The position numbers were made by a program, and so were the translations under genes. 64,000 nucleotides of DNA from the IMG/VR virus record IMGVR_UViG_3300012979_000039, positions 9,055 through 73,054 of that record; one strand, written 5' to 3'. The notes beneath the pieces are model-generated. The model saw nothing but the letters and a program-made list of their open reading frames with translations, did not search any database and was not told the DNA's origin. The DNA comes from a virus. Its lineage: Duplodnaviria; Caudoviricetes. Shown here piece after piece: positions 1-64,000 of this stretch. The number at the start of each line of letters is the position of its first letter. Position 1 is the first letter of the stretch.

Positions 1-40
1 TTGAGAAAACTATCCAATATTTTAATGACCGAGTAAAATA

Positions 41-1270
41 ATGAACCCAATGAAGAACATAACAGTAGTAGGTGCCGGTTATGTTGGCCTGGCAAACGCC
101 TGCCTTCTGAGCAGGAAGAATAATGTGACTATCCTCGAAACCTCGTGGCATAAGGTCTTGCAACTTAACAACGCAATATCACCAATCAGTGATAAGGAGA
201 TTCAGGCTTGTCTATATGATAATATAGGCAAAACGCTCCGAGCTACGATAGAGAAGGATGAGGCGTATAATAATGCTACCGACATGGTGGTTATTGCCGT
301 GCCGACCAATTACGATGAAGACACCAATTACTTCGATACCTCGATTGTTGAAAGCGTTATCGCTGATGCCGAGAAACTTTGTCCCAATGCCTTAAAGGTA
401 ATCAAGTCCACTCTCCCTATTGGATTTGTGGATAGGATGGTAGAGAAAGGCTATCAAAATCTGTTTTTTAGTCCGGAGTTCCTGCGTGAAGGCAGTGCCT
501 TGAAAGACTGCCTGAATCCTGACAGGATAATCGTGGGAACAAGCCAAGACGAGTATAAGGCAAAAGCGGAATATATCTGCAATCTATTCTTAGAATGTAC
601 AGATAAGCAAGATGTTCCAACACTTGTAACAGGGGCAGCGGAAGCAGAGGCGGTAAAACTCTTTGCCAACTCATATCTTGCTATGCGAGTGGCATTCTTC
701 AATGAACTTGATACCTATGCAATCAAAAAGGGTTTATGTACCGAGCAGATTCTCAAAGGTGTGTGTCTTGACAAGAGGATAGGAGAGGGATATAATAACC
801 CGTCATTCGGGTATGGGGGTTATTGCTTCCCAAAAGACACCAAGCAACTCCTTGCCAACTATGAGGGTATACCGCAGAAGCTTGTGAGAGCGATTGTAGA
901 AGCGAATCCTACGAGGAAAATGGCAATAGTAAATGATATATACCACAAGATAAAGAACAGCGAAAATACAGCAGTAAAAGTCGGTATATATCGAATTGCC
1001 ATGAAGGCAGGATCCGATAATTATAGGATGAGTGCAAGTATCGATATTGCAGAGGAGTTGCAGAAACTCGGAATTGATGTCGTAATATACGAGGATGCGT
1101 CAATCTTCCCTTGCGGAAATATTAACGAGATACCTGTGGTGCATCATTTTGACTTATTTGCCAAAAATGTGGATATCATAGTTGCTAATAGAATTGACAA
1201 TAGGCTTGAACAAATCAAGAAACAAGGTCATCCCGAAATATACAGCAGGGATGTTTACAACGACAATTAG
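41..1270 (+). CDS. ugd: UDP-glucose 6-dehydrogenase
   Basis: Rossmann VVGAGYVG, FSPEFLREG, EAEAVKLFANSYLAMRVAFFNE and catalytic GYGGYCFPKD motifs. Confidence 0.95.
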   Translation: MNPMKNITVVGAGYVGLANACLLSRKNNVTILETSWHKVLQLNNAISPISDKEIQACLYDNIGKTLRATIEKDEAYNNATDMVVIAVPTNYDEDTNYFDTSIVESVIADAEKLCPNALKVIKSTLPIGFVDRMVEKGYQNLFFSPEFLREGSALKDCLNPDRIIVGTSQDEYKAKAEYICNLFLECTDKQDVPTLVTGAAEAEAVKLFANSYLAMRVAFFNELDTYAIKKGLCTEQILKGVCLDKRIGEGYNNPSFGYGGYCFPKDTKQLLANYEGIPQKLVRAIVEANPTRKMAIVNDIYHKIKNSENTAVKVGIYRIAMKAGSDNYRMSASIDIAEELQKLGIDVVIYEDASIFPCGNINEIPVVHHFDLFAKNVDIIVANRIDNRLEQIKKQGHPEIYSRDVYNDN

Positions 1271-1321
1271 AATAGGCTGAGGGGAAAGTCGTGATTTCGG
1301 TCTTTTCCCTTTCGCCTTATT
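1271..1321 (+). terminator. Hairpin after ugd (probable intrinsic terminator)
   Basis: AATAGGC..GAGGGGAAAG / CTTTTCCCTTTC..GCCTTATT inverted repeat immediately after the stop codon. Confidence 0.55.
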
Positions 1322-1333
1322 AGGAGGAAACAT

Positions 1334-1783
1334 ATGGGTGTAAGTGTAAAGAAACCAAAGATAAAGGACTTTATGAGAGCCTGTGAGGCAACAAAAGGAG
1401 ACCTCACGAAAATGGCTGTTGCGTTTAATGTCACGAGACGCACTGTTAGGAACTGGTGTAATGCTGATGCAAGATTTCAGGAGGCATTGGACGAGTACCG
1501 CGGCCGTTCTCTTGACGAGTGTCTTAACAGGGCAAAGCAACTTGCTCTTGGCATTCCGAAGATTGTAGAGAAGGATGGAAAGCAGGTCATTGCCGGGTGG
1601 ATTGAAAAGCCGGACGGATATATGCTTCGCTATCTTATTGGCAAGCTCGGCAAGGATGAAGGCTTCGGCGAGAGCATTGACATCACAAGCAAGGGTGAGA
1701 GCATCAAGCCAGACCCAATCGTCATTGAGGTTATCGACAGCAGGGACAAAGTTGCTAAATCAAGCGAAGAAACAGAGGAGTAA
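1334..1783 (+). CDS. terS: Terminase small subunit
   Basis: N-terminal HTH-like segment, DITSKGESI tail typical of TerS, position upstream of terL. Confidence 0.7.
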   Translation: MGVSVKKPKIKDFMRACEATKGDLTKMAVAFNVTRRTVRNWCNADARFQEALDEYRGRSLDECLNRAKQLALGIPKIVEKDGKQVIAGWIEKPDGYMLRYLIGKLGKDEGFGESIDITSKGESIKPDPIVIEVIDSRDKVAKSSEETEE

Positions 1784-1785
1784 TT

Positions 1786-2646
1786 ATGGAAAATAATAGT
1801 TCAAAAGAATTTAAGTCGTTTTTTAAGAAAGTGACAGGCAATGAGGGAGAAAGGTGTCATTATCCGACAAGGCTTGATACTTATGGCTGTGGTTGTAGCC
1901 ACGATTGTTCATATTGTTACGCGAAGTCTTTATTGGATTTTCGAAAGCTATGGAACCCGTCGCACCCGACAACAGCAAACTATGAGAAGGTTATCCGCAC
2001 TATAAGAAGAAACCTTAAAGAGGGAGATATAGTAAGGCTCGGAGGTATGACCGACTGTTTCCAGGCTATTGAGAGGGAAAGGAGGGTTACTTATAAGGCT
2101 ATCGAGGAACTTAATAAGAGAAATGTTGGCTACTTGATAGTAACTAAGTCTGACCTTGTAGCAAGTGACGAATATATGCAATTAATGAGAAAAGACCTTG
2201 CTCATATTCAGATTAGCATAACGACTACTGATGATAATTTATGCAAGACTTATGAGAAAGCTCCTTCTACCTCAAGGCATATTGCAGCGATTGAGAAGTT
2301 GCAGGCAGCGGGGTTTGATGTTCAAGTGAGGCTTTCCCCATATATCCCAGAAATTGTAGACCTTGAAAAGATTGGTGCCATAAAATGCGAGAAGTTATTG
2401 GTTGAGTTCCTACGAGCTAATACCTGGATAAAGAGGTGGTTCCCGCAGGTTGATTACTCCGCATATTCATTATTTCATAAAGGGTATAATCACTTGCCGC
2501 TTGACCGTAAGATAAACCTTATAAACGACATAAAATCCGTATGGGACAAAGAGGTATCGGTATGTGAAGATGTGCCGGAACATCAAGATTATTGGAATGA
2601 GTATATAAATTCTAATCCCGACGACTGTTGCAACCTTAGAAAGTAA
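1786..2646 (+). CDS. Radical SAM protein, spore-photoproduct-lyase-like (SplB-like)
   Basis: CxxxCxxC (CSHDCSYC), RLGGMTDCF, VTKS and RLSP motifs. Confidence 0.8.
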   Translation: MENNSSKEFKSFFKKVTGNEGERCHYPTRLDTYGCGCSHDCSYCYAKSLLDFRKLWNPSHPTTANYEKVIRTIRRNLKEGDIVRLGGMTDCFQAIERERRVTYKAIEELNKRNVGYLIVTKSDLVASDEYMQLMRKDLAHIQISITTTDDNLCKTYEKAPSTSRHIAAIEKLQAAGFDVQVRLSPYIPEIVDLEKIGAIKCEKLLVEFLRANTWIKRWFPQVDYSAYSLFHKGYNHLPLDRKINLINDIKSVWDKEVSVCEDVPEHQDYWNEYINSNPDDCCNLRK

Positions 2647-3837
2647 ATGCCGAAGATACAGGTAAATAGGGTTTATCACGAGATAGAGAGTGCATATAAG
2701 GCAGGCTATACAACCGTATCAGAACAAGGATCATCCCGCAGCGGAAAAACGATGAATACAGTTATATGGCTTGTCGTGTTTCTCTTAATGCATCCGGGGC
2801 TGTTGCTTTCTGTTGTGCGAAAGACGCTACCGGCTCTTAAAGGTTCAGTATTAAGGGACTTTAAGGAAGTAATGCTCAATATAGGCGTATGGAACGATAA
2901 GTCGTTCAACAAGTCAGAACTTATCTATACATTCCCTAACGGCAGTCAGATAGAGTTTTTTAGTACAGATGACGAGCAGAAAATCCGCGGACGAAAGCGA
3001 CATATCCTGTATGCTAATGAAGCTAATGAACTTGCGGAGATTGAGTGGCAGCAGTTGAAGATGCGTACCACGATGTTCTCCATTATGGACTATAACCCTT
3101 CGTTCTCCGAGGAGCATTGGATTAATGCAGTTAACGCAGACCCTCGAACCTATCACTTTATCACGACATACAAAGACAATCCGTTCCTTGAGCAGACGGT
3201 CATTGACGAAATCGAAAGCCTCAAGTACAAGAACAAGACGCTCTGGCAGGTCTATGGACTGGGACTACGTGCGATTGTCGAGGGACTTGTGTTCAAGCAT
3301 TTTGACATCGTTGACGAGGTGCCCGAATATGCCAAAAAGAAGCGTTGGAGAGGTATGGATTTTGGGTTTTCATCAGATCCAACAGCCATTATTGATGTCT
3401 TTCCTTACCAAGATATCTTATATGTTGATGAACTCTGTTACAACACGGAAATGCTTACTACTGATATAGTGCAGGTATTAAAAGCAAATGACCCTCTTGT
3501 TGAAACAATCTCTGAGAGTGCTGACCCCCGACTGATACAGGAAATCTACCGTGCGGGAATCAATATACACCCTGTTCATAAATTCCCTGGTAGTATTGAG
3601 GCAGGAATCACGAAACTTCTTGAGTTTAAAATTAAAATTACAAAGAGGAGTTTTAATCTGATAAAGGAGTTCAGAAATTACACATATGCTCAAGACAAGG
3701 AGGGAAAGTGGCTGAATAAGCCAGTGGACTGTTGGAATCACGGAATCGACAGCTTACGCTATGTCTGCCTTATGAAGATTCTCGGCGGCAAACCACGCCC
3801 TGTAAACCTCTCGAAGATAGCAAATAAGGCATACTAA
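2647..3837 (+). CDS. terL: Terminase large subunit, PBSX-like
   Basis: Walker A GSSRSGKT, Walker B YANEANE, nuclease motifs GMDFGFSSDP and NHGIDSLRY. Confidence 0.93.
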   Translation: MPKIQVNRVYHEIESAYKAGYTTVSEQGSSRSGKTMNTVIWLVVFLLMHPGLLLSVVRKTLPALKGSVLRDFKEVMLNIGVWNDKSFNKSELIYTFPNGSQIEFFSTDDEQKIRGRKRHILYANEANELAEIEWQQLKMRTTMFSIMDYNPSFSEEHWINAVNADPRTYHFITTYKDNPFLEQTVIDEIESLKYKNKTLWQVYGLGLRAIVEGLVFKHFDIVDEVPEYAKKKRWRGMDFGFSSDPTAIIDVFPYQDILYVDELCYNTEMLTTDIVQVLKANDPLVETISESADPRLIQEIYRAGINIHPVHKFPGSIEAGITKLLEFKIKITKRSFNLIKEFRNYTYAQDKEGKWLNKPVDCWNHGIDSLRYVCLMKILGGKPRPVNLSKIANKAY

Positions 3838-3861
3838 GTGATTGTAATGTAAATATTTTGT

Positions 3862-3869
3862 TATCTTTG
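3862..3869 (+). promoter_or_regulatory. Bacteroidetes -7 promoter element upstream of portal
   Basis: TATCTTTG matches TAnnTTTG in the terL-portal gap. Confidence 0.5.
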
Positions 3870-3929
3870 CGTGGTGATTACGATATAATCATAATAGTTT
3901 CAAAGGCACATCCAAGACATTCTCCACAG

Positions 3930-5402
3930 ATGAAAGACATCCAAGACATCATTCGCAGAGCCAAAGAGGGACAAGATGTTGTGTCCGAACTTATGGCAAA
4001 ATCTGTTTCAGTCCCAAGTTGGGAACTTGCACTCAAGTACGAATACGACACAAGGTTACACCCGGTTATGAATAAAGAGAAATATCCTGACATAGTGCTG
4101 TATGAGGAAAGAGTGTCGGAAACGGATGTTGACGAATACGGCAGACCGAAAGCCGTCAAAGTGGCTACCGGAGTAGAAAAGGTCAGCCGTGTGACTTATG
4201 ACCTTATGAGGCTCGCCGTCAAGAGAACGACAGAGCTGTGTTTTGGTATTCCTATCAAGCGCATCTACAAGCCGGAGAAAGATAACGAGAAGCAGAAAGA
4301 GATTGCCCGTTACCTCGAAAATATATTCCAGAGGAATAGAATCAACTCGGTCAATATAGACCGAAGCAACAAACTGTATTCGTCTTGCGAGGTCGCTACT
4401 ATCTGGTATGCTGTCAGGGAGGATAATAATTACTATGGGTTCAACAGCAAACTAAAACTCCGCTGTGCTACTTATTCTCCTATGCAGGGCGACAGCATCT
4501 ATCCACTCTATGATGAAACGGGCGACCTTGTTGCTCTGTCGTTTAAGTACACTCGCAAGGTTGCAGATAAGGATGTGTCATTCTTCGACACATATACCGC
4601 CGATACTCATATCGCTTGGAGCAATACAGGGGAACTTGGTTGGAGCCTTAGCGGACAAGTAGAGCCGATTGCTATTGGCAAGATTCCGGCAGTGTATCGC
4701 TACCGCAGACAGCCTGCATGGGAAGACCGTGCGCCGATTGTCTATGAAATGGAATGGGCGGTCAGCAGAAACGGAAACTATCTCAGGACAAACAGCAGAC
4801 CTATCCTTATGGCGGCGGTCAATGAGGAGGTAGGCTATGGTAACGAGCCGAAAGCAGATGCGGCATTCCGCGATATTGTCCAGTACCCACAAGGCTCGAC
4901 GCTCCAGTATGTGACTTGGAACCAGGCAATCGACAACCTCAAGTTCTATGTCGAGGAGTTGAAGCAGTCGTTCTTCACTCAGCTGCAGCTCCCTGACTGG
5001 AGTTACGAGAACATGAAGACAAGCCCGATGTCGGGCGAGGCTCGCAAGCAGCTCTTTATCGACTGCCACCTCAAAGTGAAAGACGAAGCTGGCGACTGGA
5101 TTGAGTTCTTTGACCGCGAGGTAAATGTGGTAAAGGCGTTCCTCAAGCAGATGCTCCCACAGGACTGGCACAATGATATTGACGCTCTCGTTGTGGAGAA
5201 TCAGATGACCCCTTACATCATTGACGACCGCAAGGAAGATGCAGAGATCCTTCTACTCAAGAACGGACAGAAGCCGCTGATGTCGCAGCGTGAGTCAATC
5301 CAGGCACTCGGCGAAAGTGAGGATGTGGATGCTACTCTTGCGGAAATCCAGCAAGAAAGTGCCGCTTCTTTGGTGTCTGACGCACTTGGACTTGCACAAT
5401 AA
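3930..5402 (+). CDS. Portal protein (SPP1 gp6-like)
   Basis: Follows terL; ~490 aa; SGEARKQLF and SQRESIQALG motifs; ATG 3930 preferred to TTG 3858. Confidence 0.85.
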   Translation: MKDIQDIIRRAKEGQDVVSELMAKSVSVPSWELALKYEYDTRLHPVMNKEKYPDIVLYEERVSETDVDEYGRPKAVKVATGVEKVSRVTYDLMRLAVKRTTELCFGIPIKRIYKPEKDNEKQKEIARYLENIFQRNRINSVNIDRSNKLYSSCEVATIWYAVREDNNYYGFNSKLKLRCATYSPMQGDSIYPLYDETGDLVALSFKYTRKVADKDVSFFDTYTADTHIAWSNTGELGWSLSGQVEPIAIGKIPAVYRYRRQPAWEDRAPIVYEMEWAVSRNGNYLRTNSRPILMAAVNEEVGYGNEPKADAAFRDIVQYPQGSTLQYVTWNQAIDNLKFYVEELKQSFFTQLQLPDWSYENMKTSPMSGEARKQLFIDCHLKVKDEAGDWIEFFDREVNVVKAFLKQMLPQDWHNDIDALVVENQMTPYIIDDRKEDAEILLLKNGQKPLMSQRESIQALGESEDVDATLAEIQQESAASLVSDALGLAQ

Positions 5403-5481
5403 GGTGTATTCCGCTGTTTTCGCTTATAGAAACCGGGCAAATTTCGATTCAAATATCCTTGAAAGGTAATTTATTATCCGA

Positions 5482-8400
5482 ATGGCAGAAACCCCGAAAA
5501 ACCCCGTTATTCTTGATTCTTTTGACAAGAAGCATTTGCAACAGATAGCGGCACTTGAAAACAAGGTAGCCGCTATCTATGCTGAACTGTGCAAAGAGGT
5601 CGGGGTAGTCGGAACGCTGTTCGGTGGTAAAGTGGACTTGGAAAAGGTCTTTAAACTCGGCGACTATCCTGAAATCAATAAGAAAGTTGACCAGATTATC
5701 GAAAGCCTACACGACAGGCTCGGCTCGGCAATCGTTGATGGAGTGACGGCTCAATGGCAGCTCGCTAACGAGAAGAACGATGACCTTGTGCGAAAGGTGT
5801 TCGGCAAAGACCTTGACAACCTTACGGAAGACCAGATAACGCGGTATTTTACAAGCAATCAATCGGCTCTTGACGCATTTCTCAAGCGAAAGGACAAAGG
5901 GCTGGGGTTGTCTCAAAAAGTGTGGAAGTATGCGAAAGAAGCGAAAGTGGACATTGAAAGTGCGCTCGAACTTGGAATCAAGACAGGGCAGTCCGCATCG
6001 TCAATGGCAAGAGACCTCAAGCAGTATCTCAAGGAGCCGGACAAACTGTTTAGGAGAGTACGCGACAAAGAAGGAAAACTGCACCTATCGAAAGCAGCAC
6101 AAGCATACCACCCCGGACGAGGAGTGTACCGAAGCAGTTACAAGAACGCCCTCCGTCTTGCGGTGACGGAGGCAAATATGGCTTACCGCGCATCTGACTA
6201 TGAGAGGGTGCAGAACTTTGACTTCGTTGTGGGTATTGAAGTGCGGTTATCAAACAATCATACACTTAACGGAAAGCCTTTCTACGACATCTGCGACGAA
6301 CTCAAGGGCAAGTATCCAAAGGACTTCAAGTTCAGAGGCTGGCATCCGTTCTGCTATTCAAAGGATTCAGAAGTGCTGACAGCACAAGGCTGGAAGAAAT
6401 TTGCCGATGTTACATTTGAGGATTCTATCATTTCCCTTAATCCGGAAACAAGAGAGGTTGAATATGTTGGCATAACAGCCAAGCAGCAGTATTGGTATGC
6501 AGGACTTATGTGCCGGTTCTATAATAAGACGCTCGACTGTCTTGTTACTCCTGACCACTCTATGGTGTATCTTAATAAGCGTGACGGAGAAATTAGAAAC
6601 TGCCAGGCAAAGGACTATACAAAGGGCAAAGGAGGGTTCTATCGCTCTGCAATGAATAGCACACAAGATAGACCTCATATCTGCATTGGTGGTTCCTGCT
6701 ATAAGTTTGACGCATTCTGTGAGTTTATGGGCTATTGGCTTTCTGACGGAAGTCTTGAACATAATAGTGGCGTTAGTATATCTCAGAATGTAGGGGAGAA
6801 AGCGAGAGAAGACATTGTAGCGTGTGTCAAGAGACTTGGCTTTGAACCTAAGTTGAGAAACGATAAGGTGCTGTTCTATAATGCACGATTCAATGCTTAT
6901 CTCAAGCAGTTTGGATATAGTTACACGAAATATGTTCCAGAAGAGATAAAGACCGCTTCTGCTCGACAGATAAAGATATTCCTTGACGCTTTTATCAAGT
7001 GTGACGGTCACGAAAGACCTTGTAAATCGTTTGTCGGTAATCACGGCAATGTGTTTGCATCGCAGAATGGAGAGAAGATGTATTTTACAACCTCTCCAAG
7101 AATGGCAGGTGATTTGTGCGAGTGTATGCTTAAAGTAGGGCACAGGCCAAGTGTTGCTGTTAGTGAACCACATACAGCAGTCAAGAAAGATGGCACAATC
7201 ATTCAAGGAAACAAGCCGCATTATTCGATAAGGGAGTGCGGGTCTATTACCTCTACTGTGTTCGACAAAGAGGAAGTGGGATACTCTGACTATGTATATG
7301 ATTTGACCCTTGAAAGGAATCACATTATGTACATCAAGAGGAATGGAAAGTGCTTTTGGGGTTCAAACTGCCGTTGCCACGCAATTACTATCCTCAAGAC
7401 AAGGGAAGAACTTATGGCTGACAACGAGCGTATCCTTGACGGGCAAGAGCCTACCGAGGAAAGCGTAAACTCTGTGAATGACTTGCCTGATAATTTCAAG
7501 GCTTGGGCGGTCAAGAACAAGAGCCGAATCCTCGCAGCTGACGAAAGGGGCACTCTCCCTTACTTTATTACCGACAACCCATATAGCGTGAACAGCGCAA
7601 TCGGTCAGCCTTTGGCAAGTATCAAGGTGCCGCTTTGGTATGCCCATAACGCACAGGTCAAGGAGGTGCAGGGTAAGCTCAAGGAAATCAAGTCATGGAC
7701 TCTGGAACACCCTAAGGCAAAGAAGTTTGTTGGCCAGATCAATGATGTGGAATCGGCGATTGCTAACGGAGCCTCTATTGAGGATATATTGGCTCAATTT
7801 AATATTCTGGACCATGATTATAAGTTTAGGGTAAGCCACGATGCTTATTTAGCACGAAAGAAAGCGGAAGCAGCCAAGAAGCCTACCGCCCTTGATATTG
7901 CGAAGAAGCGTCACGAAAGCAGAACGCAGGAGCAGATTGACAAGATTAGAGTTGAGTGGGGCAAAAGAACTATCAGACAACTTAATCAGGCTATTGATGA
8001 CGGATTGCTGCCACAGGAAGTATTCGGCAAGACCGGCGATATGTATATGATGCTTAAGGAAGGTAACTTTGGTGCATTCAACAAGGCTGCATTACCTCTG
8101 CAGAAGGCTATCGCAAGACATAAGGCACGAACCCCTGAAATTAAGAAGGCAATACAAGACGCTTGGGACTTCCGTAAAGAGGCAATCCTCAAGGACGAGC
8201 AGTTCCTCTCTGCTCTCATTCCTAATGTCAAGGATTGGAAGAAGCAGTTTAGCAGCAAGAAACTCCACGAGGTTTACGATGCCGTTGAGAAGAAGATGGC
8301 TCAAATCAATGCACTTCCTCTTGATCAGCAGATTAAGGCTCTTAACAAGGAAATCCTGTATGTGTCCGATGCGACATATCTCAAGCCTCATACTCTCTAT

Positions 8401-9453
8401 CCTACTTGGCAGGTGTCACAGGCCGCTTATTATAAGCAACTTGGTGCAGTCCAGTACAAGATTAGCGTCAAAGGTGTTCAAGATACTCTTAAACCTATCA
8501 ATGATTGGTTAGCGAATCATCCGAAGGTCAAAAAGCTTGCAGGATTGGTTGATGAGGTCGAAGACCTTATCAATAGCGGAGCTGATATTAGCACAATCAA
8601 TGCAAAACTCTCGTCGGTTACTGCCGAATACAAGAATAAACTTTATGATGAACAGCATGCTGCGAAACTTAAAGCAAAGAAACTGAACAAGGCGAGTGAG
8701 TCTTTTGATGATTCAATATTTACGAAAGAGAAAAGAGATAATGCCGTTTGGCATAAGACAGCGAAAGAGGCGGACGACTACTTCCATGAAAACGCAGTGG
8801 AGTTTTGGACCAAAGTTACTCAACAAGAGAAAGAAGCATTATGGGGTTACACAGCGGGTTCTGGCTATATCACAGAGCCGCTACGAGCAATCCCAGGGCA
8901 TTATTACTATTATTCAAGTAAGTTCAAGAAAACTGAAAACCATATTCAGTGGCTTACAGATGCACTACATAAGCAGCACTTAAAAGATGATACGTGGTTA
9001 AAAAGAGACTCTGACCCTTGGAATATTGATTATATATTCAAGATTGATCTTAGTAAGTATAAGAAAGACCCTTCTGCTTTGGTGGGTAAAGTTGGACTTG
9101 AAGATAGCTTCCAATCTTGCGGTTCTTGTAGGGAGACAAGGTTTACGGCAACTGGACCAAAGAAAGTCATAATGAATCTCTATTGTCCGAAAGGCACTCC
9201 GGCAGCTTATGCACAGCCTTGGTCATCTTGTGGTACATATGGCCAGAGTTGGGATGGAATAAAGAAAGCTAATCCTGAACCTTGGAGTGAAAACGAAGTG
9301 CTATTGCAGCGAGGCGCAAAGATGCGAATTACTAAAGCGGAATATGATAGTGTTAGCGATATGTGGTATATTGATGTTGATGTGATAGGATTTGATATAC
9401 GAGACTTTGACTTGATACAGGAATCTTCTGGATATTATTGCAGATATAAGTAG
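5482..9453 (+). CDS. MuF/SPP1 gp7-like minor head protein with intein and C-terminal ADP-ribosyltransferase
   Basis: After portal; GWHPF|CRC MuF motif split by an intein; C-terminal YTAGSGYITEPLR, KRD, FQSC and ENEVLLQRG (R-S-ExE ART). Confidence 0.88.
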   Translation: MAETPKNPVILDSFDKKHLQQIAALENKVAAIYAELCKEVGVVGTLFGGKVDLEKVFKLGDYPEINKKVDQIIESLHDRLGSAIVDGVTAQWQLANEKNDDLVRKVFGKDLDNLTEDQITRYFTSNQSALDAFLKRKDKGLGLSQKVWKYAKEAKVDIESALELGIKTGQSASSMARDLKQYLKEPDKLFRRVRDKEGKLHLSKAAQAYHPGRGVYRSSYKNALRLAVTEANMAYRASDYERVQNFDFVVGIEVRLSNNHTLNGKPFYDICDELKGKYPKDFKFRGWHPFCYSKDSEVLTAQGWKKFADVTFEDSIISLNPETREVEYVGITAKQQYWYAGLMCRFYNKTLDCLVTPDHSMVYLNKRDGEIRNCQAKDYTKGKGGFYRSAMNSTQDRPHICIGGSCYKFDAFCEFMGYWLSDGSLEHNSGVSISQNVGEKAREDIVACVKRLGFEPKLRNDKVLFYNARFNAYLKQFGYSYTKYVPEEIKTASARQIKIFLDAFIKCDGHERPCKSFVGNHGNVFASQNGEKMYFTTSPRMAGDLCECMLKVGHRPSVAVSEPHTAVKKDGTIIQGNKPHYSIRECGSITSTVFDKEEVGYSDYVYDLTLERNHIMYIKRNGKCFWGSNCRCHAITILKTREELMADNERILDGQEPTEESVNSVNDLPDNFKAWAVKNKSRILAADERGTLPYFITDNPYSVNSAIGQPLASIKVPLWYAHNAQVKEVQGKLKEIKSWTLEHPKAKKFVGQINDVESAIANGASIEDILAQFNILDHDYKFRVSHDAYLARKKAEAAKKPTALDIAKKRHESRTQEQIDKIRVEWGKRTIRQLNQAIDDGLLPQEVFGKTGDMYMMLKEGNFGAFNKAALPLQKAIARHKARTPEIKKAIQDAWDFRKEAILKDEQFLSALIPNVKDWKKQFSSKKLHEVYDAVEKKMAQINALPLDQQIKALNKEILYVSDATYLKPHTLYPTWQVSQAAYYKQLGAVQYKISVKGVQDTLKPINDWLANHPKVKKLAGLVDEVEDLINSGADISTINAKLSSVTAEYKNKLYDEQHAAKLKAKKLNKASESFDDSIFTKEKRDNAVWHKTAKEADDYFHENAVEFWTKVTQQEKEALWGYTAGSGYITEPLRAIPGHYYYYSSKFKKTENHIQWLTDALHKQHLKDDTWLKRDSDPWNIDYIFKIDLSKYKKDPSALVGKVGLEDSFQSCGSCRETRFTATGPKKVIMNLYCPKGTPAAYAQPWSSCGTYGQSWDGIKKANPEPWSENEVLLQRGAKMRITKAEYDSVSDMWYIDVDVIGFDIRDFDLIQESSGYYCRYK
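6352..7368 (+). mobile_element. Intein (339 aa) with LAGLIDADG homing endonuclease
   Basis: Starts CYSKDSEVLT, ends YVYDLTLERNH...GSN followed by +1 Cys; LAGLIDADG-like blocks FMGYWLSDGS and FLDAFIKCDG. Confidence 0.9.
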
Positions 9454-9464
9454 GGATAACTGCC

Positions 9465-9761
9465 CTACTTATAAAGCTGCGAATAAAAAGATTTGAAAGC
9501 CTCGATGTCTTCCCTTTCGGTATATTGGAAGTACCTATTCATAAGAAACGCTTTAAGCGAAATAGGAACCGCATCATCTTTAGCAAAGTGAATCATTCCG
9601 TGTGCCATATAGTCGCTAAAAGCGTCTGAAAGCATTTCTTCGCTTGCGTGTACCCACAAAGCTTCAATTTTCCACGCTGTGAGTCGTGGGTCTCTTATAC
9701 TAAAAGGAGGTGTCTTCTCTCCTTTATAGAATCGACAGTAATCATTTTTTTTCATTATCAA
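9465..9761 (-). CDS. Hypothetical protein, candidate ART immunity partner
   Basis: 98 aa ORF overlapping the ARH stop by 4 nt, convergent with the MuF-ART gene. Confidence 0.6.
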   Translation of the reverse strand: MIMKKNDYCRFYKGEKTPPFSIRDPRLTAWKIEALWVHASEEMLSDAFSDYMAHGMIHFAKDDAVPISLKAFLMNRYFQYTEREDIEAFKSFYSQLYK

Positions 9762-10528
9762 TATATCTCGTTGTAAAATTTACCAATAATCTTTATCATT
9801 TCTATTGTCAGATAATCCGTTGCCCTTGTCTTTATTACGGGTGGAATGCCCCAGATTGCTTCTGCGATACTTCCAACGATTGCTGCGATTGTGTCGCTGT
9901 CGCCTCCGACTGCTACCGCCCACCTGATTGCTTCCTCGAAACTGTTTGCTTTGCGGAGTACCCCGAACACTACTGGCATAGTGCCTTGGCAGGTTTCGTC
10001 AAACTTATTGCATCCTACCTTTGGCTCTATCCAAGTGTGTGCGGGGTAGTAGTCGTTCATCTTGGTTAGCATAATCTCTTTGCCGTATCCCCTCGCATAA
10101 TAGATAGCTAACGCTGTTGCAACAGCTCCCTTTACTCCCTCTGGATGGTTGTGGGTAACCACCGCGCTTTTGGTAGCTTCGACAATTACTTGTTCCTCGG
10201 TATTAAAGAGCCACCCTACTGGCGAAACCCTCATAGCGGAGCCGTTACCAAAGGAATTGTACGGCTCTAAATCCTCGCCGTGAACCCACCTTGCAAAAGA
10301 GCCTCCGTAGCCGCCCATTGGCTCGGGGTATCTTCTGCACCATTCTTTGAGGTTATAGCCAAGATCCTCAAAATCCACTTTTTTCTGATACGCATCCGCT
10401 ATCGCAACAGTACATATTGTGTCGTCAGTAAAGTCACACTCGCCTGTGAATAGCTTGAAATTGAAATCTGTTGTGTTGTTGAACTCGAATCGTGATCCTA
10501 CGATGTCGCCGATGATTGCTCCTAACAT
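9758..10528 (-). CDS. ADP-ribosylglycohydrolase (DraG/ARH family)
   Basis: GAIIGDIVGS, FTDDT, GNGSAMRVSP, THNHPEG and GGDSDTIAAIVGSIAEA motifs. Confidence 0.93.
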   Translation of the reverse strand: MLGAIIGDIVGSRFEFNNTTDFNFKLFTGECDFTDDTICTVAIADAYQKKVDFEDLGYNLKEWCRRYPEPMGGYGGSFARWVHGEDLEPYNSFGNGSAMRVSPVGWLFNTEEQVIVEATKSAVVTHNHPEGVKGAVATALAIYYARGYGKEIMLTKMNDYYPAHTWIEPKVGCNKFDETCQGTMPVVFGVLRKANSFEEAIRWAVAVGGDSDTIAAIVGSIAEAIWGIPPVIKTRATDYLTIEMIKIIGKFYNEIY

Positions 10529-10635
10529 ATCCGTGTAGTATTTATGGTTTATTTCGTTTTTCTTTCTTATGTAATAGGTTTATACCTTTTTGTCTTTTGA
10601 ACCGTGCAAAGACGAGCAATACAGCTCTTGCAGGG

Positions 10636-10643
10636 CAAATTTA
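10636..10643 (-). promoter_or_regulatory. -7 promoter element for the ARH gene
   Basis: TAAATTTG followed by CCCTG on the minus strand, the same context as the repeated early promoter. Confidence 0.5.
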
Positions 10644-10661
10644 ATAAATAGTTCGCAAGAG

Positions 10662-10919
10662 CTAAACTTTATTTAAGGCTTCCTTGAGTGCTTCGATAAG
10701 CTCCAGGTGGTCATACGACCTGTTCAAGTCAATCCCATTTACTATGTGCGGTTCTCCTGCGAGTTCCATTGCTGTGATCGGTCTGTCTTTCTGCGCAATC
10801 TGCCAACGGGTGCCATAATCTATTGGCACGAAAGTGAACAGGTAATAGTCGCCTCCGTTTCTTTTGTTCCATTCTCTGAACAGCTGTGAGAGATATTGGT
10901 TAATTCCGTTGATATTCAT
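10662..10919 (-). CDS. Hypothetical protein
   Basis: Part of a tightly packed minus-strand operon. Confidence 0.6.
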   Translation of the reverse strand: MNINGINQYLSQLFREWNKRNGGDYYLFTFVPIDYGTRWQIAQKDRPITAMELAGEPHIVNGIDLNRSYDHLELIEALKEALNKV

Positions 10920-11156
10920 CTATCCTAAAATAATGTATTCGTTAATTGCTTTCTCAGATGTGATTCCGTGAGGGAGAGCTGCATCGTATATCGATCCATC
11001 AAATATCTTGTCAGCTGGAGTAAACGAGAAAAATAACTCGTGATATTCATTGCCTTCGTCATCACGGCTGATAAGAATCTTCTTATCTCCGTATCCATTT
11101 TTGATAGCTGCTTCGCAATACTTTTGAAGCTGCTTGACTGTTATTGCTCGTATCAT
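10920..11156 (-). CDS. Hypothetical protein
   Basis: Packed operon; abuts its neighbours. Confidence 0.6.
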   Translation of the reverse strand: MIRAITVKQLQKYCEAAIKNGYGDKKILISRDDEGNEYHELFFSFTPADKIFDGSIYDAALPHGITSEKAINEYIILG

Positions 11157-11159
11157 ACC

Positions 11160-11591
11160 TTAATCCGTTACTTCGTAGAAATACGACATTGCGTCCTCGT
11201 TGTCCTTGTTTGCTTCGCAGTAAGCATCGTGCGCTTCGTAAAACAAGCCTCTGTAAAGTTCCCGGAGTTCTTTGTTGCCATGTTCGTGATGCTCCCAGCA
11301 CTTGTGATTGAGGACAAGGACAAGTTCTGTTCCATAGACCGTATTCTTTATCCATTCCTTGACTGACCTGTCGAATGTCTTGCGTATTGCCCCATTGTCA
11401 TTCATGCGGCATTCGCAAAACTCCGCAATCGAGAAGTCTTGGAAGAATGTGGTCTGCGTTTGATAGCCTGAGAGTTTATTCATGACCCCATTGAACATTT
11501 CCTGTTCCATTGCGGCATACTCAACAACTGTCATTGGGTATGGAATGCGAAGCGGCATCGCCGCATACTTGATTTTTTCTGTTGTGCTCAT
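11160..11591 (-). CDS. Hypothetical protein
   Basis: 143 aa; TAATACTACACG motif upstream of ATG. Confidence 0.7.
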   Translation of the reverse strand: MSTTEKIKYAAMPLRIPYPMTVVEYAAMEQEMFNGVMNKLSGYQTQTTFFQDFSIAEFCECRMNDNGAIRKTFDRSVKEWIKNTVYGTELVLVLNHKCWEHHEHGNKELRELYRGLFYEAHDAYCEANKDNEDAMSYFYEVTD

Positions 11592-11613
11592 TATCGTGTA
11601 GTATTAGTTGTTG

Positions 11614-11844
11614 CTATGACCTGTAAAGCGAATAGAGCGTAGTTTTGTCAGTTTTGAAGTTGCTATGAACTGATACATTGTTCACTCCAATCTCCTTGAC
11701 AAGTTCCTCATAAGTCGGGTCGTAAATATTGAGGACAAACTCAATACCTTTAGGATGTGCGTTAAAAGCAAAATCGATGTCGTGCTTCATTAGCACTTTA
11801 GCAATTAGCAGGCAGTTGCCTGTAAGTCTGAAATACTGGTTCAT
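11614..11844 (-). CDS. Hypothetical protein
   Basis: Packed operon. Confidence 0.55.
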   Translation of the reverse strand: MNQYFRLTGNCLLIAKVLMKHDIDFAFNAHPKGIEFVLNIYDPTYEELVKEIGVNNVSVHSNFKTDKTTLYSLYRS

Positions 11845-11845
11845 A

Positions 11846-12265
11846 TTATTGAATTGTTAAAATTTCTGCCTTGCGCCTTTTAGCCATTTTCTCGGCTTCT
11901 TTGCGACCTCTTTCTGTGTCAAGATAAGCCTCTATCCATATCGGGTGCTCTTTGCCTTTCTTATACACTAAAAGCGACCCTCTTGGGACTTTTCTTATCT
12001 GCCCGGAAGCTAACTCAACACGCACAATCTCTCGGTAGTCTGGGTGTAGCTCATATACTATTCCATGCAGGATTGAATCATCCATAACGTCAATGTCACG
12101 TGACCAATCTTCAATCTTTGACCGGCTGCCTGATGCGTCAATCCTCTTGCCTATATAGCTATGTGTTGCGTAGTCAATACCTGTAACGAAATATATGACC
12201 TTTACTCTCTCGTGATCTCTGTATTCATCCACGAACTCAAATGCTTTCCCAACTATTGATTCCAT
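11846..12265 (-). CDS. Hypothetical protein
   Basis: 139 aa; packed operon. Confidence 0.6.
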   Translation of the reverse strand: MESIVGKAFEFVDEYRDHERVKVIYFVTGIDYATHSYIGKRIDASGSRSKIEDWSRDIDVMDDSILHGIVYELHPDYREIVRVELASGQIRKVPRGSLLVYKKGKEHPIWIEAYLDTERGRKEAEKMAKRRKAEILTIQ

Positions 12266-12271
12266 ACTGTG

Positions 12272-12496
12272 TTATTTTATCTGTTTGTACCTGCCATTAG
12301 CGACTGCTGCTTCAAATGCTTCAATGTCGCAATACCAAACATCGGTGTATCGCAAATTGCCGCATATGATGTCTTTTGTGCCGTAGTAACAGTCGTCTGT
12401 TACAATGGCGCCCGCCTTTTCGATTCCCTCTATCTTGTAGATAAAAGTCGTCTTGCCGAACTTGAACTCAAATCGCTGTCCTATTCTCTGTGTCAT
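12272..12496 (-). CDS. Hypothetical protein
   Basis: Start moved to ATG 12496 (MTQRIG) to remove the overlap with the upstream gene. Confidence 0.55.
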   Translation of the reverse strand: MTQRIGQRFEFKFGKTTFIYKIEGIEKAGAIVTDDCYYGTKDIICGNLRYTDVWYCDIEAFEAAVANGRYKQIK

Positions 12497-12503
12497 AACC
12501 GTG

Positions 12504-12908
12504 TTAGTTAAAAATCCAATATCCATAGACACACCTTGTGCCTTTTCTGCTGCAATCGTAAGTGTCATTGATCACTCCGTCAATGACTGCGACCAAGTGA
12601 CCTGAGCAACTACATACGATTCTGCCTTTCGGCAATTCCTCTGCCCGGAGGTGGGTTTTGCAACCGCTTCCGATTGTCATACAAGGCACCCATTTTGCTC
12701 CGAGCTGTTCCATTACCTTGCGGATAGCCGTCTTGCTTACCCCGTCTCTTGGCGTTTTACCGCCTATCTTTTTATACAGGTTATATACCTCCTTGTAGTC
12801 CCTTTGACTTGCTATTGCGGTTGCTCTGGTAACGCAATCGCCAACCTTCTTTGCTGTGAAATAATTGCTACGACCTCCGTCGTTGTAGTTAAACCGTGTA
12901 GTGCTCAT
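12504..12908 (-). CDS. Phage protein with a putative papain-like Cys-His-Asp triad
   Basis: GDCVTRA ... SGHLVAVIDG..NDTYD pattern. Confidence 0.5.
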   Translation of the reverse strand: MSTTRFNYNDGGRSNYFTAKKVGDCVTRATAIASQRDYKEVYNLYKKIGGKTPRDGVSKTAIRKVMEQLGAKWVPCMTIGSGCKTHLRAEELPKGRIVCSCSGHLVAVIDGVINDTYDCSRKGTRCVYGYWIFN

Positions 12909-12920
12909 TTTGATATAGCA

Positions 12921-13301
12921 TTAAAAATTGAACTTGTAATCTATGTGTCTATAAACCCAGCCCTTTTCGGTGCGCTTAATAGCGAATGAGTAGCCCCAAT
13001 TTGGGCGGTAGCTCTCGCCCTTTCCTTCCTCTTTAAAGAACCTCTCCCAATAATTCGCCCTGAAGTTCGGGTCTTCGAGATTATTGCCCCAGTAACATCT
13101 GCTCTCCGAGGGAATGCAGAATATTGTTTCCCCAACCTTGAGTTCCCTGACGGCATCCATACACTCCATTAACGAGCGCATTCCAAACATTCCTACTGAG
13201 GTGTTCATCTGCTGGATAATGATGAATCCTCGCAGATTACTGAACTCATCTGCCTTGAATCTAAGGCTTCTCTTTGTGTCAAGTGTGAGTGTCGCTTCCA
13301 T
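12921..13301 (-). CDS. Hypothetical protein
   Basis: Start at ATG 13301 (MEATLT), preceded by ACTACACG; avoids overlap with 13312..13698. Confidence 0.6.
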   Translation of the reverse strand: MEATLTLDTKRSLRFKADEFSNLRGFIIIQQMNTSVGMFGMRSLMECMDAVRELKVGETIFCIPSESRCYWGNNLEDPNFRANYWERFFKEEGKGESYRPNWGYSFAIKRTEKGWVYRHIDYKFNF

Positions 13302-13311
13302 AGTCGTGTAG

Positions 13312-13698
13312 TTATTTGATGATTCTTTCCTCTCCTGATTCGTTGATGAAGTAACCCATAAGGTCGTGTCCATTATGACCTCCGTAATAGCCGTGCTGAT
13401 AAGACACTCCAATATTGAAGGCCACTCCCATTTCCTCGTCAGGGTCATTTGCCCAGACATCCATGCGGAGTTCCACCTTGGCGAAAAGTTGCTTTAAGAT
13501 TGCGTTGTTCCTCATCTTATTGTCAATATCATTCAGAGTGTCTATCGCTTGAATATAAATACCACCATTGTAGCGTTTTCCAAGCTCAAACTTGAGATTT
13601 ACCTTAACTCCGAGAGTTTCCTTGATAGCCTTTTCGACTTTTGCCTTGCACTGACTTTCGATGAAAGCGAGTACCTTTTCTGCGTGTTCCTGTGTCAT
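13312..13698 (-). CDS. Hypothetical protein, first gene after early promoter copy 1
   Basis: 128 aa; CTTAATACTACAC leader. Confidence 0.7.
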   Translation of the reverse strand: MTQEHAEKVLAFIESQCKAKVEKAIKETLGVKVNLKFELGKRYNGGIYIQAIDTLNDIDNKMRNNAILKQLFAKVELRMDVWANDPDEEMGVAFNIGVSYQHGYYGGHNGHDLMGYFINESGEERIIK

Positions 13699-13725
13699 TG
13701 TTGTGTAGTATTAAGAATGTTTATG

Positions 13726-13788
13726 TTATAATCACAGGGCAAAATTAATAATTATTTTAAAATAATAAAAATTTCTTACGGAAAATTT
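13726..13788 (-). promoter_or_regulatory. Repeated early promoter/operator module, copy 1
   Basis: 63 bp identical to 18403..18465; TAATTTTG -7 element on the minus strand; 16-bp palindrome ATTATTTTAAAATAAT at 13751..13766. Confidence 0.85.
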
Positions 13789-13840
13789 GGCAAAATTTTT
13801 AACTTTCCCTGAGAAGACCAAAGAAAAAGCACCGCTGTCG

Positions 13841-15265
13841 TCAGAAATTGACAGCGATGCCTTGTTGTCTTATGCTCTGCTTCCAGTCTTTGCGTTGGCA
13901 GATATCACGGATTTGCCACATATTAGAATTGACGGCGTTCAGGATTTCCTCGTGCCGGTCAGTCGGCTGGTTGTGCTTGCCGTAGCATTGATTGACTTTG
14001 AAGTCTCGGAGATTGATCTCGATGGTTTCAAGTCGTTCCCCTTTTCCGTCCCTCGCAGAAAGGATAAGGCTGAGAGGTTTCTTGTAATATCCCATTGAAT
14101 AGACGCAATGGTGCATTGCAATACCTTCCTCTGCAAATTCTTCTACCGATTTTAGCGGCTCAATGCTCAAGTCTTTGTCTTGGATATGGATGCCGAAGAA
14201 GAAGCCTTTTAATGACGGATAAGCGGCTCGTATCTTCTCGTCCTCTTGCTTCCGCTTGATAGCCTCAGCTTCTGCTCTTGCTTGTCGGCGAGCCTCTGCA
14301 AGTTGGTACAGTTCCCTCTGGCGTTGCTGCTCTTTCTCGCGTTGTCTCTGCATCATGTGCAAAACCTTGCCGTGCATTTCGTGCCAATCCTGTGGACATA
14401 TCCAATGCGGAGAGCGAAGATCCTTTTTCAACTTCTTCAACATCAAGAGGTAGTCGATGTAGTTCTGCCATCCCACTGCCTTTATATCGTATTTGTGTCG
14501 CAAAGCAATTCTTATGCTTGGGTACATATCAGTTATATGCTTGCGTGCATCAGGCGGTATATCGCGGATTTCTTGGTATCTGCCCTGCTTATATAACTGC
14601 TCAAGGTAGGGGTTGGAGAGAATGACGCCGAAGGTCTGTTGCACATCGTTATCAAAGGGGTTTCCATTGAATCCGCATTTGCGGTAAACAGGTAGCGTTT
14701 TCCAACGAGGATAGACTTTCAAGTACATCCATTCGGTGTGGTAGCCGGCGCCTCGCCACTCTCCTTTCTTGATGCTCATTGCACTACATAGACTGTAAGG
14801 CGACCGGCAGGAGTATGACATCATATTGATACCTACGCCCTGTGTGATTTCCGTATGATGCGGCTTGTACCACTTCCGCATTACCTCTCGGACATAGTAT
14901 TTGGCACCGCTCTTTACAGACCAATCCATTCGGACTTCGTAGTAGCGATTGACCTGCCAGCCCTTATGTACCGTCAAGACGACAAAGTAAAAGCACTCCT
15001 TGATACCTCGCCGTTGGTAAGACTTCTTTATTTCCGCTCCACAGCAAGGACACTCTATGACAGCCTCCGATATGTCAGCACGAACTGCCTCGATTGGTAT
15101 TCTGTTCCCGCAATGGGTGCAATAGCACCGCGTTTCTGTGGGATTTACCCACGCAAAATGCTTGACGGCATTCTTGATCGCCCAATCGTATTGAGCCTGA
15201 GATAGCCGCCTTAAACTGCCCGAAAGACGGCTAATCTCTTTCTCTACTTTTGTCTTGGGTTTCAT
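13841..15265 (-). CDS. pcfJ: PcfJ-like protein
   Basis: N-terminal CxxC zinc ribbons; C-terminal EEGIAMHHCV..Y..ILSAR..ETIEI motif. Confidence 0.85.
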   Translation of the reverse strand: MKPKTKVEKEISRLSGSLRRLSQAQYDWAIKNAVKHFAWVNPTETRCYCTHCGNRIPIEAVRADISEAVIECPCCGAEIKKSYQRRGIKECFYFVVLTVHKGWQVNRYYEVRMDWSVKSGAKYYVREVMRKWYKPHHTEITQGVGINMMSYSCRSPYSLCSAMSIKKGEWRGAGYHTEWMYLKVYPRWKTLPVYRKCGFNGNPFDNDVQQTFGVILSNPYLEQLYKQGRYQEIRDIPPDARKHITDMYPSIRIALRHKYDIKAVGWQNYIDYLLMLKKLKKDLRSPHWICPQDWHEMHGKVLHMMQRQREKEQQRQRELYQLAEARRQARAEAEAIKRKQEDEKIRAAYPSLKGFFFGIHIQDKDLSIEPLKSVEEFAEEGIAMHHCVYSMGYYKKPLSLILSARDGKGERLETIEINLRDFKVNQCYGKHNQPTDRHEEILNAVNSNMWQIRDICQRKDWKQSIRQQGIAVNF

Positions 15266-15267
15266 AA

Positions 15268-15702
15268 TCAGAATAGGCTTGGCATTTCTTCCTCTTTCTT
15301 CAACGCTTCCTGACGCTTCTTCTCCACTCTCTCCTTTTCTTTCTTCTCCTTCTCCATGAGTTTGCGTAGTTCCTCTTTCTTGAATGCTTCAATTGCGTCA
15401 GCCTTTGCTTTTGCCTTGTCCTCCTCTGTCAGTTCGACCTTGTGGTTCACGACAACCGTGCCCTTAACCGCTTTGATTTCTCCGAGATCATCTTCCTCGT
15501 AGTAATGCACAGCCATTCCGAAAATCTCATCATCGGTAAAGCCGTTGCAGCCTGACTTTTGAACCGAGCTGAGGATATAGTTACAGCATTCCTCAATGCT
15601 CTTGCCCTCTTTGGCATACTTCTGTGCGAAGTTGTCGTCAAAGCCCGCAAGGTTATCCAAGTGGGCTTTGATTGTTCTTTGAAATTCCTGTGTAGTATTC
15701 AT
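15268..15702 (-). CDS. pcfK: PcfK-like / AcrIIA9-family anti-CRISPR candidate
   Basis: KSIEECCNYIL..V.KSGCNGFTDDEIFGMAVHYYEED and VVVNHKVELTEEDKAKA; paired with pcfJ. Confidence 0.8.
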   Translation of the reverse strand: MNTTQEFQRTIKAHLDNLAGFDDNFAQKYAKEGKSIEECCNYILSSVQKSGCNGFTDDEIFGMAVHYYEEDDLGEIKAVKGTVVVNHKVELTEEDKAKAKADAIEAFKKEELRKLMEKEKKEKERVEKKRQEALKKEEEMPSLF

Positions 15703-15708
15703 TTTGTG

Positions 15709-16068
15709 TTAGTCTTGAAGATGTAGAATAGATTTTGCTACTTCTGTGCAATATCGCATCCTTTCAGCTGGGATCATTTTGTTCCACATAAACTTTTTGA
15801 TATAGCCCCAGAATGAGCAACCTCTCTTGTCGCAAGTAGGGGAGTCAATTACTATGTATTTCCCTTTGTTAAAGTCAACGTAAGCATTGATATACGCAAT
15901 CTTATTATGGTGCAGCTCTGTCTTACCGTTACGCTTTGCCCAGTCATTATAAGGCTCAATATTGACTTTTACATTCTCGTCAGAGAAGAACCATTTGAGG
16001 CTGTCGTATAGCTCTTTTGCAAGCGGTTCTATCTCTGACGGTTCTCTGTCTTTGTAGTATCCGTTCAT
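15709..16068 (-). CDS. Hypothetical protein
   Basis: Packed operon. Confidence 0.6.
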   Translation of the reverse strand: MNGYYKDREPSEIEPLAKELYDSLKWFFSDENVKVNIEPYNDWAKRNGKTELHHNKIAYINAYVDFNKGKYIVIDSPTCDKRGCSFWGYIKKFMWNKMIPAERMRYCTEVAKSILHLQD

Positions 16069-16370
16069 CGCTCTATCACTTTAAGCTCAGAAGCAACCAC
16101 CTCGTAATAAACTCTCTCCGTTCCATTCGCTGATGTATATATTTGCTGACGAAGCCTGCCGATAACTTTAACAACATCACCTTCCCCGACTTGTGTCTTC
16201 TCCCAAGCGACGACATTATGCCAGGTGCCCTCGCGGATAATAGAGCCGTCCTTTAATCTATTCAAATGCTCTGTATAAAGGGAGAAATTCTGAACGGTCA
16301 TTCCCTGCACATGGTTGGTCCTTACACAGCCAACGCTTCCTTGCAATTCGATTTTGTTTATAAATTCCAT
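16065..16370 (-). CDS. Short SSB-like OB-fold protein lacking the acidic tail
   Basis: NKIELQG, WHNVVAWEK, VKVIGRLR..Y and EVVASEL motifs; 101 aa. Confidence 0.75.
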   Translation of the reverse strand: MEFINKIELQGSVGCVRTNHVQGMTVQNFSLYTEHLNRLKDGSIIREGTWHNVVAWEKTQVGEGDVVKVIGRLRQQIYTSANGTERVYYEVVASELKVIER

Positions 16371-16383
16371 ATTAAGTAGTCCA

Positions 16384-16629
16384 TTAATCCTGTTTTTGTG
16401 ATATCCTCGTGACCTCTTGCTTGATAATCCTGCATTTTGTCGTCACCTTTGCGTTAGTTTGAGTGATATGAGCAGCGTATAGGGCACCAAGTGATGTTCC
16501 TATATGCTCCTGTCCAAACTGGGCGAAGATCGCCCGTAAACTGCCGAAATAGTAATCGGTCTTACCTTCTACCGGTTCAAAGAAATGAACCTGAATAATC
16601 TGGCTTTTTGATGTCTTTTCTTTGCTCAT
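16384..16629 (-). CDS. Hypothetical protein
   Basis: 81 aa ORF in the operon. Confidence 0.6.
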   Translation of the reverse strand: MSKEKTSKSQIIQVHFFEPVEGKTDYYFGSLRAIFAQFGQEHIGTSLGALYAAHITQTNAKVTTKCRIIKQEVTRISQKQD

Positions 16630-16640
16630 GTTGTGTTGTG

Positions 16641-16793
16641 TTAATTGGTTAATTCTATCTTATACCATTCTACCTCCGGCTCGTCAAGCCCAAAAAACTG
16701 AATGATATAAGCCTCTGATTTGTCCCCTGTGAAATAAGTTGTTCGTGGTGTCGGTTTGCCTACCTCCTTGTAAGTGATTCTGTACTTTTTCAT
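16641..16793 (-). CDS. Small protein (50 aa, MKKYRITYKEVGK...) missed by the ORF track
   Basis: Open ATG..TAA frame read by hand; ACTTAATACTACAC leader. Confidence 0.65.
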   Translation of the reverse strand: MKKYRITYKEVGKPTPRTTYFTGDKSEAYIIQFFGLDEPEVEWYKIELTN

Positions 16794-16907
16794 ATTGTGT
16801 AGTATTAAGTGTGTCTCAAAAGAAAACCCGATAGTTTTGCCCAGATTGAGCGAAATGAAGAAGTTTACTAGTGTGCAAGATGAGAACCTATCGGGTTTAT
16901 ATATAAT

Positions 16908-17813
16908 CTATTCTTCCTTATTTCCGTCAAAGATGTAATCCACCGCTTTCTGCGCCTGTCCCGCGGCAATCACTATCATCTTCTTGTCATTCTTCAAGGC
17001 TTCGAGCCATCCCTGCAAGTATGCAACCGAGTTCTTGAATGCCTTTTCGCAGTCAATGCCCAAACGGTTAAGCGTCATTGCTGAGCCGATTTCTGCTACA
17101 AGCTCCTCCTTTGCGTAGGATACATCTCCGAAGGCGGCCACTCCGTCAATCTTGCGGTTGCACCTGGTGCCTATTCCCGTACTGTGAGTGAGTTCGTGAT
17201 AAAGTGTGGAATAGTATTCCTCGACAACCTCATACTGGGAAAGTTCAGGGACAACGACCTTGTCCTCTTTTGGCGAATAGTAGGCCCTGTCGCTGTGTTC
17301 AACTACGAGTGTCAGTCCGTCTTCCCTTTCAACATATTCTTTGGCGACCCTTTCCGCTTCCTCTATTGGATTATGGGTGTTGCCCGTCTCCCTCTCTATT
17401 TTGCTCTCAATACCCTCGATGTCGTCGATGTGGAAAACATTGTAGAATCGAAGAACCGGATAGCCGTAATTAGTTATAACGGTCTTGACCTTGCCCGTCT
17501 CTTCCCCCGTTTCTTCGTCAATCTCCTTAACTTTCTTCTGATTGATCACGGTATAGAATACTACCATCTTTGCTTTTGCCCCTTTCTTGACCTGACCTCC
17601 GAGAGCGGACGCCTGCTTGTATGTGAGGTATTCGCCCGGCTTTCCGAGCAGCATCTGATTCAGGAGAGAATAAGGTCTGCGGGAGACATAACTGATTGCT
17701 TCTTCCGAGCCTCCGCACCAAGGCTTCTGCCAAGGAATGATGCCCTTCTCCATTTCTGCGATGATGTGTTCAGTAACGATGTCGTAAACATCTACTTTGT
17801 TCTTCTGTGCCAT
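16908..17813 (-). CDS. ardC: ArdC-family anti-restriction ssDNA-binding protein (zincin-like domain)
   Basis: YDIVTEHII..MEKGIIPWQKPW, HELTHSTG and EELVAEIGS motifs. Confidence 0.9.
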   Translation of the reverse strand: MAQKNKVDVYDIVTEHIIAEMEKGIIPWQKPWCGGSEEAISYVSRRPYSLLNQMLLGKPGEYLTYKQASALGGQVKKGAKAKMVVFYTVINQKKVKEIDEETGEETGKVKTVITNYGYPVLRFYNVFHIDDIEGIESKIERETGNTHNPIEEAERVAKEYVEREDGLTLVVEHSDRAYYSPKEDKVVVPELSQYEVVEEYYSTLYHELTHSTGIGTRCNRKIDGVAAFGDVSYAKEELVAEIGSAMTLNRLGIDCEKAFKNSVAYLQGWLEALKNDKKMIVIAAGQAQKAVDYIFDGNKEE

Positions 17814-17835
17814 ATCCGTGTAGTAGTTAAATGAT

Positions 17836-18024
17836 TTATATTTCTTCTTCCAATTCTTCCTTAGTCATATAATTCTTGACGAGGATTCTTCCGCTTAGAT
17901 AGCAAATGCCAAGCATCGAAAACGACCAAATCAATTGTAATATTGCTGTTTCTGCTTCCGCACATGCAAGGAATAAACTCATAAGGCATACAATGCCAAG
18001 AACGGTTTTCATAATCTCTTTCAT
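17836..18024 (-). CDS. Small membrane protein
   Basis: Two hydrophobic stretches. Confidence 0.5.
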   Translation of the reverse strand: MKEIMKTVLGIVCLMSLFLACAEAETAILQLIWSFSMLGICYLSGRILVKNYMTKEELEEEI

Positions 18025-18374
18025 TGTTCATCCTCCTCATCATTAGTTGTTTCACATTCCTGTAATCTGTCAAGCTCCACTGCGTCCATTGACCAGTATC
18101 GCTTTGCTCTGCGGAGGCACCCTCTCCAGAAAGAAAGCCAATCTTTTGCGTCGTCCTCGTCAAGCATCGTTTCTTGGTTGAGTTCTTCATCCTCTGTCCA
18201 AGTGAGAATACCTTTTTCTGTCATGTTGAAATGCCTTACGTTCCTTGTAGTAAAAGCGTCTTCATAAAGAGCGATCTCACCTGCTTCGTTTACGTCAGAT
18301 TCTTTTGCAAAAGCTTCGAGGTCGTCATTGAACCTTTCCCAAGCCTTGATGTGTCTGTTGCTAATCTTTGTCAT
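18021..18374 (-). CDS. Hypothetical protein, first gene after early promoter copy 2
   Basis: Start at ATG 18374 (MTKISN), preceded by ACTACACGG. Confidence 0.65.
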   Translation of the reverse strand: MTKISNRHIKAWERFNDDLEAFAKESDVNEAGEIALYEDAFTTRNVRHFNMTEKGILTWTEDEELNQETMLDEDDAKDWLSFWRGCLRRAKRYWSMDAVELDRLQECETTNDEEDEQ

Positions 18375-18402
18375 TTCCGTGTAGTGTTTAGAAGTGTTTG
18401 TA

Positions 18403-18465
18403 TTATAATCACAGGGCAAAATTAATAATTATTTTAAAATAATAAAAATTTCTTACGGAAAATTT
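18403..18465 (-). promoter_or_regulatory. Repeated early promoter/operator module, copy 2
   Basis: Identical to 13726..13788; palindrome at 18428..18443. Confidence 0.85.
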
Positions 18466-18620
18466 TATGCCTATTTTATAATATTGTATAATGCAAGCAA
18501 AGCTCTACTATGCTAACTTATTGAAACTTAATAAGAACAAAGTGATTATAATGTAATCGAAAAAATAGAAAAAAGTTTTACCTTTGAGGTGTTTAATTAA
18601 AAATCTTTTCTATTTTTGCG

Positions 18621-19328
18621 ATGAAAAAGAATCTTATTGCAGCATTGGCTACCAAGTTCGAGGGCGTCGATGCAAAAATTCTAAGCAGGATTGCTGACAG
18701 GATTATGTCAGACAAGACTATCGAGTCAGAGGAGGATGTAAACTCAGCCGTAGAAGAGGTGACATTCGCTGACATTCTTAAACACTATGGTGACAGCAGG
18801 GCTACGGAAGCCACCCGAAAAGCAGTTTCTAACTACGAAAAGAAACACGGCATCAAGGACGGCAAGCCGATAGAACTCAACGAGCAGGAAGACGATGACG
18901 AAAGTTCTTCTGACGGCACCAAGAAACAAACCCAACAATCAAATCAGGAAGGAGAGTTGGCAAAACTCCTCAAGCAGATGTCCGCAAAGATGGACGCACA
19001 GGCAGAGGAAATCAAGCAACTCAAACTTGGCAAGGTCGCGGAATCGCGTGAGAAAATCCTTGACGGTGTTATCAAGGACCTCAAAGAGTCACAGAAGAAG
19101 CCTTACAGGCGTTACACCCTTGAATCTATGACAGACGAGGAGTTTGACGCGTTTATTGAGGAGATAACAGGTGAGGTGGCGGAAGTGGTCAAGGAAAACA
19201 AAGCCACAGAAGCAGCCGGGTTCAACCCTCTTTTTGGCGGTCAGAGACATAGTGACGAAGGCCCTGACACGAAAGCGACCGATGCCGAAGTGGATGCGAT
19301 TGTGGGCAAACTCGCAACAAACCTTTAA
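18621..19328 (+). CDS. Capsid scaffolding protein
   Basis: Acidic coiled-coil protein directly before the head decoration and MCP genes. Confidence 0.65.
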   Translation: MKKNLIAALATKFEGVDAKILSRIADRIMSDKTIESEEDVNSAVEEVTFADILKHYGDSRATEATRKAVSNYEKKHGIKDGKPIELNEQEDDDESSSDGTKKQTQQSNQEGELAKLLKQMSAKMDAQAEEIKQLKLGKVAESREKILDGVIKDLKESQKKPYRRYTLESMTDEEFDAFIEEITGEVAEVVKENKATEAAGFNPLFGGQRHSDEGPDTKATDAEVDAIVGKLATNL

Positions 19329-19341
19329 TTCGTTCTAAACT

Positions 19342-19728
19342 ATGGCAGATGTAGTTACACTTAACCGTAACGGTTATTTCGTAGATGACGGCAACGAAAG
19401 CAAAGTCATCATCCGTGACCTCGCAGACATCCCAGGTGGTCGTGCTCTTAACATGGAGGACTTCGACGCTGACGTGGTTCGCGCTGGTCATATCATCAAG
19501 CGCACAGTCGCTACAGACTCTTATGCACCACTCGGTGTAAGCAACGACGCTTATGTTGAAGCGGCGGAGGGCGAAGAGATTGTGGGCGTTCTCAAGGTAT
19601 CGGTAACAAAGGAAAGACCTGCAGCAGCAATCATGACCATGGGTCAGGTAAACGCTGCGGCTTCACCTTATCCAGTGACTGAGGAAATCAAGACTGCCCT
19701 TCCGCAGATCAAATTTCTCTATGCGTAA
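19342..19728 (+). CDS. Head decoration protein
   Basis: 128 aa between scaffold and MCP; VRAGHII..YAPL pattern. Confidence 0.6.
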   Translation: MADVVTLNRNGYFVDDGNESKVIIRDLADIPGGRALNMEDFDADVVRAGHIIKRTVATDSYAPLGVSNDAYVEAAEGEEIVGVLKVSVTKERPAAAIMTMGQVNAAASPYPVTEEIKTALPQIKFLYA

Positions 19729-19753
19729 CAACTAAAAAAGGAGGAAATCAATT

Positions 19754-20854
19754 ATGAGTATGCAGACTTCAATGTTTGGTTCATTCATAACCAAGTTCTT
19801 CGGTAGTGTAGTTGGCAAGCTCACTGAGCTTTTCAACGGAAGAAAGGAACAGTCACCTTACCTCTATGAGCGTATGCTTGACGAGGAGTATAGTGCTGAC
19901 CTCACTTGGAATACTTCCGAGTTCGACAACTCAATCGTAGCGGCGGATGTAGTCTCTATGGACTCTTCACTTCCGCTCAAGAAACGCGGCACAATCCGCA
20001 CAGCAAGCGGTGACATTCCTAAGCTGGGTATCAAGAAGCAGATGCGCGAGAAAGCTATCTCCGATGTCGCTGTAATGCAGGCAAAGGGAGTCCAGGCTTC
20101 AGATATCGCTTCAAAGATTCTCAATAATGTGCCGAAGGTAATCTCTGGTATCAAGATCCGTCTTGAGATTATGTTCGAGCAGGCTCTCTCGACCGGACTT
20201 GTTCTCGTGGCTAACGATACTAACGACGGAACAGGAGTTCGTGCTGACTTCGGTTACAAGGCGACGCACAAGTTCAAGGCCACCACAGACTGGAAGAACG
20301 TGGGCACAGCACAGCCTGTGACAGACCTTCATAAGATGTTCGACCAGGCAGACGCTGACGGTGACACCATCGCAAAGGTAATGTTGTCAAAGCAGTACTT
20401 CGACCTTGCACGAAAGAGTTTTGAGGTGCGTGAACTTGTAGCCACTTCACTCAAGCAGACCATCGTGGACGCATCTTATCTTCCTACTCCTACCCGCAAG
20501 GCGACTATTGACGCTCTTGAAGAGGAGTTCGGCTGTACTTTCGAGATTGTCAACGGTTCATTTGTAACCGAAGACGAGGCTGGCAAGAAGACTACCGTGA
20601 AACCTTGGGAGCAGGGTAATGTTGTCGGTCTTACATCTGAAAAGGTCGGCCGTCTTGTACATGGTACACTTGCCGAGGATATGCGCAGGGTTCCGGGCGT
20701 GGCATATGAGAAGTCAGGATTCATCCTCGTTTCCCAGTACAGCCACAACGAGCCTTCGCTTGCCGAATTTACCGCAGCACAGGCTCTTGCTATGCCGGTA
20801 ATCGACAACGGTGGCAATGTATATGTCCTCGACGCAACAGCAGCAGCAGAGTAG
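19754..20854 (+). CDS. Major capsid protein (lambda E-like)
   Basis: 366 aa; AADVVSMDSSLP..KR, IPKLGIKK and RLE.MFEQALSTG motifs; position. Confidence 0.8.
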   Translation: MSMQTSMFGSFITKFFGSVVGKLTELFNGRKEQSPYLYERMLDEEYSADLTWNTSEFDNSIVAADVVSMDSSLPLKKRGTIRTASGDIPKLGIKKQMREKAISDVAVMQAKGVQASDIASKILNNVPKVISGIKIRLEIMFEQALSTGLVLVANDTNDGTGVRADFGYKATHKFKATTDWKNVGTAQPVTDLHKMFDQADADGDTIAKVMLSKQYFDLARKSFEVRELVATSLKQTIVDASYLPTPTRKATIDALEEEFGCTFEIVNGSFVTEDEAGKKTTVKPWEQGNVVGLTSEKVGRLVHGTLAEDMRRVPGVAYEKSGFILVSQYSHNEPSLAEFTAAQALAMPVIDNGGNVYVLDATAAAE

Positions 20855-20889
20855 CGGTAAACAGTAGTAACGGATAAAGCATCGTCATT

Positions 20890-21228
20890 ATGCGAACAGT
20901 GTGTGAGTTGTTGAGGGCGTCAACAAACTTTCCCGTGTCAGCGAATACTATCGAAACATTGGCACTCAAGCGTGGACTTGACCTTAATACTGCTGTTACA
21001 CCTGAACTGGTGAAGTCACGGGAGTATCTTCTTGCCGAAGCGGATATATACAGATGGCTGTACCTTGTAGCAAACATGAGCCAAGGAGGGCAGTCGTATA
21101 ACTTCACCGCAGAGGACAAGGAACATTTCAGGATTGAGGCTAACAAGACCTACATGCTGTTCGGAGAGGACGATATGGTTCTCAAAGATACTGCGAACAG
21201 ATACGGTTACAAGGGCAGCAGGTTATGA
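20890..21228 (+). CDS. Head-tail connector
   Basis: Position after MCP; LAEADIY.WL..ANMSQGG. Confidence 0.6.
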   Translation: MRTVCELLRASTNFPVSANTIETLALKRGLDLNTAVTPELVKSREYLLAEADIYRWLYLVANMSQGGQSYNFTAEDKEHFRIEANKTYMLFGEDDMVLKDTANRYGYKGSRL

Positions 21229-21551
21229 TTATCGAAAACGGAACAATCGAGATTAAATATAAGACCGTCAAGGGTATTGACGCGGAAACTGGATTCCCGG
21301 CCGTAAGTGAGGATATCACTTGGGGCGGTCCCATACCGTGCCAGTGGCAGACGACCAGATATAGCAATCTCGGACAGTCCGAAGCCGGTAACGTCACTGT
21401 CGCTCATTATTCCATACTGATTGAATCGGAAAAGGCATTCACGGGAGAGCAGATAAGGCTACGGGATAACTACGGCAATGTCCTCGGAGAGTTTTCTGTC
21501 ATACAGGTTGAAATCCTTAGTGCGGTCTGTCAGTTACGGATAACAGTGTGA
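21225..21551 (+). CDS. Head closure/adaptor protein
   Basis: Synteny; beta-rich, 108 aa. Confidence 0.55.
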   Translation: MIIENGTIEIKYKTVKGIDAETGFPAVSEDITWGGPIPCQWQTTRYSNLGQSEAGNVTVAHYSILIESEKAFTGEQIRLRDNYGNVLGEFSVIQVEILSAVCQLRITV

Positions 21552-21557
21552 CGGGTC

Positions 21558-22034
21558 ATGGGAGTAAAGGCATCCATACCTCAGGCACAGGTAAGCAGAA
21601 TACTCCGCGAGGAAGTAGCAAGGCAGCAGAAGGTGCTTATAAGAACAATGCTGTACTGTGCGGAAGAGATCACGAACGCCGCAAGAACAACCAATTCATA
21701 TCAGGACCGGACGGGCAATCTTCGAAGTAGTGTAGGCTGCATTGTAATCGTTGACGGAAGAATAATCCAAGAGTACGGATTCGAGCAAGTGAAAGAAGGA
21801 GCACAAGGGGTCACGGACGGGAAGGAGTTCGCACACTCTCTTGTAAGCCGTTTCCCGAAAGGAATAGCAATCATTGCCGTTGCCGGAAAGGAATACGCTT
21901 CATATGTCGCTGACAAGGGATACGATGTCCTTGACAGTGCGGAGGAACTTGCAAAAGTCGTAGTGGAAAAGTCTCTGAGAGAACTCCGAATCATGAAACA
22001 ATCACGTCTTGAACAGGAAAAGAGTAATAAGTAA
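21558..22034 (+). CDS. HK97 gp10-like neck/tail completion protein
   Basis: YQDRTGNLRSSVG and EYASYV motifs. Confidence 0.7.
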   Translation: MGVKASIPQAQVSRILREEVARQQKVLIRTMLYCAEEITNAARTTNSYQDRTGNLRSSVGCIVIVDGRIIQEYGFEQVKEGAQGVTDGKEFAHSLVSRFPKGIAIIAVAGKEYASYVADKGYDVLDSAEELAKVVVEKSLRELRIMKQSRLEQEKSNK

Positions 22035-22453
22035 TGTCAAGAACTGCATCGGAAATACAAGGGGATGTATATGACCTCCTTCGTAAGAGCGACCTTGCAC
22101 AAGGCCTGTCCGGAAGCGTCTATCGCCGAGGATACCGGCCTCGCGACAGCAGATTGGAGGATGCGGAGGTGATATTTACGACAGGTACTCCGGGAGAGAT
22201 TGAGTCAGGAGTTGTGACCATCAACATCTACTGCCCTGACATAGACCCGTATAACAACGGAGTCATGGTTGAAAATGGGCAGAGGATAAGCGAGATAGAA
22301 AAGGCCGCAGATAACTGGGTAAAAACCCTTGTAGCGAGCCGAAGCAATTACCTGTTCTCACTCAAGCAGACTATTCATTCCGTTGCGGACCGAGAGGTAA
22401 AGCAGCATTTCGTGGTTATCCGGCTCTATTACCGTTACTACAACGGCAGGTAA
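22034..22453 (+). CDS. Tail terminator protein
   Basis: Synteny; VVTINIYCPD. Confidence 0.55.
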   Translation: MSRTASEIQGDVYDLLRKSDLAQGLSGSVYRRGYRPRDSRLEDAEVIFTTGTPGEIESGVVTINIYCPDIDPYNNGVMVENGQRISEIEKAADNWVKTLVASRSNYLFSLKQTIHSVADREVKQHFVVIRLYYRYYNGR

Positions 22454-22489
22454 CTAACAACAAAGTTCAATTCATAAAGTCAATAAATC

Positions 22490-22960
22490 ATGGCAGTTAT
22501 TGGATGGGGAAAATGTAGGATTTTCATCGCTGCTCTTGGCGAGTCAGGTTCGCCAGGTTCATGGAGTGAGGTTCCTACCCCCGTAGAAAATTCGACAACC
22601 CTTACTACAACAAAGGGTGACAAGAAGGAGGCAAAACTCGAAGGAGGAGCCAACGAGGATGTGAAGTACGGTAGAAATACGTACGCACTCTCTTATACTA
22701 TCCGTGTCGCAAAGAATAAGAGTATGCCTTTCACATATGTGGACGGAGTGGTAGAGGGAGAGTATGCCGTAGCGGTTCAGCCGGAAGACCCTGCTGTTCC
22801 GGGCATCATGATCTCGAAGTCGGTTGTGTCTGCCGAAGACACATTCTCTACTGACGAGGGTGGTGCCGTTGTGTTCACCCACGACGCACTCCAGCCTGAC
22901 GATGACAAGCAGAGTCAGGTTCAGTGGCAGGTTATCTCAAACCTCGCAGGAGGAGAATAG
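22490..22960 (+). CDS. Major tail tube protein
   Basis: STTLTTTKGDKKEAKLEGG pattern; position. Confidence 0.65.
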   Translation: MAVIGWGKCRIFIAALGESGSPGSWSEVPTPVENSTTLTTTKGDKKEAKLEGGANEDVKYGRNTYALSYTIRVAKNKSMPFTYVDGVVEGEYAVAVQPEDPAVPGIMISKSVVSAEDTFSTDEGGAVVFTHDALQPDDDKQSQVQWQVISNLAGGE

Positions 22961-23041
22961 CATACGGGCGGGCTGCGGCCTTGACAGCAGCACAAGTGGG
23001 GAACGGAGTGAAATCCGTTCCTCGCACCATTTCAAACCAGT

Positions 23042-23743
23042 ATGGAGCCAAGGGAGATTCATAACAGACTCGCAGACGCCATCATAGAGAGGCCGGTATC
23101 CTTTTCCGTCAACGGGGAAAGGATGTTTCTATATCCGGCTACCCTTGGCAAGATATACCTTACTGCATCCATTCTCGATTCGCTGTCACTCATTCAGGAA
23201 GCACTCAAAGAGGACATCTACGCGGAGTCTCTGCGTGTGTGCAAGAAGCACAGGAATGAAGTTGCACGACTGATTGCCTTATATACCGTCAGGACAAGGG
23301 AGGACCATTTCGATGACTCCCTCATAAGCGGACGGGCAGCCTCACTTGCGGAACTTGATGACGAAGAACTTGCGACGCTCCTTGTCATGGTTCTGACGAT
23401 GGATGTGTCTGACGAACTCATATCGGCATACGGCATAGACAAGGAGAGGGATACTGTCAGAAGGATAGTGCGGTATAAGAGCGAGAAGGGAAGCCTCTCA
23501 TTCTGTGGAAGGACCATCTACGGAACCATGATAGACTCTGCCTGTGAGAGGTACGGGTGGACATTAGACTATGTGGTCTGGGGCATATCGTTCACCAACC
23601 TCAAGATGATGACGGCTGACGCTACCGTTTCCATGTATCTGAGCCCGGATGACCAGAGGAAGCTCCATGTGTCGGCTGACCGTGAGGTGATAGATGCAAC
23701 TGACCCGAAGAATTTTGAAAAGATAAGACAAATCCTTGAATAG
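23042..23743 (+). CDS. Tail assembly chaperone
   Basis: Between tail tube and tape measure; GWTLDYVVWGISFTNLKMM. Confidence 0.6.
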   Translation: MEPREIHNRLADAIIERPVSFSVNGERMFLYPATLGKIYLTASILDSLSLIQEALKEDIYAESLRVCKKHRNEVARLIALYTVRTREDHFDDSLISGRAASLAELDDEELATLLVMVLTMDVSDELISAYGIDKERDTVRRIVRYKSEKGSLSFCGRTIYGTMIDSACERYGWTLDYVVWGISFTNLKMMTADATVSMYLSPDDQRKLHVSADREVIDATDPKNFEKIRQILE

Positions 23744-23745
23744 AC

Positions 23746-26700
23746 ATGGCTGGACTTGAGTTTCATATTACGGCAGAGAACCGTGACTTCATCAACAAGG
23801 TGCGTCAGATGCAGGACGCAATGAAGGAAGCATCATCCAAGATTGAATCGGAGGGTGATGCCATTGATGGTGTCCTCAGGAAGATAGGACAGGCGGCCGC
23901 TGCAATGGGAGTGGGATTCTCCGCACAGAAACTGATTAGCGACATCGTTAGGGTGCGAGGTGAGTTCCAGCAGTTGGAGATTGCCATGGAGACCATGCTC
24001 GGCAGTCAGGAGAAGGCTACGGCACTCATGACGCAGTTGACGCAGACAGCGGCCAAGACACCTTTCGGACTGACGGACATAGCACAGGGTGCAAAGCAGT
24101 TGCTCGCCTACGGAACTGCATCGGAGAATGTAAACGAGACCCTTGTCAGACTCGGAAACATCGCATCAGGTCTTTCCATTCCGTTGAATGACCTTGTATA
24201 TCTCTATGGAACCACCATGACGCAGGGACGCCTCTTCACGCAGGACTTGCGTCAGTTCATGGGACGAGGTATCCCGTTGGCTGACGAACTGGCAAAGCAG
24301 TTCGGAGTGGCGAAGAGTGCGGTGGGAGAACTCGTGACCGCAGGAAAGGTCGGATTCCCGGAGGTACAGAAAGCCATCGAGGCCATGACCAACGAAGGCG
24401 GCCAGTTCTTCAACCTCATGGAGAAGCAGTCATCATCCCTCACAGGACAGATTAGTAATCTGGAAGACGCTTGGGATATGATGCTGAACGAGATCGGAAC
24501 AAAGACACAAGGCGTTGCATCTGCGGCAATACAAGGTGTTTCTTCCCTTATAGAGAACTATGAAAGGGTTGGCAAGGTAGTGATGGACATCGCGGTCGCT
24601 TACGGCAGTTACAAGGCCGCTACGGTGGCTGTGTCGCTTGTCCAGAAGATTAACACGCTTGTAATGGAGGAAGCCTCTGTACAGATAGCCTTGGCTGCCG
24701 CACAGCACCACAACCTGTCTCTTGCCCAAGCGAAGTCCGCGGCTTCTACTGTCATTCTCACACGTGCCAAGCAGAAGTTGATAGGAGTGATGAAAGGAGT
24801 CGGAAAGGCCTTGACCAATCCTTATGTCCTTGCAACGGCAGCCGTTGCCGGACTTGCATTCGGCGTGTATAAACTCATTACCTATCAGACGGATGCCGAG
24901 AAGGCGCAGAAGAGACTCAACAAGGCATTCGGTGAAGCGTCTGCATCCGCAGGTGCTGAGATTCGTGAACTAGACATCCTGAAAGGAAGACTGGCCGCCG
25001 CCAAGAAGGGTTCAGTGGAGTATCAGGAGATAAAGGATGAGATTGTAAGCAAGTACGGCAAGTATGACGAGAACCTTGATGCGGAGATAACCAAGGTAGG
25101 TGACCTTACCACCGTCTACGACAACCTTACGACAGCCATTCAGAATGCTGCCAACGCGAGAATGTACGAAAAGTACGTCAGCGAAGAGCAGGAGACATAT
25201 GACAAGGATGTATCCACAAAACTGGAGAAGATTCAGAACAAACTCTACGGCAAGAAGGGAATAGATACCGATGCCGCATCGGAAGCGTATTCCAAGATAT
25301 GGAAGCATATCTTCCAAGGCGAGGAGTTGGACGAAGAGACCGAGGCGATCATAGCGAAGTTCGACAAAGTCCATAGAGTTGTTCAGGAAGATGGAAGCGT
25401 TTTCAAGTATACTACGAATAGTGTAAAAACTCTCATAGGAGGAGTCCAAGACCTGAATAAAGAATACGACTCATACATTGATAGTGCAAGGGAGAGGTTC
25501 GGTCAGGGTGCCTTGGAATCCGACTTCATGAGGGGTGTCAAGAAACTCGACAAGCAGCAACTTGAAGACTTGAAGGCGCAACTTGACGAGGGATTGGAGA
25601 AATTCAAGGAGACTGGCCAGGGACAGTCGTTCAGCCTTGTCTCAGGCGAGAAGATTACGCTCGCTACAGAGCAGGAGATAAAGGACGCAATCGGAAGCGT
25701 AGACGCCTTCCTTGCAAAGTTAAAGCCGAAGCCAACGGACCCTGAACCAGTAGATGAGGACGCCATCAAAAAGGCAAAGAAAGTCGAGAAGAAGGTTGAT
25801 GAGGATGCATCAAAAGCATTGTTTGAACTCAAGAAGGCTCAGACAGAAGATGAAATCAAACTCATTGAACTGGAAAAGGAAAGGAAGATTGACGCTCTGA
25901 AAGAGGAGCTGGAAGCATACAGGGCAATCTACGAGGCTGCCGGAATGGATACCGCTGCCCTTGAAAAGAACTTCGCCACTATGATTGAGGTGGAGGAGAA
26001 GATGGCCGCCATAGATATAGCCAAGGTCAAGAAGGAAAAGGATTCCGAAAGGAAAGCCAAGGAAGCCGAAGAGCATGTGCAGGACCTGCTTGAGACCTAT
26101 CGTTCATACGAAGATGAGAAGCTTGCACTCAAACGGTCTTACAACATGGATACCGCCGTACTCCTTAACAAGTATTTGCAGACGGGAGATGAGCAGTATA
26201 TGCGTTCCATCGAGGAAAGAAGGAAGGCTTACGTAAAGGCTCTCAATCAGCTAGAGAGGGAGATGGGTGGAAGTGACTATCAGCTAGTATTCGGAGACCC
26301 GTCCAAGATGACATCGGAAACCATCAGTAAAGCTCTTGATGTCGCGAAGAAGAAACTGAAGGAGATGGACAAGGAAGCCGACCCGGAATCATATCAGGCT
26401 CTTGTGGAGGCGATAGACAGGCTGGAATCGGCCCGTGACACCAATCCTTTCGAGGGTTGGGATACATCCGTCATGGGATTGATTCAGAGACTGTATCAGA
26501 TTAAGAAGATTAGGGAAGATATTGCAGACGCGGAGTCCCGTGGAGATGACAAGGCCATTGAGAACTACACTGCGAAGTTGGAATCGTCTAAAAAAGACCT
26601 TCGTAATGCCCTGATAGGCACGGGTGCCGATGCCTTTGCCAACAGCCTCTCCCAAGCAGCAGATGCAATGGCTAAGGTTGCGGAGATATCAGGTGATGTC

Positions 26701-28050
26701 CAGCTAACAGAAGCGGCAGAGCAGTTGGGAGCATTCTCGCAGAACCTCTCGGCGGCCGCACAGGGTGCATCTTCCGGCGGATGGATTGGTGCTATTGTAG
26801 GAGGTGTGACGGATATGATTTCACAGACTGTGCAGGCATTCACAGAAGCCAAGGTTCAGGCTGCGGAGGCCGCCGAGAACGCATCTGATTATAGACGGCA
26901 GATTGAAATGCTCAAGTATGTGATTGACGAGGCGGACTTCACATCTGTTTTCGGAGTTGATGAGATGGCAAAGTCCGTTGATGCTTTGGAGAAGGCTTCC
27001 CTTGCTGCGGCCGACTATGAGGCGATGATGGCAGAACTGTCATCCAATACTCTTACTACATTGTACGAGAAACAGACCCAAAGTAATTCGATAGGTGCTG
27101 CAATCTTCGGCGGTTCGTGGGGTTCTCTAAGAAAGGTGGTAAGCAATGAGTTCAAGGGTGCATTGGAAGCGTATGAGAAGGGATACTCCCAGTTGGAAGC
27201 CATGCAGGTAAAGACCGCAGATTACAGCGGTTGGGCTAACTTCTGGGGGAAGAAAGACGAGTACACCGCACTAAAAGACCTCGCTCCTGACTTGTGGGGT
27301 GCTGACGGAGTGTTCAGCGTGGAGAATGCAAAAGTGTTCCTCGAAACCAACACTCAGCTCAATGAAGAGCAGCGTGAGCAGATTCAGAACATCATAGACA
27401 TGAAGGACGCATATGACGAGGCCACCAAGGTCGTTGACGACTATCTTGAAAGCCTCTACGGCTCTTGGGGTTCAGACCTTTCAGAAGCAATATCAGATGC
27501 TGTCGTGTCAGGTGCGGACGCATGGGATGTCTTTGACGACAAGGCGTCAGAGGTAATCAAGAACATAGGAAAGCAGATGATATACAATGCCTTCTTCAAG
27601 GACATCATGGACTCATATCAGGAAAGTCTGAGGTCAGCGGTCGGAGACCCGGAGGCAATGGCTGTCGTTACAGGGCAGTTAGTGGAAAGCCTCAAGAACA
27701 CCTACACGGCCGCTACGGATGCGACGAAACAGTTCTATGACTATGCCAAGGATGTTGCAGGAATAGATGTATACGAAGACTCCGAGGCAAGAGAATCTTA
27801 CAAGAAAAGCGGTATAACTGCATCGCAGGACAGTGTTGACCGTGTGGACGCAAGGCTGACTACCATGCAGGGACACACTTACACTATCAGTGAGGAATGC
27901 CGCAAGACATCGGCTTACAGTTCGCAGATGCTCATGAGGCTGACCGCCATTGAGAAGAATACCTCATATCTCGCTGCTATCAGTCAGGATCTTGCTTCAA
28001 TGAGCAGCGACATCAATGACATTAAGAACAAAGGAGTGGTGATGCTATGA
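23746..28050 (+). CDS. Tape measure protein
   Basis: 1434 aa, helical; N-terminal tape-measure domain (GEFQQLEIAMETMLGS..TPFGL..GAKQLLAYG). Confidence 0.92.
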   Translation: MAGLEFHITAENRDFINKVRQMQDAMKEASSKIESEGDAIDGVLRKIGQAAAAMGVGFSAQKLISDIVRVRGEFQQLEIAMETMLGSQEKATALMTQLTQTAAKTPFGLTDIAQGAKQLLAYGTASENVNETLVRLGNIASGLSIPLNDLVYLYGTTMTQGRLFTQDLRQFMGRGIPLADELAKQFGVAKSAVGELVTAGKVGFPEVQKAIEAMTNEGGQFFNLMEKQSSSLTGQISNLEDAWDMMLNEIGTKTQGVASAAIQGVSSLIENYERVGKVVMDIAVAYGSYKAATVAVSLVQKINTLVMEEASVQIALAAAQHHNLSLAQAKSAASTVILTRAKQKLIGVMKGVGKALTNPYVLATAAVAGLAFGVYKLITYQTDAEKAQKRLNKAFGEASASAGAEIRELDILKGRLAAAKKGSVEYQEIKDEIVSKYGKYDENLDAEITKVGDLTTVYDNLTTAIQNAANARMYEKYVSEEQETYDKDVSTKLEKIQNKLYGKKGIDTDAASEAYSKIWKHIFQGEELDEETEAIIAKFDKVHRVVQEDGSVFKYTTNSVKTLIGGVQDLNKEYDSYIDSARERFGQGALESDFMRGVKKLDKQQLEDLKAQLDEGLEKFKETGQGQSFSLVSGEKITLATEQEIKDAIGSVDAFLAKLKPKPTDPEPVDEDAIKKAKKVEKKVDEDASKALFELKKAQTEDEIKLIELEKERKIDALKEELEAYRAIYEAAGMDTAALEKNFATMIEVEEKMAAIDIAKVKKEKDSERKAKEAEEHVQDLLETYRSYEDEKLALKRSYNMDTAVLLNKYLQTGDEQYMRSIEERRKAYVKALNQLEREMGGSDYQLVFGDPSKMTSETISKALDVAKKKLKEMDKEADPESYQALVEAIDRLESARDTNPFEGWDTSVMGLIQRLYQIKKIREDIADAESRGDDKAIENYTAKLESSKKDLRNALIGTGADAFANSLSQAADAMAKVAEISGDVQLTEAAEQLGAFSQNLSAAAQGASSGGWIGAIVGGVTDMISQTVQAFTEAKVQAAEAAENASDYRRQIEMLKYVIDEADFTSVFGVDEMAKSVDALEKASLAAADYEAMMAELSSNTLTTLYEKQTQSNSIGAAIFGGSWGSLRKVVSNEFKGALEAYEKGYSQLEAMQVKTADYSGWANFWGKKDEYTALKDLAPDLWGADGVFSVENAKVFLETNTQLNEEQREQIQNIIDMKDAYDEATKVVDDYLESLYGSWGSDLSEAISDAVVSGADAWDVFDDKASEVIKNIGKQMIYNAFFKDIMDSYQESLRSAVGDPEAMAVVTGQLVESLKNTYTAATDATKQFYDYAKDVAGIDVYEDSEARESYKKSGITASQDSVDRVDARLTTMQGHTYTISEECRKTSAYSSQMLMRLTAIEKNTSYLAAISQDLASMSSDINDIKNKGVVML

Positions 28051-28898
28051 CAGGGAGTATAATCATAAGCGGCAAAGACATCAAGAGTGCATACGGAGCC
28101 TATCTGGTTGACGGGGCACTCTCCGACCTTCCCTGCTTCCCTGACATGAAGGAGCCGGAAAGGAACGACTGGTACGAGGAGGACGGAATAGAGGTAGACC
28201 TTGAGAAGCCTTGCGTTGAGTCACATGAGATGACCGTCTCGATGATGATGCCCGGCTCTCTTGGGAATGTGTCCAGTCTCATGGAGTATGTCAGGTCCGC
28301 AAGATTCCACGATGTGGAGTTCAGCGAGGCAGGAAGGTCAAGGAAACTGAGGCTTGTATCAATGATGGCTACGGGACTATCGATGGGCCTTTTCGGCATA
28401 GACATCACCCTTGCAGACGAGTCTCCGCTTGAAGGACTGTCGGGAGGGGATGTTACATCATCTTCAAGGCAATGCGGCCTTGCTATGGACGGTGTAGACC
28501 TCTGTGCATACGGCATACTGCTCAACGGCAACGCAGACCATCTGTGGCCTTCTGCCGAGGTGAAGGACAACATACTAGCGGAGTCGGACTTCATCAACGG
28601 AGAGAAGCATTACGATGAGATGGAAGAGGCAGAGGATGATAGGATGAAGGTAACGGTACACAGTGACGACATCAAGGTAGGATGCGTCATGATATCTAAG
28701 TCCATCACAGAGTTTTGGAGAAAGAGGGATGCCCTTTTGACTGCTCTTGTAGCCCCTGGTGAAAGGACTCTTTCGTACATGGGAAGGTCGTACAAGGCAT
28801 ATTATAAGAACTGCAACTCATCGCTCTTTGACTACAGCGGTGGAAAGAAGTGGTGGGAGTTCGAACTGACATTCGGATATATAGGTGAAGTGATATGA
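28047..28898 (+). CDS. Distal tail/baseplate protein
   Basis: Follows TMP; two-repeat layout, NDWYEEDGIEVDL. Confidence 0.6.
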   Translation: MTGSIIISGKDIKSAYGAYLVDGALSDLPCFPDMKEPERNDWYEEDGIEVDLEKPCVESHEMTVSMMMPGSLGNVSSLMEYVRSARFHDVEFSEAGRSRKLRLVSMMATGLSMGLFGIDITLADESPLEGLSGGDVTSSSRQCGLAMDGVDLCAYGILLNGNADHLWPSAEVKDNILAESDFINGEKHYDEMEEAEDDRMKVTVHSDDIKVGCVMISKSITEFWRKRDALLTALVAPGERTLSYMGRSYKAYYKNCNSSLFDYSGGKKWWEFELTFGYIGEVI

Positions 28899-31800
28899 TA
28901 GAGATTTATACAAATACAGGTGAACTGCTGATTGAGACCGATGTGCTTGACAGTTCAAGTTCATACCGTTCCATTGACGGCAGGCACGAACTGACGCTCA
29001 AGTTCTCGCTTGAAAGCCACAAGGACATCCCTATCGGCTCATGGTGCATGTTCAAGGATGCGAGGTTCGAGGTGATGTCACACGCTGATGTGACCATGAG
29101 GAACACGAAGCATTACGAATACTCCGTCCTATTCAAGTCGGATTTCGGTCTGCTGTCAAGGTTCAAGATAGCCAATCCCGTAGACGGAAGGCTGTCTTTC
29201 GACATGGTGGCCAAGCCTCATGAGTTCGTTGAACTGATCGTCAGCAATCTCAACGGAAGGGACGAGGGATGGTCTGTCGGAGAGTGCATCAATTCAGCCG
29301 AGAAACTTGTGTCTTTCAGCCACACCTCATGCGAGGAGGCCCTTATATCGGTGGCGGAGACCTTCGAGACCGAATACGAGGTTGTCGGCAAGACCATATC
29401 TCTTAAAAAGGTGGAGTACAACAAGGAAACGCCACTTGCACTTGAATACGGCAAGGGAAAGGGCTTCCGTCCCGGCATAGGAAGAGGCAACTTCGAGGAC
29501 GGGCTGCCTACGCACAGGATGTTCATAGAGGGCGGAGACAGAAACATATCGTACAAGGATTACGGCTCGGAGACGCTTCATCTTCCGAAGTCGTATTATT
29601 TCCTGTTTGATGGTGAAAAGTTCGACGGAGAGGAAGGCTTCGATGCCGCAAAGGCAAAGTCATTCGCAACCGATGAGAACGGCTACTCCGTCTTTCTTAC
29701 GGAAGGAAAGGGAGGCAAGGAGGACAGCATAGATGTCACCGAGATATATCCGAGCAGGGTAGGAACCGTAAGTGCCGTGGTGTTCAACCTTCGTACCGAC
29801 AAGTTCGATGAACCGCAGGAGGGATGGACGGAAGAGGATTGGAACAATGTGCAGGTGGATATCGTTGATGACACGATACCGGAAGAACTCGATTTCAAGC
29901 AGTGTCTGATAGGGAACGACCCGCTTACAGTCATATTCCAGTCAGGAGAACTCTCTGGAAGGGAGTTTGACGCATCGTTCATCAAGAGCGGGAATGTCTT
30001 TGAACTGGAAAAGCAGGAGTATAGCGGACTGCCGATGCCCCAGGGATTGTTCATCCCAAAGAAAGGCGACACATACGCCGTTTTTAACGTGTTTTTGCCA
30101 GAGTCATATATATCCAACCCATCCACCCATTCAGGTGCTGAGTTCGACGCTTTAAGGGCGGCTACAAGGTCCTTATACGACAAGTCGGAGCAGAAGTTCA
30201 CATTCAAAGGAGAACTTGACCCTATCTTTACGAAGAAGGACTGGGTCAACATCGGTGGTAAGATAAAGATAGGCGGTTATGTGTCGTTCACCCACAAAGG
30301 TCTGCTTCCTGACGGTCCTGCACTTGTAAGGATAGTCGGAATCACCCAGAGCGTGAACAACCCGTATACTCCGAAGATAGAACTGTCGAACATGACTCAT
30401 CGTGGCTCCGTATCCTCACGAATCAATCAGATTGAGAACAGCGAAGCCCATGTCGATGAATTGCACAAGACGGCAAAGAGATATACGAAGGTGCGTTTCG
30501 CTGATGCGTTGAGAAGCATATCGATGCTTGAAGAGGCATTCGGAAAGGGCTTCACGGAGTCGGTGAGGCCTGCTACCGTACAGACCATGATGATGCTTGT
30601 CGGAGACGAGAGCCTTCAGTTTATGTTCGTCGAGTCTATGGATTCCATGACACAGGTCGCTCATTCCGAATATTTCGACACAGAGACAAGGTCATTCAAG
30701 TGTGATGAGGGATTCCTCAAACACATGACACTCGGAATCAAGGAGTTGCATAGCGGATATGACCAGAACTACCGTTGCTGGTCCATTCCTGCCTACGAGA
30801 GTGCCGTGCTTACGGATGAGGCGGCGGAATACTATGTATATGCTTCCGTAGAAAGGGACGGCAGCAATGGCGAGTTCCGTCTTGAATCAAGTCCGATAGA
30901 CATGTATGAGGTGGATGACAGATACTATCTCCTGCTTGGTCTGTTGCTGGCTGAAAGCGACGGTTCAAGGAGTTACATGCCTCTGTACGGATTCACACAG
31001 ATTCTTCCGGGACAGATAACGACAGATGTCATAAGAAGTGCAGACGGCGAAACTTACTTCGATCTTGTTAAGGGACTCATAGGAGGAAGGATACAGTTCG
31101 CTTCCGGCTCGTCCGGCCTTGATAACCTTGACGAGTGGGCTAACAAGCAGTCACAGATAGACAAGGCGTTGAAGGACGCTGAGGAAGCCGCTGCGTCAGC
31201 AGCACTGGCAGAGAGTTCGGTAGGCAACCTTGACACCAAGATTACCGACATTGAGAACGGAGTCAACAAGAGCATCAAGGAAATCAATCAGAAACTTGAC
31301 GGAGTGGTCGAGAGTTACTTCGATGACTACACCCCATCAAGAAGCAATCTTCCCGCAAGCGAGTGGATTGCCAATGAGACAGAAGAGGAGCATGTAGGAG
31401 ATACTTTCACGAACACAGCTCTTGAAGGTGACGATGTAGGTAAGTCATGGAGATGGCTTCTCCAGAGTGACGGCACATACGACTGGCAGCAGATTGCCGA
31501 TTCGGACGCAGCGAAGGCACTTGCACTTGCGGGACAGGCTCAGGCTACGGCAGACGGAAAGAGCAGGACCTTCCTTGTAAAGCCGAGCAACTATTCCTAC
31601 GGAGACCTTTGGATAGTCGGTTCGGATTATGTTCCGTCAGGATATACTGTCGGTGACCTGTTGAGTGCCAACGATTCAAGTACCACATTTGTCGCTTCTC
31701 ATTGGAAGAAGAAGGTGAAATATACCGATGACACGGCAGCCAATGCAGCTCAGGAAGCGGCTGACAATGCTGGTGCTATCGCGGAGGATGCGAAAAGTGC

Positions 31801-34800
31801 TGCGGAGGACGCACGTAGTGCTGCCGAGAAGGCTCAATCTATTGCTAACAAGGCCCAAGATGCTGCCGAACTTGCACAGACAGCAGCAGCCGAAGCAAAG
31901 AATGAGGTTCAGGAAGCGGCATCAGTTCTTGATGTCTGGGCGTCTGACGATTATATCTCTCCGATGGAGCAGACCGTGCTGAGGGAACTTCTTGCACAGA
32001 TAAAGTCCGAGTACACGCAGATAATCAACGACGCGGACAGATACGGAGTCAGCAAGACATCATACATGTCCGCTTACAATTCGGCAGTTACCGCTTTGGA
32101 GAAATATACCAAAGCCACTTCTGACGGTTCAAGCATAGTTGTTGGCAGCGACTATGCCAACATATCGGCTTACTATACAGCAAAGGCGACTATCCTTGAC
32201 AAGATAGCATCAGAGGTAAAGGAAGAGGCGGACAAGGCAGTTGGAGACGCGGAATCCGCAGCCGCCAGTGCCGCAGCAGCAGACGCAAAGGCCGCAGCAG
32301 CAGCCAGTGCCGCAGCCGCCGCCAATGCAGTTGCGGAGAATGCGAAGTCCATTGCAGACGCAGCAGCAGAAAACGCGAACAAAGCAATACAGGATTCGGA
32401 AGATGCCAAGGAGACGGCAAACAATGCCGCAAACATAGCCGGGAATGCGGAGACACTGGCTGGGGAGGCACAAAGGATTGCTGATGAAGCCCAAGGCGTT
32501 GCTGATGAAGCCAAGCAGGACGCCCAGGATGCCCTTGCTGATGCTCAGGAGGCTCTTGCCAATGCCAACGATGCAAAGAACGACGCCACTTCCGCGAAGC
32601 AAATGCTTGAAGAACTGACGGCGGACGGAATGATAACACCTGTCGAGAAGCAGTCCTTGAAGAATGAACTGGCCCAGATCAATGCAGACTATGCCGATGT
32701 CAGGAACGAGGTAGACAAGTATGTCATTGACAACGAGACATCGCTCTGGAATGCGTTTGACAATGCGTATGACTTGTACAGGGAGGACCTTGAAAGTAAG
32801 ATTAACGCCGGGGGCAGTGTAGAAGCAGGTAACATAACAGAGTTGCAGGTGGCCTATTATTCGGCAAGGACAGCCCTGCTGAATGCGATATATGTTGCTG
32901 CGAAGAAAGCGGCTGACGATGCACAACAGGCGGCTGACGATGCACAAAAGGCGGCCGATGACGCACAACAGGCTGCGGACGACGCAAAGAAAGCGGCTGG
33001 CGAAGCGGCTGAGCAGGCCCGTCAGGCATATGAATTGGCGAATACTATTGATGCCGCCACCAAGACGCTTGATGCCAAGATTGGTGATGTGGAGACGGGT
33101 CTGCTTGAAGAAGTTGACGAAATCAACAAGAAACTTGACGGTGTTGTAGAGAACTACTTTGAGGAGGGAGCACCTGCTATTGACAAGTACCCGTCATCAG
33201 AGTGGGTGACAGACACAGACAAGAAGAACCACCTCGGAGACACATACACGAACATCGAGGAGTATGTGGACAATGAGACAACTCCGGATGCCGGAAAGTC
33301 TTGGAGGTGGACCTACACGGATAGTGAGCATACTGGCTATCATTGGCATCCGATTGCTGACAGTGATGCGGTCAAGGCTCTTCTCGCCGCTTCCAAGGCT
33401 CAAACGGCCGCTGACGGAAAGTCCCGTACATTCGTTGATCAGCCGTACCCGCCTTATTCCGTAGGCGACTTGTGGGTGCAGGGTGACGAAGGAGAAATAA
33501 TGAAGTGTGTGCGTGCAAGAAGCGAAGGCTCATATGACGCTTCCGATTGGGCGAAAGCCTCCAAGTACACAGATGACACGGTAGCCAATCAGGCGTTGGC
33601 GTTAGCGAATGAGGCCAAGAATGAGGCAGGGGATGCGAACAGTGCAATTAACATTCTTGTCAGCACGACCCTTCCAGCATTGGAGGATGGAATAATCACG
33701 GAGGCTGAAAAGATAGCCATAGGCAAGTACATCAACATTGTAGAGAATGAGATGAATGAAGTCACTGCTACCTATGACAAGTTGTCCGCTCACCCGTTGA
33801 TTACTGATGTGGCAAAGTCCGCCCTGACAATTGCATACAACAATGTGAAGGTAGCTGTTCAGACTCTGATTAACGGAATCAATGGAGCCATTCTTGAAGA
33901 GCCTACGCATACTCCTGCCAATGTGGACTTCTTATATGACACCTATAAGACAAAGTATGCTGCTTACAGCACAGCCATTGAGTCCGCGTATGCTGCCATT
34001 GAAGATGTTATCAACGGCAAGGCGGAGGAGGCAAAGGAAACCGCAGATGCGGCGAAGGTTGCAGCGGATGCCGCCAAACTTGCTACGGATAACCTTGATG
34101 ATGACACGAAGTTCACGGTAGCGGAGAAGAGGACATTGAGGAAAGCACTCAAAGATATCAACACAAGCGAGACTGCAACGGTCAATCAGTTGATGTATGA
34201 GGTGACAGAAAGAAGCGTGGTCCTTGGCAATGCATGGAAGAAGATTACCGACAAGGCGGACAACAACTATCGGTGGTATGTGTCAGACATGCACACAGCG
34301 TCTTCGGCTTCCATTACCAAGGTAGCCTTTACGGTCAACACCAAGTGTGATGTGAGGTTCAGACTGATGTCAAGAGCGGAAGGAAACTACGATTATGCCA
34401 TGTTGAGCAAACTGGATACCACGCTTGCTTCAAGTGCCGTATATAACTCCGCATCCGTAGTAGCTCATACGAGAGGCAAGCAGGGTACTATCGTCTATCA
34501 CACCTTTGAGGATGTTGCTCCAGGAACCCACTTCGTGACCATAAGTTTCAGAAAGGACGGAAGCGGAAACACTGAGCCGGATAACGGCTACTACTATGTC
34601 GAGGACTTCGGCATGGATCCCGGAAGCCTCGGTGACTGGTATGGCCTTGTGTTGAGCAAGGGAATGAACGAAGCATTATGCGTACCTGCCGTCAATGCCG
34701 CCAACGCCCTGTTCAAGTATCTGTACGACAACGGAGTCTGGACGAATGTCACCACAGATGTGGAGGACGGATTCAGGGAGAAGGTGTTCTCTCTGTTCCA

Positions 34801-35818
34801 AGACTATTACGCCGAGGTGGCAATCATTCTGAACGGAACTGCAACTGCGGATGTGGACTACCTTGCAAGTGCATTGAGGGACGGCCGTTCTATCATAGAC
34901 GGTGGCCTCATGCTTTCAAGCCTCGTTGCTGTGTCCGATACGGCCAAGTCCTCTGACGCGGAGGTCGTCGGAGTGCTTAATGGCAGTTCCATGGCAAATG
35001 ACGTTGAGTGCGGAAGGCTTGTGATGGCGCTCGGCATACCTACGGAGACTTCTGACGGAAACTCCGACTTTGAGGAAAGGATGAGGGAGGCCAACACCAA
35101 GATATATGAGAACGGAAAGATAGTGGTTGACGCTCCGAATGTAGGAGGAAGGTCCGTCATTGATGATAACGGATTCGTGTACTACGGAGTGGATACCAAC
35201 GGTAATGTTTATCCTAAACTTGCACTTGGAAATACTTGCCAGGGAGCAGGAGGTGTGTTCTATGCTCAGGACGCTTCTACCTCATTCTGTGTCCCTACTG
35301 CATTGCTAGCTATAGGAAGTGAAACGACTTACGCATTTGTTGCCACTGGCGGTAGGTCAATCTTTCAAGACGATGTAATCATAAATGCAAGCCTTCAATG
35401 TGATACATACAGCGGGGATAACGTATCTGTTTCTGCGAGAATGATGAGTGTCGAGGTGCCGGAAGGAATAAGCATAACAGACGGTTTCGTGTCCGGACTG
35501 AGAAGGAGGACACGAGTCATATCTTCTTCTGGCAGCACATCCGCAAGAACTCTGCTGACCGATCTTGATTATTCTGTGCTGATTACCTTGACCACGGGTA
35601 CATGCTATCTCTCTCTCCCGTCAAGTCCGAAGGAGGGTCAGGAGTATATCATTGAGTCAAAGGGAGCGGGCCTTAACCTTTCCTCTACGATGCCTGTGTA
35701 TTCGCTGTATTCGGGAACGTCGGCTTACTCGGTGTTGCAGAGTTCTGGAAGGTGGTCGTTGAAGTTCACATGGTACAAGGGTCTGCATTGGGTAGTGACA
35801 ATATTGTATAACAACTAA
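28895..35818 (+). CDS. Large tail spike/host-specificity protein (2307 aa)
   Basis: Tal-like N-terminus, Ala-rich coiled coils, internally duplicated domains. Confidence 0.8.
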   Translation: MIEIYTNTGELLIETDVLDSSSSYRSIDGRHELTLKFSLESHKDIPIGSWCMFKDARFEVMSHADVTMRNTKHYEYSVLFKSDFGLLSRFKIANPVDGRLSFDMVAKPHEFVELIVSNLNGRDEGWSVGECINSAEKLVSFSHTSCEEALISVAETFETEYEVVGKTISLKKVEYNKETPLALEYGKGKGFRPGIGRGNFEDGLPTHRMFIEGGDRNISYKDYGSETLHLPKSYYFLFDGEKFDGEEGFDAAKAKSFATDENGYSVFLTEGKGGKEDSIDVTEIYPSRVGTVSAVVFNLRTDKFDEPQEGWTEEDWNNVQVDIVDDTIPEELDFKQCLIGNDPLTVIFQSGELSGREFDASFIKSGNVFELEKQEYSGLPMPQGLFIPKKGDTYAVFNVFLPESYISNPSTHSGAEFDALRAATRSLYDKSEQKFTFKGELDPIFTKKDWVNIGGKIKIGGYVSFTHKGLLPDGPALVRIVGITQSVNNPYTPKIELSNMTHRGSVSSRINQIENSEAHVDELHKTAKRYTKVRFADALRSISMLEEAFGKGFTESVRPATVQTMMMLVGDESLQFMFVESMDSMTQVAHSEYFDTETRSFKCDEGFLKHMTLGIKELHSGYDQNYRCWSIPAYESAVLTDEAAEYYVYASVERDGSNGEFRLESSPIDMYEVDDRYYLLLGLLLAESDGSRSYMPLYGFTQILPGQITTDVIRSADGETYFDLVKGLIGGRIQFASGSSGLDNLDEWANKQSQIDKALKDAEEAAASAALAESSVGNLDTKITDIENGVNKSIKEINQKLDGVVESYFDDYTPSRSNLPASEWIANETEEEHVGDTFTNTALEGDDVGKSWRWLLQSDGTYDWQQIADSDAAKALALAGQAQATADGKSRTFLVKPSNYSYGDLWIVGSDYVPSGYTVGDLLSANDSSTTFVASHWKKKVKYTDDTAANAAQEAADNAGAIAEDAKSAAEDARSAAEKAQSIANKAQDAAELAQTAAAEAKNEVQEAASVLDVWASDDYISPMEQTVLRELLAQIKSEYTQIINDADRYGVSKTSYMSAYNSAVTALEKYTKATSDGSSIVVGSDYANISAYYTAKATILDKIASEVKEEADKAVGDAESAAASAAAADAKAAAAASAAAAANAVAENAKSIADAAAENANKAIQDSEDAKETANNAANIAGNAETLAGEAQRIADEAQGVADEAKQDAQDALADAQEALANANDAKNDATSAKQMLEELTADGMITPVEKQSLKNELAQINADYADVRNEVDKYVIDNETSLWNAFDNAYDLYREDLESKINAGGSVEAGNITELQVAYYSARTALLNAIYVAAKKAADDAQQAADDAQKAADDAQQAADDAKKAAGEAAEQARQAYELANTIDAATKTLDAKIGDVETGLLEEVDEINKKLDGVVENYFEEGAPAIDKYPSSEWVTDTDKKNHLGDTYTNIEEYVDNETTPDAGKSWRWTYTDSEHTGYHWHPIADSDAVKALLAASKAQTAADGKSRTFVDQPYPPYSVGDLWVQGDEGEIMKCVRARSEGSYDASDWAKASKYTDDTVANQALALANEAKNEAGDANSAINILVSTTLPALEDGIITEAEKIAIGKYINIVENEMNEVTATYDKLSAHPLITDVAKSALTIAYNNVKVAVQTLINGINGAILEEPTHTPANVDFLYDTYKTKYAAYSTAIESAYAAIEDVINGKAEEAKETADAAKVAADAAKLATDNLDDDTKFTVAEKRTLRKALKDINTSETATVNQLMYEVTERSVVLGNAWKKITDKADNNYRWYVSDMHTASSASITKVAFTVNTKCDVRFRLMSRAEGNYDYAMLSKLDTTLASSAVYNSASVVAHTRGKQGTIVYHTFEDVAPGTHFVTISFRKDGSGNTEPDNGYYYVEDFGMDPGSLGDWYGLVLSKGMNEALCVPAVNAANALFKYLYDNGVWTNVTTDVEDGFREKVFSLFQDYYAEVAIILNGTATADVDYLASALRDGRSIIDGGLMLSSLVAVSDTAKSSDAEVVGVLNGSSMANDVECGRLVMALGIPTETSDGNSDFEERMREANTKIYENGKIVVDAPNVGGRSVIDDNGFVYYGVDTNGNVYPKLALGNTCQGAGGVFYAQDASTSFCVPTALLAIGSETTYAFVATGGRSIFQDDVIINASLQCDTYSGDNVSVSARMMSVEVPEGISITDGFVSGLRRRTRVISSSGSTSARTLLTDLDYSVLITLTTGTCYLSLPSSPKEGQEYIIESKGAGLNLSSTMPVYSLYSGTSAYSVLQSSGRWSLKFTWYKGLHWVVTILYNN

Positions 35819-35825
35819 TCAGTTT

Positions 35826-36091
35826 ATGGAAAGGATATTAGGACAGAACTCGGTTCGACAAGGGATATAGGATTGAGCGGAGAACGGCATACACGGGAGT
35901 GACCATTGACGCACAGTAGCATGGGCACCTGCATTAACATAGAGGCAAAGAGGATAGGCGGTCCTATCTCCGTATCGGCTTGTTACGACAACACGCAGAG
36001 GCATCTCGGCAATGTGGAGACGTTGACCACCAAGGAGGAGGTGGATGTATACGACTACACTACCGGCTATCCTGAAAAAATCACATTTTAG
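35826..36091 (+). pseudogene. Degenerate remnant of a tail-associated protein
   Basis: C-terminus SACYDNTQRH..V..L.T.EEV..YDYTTGYPEK resembles common tail-associated proteins; upstream ATG is out of frame and there is an in-frame TGA at 35900. Confidence 0.4.
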
Positions 36092-36114
36092 TCAAACCTT
36101 TAAAATCAACGTAT

Positions 36115-36810
36115 ATGGAACTTACATTCAACAGAGACGGTGGCTCCTTCGTAGCGGAGTTTGTAGCCACAGCAGATTTCAACCTGCACATTGAGAAGTC
36201 CGGAGGAGATATCCGGATCATGCAGAAGACTACCGAGAACGGAAAGTACGATTCGATAGACGGTCTGTATATTCCGGCAGGAAACTCTGTCATAGACTAT
36301 GATTTCGTGGCTTCGGTCTGGCCGAAGCACATCAAGATAGTCTCTGAGGTCGAACCGACTCTTGCGGTAGTAACCTCGGCAGGAGAGATAACTGAAATAC
36401 TACCAGAAGAGCCAGGTACTTCTATTGACTCAGATAAGAATGTATATATAAGCGGAATTGAAGAGACTGTTGCATATGAAGCCTATGCCACAGTTAATGT
36501 AGGGGAACCAGTACAATTGCTCGAATCATCTGGTGTAGGTGCTTATGCAAACATGTATAACAACACTATTAATGTTTTCTTCAACAAGTACCCTTTAACT
36601 ACCTACGATTATGGACGCCTTACCTTAAAGACAAAGATGGCCGGCTTGAAGTTGGTGTCACAAAACGGTGCTGAGACAGAATTTACCTACAATGCCGACA
36701 CAGGTTTTTATGTGTCTAAGTTCTCTATGGGAGAGCCAACCTGTTATTTCTCAGGCACAGTTCAGGATAGTACAGGTAAGATATTGTTCTACATAAAGTA
36801 CGAAGAATAA
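36115..36810 (+). CDS. Tail-associated hypothetical protein
   Basis: 231 aa, beta-rich; in the tail fibre region. Confidence 0.65.
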   Translation: MELTFNRDGGSFVAEFVATADFNLHIEKSGGDIRIMQKTTENGKYDSIDGLYIPAGNSVIDYDFVASVWPKHIKIVSEVEPTLAVVTSAGEITEILPEEPGTSIDSDKNVYISGIEETVAYEAYATVNVGEPVQLLESSGVGAYANMYNNTINVFFNKYPLTTYDYGRLTLKTKMAGLKLVSQNGAETEFTYNADTGFYVSKFSMGEPTCYFSGTVQDSTGKILFYIKYEE

Positions 36811-36813
36811 TTT

Positions 36814-38055
36814 ATGAACACAGTATTATTGAACACGGTGCATCTTGACGGTGCACCTATCGTAAAGAAAGTCTCTGGTGAGGGTGGTGGTAGTACCATC
36901 CTCAATCAGAGCAAGAGTGTAGAGATTACCGAGAACGGGAGTGTATCGGTGACTCCAGATGCCGGATATACTGGCTTGAGCAAGGTGGATGTCAATGTAG
37001 ATGTCCCCACTCAAGAAATTAGCAACCAAGACAAGGCAATAGACATCGTTGAGAACGGCACTACTGAGATTGTAGCGGATGCAGGTTACACAGGTCTTGG
37101 GAAGGTATCCGTTAATGTCAATGTCGCTTCAAGCGGTGGTGGAAGTGGATGGACAGGTCACGCAGATGCGGAAGGCTTGAAGGCCATCGGTTGGACTGAC
37201 GAGGATATTGCTTACTACCAAGAGCATGGTGTGAATTGGAATGCAGAGGATGACGAGTATCACAAAGTAACTGATGACAACAAGGCTTTGTATGGGGTGT
37301 TGACTGCGGATAATATACAAACCTACAAGGATAGGATTGTGTATCTTCCAAAGATTGATACGAGTGGTGTGACGAATACAACCAGCATGTTCTACAACTG
37401 CTATTCCCTTGTAAGTATTCCACAGTTGGATACAAGCAATGTGACGAATACAACCAGCATGTTCAACAACTGCTATTCCCTTGTAAGTATTCCACAGTTG
37501 GATACAAGCAATGTGACGAATACGAACAACATGTTCAACAACTGCTATTCCCTTGTAAGTATTCCACAGTTGGATACAAGCAATGTGCGGGATATGCACC
37601 ACATGTTCAACAACTGCTATTCCCTTGTAAGTATTCCACAGTTGGATACAAGCAATGTGACGAATACGAACAACATGTTCTACAACTGCTATTCTCTCAC
37701 ATCAATTCTACAGTTGGATACAAGTAGAGTGACTTCTGCGGGTTATATGTTCTACAACTGCAACTCTCTCACATCAATTCTACAGTTGGATACAAGTAGA
37801 GTGACGAGTATGTATGGTATGTTCTATGGCTGCTTCTCTCTCACACATGCCAACCTTAAAGGTGTAGCAAAAGCATATCAGTTGAATAACTCCGCTCTTT
37901 TGAGCAAGGAATCCCTCCTCTATCTTATTGACAACGAGGCGGCAACATCGGCTATCACTATCAAACTCGCAGCCTACGCATACGAAAGACTTGCAGAGGA
38001 TGCTGATGTAGTAGCGGCACTCGCTAATCATCCTAACATTTCAATAGCACAGTAA
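36814..38055 (+). CDS. BspA/DUF285-type leucine-rich-repeat adhesin (candidate receptor-binding protein)
   Basis: Seven 24-aa repeats (P/L)QLDTSNVTNxxxMFxNCYSLxSI; duplicated NQxKx.xI.ENG....DAGYTGL motif. Confidence 0.85.
   Translation: MNTVLLNTVHLDGAPIVKKVSGEGGGSTILNQSKSVEITENGSVSVTPDAGYTGLSKVDVNVDVPTQEISNQDKAIDIVENGTTEIVADAGYTGLGKVSVNVNVASSGGGSGWTGHADAEGLKAIGWTDEDIAYYQEHGVNWNAEDDEYHKVTDDNKALYGVLTADNIQTYKDRIVYLPKIDTSGVTNTTSMFYNCYSLVSIPQLDTSNVTNTTSMFNNCYSLVSIPQLDTSNVTNTNNMFNNCYSLVSIPQLDTSNVRDMHHMFNNCYSLVSIPQLDTSNVTNTNNMFYNCYSLTSILQLDTSRVTSAGYMFYNCNSLTSILQLDTSRVTSMYGMFYGCFSLTHANLKGVAKAYQLNNSALLSKESLLYLIDNEAATSAITIKLAAYAYERLAEDADVVAALANHPNISIAQ
37346..37845 (+). repeat. Seven tandem 72-bp coding repeats
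   Basis: Units start at 37346, 37418, 37490, 37562, 37634, 37706 and 37778; units 2-5 nearly identical. Confidence 0.92.
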
Positions 38056-38056
38056 T

Positions 38057-38671
38057 ATGAAAGAGATAAAAGCAACAGAAGGTCATTACCTCTCACAGAC
38101 GGGAGAGAATGGCGAAAGGATATATGTGACTGCTATCAAGGGTGCGAACATCAGCGAGTCCGATTGGAGAGATGCAAGTCAAGAGGAGCAGGAAGCATAC
38201 ACCGACCTTGATGGATGCAACAACTACGATGAACTCCTTGAAGTTAAGGAGCAGGTCGCTGACGAAACCAAGAAGGTCACTCGCAAAATCAACTACATCG
38301 GTCTGACAGACAACCAAGCACTCTCCGTAAAGGAACTCTATCCTAAATGGGAGGACAAGGTGAACGCCACGATTGAAGAGGGATACATCACTCTCTACAA
38401 TGACAACCTTTGGAGAGCAAGGCAGACACATACTGCTCTTGAAATCTATCCTCCGTCAATTGATACCGCTTCACTCTACGAAGTGATTGTCAAGACACAC
38501 GAAGGAACGATGGAAGACCCAATCCCTTACACTCCTCCTATGGAGATATACGAGGGCAAATACTATACGCAGTTCGATGTCCTCTACAAATGTACAAGGG
38601 ATAGCGGAACGGCACTGACGCACGACCTCTTCGATTTGAGGGGAATGTATGTTGAACTGATAGAGCAGTAA
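38057..38671 (+). CDS. Tail-associated protein with a CBM5/12-like carbohydrate-binding motif
   Basis: LWRARQTHTA..YPPS..TASLY and GKYYTQ.DVLYKCTRDSG. Confidence 0.6.
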   Translation: MKEIKATEGHYLSQTGENGERIYVTAIKGANISESDWRDASQEEQEAYTDLDGCNNYDELLEVKEQVADETKKVTRKINYIGLTDNQALSVKELYPKWEDKVNATIEEGYITLYNDNLWRARQTHTALEIYPPSIDTASLYEVIVKTHEGTMEDPIPYTPPMEIYEGKYYTQFDVLYKCTRDSGTALTHDLFDLRGMYVELIEQ

Positions 38672-38675
38672 TACA

Positions 38676-38894
38676 ATGAGCAGGATAATTTCATTCATCA
38701 AGGAATGGGCTTCGGTGATATTCTTCGCCGCCGAGGCTCTCCTACTGCTCTGTGCATTGATAGTGTGCATAGTGCAGATCGCTGCGAAGATAGGTGTGTT
38801 CATGGCGACATGCGGTGCATTCGGCTCCGGGGTGGCACTCGTCTCGGTAGTGCTTTGCATCTATTGGGACATTAAAGACAGGAGGGCAAGGTGA
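38676..38894 (+). CDS. Small two-TM membrane protein (possible holin)
   Basis: Two long hydrophobic helices, lysis region. Confidence 0.5.
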   Translation: MSRIISFIKEWASVIFFAAEALLLLCALIVCIVQIAAKIGVFMATCGAFGSGVALVSVVLCIYWDIKDRRAR

Positions 38895-39286
38895 TGGAGT
38901 GGTACAACATCGTAATAGGAATCATTGCGGCCATCGGTGGAGTTGGTGGAATCATAGCCATCTATAAGGCCCGTCCAGAGAAGGAGGGAATCATCGTCAA
39001 GAACATGCGTGAGATGCTTGACGAGGCTCACAGACTCTACGAGGAGATGAAGGCAGAAAAGAACTCCGTCAAGGAAGAGTTCAACGAGTACAAGGACGAG
39101 ACCAACAAGAGGTTTGAGAAGGTCGAGGACAAGTTGGACAGAACGGAGGACACTGTGACTCAACTCAAAGGTGTTATCAACAGAGGCTACGGATGCCGCT
39201 ATCCTGACAATCCCAGTGACTGCCCCGTCGTCAGAGAGTACGAAAGGATTAACTGCAAGGACTGTCCAGCAACGGAGGGGAACTGA
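38891..39286 (+). CDS. Holin-like membrane protein
   Basis: N-terminal TM (IVIGIIAAIGGVGGII) plus coiled coil; upstream of the endolysin. Confidence 0.55.
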   Translation: MMEWYNIVIGIIAAIGGVGGIIAIYKARPEKEGIIVKNMREMLDEAHRLYEEMKAEKNSVKEEFNEYKDETNKRFEKVEDKLDRTEDTVTQLKGVINRGYGCRYPDNPSDCPVVREYERINCKDCPATEGN

Positions 39287-39482
39287 CATGGGAAGGCTAT
39301 CTACGAGACAAACGACAAGCAGTTGATTCCGTTGGATGACATTCAGCACATCAACGGAAGATACAACGAGGCATTGAAGGAGGGATTTCAGACCTTGACC
39401 ATTCTATACAAGGATGGCCTCAAGGTCACTATCCCTGCAACGGAATATGAGAGACTATATAAATGTTGGGAGGCAAGAAGGA

Positions 39483-39908
39483 ATGGGAACGGTGTCAAGA
39501 AATTTTAATTACTCCGAATTTGAGAAATCGGATACTGCGGCAAGGCTGCACATCAACAACGCAATCAGGGACTGGTTTGTCAGGGACAACATCAAGGCAT
39601 TGGTGGATAATGTGCTTCAGCCTCTCCGAGATGCTTGGGGCGGACCGTTATTCATCAATAGCGGATACAGATGCCTTGAACTGAACAAGGCAGTAGGTGG
39701 AGTGCCTACAAGTCAGCATTGTCTTGGAATGGCGGCAGATGTGGCTTGTACCGATCCGATAGCACTCGCAAGACTCGCAAAGAAGATGAGACTGGACTAC
39801 GACCAGATGATTATCTATGCTTCTTTTGTCCATTTCTCATACAGAAATGACGGAGGCAACCGCAATCAGATATGCTATTCAGCAAAGTACAAAGGTCCGC
39901 AGATTTAG
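39483..39908 (+). CDS. Endolysin, peptidase M15 family
   Basis: INSGYRC..LNKAVGG..TSQH..GMAAD..FVH; start at ATG 39483 (MGTVSRNF). Confidence 0.88.
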   Translation: MGTVSRNFNYSEFEKSDTAARLHINNAIRDWFVRDNIKALVDNVLQPLRDAWGGPLFINSGYRCLELNKAVGGVPTSQHCLGMAADVACTDPIALARLAKKMRLDYDQMIIYASFVHFSYRNDGGNRNQICYSAKYKGPQI

Positions 39909-40045
39909 AGGGAATTAGTGTTCCTTTTTGGGGAGTTCCCTCTATTTGCATAGTATTTGAAGTTCATTGACATATTGGAATTACCGTTATTTCAGAAAGT
40001 TGTGAAATTTCTCAGTAAATTCTTGCTTACTACGAAAATTTATAG

Positions 40046-40053
40046 TATCTTTG
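40046..40053 (+). promoter_or_regulatory. -7 element of a two-gene accessory unit
   Basis: TATCTTTG in an AT-rich gap. Confidence 0.55.
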
Positions 40054-40080
40054 TGGTGCAATATTAAATTTTTTATAGTT

Positions 40081-40221
40081 ATGGTAAGATTTTCTGAAGA
40101 AGAGCGCGAGCTCATTGAGGCGATTAGAAACTATAAAAACTCGTTGCACAATCCGTCATTTGAGTTGGAAGATTATGCGAATCAACTATTCAACAACTTG
40201 ATGTATGGCAACGAAGAATAA
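40081..40221 (+). CDS. Small protein (46 aa, MVRFSEEERELIEAIRNY...) missed by the ORF track
   Basis: Open frame read by hand, after the promoter. Confidence 0.65.
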   Translation: MVRFSEEERELIEAIRNYKNSLHNPSFELEDYANQLFNNLMYGNEE

Positions 40222-40256
40222 TTGCCTCTATCCTCTCTTGGCAACGAGAGAGGATT

Positions 40257-40544
40257 TTGAAAGACACAACTAACAAAATAAATACAATATCTAATTTTTC
40301 TATTATGCGACCAATTTTTGACACTCAAGTAAAGCAATCTCTCCGAGATATTTACTTGTTCATTACTTGGGGTAAGTTCTCGAATGTGTACTTCCAGAAG
40401 TCGAGCTCGTGGCTTTACAACAAGTTGAACGGAACAGACGGAAATGGAGGACAAGGCGGTTTTACCGATTCGGAAAAGGAGCAGTTTAAGGCTTCTCTCT
40501 TGGATTTCTCCGACAAAATCCGTAGAATTGCAGAAAATATGTAA
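40257..40544 (+). CDS. DUF5053-like HTH protein
   Basis: YFQKSSSWLYNKLNG.DGNG..GGFT..EKEQFK..L.D motif. Confidence 0.7.
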   Translation: MKDTTNKINTISNFSIMRPIFDTQVKQSLRDIYLFITWGKFSNVYFQKSSSWLYNKLNGTDGNGGQGGFTDSEKEQFKASLLDFSDKIRRIAENM

Positions 40545-40580
40545 GCCCCTCCAAGGCTTTAAGAAATTTAATATTGCTTC

Positions 40581-40612
40581 AGCGGTAGTTCCAATGGGAT
40601 TACCGCTATTTT
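40581..40612 (+). terminator. Intrinsic terminator
   Basis: AGCGGTAGT..ATTACCGCT followed by ATTTTT. Confidence 0.7.
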
Positions 40613-40613
40613 T

Positions 40614-41189
40614 ATGAAGAAGAATATCATAGGAGCATTACTGCTTATTCTCGGCATAGTCATCGGTTGGCTCTGCCGAGGACGCTTTCTTGGTGACGCT
40701 CCGGCAGTGCAGAGGGATACGACTGTGGTCTATAAGACGGTAAGGTATTCAAGATTGGAGTTGGATTACCTGACTTACAGACTGGACTTGCCGAAGATAG
40801 GCAACAAGGAGTATGTGTTTATCAGGGAGGACTCCACTTCCATTATATACCGAGACAGTATCAGATATGTCACACTTCCTCGTCAGTTTTTCTACACAAG
40901 GACAAACGAGGCAGAGATATTCCACTCCGGCATTGATTCAAGGATTGACAGTCTGAATGTCTACATGAGAAACACGAGCGTCACGCAGGTGATAAGACCG
41001 AGAGAGAAGAAGCACTCCATAGGCATAGGGATAGAGGCGAACTACGCCACTGCCTTCAACATGCCCGTGCAGTTGGAATACTCCTACATGGTTAGACCTT
41101 GGCTCTCCGTCTACGGATATGCGGAGTACGAGCCATTCCGAAGGCAGTTTGGAGTGGGAATAGGCACCAAGATGTTATTAGAGTGGTAA
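40614..41189 (+). CDS. Membrane-anchored phage protein (possible spanin-like or outer-membrane protein)
   Basis: N-terminal TM; C-terminal amphipathic beta strands ending in Trp. Confidence 0.55.
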   Translation: MKKNIIGALLLILGIVIGWLCRGRFLGDAPAVQRDTTVVYKTVRYSRLELDYLTYRLDLPKIGNKEYVFIREDSTSIIYRDSIRYVTLPRQFFYTRTNEAEIFHSGIDSRIDSLNVYMRNTSVTQVIRPREKKHSIGIGIEANYATAFNMPVQLEYSYMVRPWLSVYGYAEYEPFRRQFGVGIGTKMLLEW

Positions 41190-41481
41190 GCGTTTAAATC
41201 AAGGATTTATTTTGCCTCTGTAACTTGGTATAAGTCAACAACTTATAGAGAACAATCAGAATAAACCTTTTAAAGAGTGCTTATTTGGCGTTTAAAATCA
41301 GAGTTAAATTATTTAAATTTATGGCGACAAAAAGAAGACTTACCGTAGCCCCCAAAAAGCCTGCGGTATCATTAAAGAAAGTATCAATAGATGAATTGTC
41401 GAGGGAATCTGACAAGGCTAATAAGAAGAGACTGTATAAGCCAAGGGTTCGTTTGACGGCTCACATCAAGAAGACTGTAAG

Positions 41482-41871
41482 ATGATCGAAGAATTGGTAA
41501 GCATTTTGAGAAAAGTAACGACAACGGTGAAGGTCGCTCCGTTTGCGATAGCCCTATTCTATCTCTTGACAATATTGGGATATATGTATATGCCGGACAT
41601 TGCCATCTATCTGCTTGACACTCTGCTTTATTTCTCACCGATAAGTGTGGTGCTTATGTTCATTCTGTCAAAGCAGTTAAGATTGTGTTTTTGGCATCGT
41701 CTGGAATGCTCTCTCCCGGTTTTGTGCATGGTGCCGGGTATAATCGACGACCTGTTCATTTCGCTGACGGAGGCGGCAACCTATATCAATGCAGTTACGT
41801 TGTCACTTGTTCTGCTTCTTTCCATAATCAATGCTTACTTTGTATTTGTCAAGCCGAGTGTAAGAAGATGA
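41482..41871 (+). CDS. Four-TM membrane protein
   Basis: Hydrophobicity pattern. Confidence 0.65.
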   Translation: MIEELVSILRKVTTTVKVAPFAIALFYLLTILGYMYMPDIAIYLLDTLLYFSPISVVLMFILSKQLRLCFWHRLECSLPVLCMVPGIIDDLFISLTEAATYINAVTLSLVLLLSIINAYFVFVKPSVRR

Positions 41872-42164
41872 AACGGTTTGTATTGGATATTATCGACTAT
41901 ATCAGGGGTGAAGTAGTCGATGACAAGTGTACCCCAGAACAGTTGCAGAGGATTTCGGATTTTGCCAAGAACGAACTTCATGTAAAGGGTACGATAGACG
42001 ACATAGCGGAGTTCTACGGCCAGTCAAGGAACAATGTCAGCAATGTGCTTTCGAGAAGACCGATACCGAAGGACAAGCGTCCGCAGAGAAGGGTTCTATA
42101 TGATGTCGGATGGTTTGCGACCTTGGTCCCGGAGTCTTGGAGAAAGAAAAGAATGAATAAGTAA
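41868..42164 (+). CDS. HTH-like protein
   Basis: TIDDIAEFYGQSRNNVSNVLSR; start at ATG 41868. Confidence 0.6.
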   Translation: MKRFVLDIIDYIRGEVVDDKCTPEQLQRISDFAKNELHVKGTIDDIAEFYGQSRNNVSNVLSRRPIPKDKRPQRRVLYDVGWFATLVPESWRKKRMNK

Positions 42165-42316
42165 TAGCGGCTTCTCTTGACGAGGAGTTTTTTTACAACA
42201 CCAAAGTGTCTATAATGCAAACACTTTGGTGTATTTTGTTGTATAATGGCATAAGGTGTTGCGAATGCTGAATTTTGTGCTGCGGTTGATGTTGACCGTA
42301 ATAATATTGTAGTTTT

Positions 42317-43255
42317 ATGTATTCGACAACACCTCAGACTTATGTGTTCGGTAGCGATAGCGACAAGAACACTTTCGACCCCAACCTTCTGTTGGGAATG
42401 ATGTTCGGCAATGGTGGATTCGGAGGCTTCGGAGGTGGAGCCAACTGGATATGGCCATTGTTCCTCTTTGCCCTTTGGGGCGGTAACGGATTCGGTGGAT
42501 TCGGTAACAACGGCGGTTTTAACGGCCGCGGTGGAGTGGGTTTCCTTTCTAATCAGATTAACGAAGACACAGGCCGTCAACTTGTGATGCAGGCAATCAA
42601 CGGTAATGCTACCGCAATCAGCCAACTCGCATCTTCTCTCAACTGTGCTACGGGCGACATTCAGAACGCTCTCTGTTCTATTCAGAGCAAGATCTGCGAT
42701 GTGGCAAATCAGGTAGGTATGTCTTCGCTTCAGGTCATCAACGCCATTGACCGTGGTGACGCTGCTCTTGCAAGTCAACTTGCACAGTGCTGCTGCGACC
42801 TCAAGGGTGCAATCAAGGATGTTGCGATCGGTCAGGAACGTGGCTTCGCAAGTGTCGCTTACGAGACCCAGCGTCAGACCTGTGACATAGAGAAGGCGAT
42901 AGCTTCTTCTACCTCACAGATTCTCGAAGGACAGCGTGCCGCAGAGATGCGTGAGATGCAGGACAAACTTGATGCCCTCAGGGAGAAGAACGCACAGCAG
43001 GCTGTTGTTCTGAACAATGCACAGCAGACCGCTCAGTTTGCGGCTATGCTTGCTCCTATTCAGGCGGACCTCGCAGACCTCAAGTGCAATCAGGTGCCAG
43101 TGAAGAAGATTGCTTGTCCGGAGACTTATGTACCGGTGAACAACTCCATCAACGCAACATACGGACTCATTCCGACATATTGCAATGGATTCGGCGCATT
43201 CGGTGCGGGATTCGGTTTCCCTAACGGTTGGAACGGTGGTTCGCTTTGGGGCTAA
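42317..43255 (+). CDS. Gly/aromatic-rich hypothetical protein (first gene of a 6-gene block)
   Basis: GGFGGFGGG..WIW.LFLFALWGG, CCC motif, coiled coil. Confidence 0.8.
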   Translation: MYSTTPQTYVFGSDSDKNTFDPNLLLGMMFGNGGFGGFGGGANWIWPLFLFALWGGNGFGGFGNNGGFNGRGGVGFLSNQINEDTGRQLVMQAINGNATAISQLASSLNCATGDIQNALCSIQSKICDVANQVGMSSLQVINAIDRGDAALASQLAQCCCDLKGAIKDVAIGQERGFASVAYETQRQTCDIEKAIASSTSQILEGQRAAEMREMQDKLDALREKNAQQAVVLNNAQQTAQFAAMLAPIQADLADLKCNQVPVKKIACPETYVPVNNSINATYGLIPTYCNGFGAFGAGFGFPNGWNGGSLWG

Positions 43256-43290
43256 GATGTGATTGCTAACTTTTAAGAAAGGAGGTAATT

Positions 43291-43641
43291 ATGTCAACGC
43301 TTCTTCCGATTTACATCAATACCAATGTGAATGGTATTCCCGCTTTGCGAAGCAACAGTGTGACCGTAACTGCAACTGATGTCCGCTTTGACTTCAATAA
43401 TCATCGCAACATCGGTTCTCCGTTCAGAGGTTACATCACGTTCTTCCTTGCTCAGCCGGTACCTGCGGGAACGACTACCACTCTTCCGATAGTGTTCACG
43501 TCGGACAGCGGTAATCCGCAGCCTCTGACGACCTACAACGGTGCCGCAGTCACTGTGGCTGACCTGCCGGGAACGGGAATCTACCTTGCTTGGTTCGAGA
43601 GGGATACCAACACGCTCCAACTTATCAACGGAGCAATCTAG
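43291..43641 (+). CDS. Hypothetical beta-rich protein
   Basis: Operon with 42317..45417. Confidence 0.7.
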   Translation: MSTLLPIYINTNVNGIPALRSNSVTVTATDVRFDFNNHRNIGSPFRGYITFFLAQPVPAGTTTTLPIVFTSDSGNPQPLTTYNGAAVTVADLPGTGIYLAWFERDTNTLQLINGAI

Positions 43642-43673
43642 CAGATTAAGTTAAACGACAATACCGAAACTAT

Positions 43674-44195
43674 ATGTTCAGTGGACTGAGGGAGAATGCT
43701 CCCATTTTCATACTCACGAAAGGAGAAAGGCCTGTCTTGCAGGTCGGAACGGTAGTCAGTGTCAGCAATCCGAATCTCGGATTCGGTTCACAGATGCCGA
43801 TGTTGAACCCAGGTGCTATCATGGAGGTTACGGTCAAGGTGGGCGACAATACCTTTGACCTCAAGAATCTGCCGTGCAATCAGACCTCTTATGTATATAC
43901 TAAGGAGAATGCCTTTGTTACAGACAACTGGCAGGAGATGCTCAAGGAGGTGGACAACCTTGAACGTGCGAGTCAGGCTGTCGTGGACAGCGCTCCGCTT
44001 CATGCCGACCTTGTGAAATCATACAAGGGAATGAAGGAGGTGCTTGACCCGCAGATCGCCAAGGAGAGGGCTAATCAGGAACAGATAGACGACCTCAAAA
44101 GCCGTATGGGCGGCATAGAAGACACTCTCGGTCAGATGATGGGGCTTCTTCAGTCCCTGAACAATAGCGGAGGTAGCAAAAAAGTAAAGGAGTAA
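43674..44195 (+). CDS. Hypothetical protein with C-terminal coiled coil
   Basis: Operon. Confidence 0.7.
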   Translation: MFSGLRENAPIFILTKGERPVLQVGTVVSVSNPNLGFGSQMPMLNPGAIMEVTVKVGDNTFDLKNLPCNQTSYVYTKENAFVTDNWQEMLKEVDNLERASQAVVDSAPLHADLVKSYKGMKEVLDPQIAKERANQEQIDDLKSRMGGIEDTLGQMMGLLQSLNNSGGSKKVKE

Positions 44196-44199
44196 AGTT

Positions 44200-44499
44200 A
44201 TGGGCTGGAAAATGATTCAGATTCCGAGCGAGAAGGTCTATTCTCTCAGCGAGCATATCGAGAAGGCTCTCCGTCACGCGGGAAAGGCCATGCAGTGTCT
44301 TGAAGACATGACGCCTGAACATGAGATGGGTGAGCGTTACATGGGTGAACGCTACATGGGCGAAAGAGGCAATTACGGACAAGGCGGTTCGTCATACGGC
44401 AGCCGTTCATACGGAAGTTACGGAAACCGTGACGACGAGTGGAATGAGCGTGAGATGGACGAAAGACGCAGACGTGACTCTCGCGGAAGGTACATGTAA
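44200..44499 (+). CDS. Low-complexity protein with MGER repeats
   Basis: EMGERYMGERYMGER..YGQGGSSYGSRSYG..RRRRDSRGRYM. Confidence 0.7.
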   Translation: MGWKMIQIPSEKVYSLSEHIEKALRHAGKAMQCLEDMTPEHEMGERYMGERYMGERGNYGQGGSSYGSRSYGSYGNRDDEWNEREMDERRRRDSRGRYM

Positions 44500-44541
44500 A
44501 ATCAGGGGGCTTGAACTGCCCCCTTTATGACTTGAAAGACT

Positions 44542-44973
44542 ATGAACAGAAGAACACCCCTTGACATCTATGAAGTGGAGATGATGCCTGCCGACATGAA
44601 GGCTTATCTCCGCAATCACGGCTTTTCGTTTTCCAAGAAGGCTTGTGACTTTGCGGTGTCGCTTATGGAAAGAAGAAACAAGGCGACTGACAAGGCGGAG
44701 AAGATAGAGCCTTACACCAAGGAAAAGACTGAGGAACTTATGACCAAGTACGGAGTGACCTTGAAGAACAACATAGGCTACAACTTCGTATATGTCATGA
44801 ATATGACATTTGCTGACTGTTGGAAAGAGTCAATCGAAGACGAACACCATCTTGTCAAGCATGTAAAGTGTATAATCGATGACATTGACGACAACCCGGA
44901 AAACGTTTTTCGTCTTTGGATAGCCAAGATGGACGGTAACGGTATTCCTATTCCTTGGGAAGAAATAATGTAG
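44542..44973 (+). CDS. Hypothetical protein
   Basis: YLRNHGFSFSKKAC; operon. Confidence 0.7.
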   Translation: MNRRTPLDIYEVEMMPADMKAYLRNHGFSFSKKACDFAVSLMERRNKATDKAEKIEPYTKEKTEELMTKYGVTLKNNIGYNFVYVMNMTFADCWKESIEDEHHLVKHVKCIIDDIDDNPENVFRLWIAKMDGNGIPIPWEEIM

Positions 44974-44982
44974 TATTAAGCC

Positions 44983-45417
44983 ATGATAGTACAGGATATA
45001 TATTTGCCGGAATATGATTGGCATTGCCGTGTATTTTATGCAGTTACCTGCTATTGGGCAGATGACATCCTGTATGAACTTCGCAGGACCGGTTGCAACG
45101 GCAAGGAATATCATACGGCACAGAACAATCTGTATGATAGTAAGTTAGATACTGGATTGACGTACTCCAACAGAGAGAGCCGTGAGAGCATAATGGTCAT
45201 TGCCAAGACCAGTTGCCCAGAGGAGTTTGCCCACTCGTTTGACCACGAGAAGGGGCATCTTGCAAAGCATATTGCACTTGCATACGACCTTGACCCCTTT
45301 GGAGAGGAGGTTCAATATCTCAGCGGTGACATAGCGAAGGAGATGTTTCCGATAGCGAAGCGTTTTTTTTGTGAATGCTGCAGAAGAAAACTATATACGA
45401 GGCGTAGTGAGCAGTAG
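44983..45417 (+). CDS. Hypothetical protein with an HExxH-like motif
   Basis: SFDHEKGHL..HI. Confidence 0.65.
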   Translation: MIVQDIYLPEYDWHCRVFYAVTCYWADDILYELRRTGCNGKEYHTAQNNLYDSKLDTGLTYSNRESRESIMVIAKTSCPEEFAHSFDHEKGHLAKHIALAYDLDPFGEEVQYLSGDIAKEMFPIAKRFFCECCRRKLYTRRSEQ

Positions 45418-45448
45418 AATACTCACACGCGAGAGAAGTGCATTTCAT

Positions 45449-45490
45449 TACGGGTGACAGAGAGTGGCTAACTCTGTTGCCCGTTGTTGA
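45449..45490 (+). terminator. Hairpin closing the 6-gene block
   Basis: CGGGTGACAGAG / CTCTGTTGCCCG stem. Confidence 0.6.
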
Positions 45491-45650
45491 TTTATGTGCT
45501 ATATTTGCAGCATATCGCTCTCGGAACGATTGACTGGCTATCCGCTTGCCGTTAAAGCGGACAAAGAAAAACTAATACAAATAAAGACTACCAATCAATT
45601 ATGCATTAGTTCTATGGGGAAGGGTTCAGGCCTTTCCCTTTCTTTTTCCT

Positions 45651-45714
45651 AAAAAGGGTAGCCCTCTGCGGCTCACAGAAAGCACGGCAAAGGGCTACTT
45701 AATACTACACGGTT
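45651..45714 (-). ncRNA. Predicted ~64-nt sRNA antisense to the shared early-gene leader motif
   Basis: Own promoter (TTTG-N19-TACCTTTG); 5' AACCGUGUAGUAUUAA unpaired; 12-bp stem GUAGCCCUUUGC/GCAGAGGGCUAC followed by CCUUUUU. Confidence 0.75.
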
Positions 45715-45717
45715 CGG

Positions 45718-45748
45718 CAAAGGTAAACTTTTTAGTTTACAAGTCAAA
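45718..45748 (-). promoter_or_regulatory. Consensus Bacteroidetes promoter driving the sRNA
   Basis: -33 TTTG at 45748..45745, 19-nt spacer, -7 TACCTTTG at 45725..45718. Confidence 0.8.
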
Positions 45749-45751
45749 GAT

Positions 45752-46987
45752 TTACTTGCTTTTTCGGTAATCCTTGCCGTAAAATATATAGTCTATTATC
45801 TTTCTGTTTGCGTCATCTACAAGGTCGTTGTCGTAATCTATATATATATCAGTTACTTTCAATCCGAAACTGTGCCCCATGCCTCTGCTTATCACCTCTT
45901 TGGATATGCCTATCTTCATTGCTACGGTAGCCCAAGTGTGGCGTGCCCAGTTTGAACTCAAGTCCGGGAAGATGCCTTTCCCAAGAATCTTGCCGCGTTT
46001 GCCGAGCGGTCTGCCGATAGCCTTGAGCCCGTCATTGAAATGATGTAGATAGTCCTTATAGTCGTCATACGAGTCCATAGGGTTGAGCAAGGTACCTCTG
46101 CCTTTGTACTTTTCAATGATCGCGATTGCCTCTGGCTCCAGTTTGACAGACAGAGGTGTTCCCGTCTTGTTTCTTCGGTAATCTAACCTGCCGTTGGACA
46201 CCTGCTGTGCAGTAGCAAGGAAAAGGTCTCCGGCATTGATTCCGCGAAGAAGGAACATGAGGATAAACATATCGCGATACTGCTCTTGATAAGGCTCGCA
46301 CTTGGCATTTAAGAGGCTTTTGAGTTGTTCCGGCATAAGTGCCTTCTTCCGCGTATTCTCTTGTCTTAACGGGTACTTTCTGAAAGGATACAAGGTTGTT
46401 ATGCCCGCGTTGATTGCATCGTTGAATACGGCTCTTATGTTTCTCAGGTGGATATTCCTGCTGTTCTTCTTCTCTGTCTTGGAACAAAAGGACTCGAACT
46501 CCCGAAGATAGTCGTTGGTTATATCCTCAAACGAGCGGGTTGCAAGATTAGAGTCATATGCTTCTAACTTTCGGAGAGTATAGGCATACAGCCCTCTTGT
46601 CCCGTCATTGCCCTTCAGTTCCATGAAGCGAACAAAACGGAATCGGAACATATGGCTTTCCTCTATTTTCCGCTTCTTGTCAGGGTCTATGATGTCAATT
46701 ATCTTGTCACGAAGTTGATATGCAGTTAATCCTCCGCTTTCCCCGTTTTCCACCAGCCGCAGGATAGCGGAATCTATCTCCAATCTCTTCTTGTTAAGGA
46801 TAAGATTGATTCTTTTGGCATTCGGATGATTTACCACCTCCTTTCTTGTCGTACTCCACTGTTGCACTGTTACCTTGATACCTGTATTGATATAAGCCGC
46901 CTTGCCGTTCTTCCGTATAGCAAATTTCAGAGGAACCGGTTGATTTTCCTGAACCGCTCTGGCGTCGAAGTAGATTGTTATTGTCAT
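45752..46987 (-). CDS. int: Tyrosine integrase (Bacteroidetes type: arm-binding, SAM-like and catalytic domains)
   Basis: LLRGINAGDL, RNKTG, ARHTWAT, MGH and IYI catalytic motifs; start at ATG 46987 (MTITIY). Confidence 0.93.
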   Translation of the reverse strand: MTITIYFDARAVQENQPVPLKFAIRKNGKAAYINTGIKVTVQQWSTTRKEVVNHPNAKRINLILNKKRLEIDSAILRLVENGESGGLTAYQLRDKIIDIIDPDKKRKIEESHMFRFRFVRFMELKGNDGTRGLYAYTLRKLEAYDSNLATRSFEDITNDYLREFESFCSKTEKKNSRNIHLRNIRAVFNDAINAGITTLYPFRKYPLRQENTRKKALMPEQLKSLLNAKCEPYQEQYRDMFILMFLLRGINAGDLFLATAQQVSNGRLDYRRNKTGTPLSVKLEPEAIAIIEKYKGRGTLLNPMDSYDDYKDYLHHFNDGLKAIGRPLGKRGKILGKGIFPDLSSNWARHTWATVAMKIGISKEVISRGMGHSFGLKVTDIYIDYDNDLVDDANRKIIDYIFYGKDYRKSK

Positions 46988-47137
46988 ATCCCGCACTGAT
47001 TTTGCACTTTCTTCTCCCTTAAAATGGAAAAAAATGGAAAGAAATGCTCTTTTTTTTGACCGGGATAGTCTTGAAATGAGGGGAAAAATAAAGCGATTGA
47101 CCGTTATAACTAACTGATAATCAATCGCTTTATAGGT

Positions 47138-47181
47138 GTGATTCGGTTGGGATTCGAACCCAAGACCCACAGCTTAGAAGG
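47138..47181 (-). other. att core: 3' half of tRNA-Arg(UCU)
   Basis: Minus strand CCTTCTAAGCTGTGGGTCTTGGGTTCGAATCCCAACCGAATCAC contains the anticodon loop, T-arm and acceptor strand; no D-arm or 5' half. Confidence 0.85.
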
Positions 47182-47269
47182 TAAAGTACTGCTGAATCTT
47201 ATAGCCTTGTAACTTCCTCAATATCAATACTATCCTTGTTCGTGTGATAACTACGGTTTTATGCTTGCA

Positions 47270-47551
47270 CTAATTTTGCACTTTTTGATGTTCCACGCGT
47301 CTTGCATAGAACTCTCCCTCGCCGGTAAGAAGCCACCTCGCACTAACATTATAATCCCTGACGAGGTATGTCAGCCATGCAGTTTGAAAGATATCCCTTC
47401 CCGGCTCTTTTTCAAGGGTGTTAAAGTTCCATCGGTTGATTCCATACTTCTCGGTAAAAGTTTTCTTTCCCCTTATTGCCTTGTCTGATTTCAGGCGGTA
47501 TATAGCATCAAAGAACCGAATGACCACTTTTTGACTATCGTTGTTTTGCAT
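47270..47551 (-). CDS. XRE-like HTH regulator
   Basis: FTEKYGINRWNF..VSARWLLTGEG. Confidence 0.7.
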   Translation of the reverse strand: MQNNDSQKVVIRFFDAIYRLKSDKAIRGKKTFTEKYGINRWNFNTLEKEPGRDIFQTAWLTYLVRDYNVSARWLLTGEGEFYARRVEHQKVQN

Positions 47552-47747
47552 AGGCTTTCTGTATTCTGTTAATCATGTCATTTCTTCTGCATACCCATTC
47601 GTTGAGCAATTTCTGCCAATGGGCGAGAGTGCCTGGGGTGAGCCGCAGAAGCCCGTTGGCGACCATCGCAAGTTCTAGACTTGTCATCACCGGTATGAAC
47701 TCCTGTACTTCTTCTAGAAGTTGAATGCTGTGCAGTTCTTTTCCCAT
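47535..47747 (-). CDS. Hypothetical protein
   Basis: In the cI operon. Confidence 0.5.
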   Translation of the reverse strand: MGKELHSIQLLEEVQEFIPVMTSLELAMVANGLLRLTPGTLAHWQKLLNEWVCRRNDMINRIQKAYAKQR

Positions 47748-47765
47748 ATATATAATAGGTATATA

Positions 47766-48161
47766 TTACTTTGACATAGCCTGTTTCAAGAGTTCGATGA
47801 AAGCGTCATGTTGCTCTTGGAACTTGGCACACATTTTCTGCTCTTCCGCGAGTGCGTCCAGGGCCTTGTTCAATGCTTCATTTGACGGTCCGTGAATGTC
47901 GCCATTGGCTGTGGTGTTGTTGTCGCCAATGACATTCTGATTGTTGTCTTTTCTGAGCATGCTTCCTTTTTCCCCGTTGCTGAGCAGCCACTCTGGGTCA
48001 ATTTCCGGACACTTTTCATATACGAGTTCTAGATCCAAGTATCCACGCTTGACCCACGAGTAAGCGTTCTGCTCGGACAAATCAAATTTCTGAGCAAAAT
48101 CTATATTTCTATGGAGTTTATAATAATCTCGTATCTCTTTGAGCATCAATTCTTTAGCCAT
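47766..48161 (-). CDS. CI-like repressor
   Basis: HTH (NIDFAQKFDLSEQNAYSW), DPEWLLSNGEKGSM; divergent from a cro-like gene. Confidence 0.8.
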   Translation of the reverse strand: MAKELMLKEIRDYYKLHRNIDFAQKFDLSEQNAYSWVKRGYLDLELVYEKCPEIDPEWLLSNGEKGSMLRKDNNQNVIGDNNTTANGDIHGPSNEALNKALDALAEEQKMCAKFQEQHDAFIELLKQAMSK

Positions 48162-48223
48162 ATCTCAATAAAAATTTTATTAAAAATAATTAAAATAAAT
48201 TTTTATAAATTAGAAATAATTAT

Positions 48224-48254
48224 TATTTTTGCCTCGTTAATTTCAACAAAGATA
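48224..48254. promoter_or_regulatory. Face-to-face lytic/lysogenic promoters
   Basis: Rightward TATTTTTG at 48224..48231; leftward TATCTTTG at 48254..48247. Confidence 0.55.
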
Positions 48255-48304
48255 GAAAAACTTTTGTAAAAATTATTAAAAATATTGTTTAAAATTTTTA
48301 GAGT

Positions 48305-48496
48305 ATGCCAGAATTAAAGACAGAAATCGAAAAGCGCAGGGACGAGAGAAACAGAAGTATCTGCTCTGAGTTTAAGAAGCTTAAGGAGAAAGACACGTCA
48401 CTATCTACTCACCGCATTGCATCGCATTTAGCAGAGAAGTATAACCTTACTACCCAGGCGATAACCCTTATCGTCAAGGCGGCTAATCTCTGCTGA
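48305..48496 (+). CDS. Cro-like HTH protein
   Basis: Small HTH divergent from cI. Confidence 0.65.
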   Translation: MPELKTEIEKRRDERNRSICSEFKKLKEKDTSLSTHRIASHLAEKYNLTTQAITLIVKAANLC

Positions 48497-48498
48497 TT

Positions 48499-48699
48499 AT
48501 GATTACCGGAATCAAGCCAAACGTGAACAAGGAGCGCAGGTATTCAGTGCCTGAGACCTATACACTTCTTGGCATCAATCGCAAGACACTGATGAAGTAC
48601 ACGGAGCGGCAGCAGATTATCCCAATCGTACACTCGGCTAATAACCGCCTATACTACACGGGAGAAGAAATACTCCGCTTCTGGAACGCAGTTTCATAA
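48499..48699 (+). CDS. Excisionase-like (MerR-type HTH) protein
   Basis: RYSVPETYTLLGINRKTLMKY..YYTGEEILRFW. Confidence 0.75.
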   Translation: MITGIKPNVNKERRYSVPETYTLLGINRKTLMKYTERQQIIPIVHSANNRLYYTGEEILRFWNAVS

Positions 48700-48723
48700 C
48701 ATTAACATTTTAATACTACACAA

Positions 48724-49584
48724 ATGGAAACATTACAAGTGACTCAGATTCAGAGAGCAGAAACACTTGAAGCTCTCAATCGTTCTGAAATCGACATCCA
48801 GATTTCAACAGCAAAGAAGTTCCCTCGTTCAGTGGAACAGTCAACCAAGAGGATAATGGCACTTGCCACTATTGATGAAGAAACCGCACAAGAGTGCTTT
48901 TACTCCCTCCGCAGGGGCAAAGGCGAAAGTGCATCAGCAGTAGAAGGACCGAGCGTAAGACTTGCGGAGATCGTCGCAGCATCTTGGGGCAATCTCAGAG
49001 TTCAGTCGCAGGTTGTGAGCAATGACGGCAAGTTCATCACAGCAAGGGGTATATGTCACGACCTCGAAACTAACACCGCAGTATCTTGTGAAGTGCAGAG
49101 AAGAATCACTGACAAGTACGGCAAGACATTCAGCGAAGATATGCAGGTCGTTACCGGCAACGCGGCTGGCGCAATCGCCTTTAGAAATGCCGTATTCAAG
49201 GTAGTGCCAAAGGCAGTGATAAACAATACCGTCAAGGCAATCAAACAGGTGGCAATCGGTCAAGCAAACAATCTTGAGGAACGCAAGAGCAATATGCTCA
49301 AGTTCTTTGCTTCTATCGGCGTGACAAGGGAAATGGTGCTGTCGTACCTTGAGGTCGAGGCAACCGAGCAGATAGATATGGAAATGGTAATGGAAATGGT
49401 TGGTCTTGTCAACGCAATCAAGGAAGGCACGACCACAAAGGAGGAAGCCCTTATCAATCCATACAACGAGAAGATGCGCAGCAAGACCGCTACAAAAGCA
49501 GCAACAGCAACACAGAGCAAGGTCGCAGCAGCATTGCAGAAGCAGGGCGAGGGAATGTTTGAAGATGATCTTCCAAACGCATAG
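48724..49584 (+). CDS. Putative single-strand annealing/recombination protein
   Basis: EIDIQISTAKKFPRS and GPSVRLAEI; adjacent to the YqaJ gene. Confidence 0.6.
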   Translation: METLQVTQIQRAETLEALNRSEIDIQISTAKKFPRSVEQSTKRIMALATIDEETAQECFYSLRRGKGESASAVEGPSVRLAEIVAASWGNLRVQSQVVSNDGKFITARGICHDLETNTAVSCEVQRRITDKYGKTFSEDMQVVTGNAAGAIAFRNAVFKVVPKAVINNTVKAIKQVAIGQANNLEERKSNMLKFFASIGVTREMVLSYLEVEATEQIDMEMVMEMVGLVNAIKEGTTTKEEALINPYNEKMRSKTATKAATATQSKVAAALQKQGEGMFEDDLPNA

Positions 49585-49611
49585 AGGGCAGCTACTTAAT
49601 ACTACACGCAA

Positions 49612-50580
49612 ATGGCTAATTTCACAATCAGAGCCAATAATCACAAAGAGTGGTTGGAGGCAAGGAAAGGAGGTATCGGTGCATCAGAGATAGGCACCAT
49701 CCTCGGTGTCAATCCATACGACACTCCTTATCAGTTGTGGCTCCGCAAGACAGGCAGAGTACAGGAAGTAGAGAGCGAGAACTTCCTAATGAAAGCGGGA
49801 CACTATCTTGAAGATGCAATCTCAAAGTTCTGTGCCGATGAAACCGGCATCGAGATCATCAAGCGTTCCGCAGAGGAGTTCGTCGTAGTCAATCAAGATA
49901 AGCAGTTCCTCCGTGTTAGTCCCGACCGATATGCTTGGCTGCCTAATGCGAAGCACACACAAGATAACAAGGTTGTCGTTGAATGCAAGTCAACACAGAA
50001 GCAGATATTCGATGATGATATTCCTCTCACTTGGTTCACGCAGGTGATATATCAACTTGGCGTGTGCGAAATGAATCAGGCATATCTTGCTTGGCTGACA
50101 CAAGGCAGGGACTTCGGATATAAGCATATCGTTTTTGACAAGGACTTCTACAATGATGTAATCGTTGCGGAAATCGAAAAGTTCTGGGTTGATAACATCC
50201 TCGGAGACCAGGAGCCTGCTCTTTTGAACATCGAAGATGTGAAGAGAAAGTATCCGATTCACAATGTCGGAAAGTCAGTCGAAGCGACAGATGAACTCCT
50301 TGACAGGTATCACACTCTTGTCGATGTGAATGCAAAGATAAAGGAACTTTCGGCTATCAAAACAGAGGCCGAGAATGCCCTCAAATTTGCCCTTCAAGAC
50401 GCGGAAAGTCTAATTATACCAGCGACAAACGAAATGCCGTTCAAGACCCTTGCTACTTGGAAAGCAGCCAAGGAATCAAGCAAGTTCGACGAGAAGGCAT
50501 TTGCAGCGGAGAATCCAGAACTGTATTCAAGATATATGGTCACTACTCCGGGCAGTCGCAGATTCATGCTTAAACAGTAA
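49612..50580 (+). CDS. YqaJ-like viral recombinase/exonuclease
   Basis: EWLEARKGGIGASE, SPDR, ECKST and QVIYQLGV motifs. Confidence 0.9.
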   Translation: MANFTIRANNHKEWLEARKGGIGASEIGTILGVNPYDTPYQLWLRKTGRVQEVESENFLMKAGHYLEDAISKFCADETGIEIIKRSAEEFVVVNQDKQFLRVSPDRYAWLPNAKHTQDNKVVVECKSTQKQIFDDDIPLTWFTQVIYQLGVCEMNQAYLAWLTQGRDFGYKHIVFDKDFYNDVIVAEIEKFWVDNILGDQEPALLNIEDVKRKYPIHNVGKSVEATDELLDRYHTLVDVNAKIKELSAIKTEAENALKFALQDAESLIIPATNEMPFKTLATWKAAKESSKFDEKAFAAENPELYSRYMVTTPGSRRFMLKQ

Positions 50581-50636
50581 TTCACTATGCTATGTGCTGA
50601 GATTTTGTCTTGGCACATAGCTTAAATTGTATCTAT

Positions 50637-50951
50637 ATGGAATATAAAGAAATTACAATAAAGCTCCCAATCATCAAAGTAAAGCAGAATGTGGATATAT
50701 ACTCCTATGATTGGGCAAAAGATAATACCCCAGAGGGAATGTATATTGTTGACAACGGTATAATTCGTTTCCTTTGCTCTAGACACTTGGATTATTCTCC
50801 GAGTTGTATGGAACTGCCGACCGGTATCATCGACTCTGCTATTGCTCACGAAGTTCAAGAAACAACATTGGTGCAAGTCCTCGCAGCTCTCAATTCAATG
50901 CTCGAAGCCCTTAAAGACAATTCTGACAAGATAAGAGAGGCGAAAAAATAG
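50637..50951 (+). CDS. Hypothetical protein
   Basis: ATG 50637; operon. Confidence 0.55.
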   Translation: MEYKEITIKLPIIKVKQNVDIYSYDWAKDNTPEGMYIVDNGIIRFLCSRHLDYSPSCMELPTGIIDSAIAHEVQETTLVQVLAALNSMLEALKDNSDKIREAKK

Positions 50952-50957
50952 ATTATT

Positions 50958-51185
50958 ATGAAAGAATTGTTACATGAATTAAGGCTTGACACTCTGATTC
51001 AAGGTATGGATGTCAGCAGTTATATCGCACAGTTGCTTGAGAAGAATGACAACCAGGAGATTGAGATAGAGAGAGGCAAGTTGAGTGTTGCGATGCTCAA
51101 GCAGATGAATAATCACAGTCGCTTGGTGCTTGATGCTTACAAGTACAAGTTGAAGGCTTCTGAATTGAAGAATATAGAACCGTAA
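50958..51185 (+). CDS. Hypothetical protein
   Basis: 75 aa, directly upstream of scaffold copy A. Confidence 0.55.
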   Translation: MKELLHELRLDTLIQGMDVSSYIAQLLEKNDNQEIEIERGKLSVAMLKQMNNHSRLVLDAYKYKLKASELKNIEP

Positions 51186-51194
51186 ATAATAACA

Positions 51195-51295
51195 ATCGGG
51201 TAGGCTGTACTACCTTAATACGAGGGAATTTTCCACTCGGAAAGACTGTCTAACTAGTTGCTATACAGCTACAGCACGCCCCACATCGTTTTATC
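51195..51295 (+). ncRNA. Guide-RNA scaffold copy A (single-guide/omega-RNA-like) upstream of dCas12f
   Basis: GGTAG-GCTGTA-CTACC hairpin whose loop is complementary to downstream TACAGC (51264..51269 and 51270..51275); paralogous to 52467..52514. Confidence 0.65.
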
Positions 51296-51305
51296 CTAAA
51301 TCGCT

Positions 51306-52457
51306 ATGGTTATCACAAGAAGAATTGAAGTCTTTATCTGCGAGGATGATAAAGACCTCCGTAAGTCGTATTACGAAAAACTCTACGACAACAGTAAGGC
51401 GGCAGTCGCTACCGCTAATATGGCTATCTCGCATTTGTATATGCTTGACAATACAACCCCTTATCTCTCGGAAGAAGATAGAGAGAAGATAGTCTATCTC
51501 GGAGCAAAGGGAAGTGCTGCAACAAGAAACAATGCACCCTATGTCAAGGCTTCCGAGATGTTCAAAGGAAAGGCGGATATGGGTATGCTTTCCTGCGTAT
51601 GTCAGGAAGTACGAAAGGTCTATCAGGACGACCGAAAGAAAGGAATGTGGAATAGGTCACTCCGTTCATATAAGGCGAATATGCCAATGCCGTTTAAGGC
51701 GGAAAGATTCTGTGATCTTCGCATTTCCGAATATCACGATAAGGAAGATACTGTCCGCAAAGGGTGCCTCTTCACTCTTATGGGTATCCCTTTCCAATGT
51801 AGATTCGGCAGGGATAGGAGTAACAACAGAGTGATTGTGGAAAGAGTCATAGAGGGAGATTACAAGATGTGTACATCTTCCATTCAGATTGATGGGAAGA
51901 AGATATATCTGCTTTTGCGTGTCGATATTCCTGTTCAGGAACATAAACTGACAGAGGGTAAACAGATATTCGCCTTCCTTGGAGTAATGAATCCTATTGT
52001 ATGCACTACGGATATAAATTATAATCTCTGTGGCGAGAGCAAGACCAAGAGTGTTGTTTGGGAGATAGGAACAAAGGAAGAGTTCAACTATCGCAGAAGG
52101 CAGATTCAGGAAGCGGTTTGGAGATGTCAGAAGCAGAACAAATATAGCACGGGAGGTAAGGGCAGAAAGAGGAAGTGTCAGGCAATAGAACGATACCACG
52201 AAAAGGAAATGAACTATGTAGACACGAAACTCCATACTTATTCCCGTGAACTGGTGGATTTAGCCATCAAGCACAAGTGTAGTGAGATAGTTCTCATGTC
52301 GCAGAAGAAGAGGGAAGAGAAAGCCAAGAAGGACAACGCAGTTGAAGAGAAGAACAATCATGAAGAGTTCGTCCTTCGCAACTGGTCTTACTATGGCTTG
52401 AAGGAGAAGATTTCCTACAAGTGTAAGATGGCCGGGATTAAGTTGATAGAAGAATAA
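51306..52457 (+). CDS. cas12f: Nuclease-dead Cas12f/TnpB-like RNA-guided DNA-binding protein
   Basis: RuvC-I FAFLGVMNP (D replaced by F), bridge helix ..YVDTKLHTYSRELV, RuvC-II IVLMSQ (E replaced by M), LRNWSYYGLKEKISYKCKMAGI; ends before the Zn finger/RuvC-III; adjacent CRISPR array. Confidence 0.85.
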   Translation: MVITRRIEVFICEDDKDLRKSYYEKLYDNSKAAVATANMAISHLYMLDNTTPYLSEEDREKIVYLGAKGSAATRNNAPYVKASEMFKGKADMGMLSCVCQEVRKVYQDDRKKGMWNRSLRSYKANMPMPFKAERFCDLRISEYHDKEDTVRKGCLFTLMGIPFQCRFGRDRSNNRVIVERVIEGDYKMCTSSIQIDGKKIYLLLRVDIPVQEHKLTEGKQIFAFLGVMNPIVCTTDINYNLCGESKTKSVVWEIGTKEEFNYRRRQIQEAVWRCQKQNKYSTGGKGRKRKCQAIERYHEKEMNYVDTKLHTYSRELVDLAIKHKCSEIVLMSQKKREEKAKKDNAVEEKNNHEEFVLRNWSYYGLKEKISYKCKMAGIKLIEE

Positions 52458-52466
52458 AGACAATAT

Positions 52467-52555
52467 ATCGGGGTGGTTGCACACCCTTAACGGGAGGATT
52501 TCTCACTCCTGAAATACCTTTACGAAAGTGGTTTGTAGGTAGTTATGTCGGATAG
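52467..52555 (+). ncRNA. tracrRNA-like scaffold copy B / array leader
   Basis: GGGTG-GTTGCA-CACCC hairpin with loop complementary to the repeat end TGCAAC; ATACCTT complementary to repeat AAGGTAT. Confidence 0.7.
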
Positions 52556-52747
52556 GTTGTAAATACCTATAAAACTTAAGGTATATGCAACTCCTCTGTG
52601 TTTATGGAAAATTCAATCTGTTGTAAATACCTATAAAAACTCAAGGTATATGCAACATCGGAGAAAACTTGCCCTCATAAAGACGGTTGTAAACACCTAT
52701 AAAATTCAAGGTATATGCAACAACAGCCACAAACTACAATATGCAAC
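52556..52747 (+). CRISPR. CRISPR mini-array: 3 full repeats, 2 full spacers and a degenerate end
   Basis: Repeat GTTGTAAATACCTATAAAACTTAAGGTATATGCAAC at 52556..52591, 52620..52656 (37 nt) and 52686..52721; spacers of 28 and 29 nt; remnant ATATGCAAC at 52739..52747. Confidence 0.92.
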
Positions 52748-52794
52748 GAGGACAATTTTATCTTATCTAAACAAATTGTTTAATAAATAGGCAA

Positions 52795-52974
52795 ATGGAA
52801 ATATTAAAAAAAGGAACAACTGAACATTTCCCGAAAAGGAAGTTTACTTGCCCCGACTGTGGGTGTGTATATATAGCGAAATGGAACGAGGTAAATAAGT
52901 TTCCAATACCTCATACTATTTGCCCGACCTGTGAAAGACAAATAGATTGGGCGGACGGTGCGGATATAGAATAA
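52795..52974 (+). CDS. Small zinc-ribbon protein (59 aa) missed by the ORF track
   Basis: CPDCGC ... CPTC; ATG..TAA read by hand. Confidence 0.7.
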   Translation: MEILKKGTTEHFPKRKFTCPDCGCVYIAKWNEVNKFPIPHTICPTCERQIDWADGADIE

Positions 52975-52985
52975 AGCATATCAAA

Positions 52986-53648
52986 ATGAATATAGAAGTA
53001 TTGAATAAGGTTGATATAAGTTCCTTGAAAGAGCGAGTGATGCAAGGGCGGTTTATCAAGGTGCTGCCGGCATCCGTCTGGCGTGAATATGATTGGGCAG
53101 CAGTCCGTCAGTTGATGCACGAAACAGGAACTTATGTTCTTCCAACGCAAGAGTTGATTGATTATCTCGCAAGAGAGATAGAGGGAATGCGAACCATTGA
53201 GATAGGTGCAGGTAACGGCGTAGTCGGCAGAACTCTCGGAATACCGATTACGGACAGTTGCTTGCAGAGGGACAACAAGGCTGTAAGGCAGCATTACGCC
53301 ATTTGTGGTCAGCCGATAATAAACTACCCAAAGGATATTATCAAAGCCGAAGCAATGGAGGCTGTAAGGCGTTTTAAGCCGGAGGCGGTTATTGGTTGCT
53401 ATGTCACTCACAAGTGGCGCAACGACACGCAGTCCGGCAACGATTGGGGCATCGACTTTGAGCGACTGCTTGCCTCTGTCAAGAAATTCATTCTTGTAGG
53501 CAACAGAGTGACGCACAGAGATAATCCGATAATGGTTTTGCCGCACATAGAAGAACGATTCCCTGGTCTTATCACAAGAGCAGGAATAGACGAACCAACT
53601 AACTGTGTTTTTATATGGGAAAGAGAGAGAGTAAACGCAGAGTGTTAA
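52986..53648 (+). CDS. Class I SAM-dependent methyltransferase-like protein
   Basis: TIEIGAGNGVVG motif I; start at ATG 52986. Confidence 0.65.
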   Translation: MNIEVLNKVDISSLKERVMQGRFIKVLPASVWREYDWAAVRQLMHETGTYVLPTQELIDYLAREIEGMRTIEIGAGNGVVGRTLGIPITDSCLQRDNKAVRQHYAICGQPIINYPKDIIKAEAMEAVRRFKPEAVIGCYVTHKWRNDTQSGNDWGIDFERLLASVKKFILVGNRVTHRDNPIMVLPHIEERFPGLITRAGIDEPTNCVFIWERERVNAEC

Positions 53649-53923
53649 GAGTTATCCGACACATCAACAAGGTTATTCGCAAGCAGGGAGTATATAGTTG
53701 CGTGGTTGCTGAAATCTATGATTCATCTTTGAGAAAAATAACGAAGCACGCACCGGCTTGGTATGAGACTACTTGGCACGATGACCGTATCCTTGCTCTC
53801 CGATTCTTGAGAAGCAAAGGCTATGTGGTTAGTGTGCGACAGCAATGGGCGAATAGTCCGTCCTACTTCAAAGGAGAATTGTTCTATATGAATATGACAA
53901 GGATATCAATTAGTAAACCGTAA
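53615..53923 (+). CDS. Hypothetical protein
   Basis: Operon. Confidence 0.5.
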   Translation: MGKRESKRRVLRVIRHINKVIRKQGVYSCVVAEIYDSSLRKITKHAPAWYETTWHDDRILALRFLRSKGYVVSVRQQWANSPSYFKGELFYMNMTRISISKP

Positions 53924-53929
53924 TGAGAT

Positions 53930-54112
53930 ATGAAAAGACTGTTTTTTAGACTGCGGTACTACCTGTATAAAGAGAAAGACCGCAATGGCCGGTGGGCGAT
54001 AATCGTCCGCGACAAAAGAAAGAAGAAAGAGTACATCCTTTGCGAGAAGTATCTTGCAAAGAAAAGTGCCGAGGATAGAATTAAGGAGATATATAAAGAA
54101 GGAGAATGGTAG
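53930..54112 (+). CDS. Hypothetical protein
   Basis: Operon. Confidence 0.45.
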   Translation: MKRLFFRLRYYLYKEKDRNGRWAIIVRDKRKKKEYILCEKYLAKKSAEDRIKEIYKEGEW

Positions 54113-54113
54113 T

Positions 54114-54296
54114 ATGAAGCACATTGAAATATCATGCAACTCGCTTGCAGAGTGCTATGCACGATTAAGAGACTGCGATTTGATTTATGTCTCCGACCTC
54201 GGCAAGAAGTCGAAGGTTGTGATTGACATAGACACGGACTCGCCATTCGATGGGTCGTTTATCAATATACCAGAGTGTGAGGAGGAAAGGTTATGA
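54114..54296 (+). CDS. Hypothetical protein
   Basis: ATG 54114; stop overlaps the next start. Confidence 0.5.
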   Translation: MKHIEISCNSLAECYARLRDCDLIYVSDLGKKSKVVIDIDTDSPFDGSFINIPECEEERL

Positions 54297-54682
54297 AAAC
54301 GCTTGACTTAGTATTGAAGCGAAAGTGGTTTGAGATGATCGCATCCGGGGAAAAGACCGAAGAGTATAGGGAGATCAAGCCGTACTGGATAAAGAGGCTT
54401 ATAGAGGAGAGAGACCCTGCACATCACGACTACTATGAGAAAATAACAAGCATTCGTGCTGAGTTCTTTTCCGATAGAGTCATTATGTTACAGTATTACT
54501 TGGAAGAAGGTTTTGTTAGACGCAAGAACTATGACACTGTGACATTCTACCTCGGCTACTCAAAAGACCGACCTTCGATGACGTTCAAAATAAAAGACAT
54601 CGTTATTTCAAGAGGGAAGCAAGAATGGGGTGCAGTATATGGAGAATACTATTTTGTATTAAAATTAGGAGAAAGATTATGA
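54293..54682 (+). CDS. ASCH/PUA-like domain protein
   Basis: LDLVLKRKWFEMIASGEKTEEYREIKPYW motif. Confidence 0.8.
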   Translation: MKTLDLVLKRKWFEMIASGEKTEEYREIKPYWIKRLIEERDPAHHDYYEKITSIRAEFFSDRVIMLQYYLEEGFVRRKNYDTVTFYLGYSKDRPSMTFKIKDIVISRGKQEWGAVYGEYYFVLKLGERL

Positions 54683-54888
54683 AGAACGTAAACACAGGAA
54701 TACTCCTCACGCCAACAGAAGCGAGAGGTATTGCGGACATATTGAGACTAATCGCAAATATGGAAGACTATGACGAGATTATTAGCGAGGACATAGAGGA
54801 TGAACGTAAGTCTGCAAAAAGGCTCTATAACCGCCTCTATCCGTTGCTTCTAATGGGATTCTTAGAGAAAATCCAAGAGAGCAGGTAG
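54679..54888 (+). CDS. Hypothetical protein
   Basis: ATG 54679 coupled to the ASCH stop. Confidence 0.5.
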   Translation: MKNVNTGILLTPTEARGIADILRLIANMEDYDEIISEDIEDERKSAKRLYNRLYPLLLMGFLEKIQESR

Positions 54889-54905
54889 GGAACTAAAATA
54901 TTGCC

Positions 54906-54993
54906 CATTTTTATAAGAAAAATTTTTATTATTTTAAAATATTTTATAATTTTGCCCGGTGATTATAATACAAACACTCTAAACTACACGAAA
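54906..54993 (+). promoter_or_regulatory. Repeated early promoter/operator module, copy 3 (inverted, diverged)
   Basis: Closely matches the reverse complement of 18375..18465; TAATTTTG at 54947..54954; TATTTTAAAATA palindrome. Confidence 0.8.
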
Positions 54994-55158
54994 ATGGAAA
55001 CAATCACTACACGGTATCTCGTACAGCTTAACGGCAAGGGAATCAAGATGGGTAAAAAGAAATTTTACTCAGAAGAAGAACAAGACGCTTTTGAAAAGCA
55101 GATGGAATCGAAGTTCGCTCGCAATGAAATGGACTTGGTTGTTGTAATGTTCCGCTAG
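54994..55158 (+). CDS. Small protein (METITTRY...)
   Basis: ATG after promoter copy 3, with an ACTACACG leader. Confidence 0.65.
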   Translation: METITTRYLVQLNGKGIKMGKKKFYSEEEQDAFEKQMESKFARNEMDLVVVMFR

Positions 55159-55225
55159 TTCTACTTGGCACATAAATCTTGTATAACGAAAACTATATCT
55201 ATTAGGTGATTATAATATAATCGTT

Positions 55226-55501
55226 ATGGCAACAATTTGCACACATTGCAATGGCACAGGGCATACCCCTTACCTTGCGTTCAATATAGTAAGCAGACAG
55301 ACTACTCCCGTTACGGAAACTGCTTGGCTTATGCTCCCCAAAACAGAAGATGAGGCAGAAAGCAAGAATGAGAACTACTGCCGCATAGAAATAGAGAGGT
55401 GTCGCTGTTGTGATGGTGAAGGGGAGGTTGATTGTGACGACCTTGTAAATCAGTGGGACGCCGCAGAACATCGCTGGGAAGAAAGGAGGGATAGAGGATG
55501 A
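55226..55501 (+). CDS. DnaJ-type zinc-finger-like protein
   Basis: CTHCNGTG and CRCCDGEG motifs. Confidence 0.65.
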   Translation: MATICTHCNGTGHTPYLAFNIVSRQTTPVTETAWLMLPKTEDEAESKNENYCRIEIERCRCCDGEGEVDCDDLVNQWDAAEHRWEERRDRG

Positions 55502-55658
55502 TACTTTCAGAAAAAGAGGTCAAGAGGATTCGTGATACTCTGCAACGTATTGAAAATGCCGACAGAAACGGGGCAAAAAGACATTATTTCTCGAATCAGG
55601 CAAGATGTATAAGGCTAATATTGAACAAGGCTGAAAGAAGGGAAAAAGACACGTTGCT

Positions 55659-55883
55659 ATGAACGGACACGCACACAATTTTAAGGACCTTACCGGACAG
55701 AAGATACACCGTCTGTCATTTGTCAGATTCGTAGGACTGAATGAAAATCGTAATGCACGGTGGTTGGTTAGGTGCGAATGCGGTACCACTTTCGAGGTGA
55801 CAGCAGCATCTGTAAAACAAGGACACACCAAGTCATGCGGATGCGTAAGAATAGAAAACAACAAAAAAAGGCATAAACATTAA
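55659..55883 (+). CDS. Isolated N-terminal domain of an AP2/HNH homing-endonuclease-like protein
   Basis: KDLTGQKIHRL..WLVRCECG..GHTKSCGC; no nuclease domain. Confidence 0.6.
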   Translation: MNGHAHNFKDLTGQKIHRLSFVRFVGLNENRNARWLVRCECGTTFEVTAASVKQGHTKSCGCVRIENNKKRHKH

Positions 55884-55895
55884 TAATTAAAAATC

Positions 55896-56339
55896 ATGAG
55901 TTACTTAAACAAAGCACAATTGATCGGTCGATGCGGTGGTAATCCCGATGTAAAGACAATCAACGAACAGGGACGCAAAGCGGCGCAGTTTAGCCTTGCG
56001 ACAACAGAAAAGTACAGAGACCGCAACAGCGAAGTAAAAGAGAACACAGAGTGGCATAACATTGTTGCTTTCGATAAGACAGCGGAACTTATTGAAAAGT
56101 TCGTGACAAAAGGTATGCTTCTCTATGTCGAGGGCAAGCTCCGAACAAGGTCATGGGATGACCAGAACGGCATCAAGAGATATATTACAGAGGTTCTTGT
56201 TAATAATGTACAGTTCCTTGAAAGGAAAGAGCAATCAGATGCCCCACAGAACATAAGAAGCACGCAGAACACGCATCACGCGTCTTCATCCCCAATGCCA
56301 GGTGCAGGTATCCCACAAGATGATGACTTACCGTTCTAA
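55896..56339 (+). CDS. ssb: Single-stranded DNA-binding protein
   Basis: LNKAQLIGR.G..P, TEWHNIV, LYVEGKLRTRSW and DDDLPF tail. Confidence 0.95.
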   Translation: MSYLNKAQLIGRCGGNPDVKTINEQGRKAAQFSLATTEKYRDRNSEVKENTEWHNIVAFDKTAELIEKFVTKGMLLYVEGKLRTRSWDDQNGIKRYITEVLVNNVQFLERKEQSDAPQNIRSTQNTHHASSSPMPGAGIPQDDDLPF

Positions 56340-56468
56340 TATGATGGCACTGCTTGGGATAATACTGCTGATGGTCGGAGTTTCCATCCTCGCCTTTGCC
56401 AAGGAGGAATTGGAGAATGCGTTCAGCGATCCGAACTGGATAGATGTTAGTGAATGGGAGTATAGCTT

Positions 56469-56777
56469 ATGAACCTGACACCACATATAAACGAAAAGGA
56501 CATGGACCAGCTCCGGACAGAGCAGGTTCAGAAGAAGAAAAACGAGTTCCATCTCATCGGGCAAGAAAGGCGGATCAAGGGGCATACCTTGTTTTGTTTC
56601 AACTTGGTAAAAAGGGAAATAAAGGTCGCTCCGATGAATCAGGAGATTGTGATGGGGATGGATGGCTCGGTTATCTACAAGAATAATGTCACCGTTGAGA
56701 AAGACTGCGTGTATGTGCAGACTCTCAATGAGAAGAATGCAAGGAAGAAACTTATTAAAATGGGGTATAAACTATGA
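56469..56777 (+). CDS. Hypothetical protein
   Basis: Operon. Confidence 0.55.
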   Translation: MNLTPHINEKDMDQLRTEQVQKKKNEFHLIGQERRIKGHTLFCFNLVKREIKVAPMNQEIVMGMDGSVIYKNNVTVEKDCVYVQTLNEKNARKKLIKMGYKL

Positions 56778-57242
56778 AAGCATCCGAATGTAAATGCTGC
56801 GTCTGTGGAAAGCAGGCAGTAGCCTTCTGGCCGGTGATTGATCCGGACATTCCTGCGGAGCCTTACTGCCGGAAGTGTCTTGATAAGGCGAAGCATAAGT
56901 TGATGATGAAAATTTTAGCGATGAACAAGAAATGAAAGCGCGTGTAAAAGCAACGGGATATATAGTAGATGTTGAGTTGTCCCATTATATAGGTGATGTG
57001 GCGTGGTATATAACTAAATGTCAAGCTTCATATTCTGAAAACGAACTTGAGTTTATAGATGCTCCAGAGGACTACTGGACTCGCCTTGAGCACCAGGCGG
57101 GGATAGCAGCGATGCAGGGGTTGATGAGTTATGTCAGATAAATAACTCCAAAAGAGGGTCGCTCATTTTGTGATGAAATTGTTGATATTTCATTCAAAGT
57201 TGCCCACGCCCTCGTGGAGAAGTACAAAAAGGAGGAAAAGTA

Positions 57243-57503
57243 ATGATACTCACATATTTCATAATCTCGTTTATCAATGTGTTTCTACACATAGCGAGGT
57301 CTATCCTTGTGATTAAGTCAAGTAAGTTAATAGCATCTCTTGCGAATTGCATCTGCTATACATTCTCGGCAGTAGTAATCAAGTTCATAGCCGAGGTTGA
57401 CCTGTGGATAGCAATATGTGTTCAGGCAACGACTAACTTCTTTGGATGCTATGTTGCAATGCTTGTATGTGAAAAGTATTTGAATAAGCAGGAAAGGAAA
57501 TGA
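57243..57503 (+). CDS. Small three-TM membrane protein
   Basis: Hydrophobic helices. Confidence 0.6.
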   Translation: MILTYFIISFINVFLHIARSILVIKSSKLIASLANCICYTFSAVVIKFIAEVDLWIAICVQATTNFFGCYVAMLVCEKYLNKQERK

Positions 57504-57787
57504 AAACCGTTAGAGACTTAAAGGTAGGAGACATCTGCTACTTTGTTACTCCATTAAGAGATGCTGGTACTATTACAGTATCTGAAATCTTGGAAAGCAT
57601 GAAAGAACCTAATCATTACAAAATCAAATTTCAAGAAGGTCTGACAGTTCATGCTTATGTCTCGTCAACTGGATTGACGTATTGCAATACCTACATTTAT
57701 CTTGAAAAAGATAAAGCGATAGAAGACTTACAATATTATAAACGCACAATAGAAAGACACATCAATAAATTCAACGGTTGTTTATAA
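57500..57787 (+). CDS. Hypothetical protein
   Basis: Coupled start. Confidence 0.55.
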   Translation: MKTVRDLKVGDICYFVTPLRDAGTITVSEILESMKEPNHYKIKFQEGLTVHAYVSSTGLTYCNTYIYLEKDKAIEDLQYYKRTIERHINKFNGCL

Positions 57788-57798
57788 AGTGAAGTGAT

Positions 57799-58056
57799 AT
57801 GGCAAAGAAAAAGAAGAAGAAGGGTTTATATAAACTCAACAAGGAAGCCAAAGTTGGAGAAACGATAGAATGCCCTATCTGTCACACCAAGTTCACTAAA
57901 AGGCAGTATTCCCAAGCCTTTTGCTCTACAAGATGTAAGGATAGGTTCTGGAACTCCAAGGGAGACCGACACCGATATATTGATTATCCCGACAATAACT
58001 TTGGCGATAGGGAAATGGATGAAATGTTCGGGGTTGCCGAATGTAATGTTGAATAG
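57799..58056 (+). CDS. Zinc-binding protein
   Basis: CPIC...FCS.RC motif. Confidence 0.6.
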   Translation: MAKKKKKKGLYKLNKEAKVGETIECPICHTKFTKRQYSQAFCSTRCKDRFWNSKGDRHRYIDYPDNNFGDREMDEMFGVAECNVE

Positions 58057-58073
58057 GTTGTTTATAAAGTAAG

Positions 58074-58397
58074 ATGGAAGAAAGAGGAATGCCGATAGAA
58101 GAATACATATCTCTTGTAAAGCCAGAGATTGTATCCGAGGTCGATTATGGCAAATGGATTAACTTCGAGGAGTCTTATCCTCCGCTAAAAGACAAGCCTT
58201 ATAAGGGCGTGCTTATAGAGATACTGCATAAAGGAAACCCATACTTTAACTGCATATTTCACGATGGGGAAAGGGTCTTTCTCCGTTGTTTCGACTGGCA
58301 CAACGATTTATTTGAGTATAGAGACCCTGATTACACTTCGGACTATTGGAGGTTTGTTCCTGACCCGCCAGGAAATGAAGGATACGATGTGGGATAA
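58074..58397 (+). CDS. Hypothetical protein
   Basis: Operon. Confidence 0.5.
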   Translation: MEERGMPIEEYISLVKPEIVSEVDYGKWINFEESYPPLKDKPYKGVLIEILHKGNPYFNCIFHDGERVFLRCFDWHNDLFEYRDPDYTSDYWRFVPDPPGNEGYDVG

Positions 58398-58438
58398 TAT
58401 TATAAAAGAAAAGAAAATTAACGATTAAACGAAACAAT

Positions 58439-58951
58439 ATGAACTTAGTAACAATCTCAATCATCATCGCAACGACAATATTCGTTGCCTACAATGCCGT
58501 AACAATAGCATTCTTCGGCATTCCAAAGTCACTTAGCATGACTTACTATCTCTACAAGGAGAATTTTAACAAGGGGTTCCTATTCCCTGCAATGATGTAT
58601 CTCGTGGTCGCATTCATGATGCCTGCGTGGATTACGATGTCGGAAGGAAGCGACTTCCAGTTCCTCGCTTTCCTCGCACCTGCTGCCATAGCATTCGTTG
58701 GTACTGCACCTGCATTCCTCTCGTCAAACCTTGAGAACAAGGTTCACTCTATCGCAGCACTCATCGCAGCAGCATGCTCGCTCCTATGGGTTATTCTCGT
58801 CACTCCGTATTGGTGGATTATCCTCGCTTGGGTGGGAATAATCACAGCACTTGCATTCTTCACCAAGTCGGTCAAGACAAGTTACATATACTGGCTTGAA
58901 AGGGTAGCATTTGAAAGTACATTCACAGCAGCAATAATGTATAGCATATGA
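58439..58951 (+). CDS. Multi-pass membrane protein
   Basis: About five TM segments; SLSMTYYLY and HSIAA. Confidence 0.7.
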   Translation: MNLVTISIIIATTIFVAYNAVTIAFFGIPKSLSMTYYLYKENFNKGFLFPAMMYLVVAFMMPAWITMSEGSDFQFLAFLAPAAIAFVGTAPAFLSSNLENKVHSIAALIAAACSLLWVILVTPYWWIILAWVGIITALAFFTKSVKTSYIYWLERVAFESTFTAAIMYSI

Positions 58952-59205
58952 AACACTTTGAATTTAAGGGCACTCTCGGAGAGTTCCTGGATAAGATTGA
59001 TGAATACTTCGGCTTGAAGGATCTGAGTAAGAAAGTAAACGCAGTAATTGATATACAAGATGATGAAAAGGAAGTATGAAGTCCGGTGGTACGAATATAA
59101 TCTCACCGAAGAGAAAAGACGTAAATTTTTTACGCACTGGGGAGCAATGATCTTTATGGCTTACCTTGAAGCCTACGAGAATGCAGAACCTGTAATATAC
59201 AAGAT

Positions 59206-59472
59206 ATGACACCGATTCTGATTGAGGAAGGCTATTGGATGAATAGCCAGCTCTCCGTGGCAAGGTTTTATGGAGGCATCAAGTTCAATGGAGAGGAATA
59301 TGTTATTGTTCTTCCGAAGAATGATCTTCTTTTGAGTAAGTGGGTTCCGGTCTACAAAAAGTTGGGCCGTGAGCGGACCATCGGACTGATAAAGAACGGC
59401 ACCTCCCTGAAGGTGGCCAAGGAAATGGTCAAACAAAAGAATGATGTTGAACAGTTAAAGTTGGATTTATGA
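59206..59472 (+). CDS. Hypothetical protein
   Basis: SQLSVARFYGGIKFNG..Y. Confidence 0.55.
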   Translation: MTPILIEEGYWMNSQLSVARFYGGIKFNGEEYVIVLPKNDLLLSKWVPVYKKLGRERTIGLIKNGTSLKVAKEMVKQKNDVEQLKLDL

Positions 59473-59831
59473 AAAAGGCATTTAAAGAGTTATTTAAAGA
59501 TTGGAAAACGTGGTTTGTCTTGGGATACGGCATACTGTGTTTCGTGATAAGCCTTCGTGAAAAAGATTGGATGGAAGCGATGTGGTGTTTCCTTGCCACA
59601 GCTATGTATCTTGTTTGTGGCTTTCAAAATATTGCCGTACAAGCGGCTTCAGAGCATATAGAGAAACAAGAAAACGCAATAATGGAAGCCGGTGTCATAA
59701 TGGCGACTCAAGCGGCAATAATCAAAGAATTAAACGATAAATTAGATGAACAAACCAAAAGTAACGAGAATGGAGTGCGTGACACCGAATTGGAAGAGGG
59801 TGTTGAACGCAGCGAGAAGAACATGGGGTAA
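59469..59831 (+). CDS. Membrane protein with coiled coil
   Basis: Two TMs; overlaps the thyX start. Confidence 0.5.
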   Translation: MKKAFKELFKDWKTWFVLGYGILCFVISLREKDWMEAMWCFLATAMYLVCGFQNIAVQAASEHIEKQENAIMEAGVIMATQAAIIKELNDKLDEQTKSNENGVRDTELEEGVERSEKNMG

Positions 59832-60387
59832 GAAACCTTTAGACAAGGAGCCAAGCGACAAATTCAAGAAGAAGATTCTGCTGGCTGAGCACAGCCCTAT
59901 CAGGCTTCTCGAATATGATTTCACGATTGAGAATCTTCGTCAGTGGGTCACGGTACACCTTGTCCGTCACCACGAAGGATGTGAGAAGTTTGTCCATACG
60001 CAGAGACAGGACATCAACTCCGAGGTAGAGGTCATCACGAAAAGGCTGATAGAGGTTCTACAGGAAGAGGGACTGCTCCGTGAGGGCTGGAAAGAAAGGG
60101 ACTATATGTTCCAAGGAGAGGGCAATGATATGGATATGACCTGCAATGCTCAGGCATTCATCAATATCTCTCGCAAGAGACTTTGTATGGGATGCACTTC
60201 TCCGGAAACAAGGCTTGCATGGAAACTTGTGATTGATGCCTTGAGAGAGGTTGATCCTGTCCTTGCAGAGAAATGTGTGTCGGAATGTCTATACCGTGGA
60301 TTCTGCCCGGAGACGGAAAGATGCTGCGGATATGTAAACACACCGGCTTATGAGGAACGACTTAAAGAATACAGATCAATAGAATGA
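59746..60387 (+). CDS. thyX: FAD-dependent thymidylate synthase-like protein
   Basis: NAARRT, EHSPIR, HLVRHH, SRKRLC and C.YRGFCPE motifs. Confidence 0.75.
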   Translation: MNKPKVTRMECVTPNWKRVLNAARRTWGKKPLDKEPSDKFKKKILLAEHSPIRLLEYDFTIENLRQWVTVHLVRHHEGCEKFVHTQRQDINSEVEVITKRLIEVLQEEGLLREGWKERDYMFQGEGNDMDMTCNAQAFINISRKRLCMGCTSPETRLAWKLVIDALREVDPVLAEKCVSECLYRGFCPETERCCGYVNTPAYEERLKEYRSIE

Positions 60388-60956
60388 AACTCTTTTTCTA
60401 CGACTTAGAGACTACGGGTCTCGATTGCAAAAGACATGGAATCCATCAGATTTCCGGAGCGATAGTGATTGACGGTGAGACCAAGGAGGAGTTCAACTTC
60501 AAGGTTCAGCCGAATCCCTATGCCGTTATAGATGAGGAGGCATTGAAGGTTGCCGGAGTGACCAAGGAACAGGTCATGGCGTATGAGCCGATGCAGGAGG
60601 TCTACAAGAAGATTGTGGCGATGCTCGGCAAGTATGTCAGCAAGTTCGACAAGAAGGACAAGTTCTTCCTCGTCGGCTACAACAACGCTTCCTTTGATAA
60701 CCAGTTCTTCCGTGAGTTCTTCGCTCAGAACAGAGACAAGTATTTCGGATCATGGTTTTGGTCAAACAGCTTCGATGTCATGGTTCTCGCTACGCCTTAC
60801 CTTGCTGAGCGCAGAGCTGACATGGCGAACTTCAAGTTGAGCACTGTTGCCGACACCTTAGGAATCAAGGTAGAGGAGGATAAGCTCCACGATGCGATGT
60901 ATGACATTTATCTCACCAAAGCAATATTCGACATAGTATGCAGGCGCAAGTCTTAA
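60384..60956 (+). CDS. DEDDh 3'-5' exonuclease (DnaQ-like)
   Basis: FYDLETTG, GYNNASFD and HDAMYD motifs. Confidence 0.92.
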   Translation: MKLFFYDLETTGLDCKRHGIHQISGAIVIDGETKEEFNFKVQPNPYAVIDEEALKVAGVTKEQVMAYEPMQEVYKKIVAMLGKYVSKFDKKDKFFLVGYNNASFDNQFFREFFAQNRDKYFGSWFWSNSFDVMVLATPYLAERRADMANFKLSTVADTLGIKVEEDKLHDAMYDIYLTKAIFDIVCRRKS

Positions 60957-61684
60957 AAGAATCTTACTTCGGCATAATGGTATCTCCTGACGGTAGATTC
61001 TTTCGAGACGGCAAGGAGAAGAAGGTAGTGTATGCAACCAATATCCTTGGAAAGAAGGCAACTGCCAAACTGACGATAATGATTGATGGAAAGGTTCATT
61101 ATTGGCAGGCGGCTAAACTTGTGGCAAAGGCATATCTTGCGGATTACGAAGATGGATGCAGTATCATCTACAAGGATGGAGACATTCATAATATCAAGGC
61201 AGAGAACCTATGCGTTGTTAGCCCGAAGAGATACTATGAATACACAAGGAGAAATTCAGGACATAGTGCTGCCACGATAGAGCAAAAAAAAGAGAAACTC
61301 CGCAGGATAATCAAGGAATCGTCTCTTACCCTCAACTACCTTGAGACAAAAGATTTCACAGAGATAAATGCCTATGTGGAAAATCATCTTCTGCTGATAC
61401 TGAAAGATTATTGTATGCGGACTTTATTTATCGGAAGAAGCACTACCGAACATATAGTTTGCGAAGGGCTTTACTGCCTATACGATTGCATTTGGAGTGG
61501 CAATGCGGTAGCAAACTACGAAAGGTGGATGAAGAAGATACTGCTGAATTGGAAGAAGAAAGGTACATTCGGATATATGGCAGAGGGATTCACGAGACAG
61601 GAGTGGGAAGCGGAATCGAAACATATAGACTTCAATATATTAACTACTAAATACAATGTTGCCTATGGTAAATCAAAAGGATGA
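60938..61684 (+). CDS. Degenerate HNH-like N-terminus fused to a sigma70 region-2-like helical domain
   Basis: KLVAKAYL..IIYKDGDIHNIKAENL; TEHIVCEGLYCLYD..NYERWMKKILLN. Confidence 0.45.
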   Translation: MQAQVLKESYFGIMVSPDGRFFRDGKEKKVVYATNILGKKATAKLTIMIDGKVHYWQAAKLVAKAYLADYEDGCSIIYKDGDIHNIKAENLCVVSPKRYYEYTRRNSGHSAATIEQKKEKLRRIIKESSLTLNYLETKDFTEINAYVENHLLLILKDYCMRTLFIGRSTTEHIVCEGLYCLYDCIWSGNAVANYERWMKKILLNWKKKGTFGYMAEGFTRQEWEAESKHIDFNILTTKYNVAYGKSKG

Positions 61685-62027
61685 CACAATTTCTATTCAA
61701 AGCAATTCCCGGAGGGCGGAAGCCCTCTTGGGGAATCCAATAAGTCTTTCCAAGGAATCATTGTATCTGCAAGGTGCAAGGGATATGCTGATGACATTGA
61801 TGGAAATAGGCAAGATAGACTTTGGATGGTACAACATAGATAGGTCTAAATTGAAAGAAGAAAAGGGAAGCCGAGCAATTTACAATAAGTGCATACAAGA
61901 TTTTCTTTTGTGTGACCGAGATAATATTAGGCGATTCTTGCAAGGGGATAGGATGTTGTGCTATGACCACCAAAGAGATAAGAAAGGTAAATTTATAAGC
62001 GTTAAAGTTAAGTATGATAATTGTTGA
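61656..62027 (+). CDS. Hypothetical protein
   Basis: Operon. Confidence 0.5.
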   Translation: MLPMVNQKDDTISIQSNSRRAEALLGNPISLSKESLYLQGARDMLMTLMEIGKIDFGWYNIDRSKLKEEKGSRAIYNKCIQDFLLCDRDNIRRFLQGDRMLCYDHQRDKKGKFISVKVKYDNC

Positions 62028-62337
62028 CAGAAAAACATTTTTAGGGATGCCGACAGGGACGGTGTTCCTGACCGAACTGCATGGAGATATAAAAGTCCTG
62101 ACGCATACATACGAAAACGATTTCGACTATGTGTCGGCAAGCGGTTTTATGAGCACAAACCACGATGATGTAGTGGATAGTATCATCGCAATGGAGAAAG
62201 GAGATTCCGTTGATATGGGGCTGTTCGGAGAGAGGGACGGACTCTATGATGAAAAGCAGAAATACTATGTATTATCAAAGTCCGAAATCAGAGATGTTAT
62301 CAGTCTTTTGGTGGAGGCATTATCGGATTTGAAGTAA
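62014..62337 (+). CDS. Hypothetical protein
   Basis: IVDRKTFLGMPTGTVF..GLFGERDGLYD. Confidence 0.6.
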   Translation: MIIVDRKTFLGMPTGTVFLTELHGDIKVLTHTYENDFDYVSASGFMSTNHDDVVDSIIAMEKGDSVDMGLFGERDGLYDEKQKYYVLSKSEIRDVISLLVEALSDLK

Positions 62338-62338
62338 T

Positions 62339-62758
62339 ATGACAACAAAGGAAGAAAAGTATTTAGCGGTAGCCAAGAAGAAGAAAGGAGGAGAACATAA
62401 GAGCAGCCTCAAGAAAGACTTGGACATGGCAGACCAGATGAAGGGGGCGTGGGCAAACATATATGGATATCTGGAGAAGATTGAGTCGCAGTACAGAATG
62501 TACATTCAGCCGCACCTTGAAAAGATATTCAGAAAGAACGGAATCTACAACGATGTCGCATACGATCAGTTCAACTGTGATGCGGGAATGTTCTGTAAAC
62601 ACGACATCTATCTTGCGAGGGCCATCCATCGCAATCCTGAAAACGGAGAGAGGATATATCAGTTCATCAAGAGTTTGGAGAACAACAATGTGGAAAGCGA
62701 GGACATCCGCTTCTGCCTTGATGAGAGTGACATTGAACATTATGATATTCAGTTATGA
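62339..62758 (+). CDS. Hypothetical protein
   Basis: Operon. Confidence 0.55.
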   Translation: MTTKEEKYLAVAKKKKGGEHKSSLKKDLDMADQMKGAWANIYGYLEKIESQYRMYIQPHLEKIFRKNGIYNDVAYDQFNCDAGMFCKHDIYLARAIHRNPENGERIYQFIKSLENNNVESEDIRFCLDESDIEHYDIQL

Positions 62759-62866
62759 TAGCAACTAGTGATTTAAGATAGGTATTTAGAAAGTTCTTTG
62801 ACATATTGGGATTATCGCAAAAGTATATAATTGTATATTTTTCTTGCATAATCGTATAAAATTATA

Positions 62867-62874
62867 TATCTTTG
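62867..62874 (+). promoter_or_regulatory. -7 element of hicAB
   Basis: TATCTTTG, 20 nt before the hicA ATG. Confidence 0.6.
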
Positions 62875-62894
62875 AGCGTTGAAATTGATATATA

Positions 62895-63089
62895 ATGAGG
62901 CGGTACAAGGTAAGAGAAGTGTTAGATTTGCTTCGCAGAGATGGCTGGTATCAGGTTGCCCAAGAGGGTAGTCATAGGCAGTTCAAGCATCCCACAAAGA
63001 AAGGGCGCGTGACGGTAAACGGTAAGCCAAGCGAGGTCTTGGTACAGGAGTTGCTGAACAGCATTTGGAAGCAGGCGGGTTGGAAATAA
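62895..63089 (+). CDS. hicA: HicA mRNA interferase toxin
   Basis: LRRDGW..V.Q.GSHRQFKHP.KKGRVTV motif. Confidence 0.93.
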   Translation: MRRYKVREVLDLLRRDGWYQVAQEGSHRQFKHPTKKGRVTVNGKPSEVLVQELLNSIWKQAGWK

Positions 63090-63116
63090 ACTAATTACAC
63101 ACAAAATACAATTATT

Positions 63117-63521
63117 ATGAATAAGGCAATCGTTTTGGTGGACTGGGATAGAAATTATTGTGCAGCCACAAAGAATGAAGACATTGCCTGCATTGCGACT
63201 GGTAGGTCATTGGAAGAGCTTAAACTTAATTTTGAGCATTCTTTACAGATGCACCTACAGGGTATGAGAGAAGATGGGGATGTTATTCCCGAAGAGTTTT
63301 CAGATGGCTATGAGCTTGTCTATATGTTGTCGGGCAAGGCTCTAATGCACTTTGTTGACCAGCTTGTGACTCGTAAGGCATTATCTCACGAAACAGGCAT
63401 TAACATTCAGCAGTTAAGCCACTATGCGAAGGGTAGAAGTAATCCAAGGCCAAAGATGCAGGAAAAGATTATTAACGGTGTTCGCAGAATAGGACAGAAA
63501 CTATTAGAAATACCTTCATAG
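63117..63521 (+). CDS. hicB: HicB-like antitoxin with C-terminal HTH
   Basis: ACIATGRSLEELK..F...L..HL.GMREDG; GINIQQLSHYAKG..PR. Confidence 0.85.
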   Translation: MNKAIVLVDWDRNYCAATKNEDIACIATGRSLEELKLNFEHSLQMHLQGMREDGDVIPEEFSDGYELVYMLSGKALMHFVDQLVTRKALSHETGINIQQLSHYAKGRSNPRPKMQEKIINGVRRIGQKLLEIPS

Positions 63522-63551
63522 TATATCAATTTCAACAATACGATGAGGTTT

Positions 63552-63588
63552 GCGGTAATTCCAATACGGAGTTGCCGCTTTTTATTTT
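63552..63588 (+). terminator. Intrinsic terminator after hicAB
   Basis: GCGGTAATTCC..GGAGTTGCCGC followed by TTTTTATTTT. Confidence 0.75.
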
Positions 63589-63596
63589 GAAATAAT

Positions 63597-64000
63597 ATGA
63601 TAAACACAAAAGATTTAAGATTGGGGAACTGGGTGTATGATGGAGAGCGCACTCAATTCCCGATGTATGCTCAGGCGATAGGCGAGGACTATGTGTATCT
63701 TAACTTTGATGGAAACGAGGGGGATGTGTTTGAGTCAACACCCGATGATCTGCAAGGCATCCCGATTACCCAAGAACTGTTGGAGCGAATGGGATTCACC
63801 TTCAATAGCTATGGTGTCGGGAATAAGACTCAGCAGGATAGGCATATCTCAATCAATGTCAACCGAGAGTTCGTGGCCATTGAAGCCTATAAGGATAGGC
63901 TCTGTGACAGCCGATGCACTTGTCACGGAGTGAGGTGCCTGCATCAACTGCAAAACCTCTTTTACGAAATATCAAGAACAGAATTACAAGTAAATTTATA
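63597..64000 (+). CDS. Phage hypothetical protein (runs off the window end)
   Basis: MINTKDLRLGNWV..IPITQELLERMGF..HQLQNLFY; no stop before 64000. Confidence 0.65.
   Translation, partial: MINTKDLRLGNWVYDGERTQFPMYAQAIGEDYVYLNFDGNEGDVFESTPDDLQGIPITQELLERMGFTFNSYGVGNKTQQDRHISINVNREFVAIEAYKDRLCDSRCTCHGVRCLHQLQNLFYEISRTELQVNL

Follow-up and report, generated by a model that had tools for sequence, protein, structure and literature searches.

The window analysed here is a stretch of 64,000 nucleotides from the 73-kb genome of a temperate phage of gut Bacteroidales, in which most genes lack a Shine-Dalgarno sequence. It contains a tyrosine integrase gene, whose homologues are assigned to Arm-DNA-bind_5 and Phage_int_SAM_5, and, immediately 3' of this gene, a separate unit for a predicted small RNA (sRNA) which is convergent with the late operon. 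A short tag with the consensus (C)TTAATACTACACGG is found at the starts of about fifteen early genes. One early promoter/leader cassette is present in three copies, and the first cistron behind each copy is a tagged gene. The features are given below, with positions in the window.

10531-10542, minus strand: 12-nt tag, 2 nt before the ATG of an ADP-ribosylglycohydrolase gene (9758-10528); predicted duplex with the sRNA -18.6 kcal/mol
11595-11606, minus strand: 12-nt tag preceding the ATG of a 143-aa gene (11160-11591)
12892-12902, minus strand: 11-nt tag inside codons 3-6 of a 134-aa gene (12504-12908)
13305-13312, minus strand: 8-nt tag, 3 nt before the ATG at 13301, backing the start of a 126-aa gene (12921-13301)
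13703-13715, minus strand: 13-nt tag in the leader of a 128-aa gene (13312-13698), 3' of early promoter cassette 2
15690-15699, minus strand: 10-nt tag inside codons 2-5 of a PcfK-like gene (15268-15702)
16370-16379, minus strand: weak 10-nt site overlapping the ATG of an SSB-like 101-aa gene (16065-16370); predicted duplex -13.5 kcal/mol
16797-16810, minus strand: 14-nt tag preceding the ATG of a 50-aa gene (16641-16793)
17816-17825, minus strand: 10-nt tag preceding the ATG of an ArdC-like anti-restriction gene (16908-17813)
18377-18385, minus strand: 9-nt tag in the leader of a 117-aa gene (18021-18374), 3' of early promoter cassette 1
45651-45713, minus strand: predicted sRNA of about 63 nt with unpaired 5' seed, hairpin and U-run
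45718-45748, minus strand: predicted sRNA promoter with -33 element TTTG (45748-45745), 19-nt spacer and -7 box TACCTTTG (45725-45718)
45752-46987, minus strand: gene for the tyrosine integrase (411 aa)
48651-48661, plus strand: 11-nt extended copy away from a start, located within a 66-aa gene towards its 3' end; the next tagged start follows after about 60 nt
48710-48721, plus strand: 12-nt tag preceding the ATG of a 286-aa gene (48724-49584)
49591-49608, plus strand: 18-nt tag preceding the ATG of a YqaJ/RecE-like exonuclease gene (49612-50580); predicted duplex -28.7 kcal/mol
54983-55015, plus strand: two tags of a 54-aa gene (54994-55158), 8 nt in the leader and 10 nt in codons 5-8, 3' of early promoter cassette 3

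The 7-mer ACTACAC occurs 23 times on the two strands of the 73-kb genome, where the mean for a 7-mer is 8.9, and 12 of these 23 copies lie 0-8 nt 5' of the opening ATG of an ORF with 50 aa or more. With about 110 genes, chance would give roughly 0.03 placements before an ATG for one given 7-mer. Among all 16,384 7-mers ACTACAC ranks first for placement before an ORF-opening ATG, and the following ranks are taken by words overlapping with it. This bears out a sequence-only reading of the same DNA, in which the motif had been proposed to mark the starts of early genes. All fourteen sites listed there are present with exactly the lengths given above, which were scored as contiguous match to the plus-strand sequence 45694-45713. 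The list was incomplete, as two tagged starts beyond the window (genome 1121-1131 and 1943-1952) and two extended copies away from gene starts (48651-48661 and genome 3247-3258) have to be added. In a count against a shuffled control, 16 matches to the 5' end of the sRNA with a length of 9 nt or more were found at gene starts, compared with 1.1 for shuffled seeds; none of 300 shuffles equalled this number.

The tags lie 0-6 nt before the ATG or inside the first codons, and their strand polarity relative to the gene is strict. Start-associated copies of ACTACAC reach 8-18 nt of perfect complementarity to the sRNA; five copies in late or other ORFs (19812, 26564, 31326, 36054 and 52283) match over 7 nt and no more. 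As already noticed from the sequence, no tag is found at the starts of the structural and lysis genes (18621-45417), and none was found in the host genes which flank related prophages. Some of the tags are short (8-9 nt). The three intragenic tags all read ACT-ACA, an observation which with n = 3 is not significant and to which we give no weight. It had also been claimed that the tag reveals the true starts of mis-annotated ORFs, and several start-codon calls can indeed be corrected in this way, for example to the ATG at 13301.

The functions of the tagged genes include replication, recombination and anti-restriction. The tagged set comprises a DnaD/O-like replication initiator and a DnaC-like helicase loader (the two genes beyond the window), the YqaJ exonuclease and its upstream partner, ArdC, PcfK, the ADP-ribosylglycohydrolase and small uncharacterised proteins. 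The 286-aa partner gene upstream of the exonuclease is a candidate annealase, by position only. Anti-defence and recombination genes, as the targets had been described before, are thus among the tagged genes, but the tags of the replication initiator and the helicase loader show that this description does not go far enough.

The predicted sRNA promoter begins 4 nt past the integrase stop codon and 6 nt upstream of an antisense copy of the tag. Only three perfect promoters of the Bacteroides form TTTG-N17-22-TAnnTTTG exist in the genome (146 kb scanned), and the sRNA promoter is one of them. Judged from sequence and fold, promoter and intrinsic terminator bracket a putative short non-coding RNA. 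Its 5' seed ACCGUGUAGUAUUAA (45713-45699, about 15 nt) is complementary to the tag and is followed by a GC hairpin (45698-45658) and CCUUUUU. The predicted fold has an energy of -28.4 kcal/mol (z = -4.25) and leaves the 5' 18 nt unpaired, and the boundaries of the tag match this unpaired part. For the tagged starts which were computed, predicted sRNA:tag duplexes have energies between -12.4 and -28.7 kcal/mol, whereas the median for the genome is -7.9 kcal/mol. The weakest site is 16370-16379, which pairs with the stem-proximal part of the sRNA. No Rfam family matches the sRNA. Its hairpin could also act as terminator of the integrase gene or as a bidirectional terminator.

Close relatives of the locus are L115, L117, L124 and L125, the last being a 1.5-kb metagenome contig which carries the sRNA; their integrases are 77-85% identical. 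In the four to five relatives compared, among them these four, the -33 and -7 boxes are invariant, and variation is found in the promoter spacer and in the 5-6 nt preceding the predicted transcription start. Conservation of the sRNA begins at this predicted start, and its body is invariant except for one compensatory change of a stem pair (C-G to U-A) and one other change. Some relatives have a short U-run behind the hairpin, of four U (L117) or three U (L125). L117 keeps the tags at orthologous starts, while the flanking bases and the distance from tag to ATG differ: the tag at 48710-48721 is conserved despite altered spacing, the YqaJ tag at 49591-49608 is intact next to differing bases, and both tags of the 54-aa gene are conserved. 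One additional tagged gene of L117 is absent from the phage studied here. No relatives were found in the phage collection searched by DNA or protein, in IMG/VR searched with the integrase, or in the species genomes searched with an integrase profile. Exact sRNA strings were not found in IMG/VR and the species genomes, and a 14-mer scan of IMG/VR gave chance matches only.

Three further lineages (L128, L131 and L223) have a similar unit with a different seed, and their early-gene starts carry correspondingly different tags. In L128 the seed UAAUGUAAUGUUUU is located behind TTTG-N19-TATCTTTG at the integrase stop, and AAA(A)CATTACATTA is found at four early starts (5 matches versus 0.42 in shuffles, equalled by none of 300). 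L131/G001 has the seed UAAUGUGAUUUUUGU; the 12-mer AAAATCACATTA occurs in six exact copies where 0.004 are expected, one of them being the sRNA locus, and three exact copies, like two further copies with one mismatch, lie directly at the ATG of an ORF with 100 aa or more. For L223, with the seed CGUAAUGUAAUUAAG, tags of the type TTAATTACATTAC at early starts number 8 versus 0.35, again with none of 300 shuffles equal. Support from L129 is weak (2 versus 0.33, with 11 of 300 shuffles equal), and the unit with its tags was not found in L126, L127, L161 and L163. In L161 and L163 the integrase is followed by a promoter, a long 5' region and a terminator, but convincing tags are absent. Two start motifs from a k-mer screen of the related loci, GCTCTGGCTATGG in L127 and CTGCTAC in L128, were discarded as tandem repeats within coding sequence. 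A generic screen for a -7 box with antisense matches at starts was too noisy to be used (background of 2-5 matches), and its outlier L201 was explained by self-overlap with a gene start.

The related seeds and their tags differ at identical positions. Such covariation is predicted by RNA-RNA pairing and is not predicted by a generic translation enhancer. It is the key evidence for a predicted sRNA that reads the tags. Together with the promoter, the unpaired seed, the hairpin with U-run and the conservation, it supports the candidate sRNA regulon which had been suggested from the sequence. We therefore consider it likely, as far as sequence comparison can tell, that a trans-acting sRNA of about 63 nt pairs with the tags, by which it would silence the tagged early genes in the lysogen.

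The tag might instead be the RNA site of a protein, either a translational repressor or activator like RegA of T4 or a nuclease like RegB, and the copy beside the integrase would then be an extra site or a decoy. RegA operators sit at the translation starts of early genes, and the tags resemble them in being strand-specific and located at such starts. The copy next to the integrase, read on the plus strand, is a sense tag, and different lineages could have proteins of different specificity. We nevertheless regard this explanation as unlikely, because it does not account for the antisense copy which in at least four lineages lies 4-8 nt behind a canonical -7 box, with a hairpin and a U-rich tail after it on that strand. 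Nor does it explain why conservation sets in at the predicted transcription start and why the tag has the boundaries of the unpaired part of the fold. On the plus strand of the window the copy lies past two terminator-like hairpins, and no gene comes after it. Among the tagged and neighbouring proteins there was no match to an RNA-binding family and no candidate for such a protein.

Less likely still is that the tag works independently of any sRNA, enhancing translation or recruiting ribosomes as an element private to this phage and its early genes, in an organism mostly devoid of Shine-Dalgarno sequences. The fixed short distance between tag and ATG, the G-poor and unstructured nature of the tag and the many genes of this genome without Shine-Dalgarno sequence would suit such an element. 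However, the tag is missing from all late genes and from the host genes beside related prophages, some tags lie within the first codons, and the antisense unit is left without explanation. In addition, homologous genes of related phages bear entirely different tags, as would not be expected if the tag paired with a fixed site on the ribosome. That the repeats act at the DNA level, as boundaries of cassette exchange or as sites of a DNA-binding protein (integrase arm sites or operators), is very improbable: the tags do lie at gene boundaries of a mosaic accessory region, and the gene present in L117 and absent here is tagged, but the strict strand polarity, the spacing of 0-6 nt to the ATG, the tags embedded in codons and an attachment site on the opposite side of the integrase gene speak against it, and it does not predict covariation with an antisense copy behind a promoter.

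In the proposed sRNA mechanism, the phage RNA would be made from the host-type promoter directly 3' of the integrase gene, and its unpaired 5' end would pair with the tags. This pairing would block the landing site of the ribosome and thereby repress translation, and it would probably also destabilise the mRNA. To our knowledge, Bacteroidota have no Hfq. The junction of the L115 prophage is upstream of int, so that the sRNA remains inside the prophage. Because of this location and of the constitutive-looking, host-type promoter, the sRNA is likely to form a post-transcriptional layer which dampens leaky early expression in lysogens. Probably this one sRNA silences all tagged genes together. 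It may also act on incoming phages of the same seed class and in this way provide an RNA-based immunity specificity. After induction, a burst of tagged early mRNA would titrate the sRNA out.

The closest known systems are the c4 antisense immunity RNA of phages P1 and P7 and the ordinary base-pairing sRNAs. The c4 RNA (Rfam C4, RF01695) belongs to immI (Citron and Schuster 1990, reviewed in PMC12197685). Like the sRNA in our proposal, c4 is phage-encoded and acts in trans on mRNA of its own phage at the ribosome binding region; it is part of the lysogenic immunity circuitry, and its variants set immunity specificity between related phages, as we propose here. c4 is processed from the transcript of the operon it controls and has one target operon. 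The present unit, in contrast, is separate and linked to the integrase gene, 3' of it and outside any target operon, it has about fifteen dispersed targets including genes for replication, recombination and anti-restriction, and it comes from a phage of a different host phylum. The C4 covariance model gave no hit at the gathering score in the whole window and none at E-values up to 10 in the region 45560-45790.

sRNAs of the GibS and MasB type are transcribed from a -7-box promoter of their own, end at an intrinsic terminator and use an unpaired seed to act on the translation initiation regions of several mRNAs. GibS and MasB are trans-encoded base-pairing sRNAs of Bacteroides (transcriptome atlas, PMC10994844). 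They share with the predicted sRNA the promoter type, the terminator, a seed which targets starts, and a phylum without Hfq. Whereas they are chromosomal, serve host metabolism and match their targets imperfectly, the predicted sRNA is phage-borne, its known targets all lie in its own genome, and its tag is nearly identical among them. The RegA regulon of T4 offers another parallel, since a single phage factor acts there on a short element over many early start codons and causes their joint shut-off. RegA is a protein; the recognising factor proposed here would be an RNA, acting in a temperate phage. Other phage-encoded base-pairing sRNAs are VpdS (VP882), PreS (lambda) and STnc6030 (BTP1), of which STnc6030 mediates superinfection exclusion by pairing with a phage transcript; the passages of this review considered here describe neither more than ten tagged start regions in a phage's own early genes nor a phage of Bacteroidota (PMC12197685).

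More tentatively, integrase-linked sRNAs whose seeds diversify together with start tags may represent a widespread and so far undescribed system of RNA control and immunity in temperate Bacteroidota phages. One RNA would silence the phage genes for replication, recombination and counter-defence in a lysogen, and the pair of seed and tag, rather than a protein repressor alone, would set mutual exclusion between related phages. As far as we know, gene regulation in gut Bacteroidota phages is almost unexplored, and we know of no Shine-Dalgarno-led initiation in Bacteroidota. One sRNA and at least a dozen early genes with the same tag make an unusually clean case that lends itself to direct testing, and the natural variants of seed and tag are ready compensatory mutants. 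Short portable tags with their matching RNAs would, if the proposal is true, provide orthogonal translational switches for the engineering of Bacteroides. For the biology of these phages it would show that replication, recombination and anti-restriction are timed or silenced post-transcriptionally, and it would suggest that immunity specificity is defined by RNA.

The window, bases 9055-73054 of a virus record of 73,054 bp, has a GC content of 45%, and the promoters of the phage are of the Bacteroides TAnnTTTG type. For homologues of the integrase and of the 286-aa early protein the source names are exclusively Bacteroidales metagenome proteins, and related prophages are flanked by ordinary Bacteroidales-type host genes. 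Most genes of the phage genome lack a Shine-Dalgarno sequence. A strong AGGAGG is found on a few genes of this Bacteroidota-type phage (1320-1333, 19735-19753, 43275-43290 and 57225-57242), including a 366-aa late gene at 19754 with a high coding score. The regions and cassettes discussed here are:

9465-18374, minus strand, second early/accessory block
13695-13795, minus strand, early promoter/leader cassette
18370-18470, minus strand, early promoter/leader cassette
18621 to 45417, plus strand, late genes
45651-45713, minus strand, predicted sRNA of about 63 nt
45752-46987, minus strand, tyrosine integrase
from about 47270 onward, after the integrase, lysogeny/early region
54900-54995, plus strand, early promoter/leader cassette

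Counting both strands of the genome, the word ACTACAC occurs 23 times (mean for a 7-mer: 8.9), and 12 copies lie 0-8 nt 5' of an ATG opening an ORF of at least 50 codons. In this placement it ranks first among all 16,384 7-mers, the next three words overlapping the same motif, which bears out the proposal of the sequence-only reading that the motif marks translation starts. All 14 sites listed by that reading were recovered, each with exactly the contiguous identity to plus strand 45694-45713 that it had reported. It had also seen no tag at structural or lysis genes, and indeed no late gene start is tagged. The extended tag consensus is (C)TTAATACTACACGG. At start-associated copies identity extends over 8-18 nt, some tags having just 8-9 nt, while in the five copies within late or other ORFs it ends at the 7-nt core. 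Two extra tagged starts lie beyond the window (genome 1121-1131 and genome 1943-1952, coordinates of the whole record).

The tagged genes encode a DnaD/O-like replication initiator, a DnaC-like helicase loader, an ADP-ribosylglycohydrolase, PcfK, the anti-restriction protein ArdC, a YqaJ/RecE-like exonuclease, the 286-aa protein upstream of this exonuclease, an SSB-like protein (weak site) and several small proteins without assigned function. An early promoter/leader cassette of about 90 nt is present in three copies, and each time the first cistron after it is a tagged gene. In all three an AT-rich upstream part with a palindrome comes first, then the -7 box TAATTTTG, the leader GUGAUUAUAAUACAAACA, the tag and the ATG. 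The palindrome ATTATTTTAAAATAAT is perfect over 16 bp and a candidate operator; the same transcripts may therefore be controlled both by a repressor and by the RNA. The longest-ORF starts at 12921-13460, 18021-18419 and 54901-55158 are probably wrong: as suggested before for mis-started ORFs, the tags support the ATGs at 13301, 18374 and 54994 as the true starts.

Two further copies stand apart. An 11-nt copy (ATACTACACGG) at 48651-48661 (plus strand) falls within the 3' part of a 66-aa gene. The tagged start at 48724 follows about 60 nt further on, and the copy could give that mRNA a second place to pair. A 12-nt copy (TACTACACGGTT) at genome 3247-3258 occupies the minus strand of an intergenic gap that two plus-strand genes border. 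There (locus L210, genome 3240-3300, outside the window) GTGATTATA and a 9-bp hairpin precede the tag copy and no ORF follows; read on the plus strand, this stretch looks like another seed-like sequence with a hairpin after it.

The only long-form copy away from any gene start is 45694-45711. On the minus strand, starting 4 nt past the integrase stop, a promoter TTTG-N19-TACCTTTG is followed by six bases, CGUGUAGUAUUAA, a 41-nt hairpin and CCUUUUU. The genome has just three perfect TTTG-N17-22-TAnnTTTG matches, this promoter among them. In the predicted fold (-28.4 kcal/mol, z = -4.25) the first 18 nt, which include the seed complementary to the tag, are unpaired. No Rfam family matched the region at the gathering score or at a loose threshold. 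On the plus strand a separate hairpin with a T-run (about 45619-45650) appears to terminate the convergent late operon.

Through integrase homologues of 77-85% identity four more versions of the locus were obtained (L115/L116, L117/L118, L124 and L125). In their alignment both promoter boxes are invariant, whereas variation is found in the spacer and in the five or six bases that precede the predicted start. From this start to the hairpin end only three columns are variable, two of which form a compensatory C-G to U-A stem change; the U-run is short in two relatives. In L117 tags are kept at orthologous starts, with different adjacent bases and tag-to-ATG spacing, and one additional gene is tagged. 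The L115 element is an integrated one whose integrase has host genes immediately upstream; therefore the attachment site is on the other side and the RNA unit stays in the prophage.

Syntenic phages found through 286-aa homologues (59-65% identity) lack ACTACAC at the homologous starts. In one of them, L128, TTTG-N19-TATCTTTG past the integrase stop leads into UAAUGUAAUGUUUU, a free 5' end unlike that of the window phage, then a GC hairpin and a tail rich in U. Four early starts carry the complement of this seed with matches of 11-14 nt, namely those of a 63-aa gene, an HTH gene, the 286-aa homologue and SSB; at SSB, with a G-U pair, the pairing continues past the AUG as far as the base predicted to start the RNA. 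Five start sites were observed versus 0.42 with shuffled seeds, a number reached by none of 300 shuffles. L128 also has a second seed-like sequence, AUGUAAUGUU, at the 3' end of an mRNA: it forms the stop region of a late 86-aa gene (5090-5140, plus strand), and a GC hairpin and U5 come after it.

In L223/L224 the unit lies some 550 nt away from the end of the integrase and consists of a TACCTTTG box, GCGUAAACGUAAUGUAAUUAAG, a hairpin and a U-rich tail; TTAATTACATTAC-type tags occur at the 286-aa homologue, SSB and several other early starts (8 observed versus 0.35 for shuffles; 0 of 300 reach this). A partial tag ACATTACATT directly 5' of the integrase gene's own ATG (L223 7640-7660, minus strand) hints that the RNA of this lineage may also touch integrase expression. 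In L131, an IMG/VR record of 34.5 kb, fold prediction places an unpaired segment UAAUGUGAUUUUUGU between two hairpins. The 12-mer AAAATCACATTA has six exact copies in this record versus 0.004 expected: one is the RNA locus, three adjoin the ATG of ORFs of 138, 290 and 107 aa, and the remaining two lie in tandem at a mini-ORF of 17 codons. ORFs of 271 aa and 109 aa each have a one-mismatch copy next to their ATG. L128, L131 and L223 have recognisably related seeds, whose differences fall where the tags differ. L129 has the same anatomy with two short start matches only (11 of 300 shuffles reach this), and no sRNA unit was found in L126, L127, L161 and L163. In the unrelated phage locus L201 (32% GC), four genes in a row have TAAAACTTGACAA-like sequences 2-6 nt 5' of their ATG (6447, 6854, 7176 and 8212, plus strand), a different start-associated motif or possibly a -35-like box.

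Neither a generic translation enhancer nor a DNA-level repeat nor a protein operator predicts that in several lineages the odd copy is antisense and lies 4-8 nt after a canonical -7 box, that conservation sets in at the predicted transcription start, or that the tag has the same boundaries as the segment left unpaired in the fold. All of this, as well as the covariation between lineages, is predicted by a base-pairing small RNA, which, judged from sequence, is the probable explanation of the tags. Because the pairing (-15 to +1, or the first codons) falls inside the ribosome footprint, its most likely effect, by analogy with established sRNA mechanisms, would be repressed initiation.

A 2025 review of phage small RNAs covers c4, sar, PreS, VpdS, STnc6030 and others (PMC12197685); the passages retrieved from it by term search mention neither a Bacteroidota phage nor a regulon in which over ten start regions among the early genes of the phage itself share a tag. 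Our literature search found no published description of such an sRNA/start-tag system. Given the consensus host-type promoter and the retention in the prophage, in lysogens the sRNA would probably mute leaky expression of early genes. Incoming phages that share its seed class could be a further target; the divergent seed/tag pairs among these related phages recall the c4-based heteroimmunity of P1 and P7.

Follow-up and report, generated by a model that had tools for sequence, protein, structure and literature searches.

T4 RegA is a single phage factor that sits on the initiation regions of many early mRNAs and thereby stops their translation, and lambda OOP and P22 sar and sas are small phage antisense RNAs that tune lysis–lysogeny or exclusion genes. 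The nearest published idea to the locus studied here is c4 of phages P1 and P7 (immI; the CI RNA of P4 is related), and two likenesses stand out: c4 is a phage trans-acting antisense RNA directed at ribosome-loading sequences of the phage's own lytic-side mRNA, and its short pairing sequences set immunity specificity and differ between heteroimmune relatives (PMC12197685). On the host side, the small RNAs (sRNAs) GibS and FopS of Bacteroides thetaiotaomicron share with our locus the host clade, a sigma-ABfr promoter, a 5′ single-stranded seed, and a Rho-independent terminator hairpin, and they repress, as we propose for the present unit, by pairing at the start regions of several mRNAs (PMC7366714, PMC11697453). 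A copy of FopS has been noted in a Bacteroides phage (PMC11697453), and a 2025 review of phage sRNAs includes no example from Bacteroidota and no sRNA that governs a tagged multi-gene regulon (PMC12197685). Searching the literature by topic and by motif sequence, we found no description of a unit such as the one reported below.

The DNA analyzed here (the window) is a 64-kb stretch, bases 9055–73054 of a 73,054-nt IMG/VR virus record that is rated complete; its source is a temperate gut phage of Bacteroidales. The gene map of the window is lambda-like:

about 18.4 to 9.5 kb, minus strand: leftward early and accessory module
18.6–45.4 kb, plus strand: long structural and lysis block
45616–45650, plus strand: intrinsic terminator of the convergent late/structural operon (terminator scan)
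45752–46987, minus strand: tyrosine integrase (int), 411 aa from the ATG at 46987, with PF17293, PF13102, and PF00589 on homologues; directly upstream of the candidate sRNA, on the same strand
45754–45752, minus strand: integrase stop codon TAA
47139–47182, minus strand: tRNA 3′-end fragment (T-arm and acceptor end), upstream of int
between the tRNA 3′ fragment and the rightward early operon: repressor-side ORFs
from 48.3 kb, running on into the first 9 kb of the record (L002): rightward early operon

The tRNA 3′ fragment at 47139–47182 is likely the attP core. Copies of its 44 nt, 90–98% identical, are present in three faecal phage contigs and in Bacteroides phage BF1-TP2, none of which has anything else in common with this stretch. 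In an integrated relative (L110), host genes abut the 5′ side of int. Since the tRNA fragment and this host junction both lie on the int 5′ side, the sRNA locus is not an att site; a role as attP arm or core was ruled out, the unit lying on the int 3′ side, inside the prophage. In two other relatives (L109 and L111), the interval from the sRNA terminator to the last late gene is shorter by about 165–200 nt when compared with window positions 45440–45640. The missing stretch includes the plus-strand terminator and a 52-aa ORF (45494–45652), which is therefore unlikely to be a gene.

A trans-acting sRNA gene would be expected to have a promoter of its own, a terminator and a stable fold that leaves the seed free, complementarity to target start regions beyond chance, and a seed that changes together with its targets in relatives. 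The candidate unit consists of the following elements:

45745–45748, minus strand: −33 box TTTG, beginning 3 nt past the integrase stop; invariant in all five related sequences
45718–45725, minus strand: −7 box TACCTTTG, fitting the Bacteroidota sigma-ABfr consensus TAnnTTTG; invariant in the same five
45699–45714, minus strand (read 45714–45699): unpaired 5′ seed AACCGUGUAGUAUUAA (DNA AACCGTGTAGTATTAA), antisense of the leader tag described below
45658–45698, minus strand: hairpin of 17 pairs (fold and terminator scan)
45698–45687 and 45669–45658, minus strand: arms GTAGCCCTTTGC and GCAGAGGGCTAC of the outer 12-bp stem
45651–45657, minus strand: terminator tail CCUUUUU (CCTTTTT)

TTTG and TACCTTTG are separated by a 19-nt spacer, the predicted transcript start lies about 5 nt past the −7 box, and CCGUGUAGUAUUAA is invariant among relatives. 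The −7 motif TAnnTTTG is the sigma-ABfr consensus quoted for Bacteroidota (PMC7366714). When both strands were scanned, this was the sole match to the strict pattern TTTG-N18-21-TAnnTTTG in 64 kb. About one such match per window is expected from shuffled sequences, so the promoter match alone proves little and counts only together with its position and conservation; the requirement for an own promoter is thus met as a prediction only. The requirement for a terminator and a stable fold with a free seed is also met: the predicted fold (−28.4 kcal/mol, z = −4.6) leaves the 5′ 18 nt free ahead of the 17-pair hairpin. These results uphold the initial annotation, made from the letters alone, which had placed a Bacteroidetes-consensus promoter just past the integrase stop on the minus strand (the offset is 3 nt), followed by a free 5′ end of about 16 nt and a 12-bp stem running into CCUUUUU.

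The same hairpin also has what is expected of an intrinsic terminator for the integrase gene, being GC-rich, with a U run behind it, and lying 45 nt past the int stop. It therefore doubles as the int terminator, with the plus-strand terminator at 45616–45650 ending the late operon. The terminator role and the sRNA role of the hairpin are compatible, and the terminator role fails to explain the conserved boxes and seed. An Rfam 15 scan of window positions 44000–49000, with E values up to 1, returned no FopS, GibS, C4, or other family. Membership in C4 was rejected on this absence of a match together with the unit's own promoter and its location between int and the late operon.

The tag that recurs at the starts of early genes, (TT)AATACTACAC(G/A)(G/A), is the reverse complement of the sRNA's free 5′ end. 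The sites in the window are as follows:

48711–48726, plus strand: tag TAATACTACAC, AA, and ATG of a 286-aa protein (phrog_3657; gene 48724–49584)
49592–49614, plus strand: tag (18 nt complementary to the sRNA) and ATG of YqaJ exonuclease (gene 49612–50580)
54983–54996, plus strand: core ACTACAC, GAAA, and ATG of a 54-aa ORF (54994–55158), behind a repeated promoter-leader cassette
18372–18389, minus strand: tag and ATG of a 117-aa ORF (18021–18374), the first gene of the leftward early module
17811–17828, minus strand: tag and ATG of an ArdC-like anti-restriction/metallopeptidase protein (16908–17813)
16791–16807, minus strand: tag and ATG of a 50-aa ORF (16641–16793)
16627–16643, minus strand: degenerate tag ACAACAC and ATG of an 81-aa ORF (16384–16629, phrog_10608)
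15690–15702, minus strand: tag over the start codon, ATGAATACTACAC, of a PcfK-like protein (15268–15702)
13696–13713, minus strand: tag and ATG of a 128-aa ORF (13312–13698)
13299–13312, minus strand: tag core and ATG of a 126-aa ORF (12921–13301)
12896–12908, minus strand: tag over the start codon, ATGAGCACTACACGG, of a 134-aa ORF (12504–12908, phrog_3754)
11589–11606, minus strand: tag and ATG of a 143-aa ORF (11160–11591)
10526–10543, minus strand: tag and ATG of an ADP-ribosylglycohydrolase (9758–10528)

To quantify this recurrence, we compared match counts with chance expectation. Within the 64-kb window, the 16-mer with at most 3 mismatches gave 9 matches (0.42 expected), and TAATACTACAC with at most 1 mismatch likewise gave 9 (0.57 expected). 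Across the full 73-kb record there are 23 copies of the core ACTACAC, compared to 9.5 expected. Twelve of the 23 end 2–6 nt (usually 4) before the ATG of an early gene, always in the gene sense, where an ATG was counted when it opened an ORF of at least 40 aa; two more overlap start codons (those of PcfK and the phrog_3754 protein), and one is the antisense copy inside the candidate RNA. In a pairing test with 200 shuffled seeds and a simple gene call, 10 start regions paired with the true 16-nt seed at −13 kcal/mol or below, while shuffled seeds reached a mean of 0.33 (maximum 5), so that complementarity to target start regions goes beyond chance. Most predicted duplexes are only 10–14 bp, AU-rich, and between −12 and −19 kcal/mol. 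We also ran an unbiased screen of every TAnnTTTG box, scoring each by the number of start regions that contain the complement of the next 22 nt; the window unit came out top, with 10 complementary start regions vs. 5 for the runner-up.

The tagged set includes a DnaD/O-like initiator, a DnaC-like loader, the phrog_3657 protein, YqaJ, ArdC, PcfK, ADP-ribosylglycohydrolase, and several small unknowns. No tag is found at int, at the repressor-side genes, or at any structural gene. The initial annotation had counted the free 5′ end as pairing with 14 sites at 13 gene starts; the present count is 12 sites before an ATG and two overlapping ones. It had also described 18 contiguous complementary nt at yqaJ, and these are indeed present at 49592–49609 (GCTACTTAATACTACACG; five of them pair with the sRNA stem base). 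Its further AGGG pairing past a bulge at yqaJ did not hold up: the related contig L112 does not keep it, and we therefore treat it as chance.

Some tagged genes lie behind repeated promoter-leader cassettes, found at 48191–48233 and 54914–54956 and also on the minus strand before 18374 and 13698. Each cassette comprises an AT-rich promoter ending in TA..TTTGCC, a conserved 5′UTR start (C)CTGTGATTATAA(T/C)A(C/T)AAACA, the tag, and the ATG; since cassettes repeat before them, at least three or four tagged genes own a copy of one promoter cassette. Three further copies of ACTACACGG lie off start codons, at 48653–48659 and 55006–55012 of the window and at 3252–3262 (minus strand) of L002. They fall, in this order, in the 3′ part of an HTH_17 (excisionase-like) gene, four codons into the 54-aa ORF, and behind a GTGATTATA leader without a following ORF. 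In the late mRNA (44964–44982, plus strand), before the ATG at 44983 of the last late gene, AATGTAGTATTAAGCC has the same sense as the seed and matches it at 12/12 nt (TGTAGTATTAAG). This copy is not kept in L112 (…TGTAGTCGTATAAG…) and may be a decayed duplicate or chance.

We then compared the unit with its relatives. Single-query integrase and YqaJ searches of IMG/VR and GTDB gave no close relatives, exact seed/stem and loop patterns had no matches among viral contigs and genome contigs, and the pattern of tag plus ATG gave only single matches in unrelated viral contigs, evidently by chance. Integrase homologues led to four contigs, at 85, 84, 79, and 77% identity; L110 is an integrated prophage, and L112 also carries early genes. 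Aligning the five sequences shows almost no change in the −33/−7 boxes, CCGTGTAGTATTAA, the stem, or the loop; variation is found in the spacer of the promoter, in the 5 nt that separate box from seed, at third-codon positions of int, and in the downstream DNA, with its 165–200-nt indels. Among L109–L111, the 60-nt RNA shows 0–6 differences, while int differs by 24–28% overall and by about 50% at third positions. This comparison relies on L109–L111, the value for the window and L112 integrases coming from an ungapped alignment and being probably inflated. One stem pair changes from C-G to U-A in L109 and L111, a compensatory change, and 100% of cells are paired in the five sequences; by itself, a single compensatory pair from five sequences is weak evidence. 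L112 keeps the tag at yqaJ, at the preceding gene, and at two more genes. Two phages with integrases of at most 66% identity (L113 and L115) are other phages, without the window's element. Since the seed never varies within the window's own lineage, evidence for co-variation rests on comparison between lineages.

Such a comparison was possible with units of a second kind (type 2) in other Bacteroidales phages, in which the tag is (A/C)TCCACAACAAC and the antisense seed GTTGTTGTGGA(T/G). Contig L116 has the tag AATCCAC(A/G)ACAAC upstream of a minimum of four early start codons, at a distance of 1–7 nt; the genes are a 64-aa ORF and those for YqaJ, a helicase, and a DNA methylase. In the region from int to the end of the late operon, the same contig has TACCTTTG followed by CA and CCGTTGTTGTGGATT, an exact antisense of the tag, and then two hairpins, the first short and the second a terminator; L114 is arranged likewise. 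With a YqaJ protein alignment as the query, we recovered 80 IMG/VR loci, many of them tagged at start regions. In whole records, each genome has a single antisense copy that is not at a start codon, and this copy lies close to the int end. A 10-mer screen on 20-kb loci misses type 2 because proviruses have int at one end and the early genes at the other. Carriers of the unit are L116, L114, G001, G002, G005, G006, G008, G009, G010, G011, and three bacterial metagenome-assembled genome (MAG) contigs, and GTDB places type-2 units in Duncaniella and Bacteroides MAGs.

Type-2 early genes carry ..CCACAACAAC 0–9 nt before the ATG, and the 37 exact copies of CCACAACAAC in eight records divide into 25 at start regions, 8 sRNA copies, and 4 elsewhere. 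The type-2 seed always stands 4 nt past the −7 box, ahead of two hairpins that differ in sequence among phages: the stems include GCAC/GUGC, GCGC/GCGC, GCCC/GGGC, and UUGCGUA/UACGCAA, and the terminator stems differ as well. Across records, the TAnnTTTG-box screen put the unit at the top in G000, G001, G002, G005, and G008, and level with another box at the top in G011. The type-2 unit faces the opposite way to the window's with respect to int, but its relation to promoter and terminator is unchanged, so what is conserved is the order promoter, seed, hairpin, and terminator, not the relation to int.

Within type 2, seed and tag differ together. Seeds ending in GGAU go with tags AATCCAC (G001, G002, G005, and L116), seeds ending in GGAG with tags (A/G)CTCCAC (G006, G008, and G011), and seeds ending in GGUA (G009 and G010), with less clean pairing, with (A/T)ACCAC. 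In a matrix of exact 12-mer matches, T1, T2a, and T2b each match only their own tags (a diagonal pattern), while T2c does so weakly. The dinucleotide before CCAC is AT at 19/19 start regions in T2a genomes; in T2b genomes, it is AT at 2/11 and CT at 9/11 (Fisher, 4e-6, not corrected for shared ancestry). Related genomes are non-independent samples for such co-variation, and the expectation that seed and targets change together in relatives is met without ancestry correction. In GC-richer genomes, the energy of the G/U-rich type-2 seed does not beat that of shuffles. It had been proposed beforehand that seed-motif covariation be looked for in relatives, and that relatives keeping the leader motif without any complementary RNA would refute the idea. 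The comparison supports it on the one count, seed and hairpin being kept in four relatives and other lineages matching their own tags; on the other, the opposite of the refuting case was found, L112 retaining both the tag and the RNA unit.

Six type-2 units were folded:

L240, 2652–2748, minus strand
L234, 1010–1106, minus strand
L237, 1562–1658, minus strand
L245, 14295–14391, plus strand
L246, 1372–1468, minus strand
L249, 1282–1378, minus strand

Type-2 hairpins were compared from single folds, RNAalifold on a promoter-inclusive MAFFT alignment being uninformative. In these folds, a tag-like downstream strand (UCCAC, UCCGC, CUUCAU, or CUCCA), which varies with the seed subtype, is paired with the 3′ half of the seed (GUGGA.), so that only GUUGUU(G), a 6–7-nt toehold, stays free. 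It is possible that this predicted self-pairing serves as a built-in toehold or as self-masking. A scan of six type-2 loci against Rfam 15 gave anti-hemB as the sole match, at E = 0.75, which we take as chance. The candidate in G015 proved a false positive, arising from self-overlapping ATGs on the opposite strand, and GTDB matches in Verrucomicrobia and Comamonas contigs lacked the architecture and were set aside as chance. In L113, a prophage whose integrase is 66% identical and which carries a reverse transcriptase and a Sequestin/Acb2-like gene, TACCTTTG is followed by CATTATCAAAACCCAAC and a hairpin GGGGTAAGAG…CTTACCCC near int (about 11700–11760, minus strand). This may be a third seed type.

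Several other readings of the unit have to be weighed. That the locus is an integrase terminator and nothing more, with the promoter match and reverse tag being coincidence or the remnant of a lost gene's leader, would suit an ordinary hairpin and U run 45 nt past the int stop and the one strict promoter match per window expected by chance. We nevertheless regard it as very improbable: a 14-nt exact copy of the tag is not chance when only 0.4–0.6 looser matches are expected in 64 kb, boxes and seed stay invariant in relatives while spacer and flanks change, no start codon follows the reverse copy on the plus strand, and the arrangement recurs with another seed in other lineages. The tag could instead be a DNA operator for a phage DNA-binding protein, the copy at the −7 box being one more, inverted operator. 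If one protein read every site, the copies within a genome would likewise be expected to change in concert, and the copy at the −7 box overlaps the promoter start region, a frequent location for operators. However, double-stranded sites need neither a fixed strand nor a fixed distance to the ATG, and all start-region copies are gene-sense and 0–9 nt from the ATG, many of them in intra-operon gaps of 12–30 nt. The tags are also asymmetric and single, which is atypical of operators, and in both lineages, whichever way the unit faces int, the one reverse copy per genome always heads a promoter-hairpin-terminator unit. These points leave an operator quite unlikely.

Still harder to credit than any of these is a promoter or start element for a phage polymerase or sigma factor, with the reverse copy driving antisense transcription over int. 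The tag does faintly recall T7-type promoters (TAATAC...), and many copies head genes, some after intergenic gaps. Yet no phage RNA polymerase gene was found among the proteins scanned, the tag ends 0–6 nt from the ATG inside tight operons, and three tagged genes already have TAnnTTTG promoter cassettes about 25 nt upstream; moreover, the type-2 reverse copy points away from int, so there is no common antisense target. A different question is whether the RNA, while pairing with the tags, activates or stabilizes its targets, acts as a decoy for a host sRNA or nuclease, or works mainly on host mRNAs. The sign of regulation is not fixed by the data, the internally paired 3′ half of the type-2 seed (UCCAC and variants) points to a controlled, toehold-type interaction, and phage sRNAs acting on host targets are known (PMC12197685). 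We consider these variants unlikely all the same, given that pairing covers −5 to −16, the ribosome-loading zone, and that the known Bacteroides sRNAs of the same build repress (PMC7366714, PMC11697453); nor is there an inhibitory fold to open, because the tags are G-free and predicted to be unstructured. A guide RNA for the neighboring 383-aa ORF (51306–52457) was also entertained and dropped as not required, since L112 keeps sRNA and tags without that gene. A Pfam scan of this ORF gave no match; it is followed by three direct repeats of 37 nt with 65-nt spacing (52555–52721).

We therefore return to the reading in which the unit encodes a trans-acting sRNA whose pairing with the tags prevents translation initiation across the early regulon. 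We hold this to be probable, with the reservation that both the transcription of the RNA and the repression by it are inferred, there being no transcript or other expression data. The initial annotation had likewise inferred a trans-acting master riboregulator, a reading that gains support from the conservation in four relatives and from independent lineages with seeds antisense to their own tags. As proposed, a gene for an sRNA of about 64 nt would combine a host-type sigma-ABfr promoter, the single-stranded 5′ seed CCGUGUAGUAUUAA, and one long hairpin with a U tail; the seed would begin at, or within a few nt of, the transcript 5′ end, and the integrase mRNA would share the terminator. The predicted partner of the seed is the CA-rich tag (UU)AAUACUACAC, which lacks G and spans roughly −5 to −16 in some 14 early mRNAs. 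The Bacteroidota ribosome, which does without a Shine-Dalgarno site, needs that leader zone single-stranded and A-rich (PMC7366714). By covering it, the duplex would turn off translation of the whole set at once. Since GibS and FopS share this build and repress translation, repression is the most economical reading.

When the RNA would act is much less certain. The prophage-end position, similar to that of a moron, the consensus promoter, and the restriction of targets to early lytic genes suggest expression in the lysogen, from a constitutive-looking promoter and as a layer beside a CI-type repressor; we put this setting forward only tentatively, doubting it somewhat more than we believe it. 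RNA made in the lysogen would silence leaky or incoming early mRNAs bearing the same tag, thus forming a threshold and an immunity layer, and on induction the many tag copies would titrate it out. A late shut-off role, as for T4 RegA, is not excluded. The strict 4-nt spacing between tag and ATG exceeds what an sRNA site needs, which suggests that the tag has a second job, e.g., as a translation enhancer. More speculative still, and in our judgment rather doubtful, is an RNA "address code," in which the CA-rich start-codon tag would be both an enhancer in the absence of a Shine-Dalgarno site and the docking site of a master sRNA, with lineage-specific pairs providing RNA-based immunity specificity. 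Each lineage would then have its own seed/tag pair (at least GUGUAGUAUUA, GUUGUUGUGGAU, GUUGUUGUGGAG, and GUUGUUGUGGUA), which would silence leaky prophage mRNAs as well as early mRNAs from any superinfecting phage that bears the same tag, and would diversify as heteroimmunity groups do.

If this is true, one 64-nt RNA governs translation of a whole early set (replication, recombination, and anti-defense) through a dedicated tag, a regulon design undescribed for phages and found in a host phylum whose post-transcriptional control and phage biology are poorly known. The lineage-specific seed/tag pairs would offer a testable model of how an RNA can set immunity specificity and, for controlling translation in Bacteroides, a natural orthogonal toolkit. 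The tags, being conserved, G-free, and at a fixed distance from the ATG, make it testable what replaces the Shine-Dalgarno site in Bacteroidota. We rate the unit, in the absence of expression data, as a base-pairing sRNA or phage immunity RNA of unusual, regulon-wide, and lineage-coded design.

Set beside the systems described at the outset, this design has several distinguishing traits. RegA is a protein that acts at loosely similar AU-rich sites in a lytic phage, whereas the unit would act as RNA in temperate phages, through exact complementarity that is specific to each lineage. OOP, sar, and sas are cis-antisense RNAs opposite a single target; the unit, in contrast, is unlinked to its targets, which are many. 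With 3′UTR sRNAs of the DapZ/MicL class, it shares an internal promoter, an sRNA gene placed right after a coding gene, a shared terminator, and a parent mRNA whose 3′UTR also carries the seed. Unlike that class, the type-2 unit follows the late operon's own terminator, and linkage to int is therefore not essential. GibS and FopS have chromosomal targets (metabolic and SusC-like genes) and a seed of unrelated sequence, whereas the targets of the unit are the element's own genes, which bear a dedicated tag. Finally, c4 lies next to icd/ant and is processed from the operon that it controls, has two target sites in one leader, and carries its pairing bases in loops, while the unit described here has its own promoter at the far (int) end of the genome, a 5′-terminal seed, and about 14 dispersed targets with one tag, in a host clade without Shine-Dalgarno sites.

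What the first reader, a model, noticed from the sequence alone, without database searches (positions are those of the whole stretch)
51195..52555. Two paralogous, covarying guide-RNA scaffolds flank the dCas12f gene
Seen: A (51195) ATCGGGTAGGCTGTACTACCTTAATACGAGGGAATTTTCCACTCGGAAA; B (52467) ATCGGGGTGGTTGCACACCCTTAACGGGAGGATTTCTCACTCCTGAAA. The stem-1 pairs covary (GGTAG/CTACC versus GGGTG/CACCC). The loops covary with their downstream partners: GCTGTA pairs with TACAGC in A, and GTTGCA pairs with the repeat end TGCAAC in B. B also has the anti-repeat ATACCTT. Known: Cas12f/TnpB guides use such a pseudoknot immediately 5' of the guide. Inference: one effector with two guide formats, a fixed single guide (likely ACGCCCCACATCGTTTTATC from 51276, or 6 nt earlier) and a tracr plus array. 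This could be a snapshot of the omega-RNA/CRISPR transition.
Basis: partly seen in the sequence, partly recalled or inferred. Interest (0 to 1): 0.88.

Follow-up and report, generated by a model that had tools for sequence, protein, structure and literature searches.

The report
Phage dead-Cas12f with two guide modules
A temperate gut-bacterial phage carries a cutting-dead miniature CRISPR protein (dCas12f) flanked by two related guide-RNA scaffolds: one serves a small CRISPR array, and the other is an array that has collapsed into a single fixed guide, so the phage probably uses it to bind and silence DNA rather than cut it.

Summary
Elements A (51195-51243) and B (52467-52514) are the only two copies of one RNA scaffold in the 73-kb phage genome. 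They flank a 383-aa gene whose best solved relative is nuclease-deactivated Cas12f (PDB 9n9c, E 2.9e-54).

Across 38 distinct homologous modules, mostly on Prevotella/Bacteroidales phage or provirus contigs:
- Both hairpins covary: 98.7% of cells are paired, against 42-56% when the partners are slid.
- The stem-1 loop pairs with the last six bases of its own repeat at 214 of 216 positions, using five different hexamer pairs.
- The anti-repeat after stem 2 matches its own repeat: -7.2 versus -3.9 kcal/mol for non-cognate pairs.

Scaffolds on both sides of the gene, each followed by its own mini-array, are common in the family.

A is not a step from omega-RNA towards CRISPR. It is a collapsed array. 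A 95%-identical relative (L114) keeps a spacer and a full repeat exactly between A's two tandem TACAGC, and a DNA contig from a public sequencing run has 112 extra bases at the same junction. Fused single guides arose more than once (L113, probably L003).

The phage has no sigma factor, cas1 or cas2. One sibling spacer matches another provirus 29/29, between a promoter and a start codon, which favours RNA-guided repression. No convincing target was found for the window's own guides. No RNA or binding data exist.

The parts
51195..51243 (+). Scaffold A. Hairpin P1 is 51198-51203 paired with 51210-51215, with loop GCTGTA at 51204-51209. Hairpin P2 is 51219-51226 paired with 51233-51241.
51243..51269 (+). 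Remnant of the fused first repeat of module A: AGACTGT (the anti-repeat position), a short linker, then the first TACAGC (51264-51269).
   Evidence: Comparison with L114 and L001.
51270..51275 (+). Second TACAGC. It is the last six bases of a deleted repeat and the likely pseudoknot partner of loop A. The deletion scar lies at 51269|51270.
   Evidence: L114 has 53 extra bases here: a 17-nt spacer plus a 36-nt repeat. One run's DNA contig (X1) has 112. RNAfold pairs the loop with this copy.
51276..51294 (+). Single guide of module A (ACGCCCCACATCGTTTTAT). It lies in the 5' leader of dcas12f.
   Evidence: Identical in the window, L001 and L114, while the next 11 nt are 64% identical to L001.
51306..52457 (+). 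dcas12f gene, 383 aa. The RuvC-I Asp position is Phe224 and the RuvC-II Glu position is Ser332. The C-terminus is cut before RuvC-III.
52467..52554 (+). Scaffold B with its tracr tail. P1 is 52470-52475 paired with 52482-52487, with loop GTTGCA at 52476-52481. P2 is 52491-52498 paired with 52503-52511. Anti-repeat 2 is ATACCTT (52514-52520). Anti-repeat 1 is TTTGTAGGTA (52532-52541).
52555..52747 (+). Mini CRISPR array. The 37-nt repeats are at 52555-52591, 52620-52656 and 52685-52721. The spacers are at 52592-52619, 52657-52684 and 52722-52740. A repeat remnant ATGCAAC is at 52741-52747.
52748..52767 (+). Possible terminal guide after the repeat remnant (GAGGACAATTTTATC...). It is kept with two changes in L114.
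   Evidence: This is inference only.

Best explanation
This is a phage-borne RNA-guided DNA-binding system built on a nuclease-dead Cas12f. It has no sigma factor of its own.

RNA architecture. The protein is served by two guide modules with the same layout: hairpin P1, hairpin P2, an anti-repeat that pairs with the repeat just upstream of its 3' end (P3), and a six-base pseudoknot between the P1 loop and the last six bases of the repeat (P4). Together these place the guide at the 3' end.

The two modules.
- Module B is a tracr-type RNA that pairs in trans, or in cis for the first unit, with crRNAs from a three-repeat array.
- Module A is the same kind of module after its array lost its units by deletion between repeat ends. 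What remains is a roughly 100-nt natural single guide with one fixed guide (51276-51294) in the dcas12f leader.

Inferred action. The complex binds matching DNA next to a short 5' motif and, being unable to cut, blocks transcription of genes on rival mobile elements or the host.

Shown here: the homology, the dead active site, the RNA pairings by covariation, the collapse of A, and spacer turnover in relatives.

Inferred, not shown: RNA expression, protein binding, repression, and every target of this phage's own guides.
For: Protein.
- Best PDB match is 9n9c 'Nuclease-deactivated Cas12f', E 2.9e-54, over residues 4-381 against 9-363 of 365.
- Against the active Cas12f 9nzo, the DLG Asp aligns with Phe224 and the ME Glu aligns with Ser332. 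The protein ends about 90 residues early.

Scaffold.
- 38 distinct modules give two hairpins, and 12 of 14 pairs show compensatory changes.
- 98.7% of cells are paired versus 42-56% when slid, and 0 of 500 shuffles reach the observed value.

Pseudoknot.
- 36 modules pair at 214 of 216 positions.
- Five loop/partner pairs occur: GCTGTA/TACAGC, GCTGCA/TGCAGC, GTTGTA/TACAAC, GTTGCA/TGCAAC and GCTGTG/CACAGC.
- 0 of 20,000 permutations reach this. Fisher p is 1e-4 and 1.6e-5.

Anti-repeat and cofold.
- Cognate duplexes average -7.2 kcal/mol versus -3.9 for non-cognate, with 0 of 5,000 permutations as good.
- The cofold of B with repeat 1 shows both anti-repeat duplexes.

Collapse of A.
- L114 (95% identical protein) has a 17-nt spacer plus a full 36-nt repeat exactly between the two TACAGC, followed by the same guide.
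- A DNA contig has 112 extra bases at 51269|51270.
- The A RNA is 96% identical between the window and L001, while the flanking genes are 78-80% identical.

Arrays in relatives.
- Sibling phages differ by spacers at the scaffold-proximal end.
- One spacer matches another provirus 29/29. The site lies between a Bacteroidetes-type promoter and a start codon.

Genome content. No sigma-70 r2 or r4 domains, no cas1 and no cas2 in the phage.
Against: No RNA or binding evidence exists. The public runs gave only contigs, and nothing shows transcription or RNA ends.

No target was found for guide A or spacers 1-3 in any of these searches:
- the phage itself;
- 401 genomes of the family of Prevotella sp. 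P2-180 (guide A only), where the hit count was about equal to the control;
- IMG/VR, GenBank phages and plasmids.

The only long matches are chance-compatible.

Module A lacks a clean P3 partner, so it could be weakened. Its high conservation could reflect a recent exchange of the module rather than selection. L114, which is closer in the gene, has the uncollapsed form.

No Bacteroidetes -7 box lies directly upstream of A or B.

Repression rests on one protospacer in a 61%-identical subfamily.
Confidence: 0.66

Rival explanations
1. Only module B works. A is a decaying relic of an upstream array with no function.
For: - A lost its repeat body and tracr tail.
- Its anti-repeat AGACTGT has no full partner.
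- No target was found.
- The sequence after a last repeat is not a true spacer in ordinary arrays.
Against: - P1, P2 and the loop/TACAGC pairing are intact.
- The 100-nt A RNA is 96% identical between phages whose flanking genes are 78-80% identical, and identity drops to 64% right after nucleotide 19 of the guide.
- The same 19-nt guide is kept in three phages with 0, 0 and 1 extra units.
- Fused single guides arose independently in L113, and probably L003.
Confidence: 0.2
2. The complex activates rather than represses. Like its closest solved relative, it recruits a host ECF sigma factor and RNA polymerase to the target (RNA-guided transcription).
For: - The best structural relative, 9n9c, is the sigma-E-dependent activator (PMC13472631).
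- Both have the same C-terminal truncation.
- In Prevotella sp. P2-180, boxes matching the gene-proximal guide are all preceded by G, the Fta TAM.
Against: - No sigma-70 r2/r4 gene in the complete phage.
- Hoffmann et al. separate a CRISPR-array-linked dCas12f cluster without rpoE and suggest repression for it.
- The one protospacer lies downstream of an existing promoter and 11 nt from the ATG, a poor place for a new start site.
Confidence: 0.12
3. The gene is a TnpB of an IS200/IS605-type element, and A and B are omega-RNA or transposon-end sequences.
For: - Weak Pfam OrfB_IS605 hit and a PHROG 'transposase' hit.
- NCBIfam guided_TnpB at 1.5e-20.
Against: - The NCBIfam score of 73.9 is under the cut-off of 100.
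- The protein is far closer to Cas12f and dCas12f.
- The scaffolds lie outside the ORF and are followed by spacer-repeat arrays with changing spacers.
- The catalytic residues are lost.
- There is a single copy in the genome.
Confidence: 0.02

Closest known systems
dCas12f-sigmaE RNA-guided transcription systems (Hoffmann et al., Nature 2026, PMC13472631; structure PMC12259091, PDB 9n9c)
   Same: - Closest solved protein (E 2.9e-54), with the same loss of RuvC residues and the same C-terminal truncation.
- A guide RNA with four paired regions and a short 3' guide.
- A single guide of about 100 nt, as in module A.
   Different: - Here there is no rpoE and no adjacent hth gene, and the system sits on a temperate phage.
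- The guide modules lie on both sides of the gene.
- One module is still a tracr plus array with changing spacers.
- Activation is unlikely.
CRISPR-array-associated dCas12f cluster without rpoE (Extended Data Fig. 1a,b of PMC13472631)
   Same: - Dead Cas12f next to CRISPR arrays.
- A covarying putative guide or tracr RNA upstream of the array.
- Suggested promoter-targeting repression.
   Different: - That cluster is described only briefly, with a Chitinophagaceae MAG example targeting an efflux promoter.
- Phage carriage, two matched scaffold/repeat modules per gene, and array-to-single-guide collapse are not described there.
- I could not test whether this family is the same cluster.
Type V-F CRISPR-Cas12f (tracrRNA plus crRNA)
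   Same: - A dual RNA with two repeat:anti-repeat duplexes, and the guide 3' of the repeat.
- A miniature effector.
- The flank TTA at the one protospacer fits NTTR-type TAMs (TAM motifs recalled from memory).
   Different: - The effector is catalytically dead.
- There is no cas1, cas2 or cas4.
- There are two scaffolds per effector.
Prophage-encoded TldR (nuclease-dead TnpB-like repressors; 10.1101/2023.11.30.569447)
   Same: A temperate-phage-borne, nuclease-dead, RNA-guided protein that silences a promoter-proximal site.
   Different: - TldR descends directly from TnpB with one omega-like guide and a fixed host target (fliC).
- This protein is a Cas12f derivative with arrays and spacer turnover.
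tracr-L, the natural single guide of S. pyogenes Cas9 (Workman et al. 2021, cited in PMC12259091)
   Same: A natural single-guide form coexists with a tracr/array format for one effector and is encoded next to the effector gene.
   Different: - tracr-L targets the cas9 promoter.
- No self-target of guide A exists in this phage, even at an 11-nt seed with one mismatch.

Membership tests
Nuclease-dead Cas12f (dCas12f) | Full-length homology to Cas12f/dCas12f | tested here: met
   9n9c_A at E 2.9e-54 over residues 4-381. Active Cas12f 9nzo/9nzr at 1.4e-34.
Nuclease-dead Cas12f (dCas12f) | RuvC-I Asp and RuvC-II Glu replaced | tested here: met
   In the alignment to active 9nzo_B, the D of DLGI aligns with F224 (FLGV) and the E of QME aligns with S332 (numbering). 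This is by motif only. Catalytic numbering in 9nzo was not checked independently.
Nuclease-dead Cas12f (dCas12f) | C-terminal truncation that removes the zinc finger and RuvC-III | tested here: met
   The protein ends at residue 383, aligned to about residue 413 of 506 in 9nzo_B and to 363 of 365 in 9n9c_A.
dCas12f-sigmaE RNA-guided transcription system | Operonic rpoE (ECF sigma with a C-terminal extension) | tested here: not met
   No Sigma70_r2 or r4_2 match at E<=1 in the 73-kb genome, which CheckV rates 100% complete. The controls gave hits.
dCas12f-sigmaE RNA-guided transcription system | Single guide RNA of 85-105 nt encoded downstream of dcas12f, with no tracrRNA | tested here: not met
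   The downstream module is a scaffold plus tail plus a 3-repeat array. The single-guide form lies upstream.
Type V-F CRISPR-Cas12f | CRISPR array plus a tracrRNA with an anti-repeat | tested here: met
   Three 37-nt repeats. Two anti-repeat duplexes in the cofold. Cognate matching across 35 modules.
Type V-F CRISPR-Cas12f | Active RuvC nuclease and an adaptation module (cas1/cas2/cas4) | tested here: not met
   Catalytic residues are lost. No Cas1 or Cas2 in the genome. cas4 was not searched.
TnpB / omega-RNA (IS200/IS605) | Family model above its cut-off, and an omega-RNA overlapping the gene's 3' end at a transposon end | tested here: not met
   NCBIfam guided_TnpB scores 73.9 bits against a cut-off of 100. 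Scaffold B starts 10 nt after the stop codon and leads an array.
Nuclease-dead Cas12f (dCas12f) | Asymmetric dimer on one guide RNA, and guide-dependent DNA binding | not testable with these tools
   The AlphaFold model was too poor to use (pLDDT 38). No biochemical data exist.

The most novel reading that the evidence does not exclude
Temperate Bacteroidales phages carry a self-contained, updatable CRISPR-interference device. It is a dead Cas12f with two partly orthogonal tracr/repeat modules. Their arrays gain spacers at the scaffold-proximal end without any phage-encoded cas1/cas2, and they silence promoter-proximal sites on rival proviruses or host defence islands. Arrays repeatedly collapse by repeat-end deletion into hard-wired natural single guides. 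Near-isogenic phages here carry different unit counts, which would be consistent with the route by which dCas12f single guides are thought to have arisen.
Probability: 0.4. Interest if true: 0.78.

Novelty: new variant of a known kind. Interest (0 to 1): 0.62.

Why it matters
Dead Cas12f proteins were described only recently, mainly as sigma-factor-dependent activators with single guides. The proposal that those guides arose from CRISPR arrays rested on one Sphingobacterium locus.

This phage family supplies the intermediate forms at close range. With one effector it shows tracr plus array, scaffold fused to the first repeat, arrays with 2, 1 and 0 extra units at one junction, and fully fused single guides.

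It also gives a covariation-backed RNA architecture (two hairpins, an anti-repeat and a six-base pseudoknot). That architecture could guide minimal guide design for very small DNA binders of 377-383 aa.

If the repression reading holds, it adds a type V case to mobile-element-borne, cleavage-free CRISPR silencing used in conflicts between mobile elements.

Tried and rejected
Targets in the phage itself.
- Guide A and spacers 1-3 have no second site in the window or the whole phage. This holds at up to 4 mismatches in 16 nt, and at an 11-nt seed with one mismatch.

Targets of guide A elsewhere.
- 401 genomes of the family of Prevotella sp. P2-180, at up to 2 mismatches in 18 nt: 29 hits, about equal to the reversed-pattern control.
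- The contexts I read were not cas9 or any recurrent gene.
- IMG/VR, 16-mer of guide A: 54 hits. About 45 are one GC-rich lysozyme-like coding motif (GGETMWGV) in unrelated phages, so this is coincidence.
- JGI metagenomes, 18-mer of guide A: two hits.
  - L111 is the 5' end of a cas9 gene, with a 19-20 nt match. That Cas9's named relatives are Clostridia, not the Bacteroidales host range, so I treat the match as chance.
  - L112 is chance.

Targets of the array spacers.
- Spacers 1 and 2 as 20-mers: none in IMG/VR.
- Spacer 3 as a 19-mer: one coding hit, L123, which does not extend.
- L111 and L123 share the 5' flank GATGA. This is unexplained and too thin to call a TAM.
- GenBank phages and PLSDB plasmids: nothing.
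- Other sibling arrays against the L116 provirus: nothing.

Expression.
- No run holds more than 22% of the sampled words, and only contigs were available.
- A 107-nt metatranscriptome contig covers 52479-52572 of a relative. That does not show transcription.

Other searches.
- Rfam: no family.
- Sigma-70-type promoter and terminator scan: below the shuffled expectation. No Bacteroidetes -7 box lies next to A or B.
- AlphaFold2 on a 12-sequence alignment gave pLDDT 38, so no fold search was run.

Full report
**What is there.**

The window is bases 9055-73054 of a single 73,054-bp virus record that CheckV rates complete. It carries an integrase (45752-47170, minus strand). It also carries a rightward early region with a YqaJ/RecE-like exonuclease (49612-50580). 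This points to a temperate phage.

The ORF at 51306-52457 encodes 383 aa. Its best match among solved structures is 9n9c, 'Nuclease-deactivated Cas12f'. The E-value is 2.9e-54, and the match covers residues 4-381 against 9-363 of 365. Active Cas12f nucleases follow at 1.4e-34.

In the alignment to the active 9nzo protein:
- the Asp of the DLGI strand aligns with Phe224;
- the Glu of QME aligns with Ser332;
- the phage protein stops about 90 residues before the end of the active enzyme.

Hoffmann et al. describe the same C-terminal truncation for dCas12f. The NCBIfam TnpB model scores below its cut-off.

**The observation.**

A three-repeat array follows B (52555-52721; 37-nt repeats, 28-nt spacers). 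A profile of the scaffold finds exactly these two copies in the whole genome.

**Family context.**

The protein has about 830 relatives at E<1e-10. I fetched 33 loci from IMG/VR phage contigs and from Prevotella, Prevotellaceae and Bacteroidales genomes, plus two from Logan contigs.

A scaffold profile finds one copy 150-450 nt upstream of the gene and another 25-40 nt downstream in most distinct loci. These are L004, L005, L007, L008, L009/L032, L022, L023, L025, L028, L029, L030, L033 and L114. Each copy is followed by its own mini-array with its own repeat sequence. The upstream array typically ends 15-40 nt before the start codon.

Two flanking scaffolds are therefore the usual layout in the loci fetched, not a peculiarity of this phage. 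One subfamily (L010-L027) has only the downstream module.

**RNA structure.**

An alignment of 38 distinct scaffolds gives two hairpins, and 12 of 14 pairs show compensatory changes. 98.7% of cells form standard pairs, against 42-56% when the partners are slid. No shuffle out of 500 reaches the observed value.

Pseudoknot. The six-base P1 loop is complementary to the last six bases of the repeat that follows it.
- Five loop/partner combinations occur: GCTGTA/TACAGC, GCTGCA/TGCAGC, GTTGTA/TACAAC, GTTGCA/TGCAAC and GCTGTG/CACAGC.
- 214 of 216 positions pair.
- 0 of 20,000 permutations do as well.
- The clearest single case is L001. It has a B scaffold very like the window's. Its loop reads GCTGTA and its repeats end in TACAGC, where the window has GTTGCA and TGCAAC.

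Anti-repeats.
- The 7-8 nt after P2 pair with the repeat segment just before that hexamer.
- Cognate duplexes average -7.2 kcal/mol against -3.9 for non-cognate pairs.
- Within one locus, own partners average -7.3 and the other module's partners -4.6.
- A second anti-repeat in the tracr tail (TTTGTAGGTA, 52532-52541) pairs with the 5' half of the repeat.

This makes four paired regions plus a 3' guide. The cryo-EM study reports the same count for the Fta dCas12f guide.

In the window, the two pseudoknots are partly orthogonal: -6.5 and -6.1 kcal/mol for own partners against -2.2 crosswise. L001 uses the same hexamer in both modules, so this orthogonality is not a conserved requirement.

**What A is.**

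A has P1 and P2. It has no tracr tail and no full repeat. P2 is followed by AGACTGT, a short linker, two tandem TACAGC, and then ACGCCCCACATCGTTTTAT.

L114, whose protein is 95% identical, has the same scaffold. Between its two TACAGC it carries a 17-nt spacer and a full 36-nt repeat. That repeat pairs with the L114 anti-repeat (ACTCTC with GAGAGT). The same guide follows. Removing the 47 bases between them reproduces the window's tandem TACAGC. A DNA contig from a public run has 112 extra bases at exactly 51269|51270.

So relatives carry 0, 1 and about 2 extra units at one junction. A is an array that collapsed by deletion between repeat ends, and its guide starts at 51276.

Conservation of the A RNA:
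- The 100-nt A RNA is 96% identical between the window and L001.
- The flanking genes are 78-80% identical.
- The 11 nt after the guide are 64% identical.

This fits constraint on an RNA of about that length. Recent exchange of the module is also possible.

Fused guides arose elsewhere too. In L113 the downstream module is scaffold, ATACCTT, a six-base loop, AAGGTAT, A, TGCAGC and then the guide. L003 looks similar and has a terminator after it.

The direction of change is thus array to single guide, as Hoffmann et al. proposed. It is not omega-RNA to CRISPR.

**What it probably does.**

The phage encodes no sigma-70-family domain, no Cas1 and no Cas2.

In the sibling phages L010-L027, scaffold and repeat are identical. 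The arrays differ by spacers at the scaffold-proximal end and share the distal ones. This is the pattern of polarised acquisition.

One such spacer matches a different provirus record (L116) at 29 of 29 bases.
- Its 5' flank is ...AATTA.
- It lies between a TTTG-N20-TACATTTG promoter and the ATG of a small ORF.
- The ORF sits beside an Abi-like ATPase, an Eco57I-like methylase and HipA.
- The crRNA would pair with the template strand.

This position suits a transcription block. It is one case, from a subfamily 61% identical to the window's protein.

I therefore favour RNA-guided repression of rival elements or host genes. I keep sigma-dependent activation as a minority rival.

A, the gene and B are probably made from the early operon transcript, because no Bacteroidetes -7 box lies next to them. 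This is inference.

**What is missing.**

No target of this phage's own guides was found in any collection I could search (details under Tried and rejected). The public runs gave no usable RNA evidence. The structure prediction failed.

**Known or new.**

dCas12f, its single guides, a CRISPR-linked dCas12f cluster and prophage-borne dead TnpB repressors are all published. I found no paper describing any of the following:
- phage-borne dCas12f in Bacteroidales;
- two matched scaffold/repeat modules per gene;
- the unit-by-unit collapse seen here.

I rate it a new variant of a known kind.

Noticed in passing
L032 1401-1470; L109 1610-1760 (G001:C6:17110-17260): In Prevotella sp. P2-180, the guide after the last upstream repeat (TGTTGGAAAAGTGTA...) recurs as iterated boxes TGTTGGAAAA[AG]TGT, each preceded by G. 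One box lies just downstream in the dcas12f leader. Several more lie on another contig next to a Toprim-DnaB-like gene. These could be self and trans targets with a 5'-G TAM, or shared operator sites. The motif is absent from the window.
   Followed up: partly
G001:C48:110484-112154 and 90650-90700: The same Prevotella contig holds further scaffold copies 2.5-4.5 kb and 24 kb from the dcas12f gene. Some loci therefore carry more than two modules. L028 (five scaffolds), L025 and L030 (three each) show the same.
   Followed up: no
L028 2690-2760; L008 1412-1500: Some modules use very short repeats of about 12 nt, consisting only of the anti-repeat partner plus the pseudoknot hexamer (for example GGTATATGCAGC), with spacers of about 15-20 nt. 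This suggests that only the 3' end of the repeat is needed.
   Followed up: no
L004 130-366; L008 1097-1227; L006 about 1375-1480: Short tandem repeats lie just upstream of the guide modules or the gene in several relatives. L004 has 12-nt units (CCGACACACCTA), L008 has 14-nt units, and L006 has units of about 22 nt (CCCATTGGAAACGATGCTTCC). Their meaning is unknown.
   Followed up: no
L111 2243-2262; L123 4409-4427: The only long outside matches to the window's guide A (in a cas9 5' region) and to spacer 3 (in a phage coding region) share the same 5' flank, GATGA. Each match alone is compatible with chance, and the shared flank is unexplained.
   Followed up: partly
window 52795-52974: A 59-aa ORF with two CxxC pairs (zinc-ribbon-like, weak Pfam hits only) directly follows the array. 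L001 and L114 have a different small ORF at this place.
   Followed up: no
L116 3101-3325 (minus strand): The ORF downstream of the sibling protospacer encodes a Cys/His-rich protein of about 70 aa (starting MSNFYYVNKIAQPTGEHEVH...) with no Pfam family. It lies in a defence-island-like stretch of a provirus.
   Followed up: no

Follow-up and report, generated by a model that had tools for sequence, protein, structure and literature searches.

In 2026, nuclease-dead Cas12f (dCas12f) was reported from the chromosomes of Bacteroidota, where it works with sigma-E to turn on bacterial genes through RNA-guided transcription (Hoffmann et al., Nature 2026, PMC13472631; 9n9c/9n9m, 10.1101/2025.06.10.658880). 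The same work reports array-associated dCas12f proteins without rpoE, in which a covarying putative gRNA lies upstream of the arrays and for which a role as repressor was proposed (PMC13472631, Extended Data Fig. 1a,b). The published examples of this second group are chromosomal, such as that of a Chitinophagaceae MAG with its target at an RND efflux promoter, and phages are not mentioned (PMC13472631). From other lineages, prophages encode TldRs, which are TnpB-like nuclease-dead repressors (10.1101/2023.11.30.569447), and phage ICP1 carries a type I-F CRISPR-Cas system directed against PLE, a Vibrio cholerae satellite (PMC9040626, PMC8263062, PMC8844924). Interference without cleavage is known from Cas12m (PMC10442227), and type IV-A3 systems on plasmids use spacers that are acquired in trans (10.1101/2023.06.23.546257).

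Here we describe a locus in which the dCas12f lineage is found in a phage. The host record is a complete, temperate, Prevotella-type gut phage of 73,054 bp (IMGVR_UViG_3300012979_000039), and the window that we analysed, to which all coordinates refer, is a stretch of 64,000 nucleotides covering positions 9,055 to 73,054 of that record. In this locus, a nuclease-dead system derived from type V-F is borne by the phage as a self-contained unit, composed of a dCas12f gene, a scaffold with a mini-array and, as a second and orthogonal source of guides, a single-guide RNA. With the sigma-E-associated dCas12f proteins, the window protein shares 34–38% identity, the same truncation point, the loss of the RuvC residues and membership of one dead clade, and in both systems the scaffold carries the guide at its 3' end. 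Unlike those proteins, it is carried by a phage with neither an rpoE nor an hth partner, and no ECF sigma gene accompanies it; it has a true array, with 28–29-nt spacers that turn over in relatives, and a tracr-like scaffold. Its identified targets also differ, as they fall within a coding gene that belongs to a foreign element and not where they could substitute for a promoter, whereas the sigma-E systems act upstream of host susCD-type operons. Judged by its published description, the array-associated dCas12f without rpoE resembles the window system in its dead Cas12f, its arrays, its upstream covarying scaffold and its lack of a sigma factor, but the published cases are chromosomal and the present one is on a phage.

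The resemblance to ICP1 lies in a phage-carried effector and array with spacers against a small integrative element, which in the case of PLE parasitises packaging. However, the class 1 system of ICP1 is complete, cuts its target and includes genes for adaptation, while the window encodes a single nuclease-dead class 2 protein and no Cas1; since this protein is nuclease-dead, interference must work without cleavage, and in comparison with ICP1 and PLE the satellite relationship of the window phage is a putative one. Like the window protein, TldRs are nuclease-dead, C-terminally truncated members of the TnpB/Cas12 lineage in temperate phages, and the DNA binding that they perform is predicted for the window protein as well. 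Their direct ancestor is TnpB, and a single, fixed guide of the omega type takes them to the host fliC promoter, in contrast to the window system, which stems from Cas12f, has arrays, and has its target on a mobile element. Virus-borne mini-CRISPR arrays reportedly take part in interviral conflict, as described by Medvedeva and colleagues in 2019. Together with these arrays, Cas12m and the type IV-A3 systems, the window system is borne by a mobile element, would silence rivals instead of cutting them, has no adaptation genes of its own, and has a changing array; it is distinct from all of them in its effector family and in having effector, scaffold and array together on the phage.

A truncated Cas12f in a complete phage

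The dCas12f gene (51306–52457, plus strand) is an intact open reading frame for a protein of 383 residues, and its identity is established by sequence, alignment and fold. In a phmmer search of the PDB, the best solved relative is 9n9c, 'Nuclease-deactivated Cas12f' (E 2.9e-54, residues 4–381), and the active Cas12f 9nzo is matched with E 1.4e-34; the NCBIfam model guided_TnpB is hit with E 1.5e-20, which is under its curated cut-off. An earlier structure model built from 20 close homologues was unusable (pLDDT 45), and a deeper alignment of 63 homologues was used instead, giving a model with a pLDDT of 89.3. The structure search that the initial annotation had named as a possible refutation was performed on this model with Foldseek, and it returns Cas12f, with the dCas12f structures 9n9c/9n9m at the top (E 1.6e-30) and AsCas12f and CnCas12f1 next. 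The TM values of 0.66–0.72, the WED-REC-RuvC fold and the sequence homology place the protein in the Cas12f/TnpB superfamily.

The catalytic positions were read from an alignment with 119 family representatives, in which the active members show vDLGi...E followed by a tail of 50–120 aa. In the window protein, the RuvC-I aspartate is replaced by Phe224 and the RuvC-II glutamate by Met331, and there is no tail beyond residue 383, as the chain stops short of the Zn finger and RuvC-III. It therefore has neither the intact D-E-D triad nor the C-terminal Zn finger of active type V-F effectors. The protein is a dead Cas12f in which all three RuvC acidic positions are gone, just as had been read from the sequence at the outset, and the dead, truncated proteins form a single clade apart from active Cas12f (tree support 98). 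The adaptation module of active type V-F systems (cas1, cas2, cas4) appears to be missing too, judged by a Cas1 profile search that has no match across the whole 73,054-bp phage record; the earlier statement that cas1 is not present in the window thus extends to the entire phage.

Guide RNA scaffolds and the mini-array

The functional locus extends beyond the 51306–52747 to which the initial annotation confined it: a single-guide RNA upstream of the gene moves its start to 51195, and a scaffold at 52467–52555 belongs to it as well. The annotated mini-array does follow the gene, behind this scaffold. The scaffold (plus strand) is tracr-like and fused to the front of the array, and it is predicted to fold into stem 1 with the loop GTTGCA, stem 2 and a third hairpin. 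The array is made up of three repeats with a 65-nt period, all on the plus strand: repeat 1 (52556–52591), a palindromic hairpin with the 3' end TGCAAC; spacer 1 (28 nt, 52592–52619); repeat 2 (37 nt, 52620–52656); spacer 2 (29 nt, 52657–52685); and repeat 3 (52686–52721). Together, scaffold and repeats would supply the tracrRNA and array expected of type V-F. Behind repeat 3, a truncated 17-nt spacer is followed by a 9-nt repeat-end fragment, ATATGCAAC (52722–52747, plus strand), and this tail of a short spacer plus a repeat-end fragment recurs in the relatives L012, L010 and L005. The stretch at 52748–52770 (plus strand) is a possible but uncertain fourth guide, suggested by its position after the repeat fragment.

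The upstream scaffold (51195–51269, plus strand) is a paralogue of the downstream one, with stem 1 (loop GCTGTA), stem 2, and a short linker ending in TACAGC, so that its loop is complementary to the 6 nt directly before the guide. Guide A, of ~19 nt, and a T run follow at 51270–51292 (plus strand). The whole single-guide unit is kept in the 85%-identical relative L012, and 21 nt of guide A and T run are identical there. As TACAGC is present twice, guide A may start 6 nt later.

No Rfam family matches the RNAs of this locus. Across 20 scaffolds, compensatory changes are seen in 11 of the 14 pairs of stems 1 and 2, and the downstream loop GTTGCA is complementary to the repeat end TGCAAC. Four such complementary combinations of loop and repeat end occur in the family, GCTGTA-TACAGC (24), GTTGTA-TACAAC (4), GCTGCA-TGCAGC (3) and the GTTGCA-TGCAAC of the window, and two orthogonal sets are present within the window. 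As RNAs, the scaffolds are conserved and covary, and their hairpin loop is complementary to the final 6 nt of the repeat that goes with it. With its compact protein (383 aa) and two natural guide scaffolds that are orthogonal to each other, the locus also holds practical interest for CRISPR interference tools. Near-identical phages have the trailer spacer of their arrays in common, whereas the end next to the scaffold varies; such turnover between close relatives suggests renewal of the arrays.

Protospacers in a small integrase-bearing element

The initial annotation proposed that the targets are external, as no guide match longer than about 10 nt was seen in the window by eye. This proposal is borne out on both counts. 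No guide has a seed match of more than 9 nt elsewhere in the whole phage, and spacers 1 and 2 match the same gene of a small, circularly assembled, integrase-bearing element. Spacer 2 is matched at 29/29 positions in contigs L123 and L124 and at 24/29 in L125–L127, and spacer 1 at 25/28 in L123 (first 15 nt exact) and at 26/28 in L125–L127 (first 24 nt exact). Both protospacers lie on one strand of a single 199-aa gene, ~426 nt apart, and by our binomial estimate the chance of the second match in a 1.4-kb contig is ~3e-9. The 5' flanks of the protospacers contain T (TTTA, CTTG, TTCT).

Contig L125 (7,545 bp) is circularly assembled at ~7.5 kb through a 28-nt terminal overlap, which could represent bounding repeats instead of a circle. 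Its genes code for an integrase, HTH_17, HTH_39, a TerS-like protein, the target and HTH_3; an excisionase-like (xis-like) and a Cro-like gene are among them, and the element has no capsid, portal or large-terminase gene. The TerS-like homologue, a 138-aa ORF of L123/L125 that adjoins the targeted gene, is 49% identical over 135 aa (tblastn, E 1e-36) to a 149-aa, small-terminase-like gene of the phage (1334–1783, plus strand). The latter designation is based on weak profile matches (PHROG small-terminase, E 2.3e-5) and on gene position, as a radical-SAM gene, the large terminase (2647–3837) and the portal (3858–5402) lie downstream. As would be expected of anti-satellite spacers, those of the phage match a small integrative element that has no structural genes and has a TerS-like packaging gene. 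From this circumstantial evidence, the ~7.5-kb element is most likely a phage satellite or other small mobile element, with a putative helper phage. The targeted gene was not found in IMG/VR, nor integrated in 401 Prevotella genomes.

Host defence or receptor genes and competing elements had both been put forward as targets; competing elements are supported, and a host gene is not, as the array and guide A match 401 Prevotella genomes at chance level with no host-gene target. The suggested search with spacers and guide A was thus productive for spacers 1 and 2, while guide A has no target in IMG/VR, where only the relative's own guide locus was found, or in the 401 Prevotella genomes, where its matches equal a reversed-pattern control. 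A guide A 13-mer recurs in the conserved ITPHIAW motif of 2-hydroxyacid dehydrogenases, but not above that control. Exact 20-mers of spacers 1 and 2 gave no match in IMG/VR, arrays gave noise alone against INPHARED phages, and searches with the 17-nt spacer and with the possible fourth guide returned no target.

Both protospacers are inside the coding gene and antisense to it, so the guide pairs with the coding strand and RNA polymerase would therefore meet the PAM-distal end first. For dCas9 and dCas12a, this is the orientation of the weaker roadblock. Because RNA polymerase would reach the PAM-distal end first, a simple block of elongation may not be the mode of action on the 199-aa gene.

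Possible modes of action of the phage dCas12f

The best reading of these data, to which we assign a probability of roughly 65%, is that the phage dCas12f silences a competing or parasitic element under RNA guidance and without cutting it. The protein would load the scaffold and crRNA, probably as a dimer like its relatives, and would find the protospacers beside the T-containing 5' flanks (TTTA, CTTG, TTCT), where a stable R-loop would form without cleavage. This R-loop could disturb expression, replication or packaging of the ~7.5-kb element, which as a satellite or small mobile element would exploit or compete with the phage, and the phage would thereby shield its own burst or lysogen. An RNA-guided DNA binder that does not cut was also the initial proposal; its dead Cas12f holds up by sequence and by fold, and expression of the RNAs, assembly of an RNP, binding to DNA and repression are predicted. 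Such a system would be only the second kind of phage CRISPR against a satellite, after ICP1 and PLE, and the first that is unable to cut. What is new here is a phage-carried dCas12f with arrays that differ between near-identical phages, and the external targets, which show it to be aimed at a small mobile element with a copy of this phage's packaging gene. These natural guide–target pairs can be used to ask how dCas12f acts without a sigma partner, and they offer a first handle on possible phage satellites of Prevotella and Bacteroidales.

It is also conceivable, if unlikely, that the system is a regulator similar to TldR, in which guide A, and perhaps other guides, tune a host gene or phage late genes and the match to the element is secondary. 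Guide A is kept between two phages whose array spacers differ, and prophage TldRs do repress host fliC (10.1101/2023.11.30.569447). In addition, the relative G006 (complete, circular) has a spacer that matches its own major capsid gene at 29/29 positions, in the orientation expected to block elongation. This self-target fits a non-cutting effector, and it could mean that gene regulation, not conflict, is the primary role. When ~120 spacers from relatives were searched in the full genomes of 19 related phages, it was the only unambiguous match; for about 115 spacers of relatives no target was identified. A partial match of a G027 spacer to its own ImmA-like gene had no full protospacer in IMG/VR, and a 17/18 match of an L019 spacer to the 5' end of dcas12f genes of other clades was set aside as statistically insecure. 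Against regulation as the main role, the window phage has no self-target, guide A does no better than its reversed-pattern control, matches between the guides of prophage P2-180 and the chromosome of its host do not exceed chance, and both array spacers of the window clearly aim at a foreign element.

We consider it improbable that the protein is a transcription activator, as the closest solved relative is: a dCas12f that depends on sigma-E and is truncated at the same C-terminal point, and that recruits sigma and RNA polymerase to the R-loop so that transcription starts ~46 bp downstream of the target-adjacent motif (PMC13472631, 10.1101/2025.06.10.658880). Sigma-E-linked members occur within the same dead clade, the control member P0175 having a 260-aa ECF sigma next door, and on the targets found here, where both protospacers share one orientation, transcription would run against the element's operon and yield antisense RNA that covers the targeted gene and the TerS-like gene. 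However, the complete 73,054-bp phage record contains no sigma-70 r2 or r4 domain (Sigma70_r2, r4_2) and no homologue of the dCas12f-linked sigma, and the sigma C-terminal docking domain gave only two marginal matches in the 401 Prevotella genomes (E 1e-4 and 6e-4, in ORFs of 166–171 aa). The published systems also use fixed single guides upstream of genes and not arrays that turn over. The initial annotation had allowed for either a repressor or an activator; the sigma partner that an activator would need was not found, and repression is the predicted outcome.

A nuclease or helicase of phage or host that is recruited in trans, such that targets are destroyed after all, is very improbable. 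A docking surface may exist, as the truncated RuvC of a relative is completed by the sigma C-terminal domain (10.1101/2025.06.10.658880), and a 59-aa zinc-ribbon ORF sits after the array. This ORF has no similarity to the Cas12f C-terminus, of which it might have been a split-off part, and it is not kept in the nearest relative; moreover, no conserved neighbour gene was seen across the loci, and G006 tolerates a perfect self-target. Solitary repeats that imitate the CRISPR repeats of a host are known from phages. That the locus is such an anti-CRISPR RNA decoy, or a functionless, decaying TnpB/IS605 remnant in keeping with the transposase label given to the protein by one source and by PHROGs, was already disfavoured and is extremely improbable, given that no host array with the window repeat exists in the 401 Prevotella genomes, that the repeats change in step with a scaffold that lies next to the gene of their own effector, that more than 800 homologues are intact (mean column identity of 77% among close ones), that the spacers have real protospacers, and that TnpA is absent.

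Silencing of a competing element by the window phage may be one instance of a wider pattern, in which dCas12f and renewable mini-arrays would provide temperate Bacteroidales phages with adaptive, non-cutting immunity against satellites and other small mobile elements, by silencing or RNA-guided antisense transcription, and in which phages would be the reservoir where the dead Cas12f lineage diversified before its domestication by bacteria with sigma-E as an activator. We hold this view tentatively, at rather less than even odds. Members of the protein family are widely distributed among Prevotella/Bacteroidales phages, with 26 loci in IMG/VR and 7 in Prevotella/Prevotellaceae/Bacteroides genomes, all in phage contexts, and more distant dead members likewise lie in phage regions.

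Dead Cas12f protein in a phage early operon

The locus combines a dead Cas12f fold with structured cognate RNAs and with spacers that have genuine protospacers on a mobile element foreign to the phage; among its relatives, spacers turn over. The best match among solved structures to the 383-aa protein (51306–52457) is 9n9c, 'Nuclease-deactivated Cas12f' (E = 2.9e-54, nearly full length), and the next matches are active Cas12f proteins (9nzo, 1.4e-34, then CnCas12f1 and AsCas12f). A first AlphaFold model with 20 close homologues as input was poor (pLDDT 45); one using 63 diverse homologues reached a pLDDT of 89.3 and a pTM of 0.81. A Foldseek search with the latter model places dCas12f 9n9c/9n9m on top (E = 1.6e-30, TM 0.66–0.72), followed at lower ranks by AsCas12f, CnCas12f1, Al3Cas12f, Cas12k and TnpB, so that the outcome named in the initial annotation as a refutation, a structure search without Cas12f/TnpB, did not occur.

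A search over 1.8 billion proteins gave 691 matches at E<1e-3, and the catalytic positions were compared by aligning the window protein to 119 representatives of these. Active members have vDLGi in RuvC-I, E in RuvC-II and a further 50–120 residues past the end of the window protein, which has F224 and M331 at these positions and terminates at the same point as the dead proteins. In a FastTree phylogeny, 84 dead truncated proteins stand apart, with a support of 98, from a 36-row clade into which all 28 active proteins fall, consistent with a single inactivation event behind the dead proteins. A 59-aa zinc-ribbon ORF with a double CxxC (52795–52974) lies immediately 3' of the array; we rejected it as the lost Cas12f Zn finger, as the likeness is superficial, there is no significant similarity, and the ORF is not conserved in the nearest relative.

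The window covers positions 9055–73054 of a 73,054-bp IMG/VR record that is complete by CheckV, and the phage is temperate, with a tyrosine integrase on the minus strand (45752–47170). The dCas12f locus sits within a rightward early operon that starts near 48.3 kb and includes genes for Mor-like, HTH_17 and PHROG-3657 proteins, a YqaJ exonuclease and SSB. The packaging module, in the left part of the window, contains UDP-glucose dehydrogenase, a small-terminase-like gene (1334–1783, assigned from weak PHROG matches and gene position), a radical-SAM gene, large terminase (2647–3837) and portal (3858–5402). Cas1 is absent from the whole phage. A periodic direct repeat at 37355–37843 (spacing about 50–70 nt) within the ORF at 36814–38055 was rejected as a CRISPR array, being a protein-coding repeat.

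Scaffold RNAs and their cognate repeats

The array that follows the dCas12f gene has three repeats of 36–37 nt with a period of 65 nt, each folding into a hairpin. A scaffold of about 90 nt (52467–52555) is located between the dCas12f stop codon and repeat 1, and a paralogous, shorter scaffold upstream of the gene (51195–51292) continues without a break into a guide and a T run. Two stems are common to 20 aligned scaffolds from the window and its relatives, with compensatory double changes in 11 of 14 predicted pairs, and stem 1 carries a 6-nt loop complementary to the 3'-terminal 6 nt of its cognate repeat. This loop/repeat-end pairing occurs as GCTGTA-TACAGC (24 cases), GTTGTA-TACAAC (4), GCTGCA-TGCAGC (3) and GTTGCA-TGCAAC, the array in the window, with six additional G-U variants; the script picked the best partner within 260 nt and is biased toward complementarity, while the repeat ends are fixed independently by the arrays. 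The window itself holds two orthogonal loop/repeat-end sets. The predicted contact is of the pseudoknot type, as expected of a Cas12f or omega-type guide. Rfam contains no family matching the scaffold RNAs, and a search of 401 Prevotella genomes revealed no host array built on the repeat of the window.

Protospacers in a candidate phage satellite

The guides have no match in their own phage genome, and exact searches of IMG/VR, INPHARED and the 401 Prevotella genomes returned nothing over chance. In many Prevotella genomes (L109, L111), the last 13 nt of the upstream single guide coincide with the stretch that codes for the conserved ITPHIAW motif of D-2-hydroxyacid dehydrogenases, a candidate discarded as not above a reversed-pattern control. 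Scanning metagenomes with spacer 2 gave one contig of 1,389 bp (L123). It matches spacer 2 at 29/29 positions, and a site on the same strand, some 426 nt from this one, matches spacer 1 at 25/28, with the first 15 nt exact. We estimate the probability of such a second match by chance in so short a contig at about 3e-9, and these sites are protospacers because their flanks are not repeats. Both lie within a single 199-aa ORF that has no family match, relative to which both spacers are antisense. A second allele of this gene (88% identity) is present on three further contigs (L125–L127), where spacer 1 matches at 26/28, its 5'-most 24 nt without a mismatch, and spacer 2 at 24/29; two alleles are therefore covered by two spacers. 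The protospacer 5' flanks (TTTA, CTTG, TTCT) have in common a T at -3 and a pyrimidine at -2. The expectation that the targets are probably external thus held, as spacers 1 and 2 match one gene of a foreign element.

The element is described here from L125 (logan SRR24653748_120523), a 7,545-bp contig whose first 28 nt are identical to its last 28, as expected of a circular molecule. It encodes a tyrosine integrase with an arm-binding domain of the Bacteroidetes type, an HTH_17 excisionase-like protein and an HTH_39 protein. Another product, 138 aa long, shares 49% identity (E = 1e-36) with that of the phage's small-terminase-like gene. The gene for the 138-aa protein is followed by the targeted gene, small genes and an HTH_3 Cro-like gene, and capsid, portal and large-terminase genes are absent from the contig. 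Because combining an integrase with regulators and a helper-like small terminase within 7.5 kb is a hallmark of satellites, we consider L125 a candidate satellite, with putative helper dependence, of phages of the Prevotella type. Searches of the 401 Prevotella genomes and of IMG/VR did not detect the targeted gene. A 206-aa protein of L125 shares, at its C-terminus, 35% identity with a small minus-strand ORF (9471–9737) beside the phage's ADP-ribosylglycohydrolase region.

We propose that dCas12f would load scaffold and crRNA, and that the complex would bind the protospacers without cutting and thereby hinder the element. For dCas9 and dCas12a, a guide that pairs with the coding strand makes the weaker elongation roadblock of the two orientations. 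Spacers 1 and 2 both pair with the coding strand, and therefore the effect could instead be on replication or packaging, or arise via antisense transcription. The last would operate if a sigma partner exists and has a low probability, as none was found: the whole phage lacks sigma-70 domains of region 2 and of region 4 as well as any homologue of a dCas12f-linked sigma, and the docking C-terminal domain of such a sigma gave two marginal matches only, to short ORFs, in the 401 Prevotella genomes.

Relatives, array turnover and known systems

The window protein belongs to the same lineage as published dCas12f; unlike the sigma-E dCas12f system, its locus lacks a sigma gene and its identified targets are not promoter-like. 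One family member (P0175) is located on a 3.4-Mb chromosome, immediately behind the gene for a 260-aa ECF sigma, which is the published sigma-E architecture (PMC13472631) and differs from the window locus. Compared by description, the window locus fits 'CRISPR-associated dCas12f without rpoE' (PMC13472631, Extended Data Fig. 1), which is mentioned there briefly, with chromosomal examples and phages unmentioned. Our literature search returned no report of a phage-encoded dCas12f. The closest precedent for a phage directing CRISPR at a satellite-like element is ICP1 against PLE (PMC9040626, PMC8263062).

The window protein has more than 800 homologues, 120 of them at ≥66% identity, and family loci number 26 in IMG/VR and seven in Prevotella, Prevotellaceae, Bacteroides or Bacteroidales assemblies. 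All gene contexts examined are phage-like, one being a Mu-like prophage. Among more distant dead members, P0135 (39% identity) adjoins a YqaJ gene in a phage region and P0147 lies amid small early-type genes of another. P0132 (L119) represents another subclade, and in its phage the large terminase and portal genes flank it, which places the dead lineage in late as well as early modules. The Mu-like prophage (L003/L004), whose dCas12f is 68% identical, also encodes a protein of the Acb2/Tad1-hairpin family, a counter-defence sponge family (710–955).

Mini-arrays of one to six repeats accompany nearly all loci, often several per phage. The Prevotella sp. P2-180 prophage (L009/L019) has four, each with a scaffold, interspersed among early genes (4640–4900, 6243–6480, 9157–9431 and 10547–10718), and its guides have no match beyond chance in the host chromosome. 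Near-identical phages from one metagenome have the trailer spacer in common and differ at the scaffold-proximal end, which, as read from these sequences, is a pattern of polarised spacer gain.

In a related 53-kb phage (G006, L016; IMGVR_UViG_3300021256_000130), taken as complete and circular because its contig ends overlap (inside dcas12f), the first spacer of one of its arrays (50879–50907) matches the phage's own major capsid gene (32051–32079), which adjoins protease, portal and terminase genes, at 29/29 positions. A perfect self-match would be lethal with a cutting effector, making this phage a natural test of non-cutting. The guide is of sense sequence, the 5' flank ends in G, and within IMG/VR the spacer and capsid copies are confined to this record; it may be a tolerated accidental self-acquisition or a regulatory guide.

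A spacer of the P2-180 prophage (L019:4713) resembles the antisense strand of the dcas12f 5' end of other phage clades (L017/L032:5054–5071; 17/18, T-rich flank), and the prophage's own dcas12f differs in the seed. This suggests, at a level that is not statistically secure, that phages target one another's dCas12f. In four phages of the L020 clade (G021, G024, G027 and G014), a 19–28-nt motif (AAAAGTATATGAAATTCAT...) lies just downstream of the array and recurs at several further sites on both strands of these genomes; a regulatory or promoter-like role is possible.
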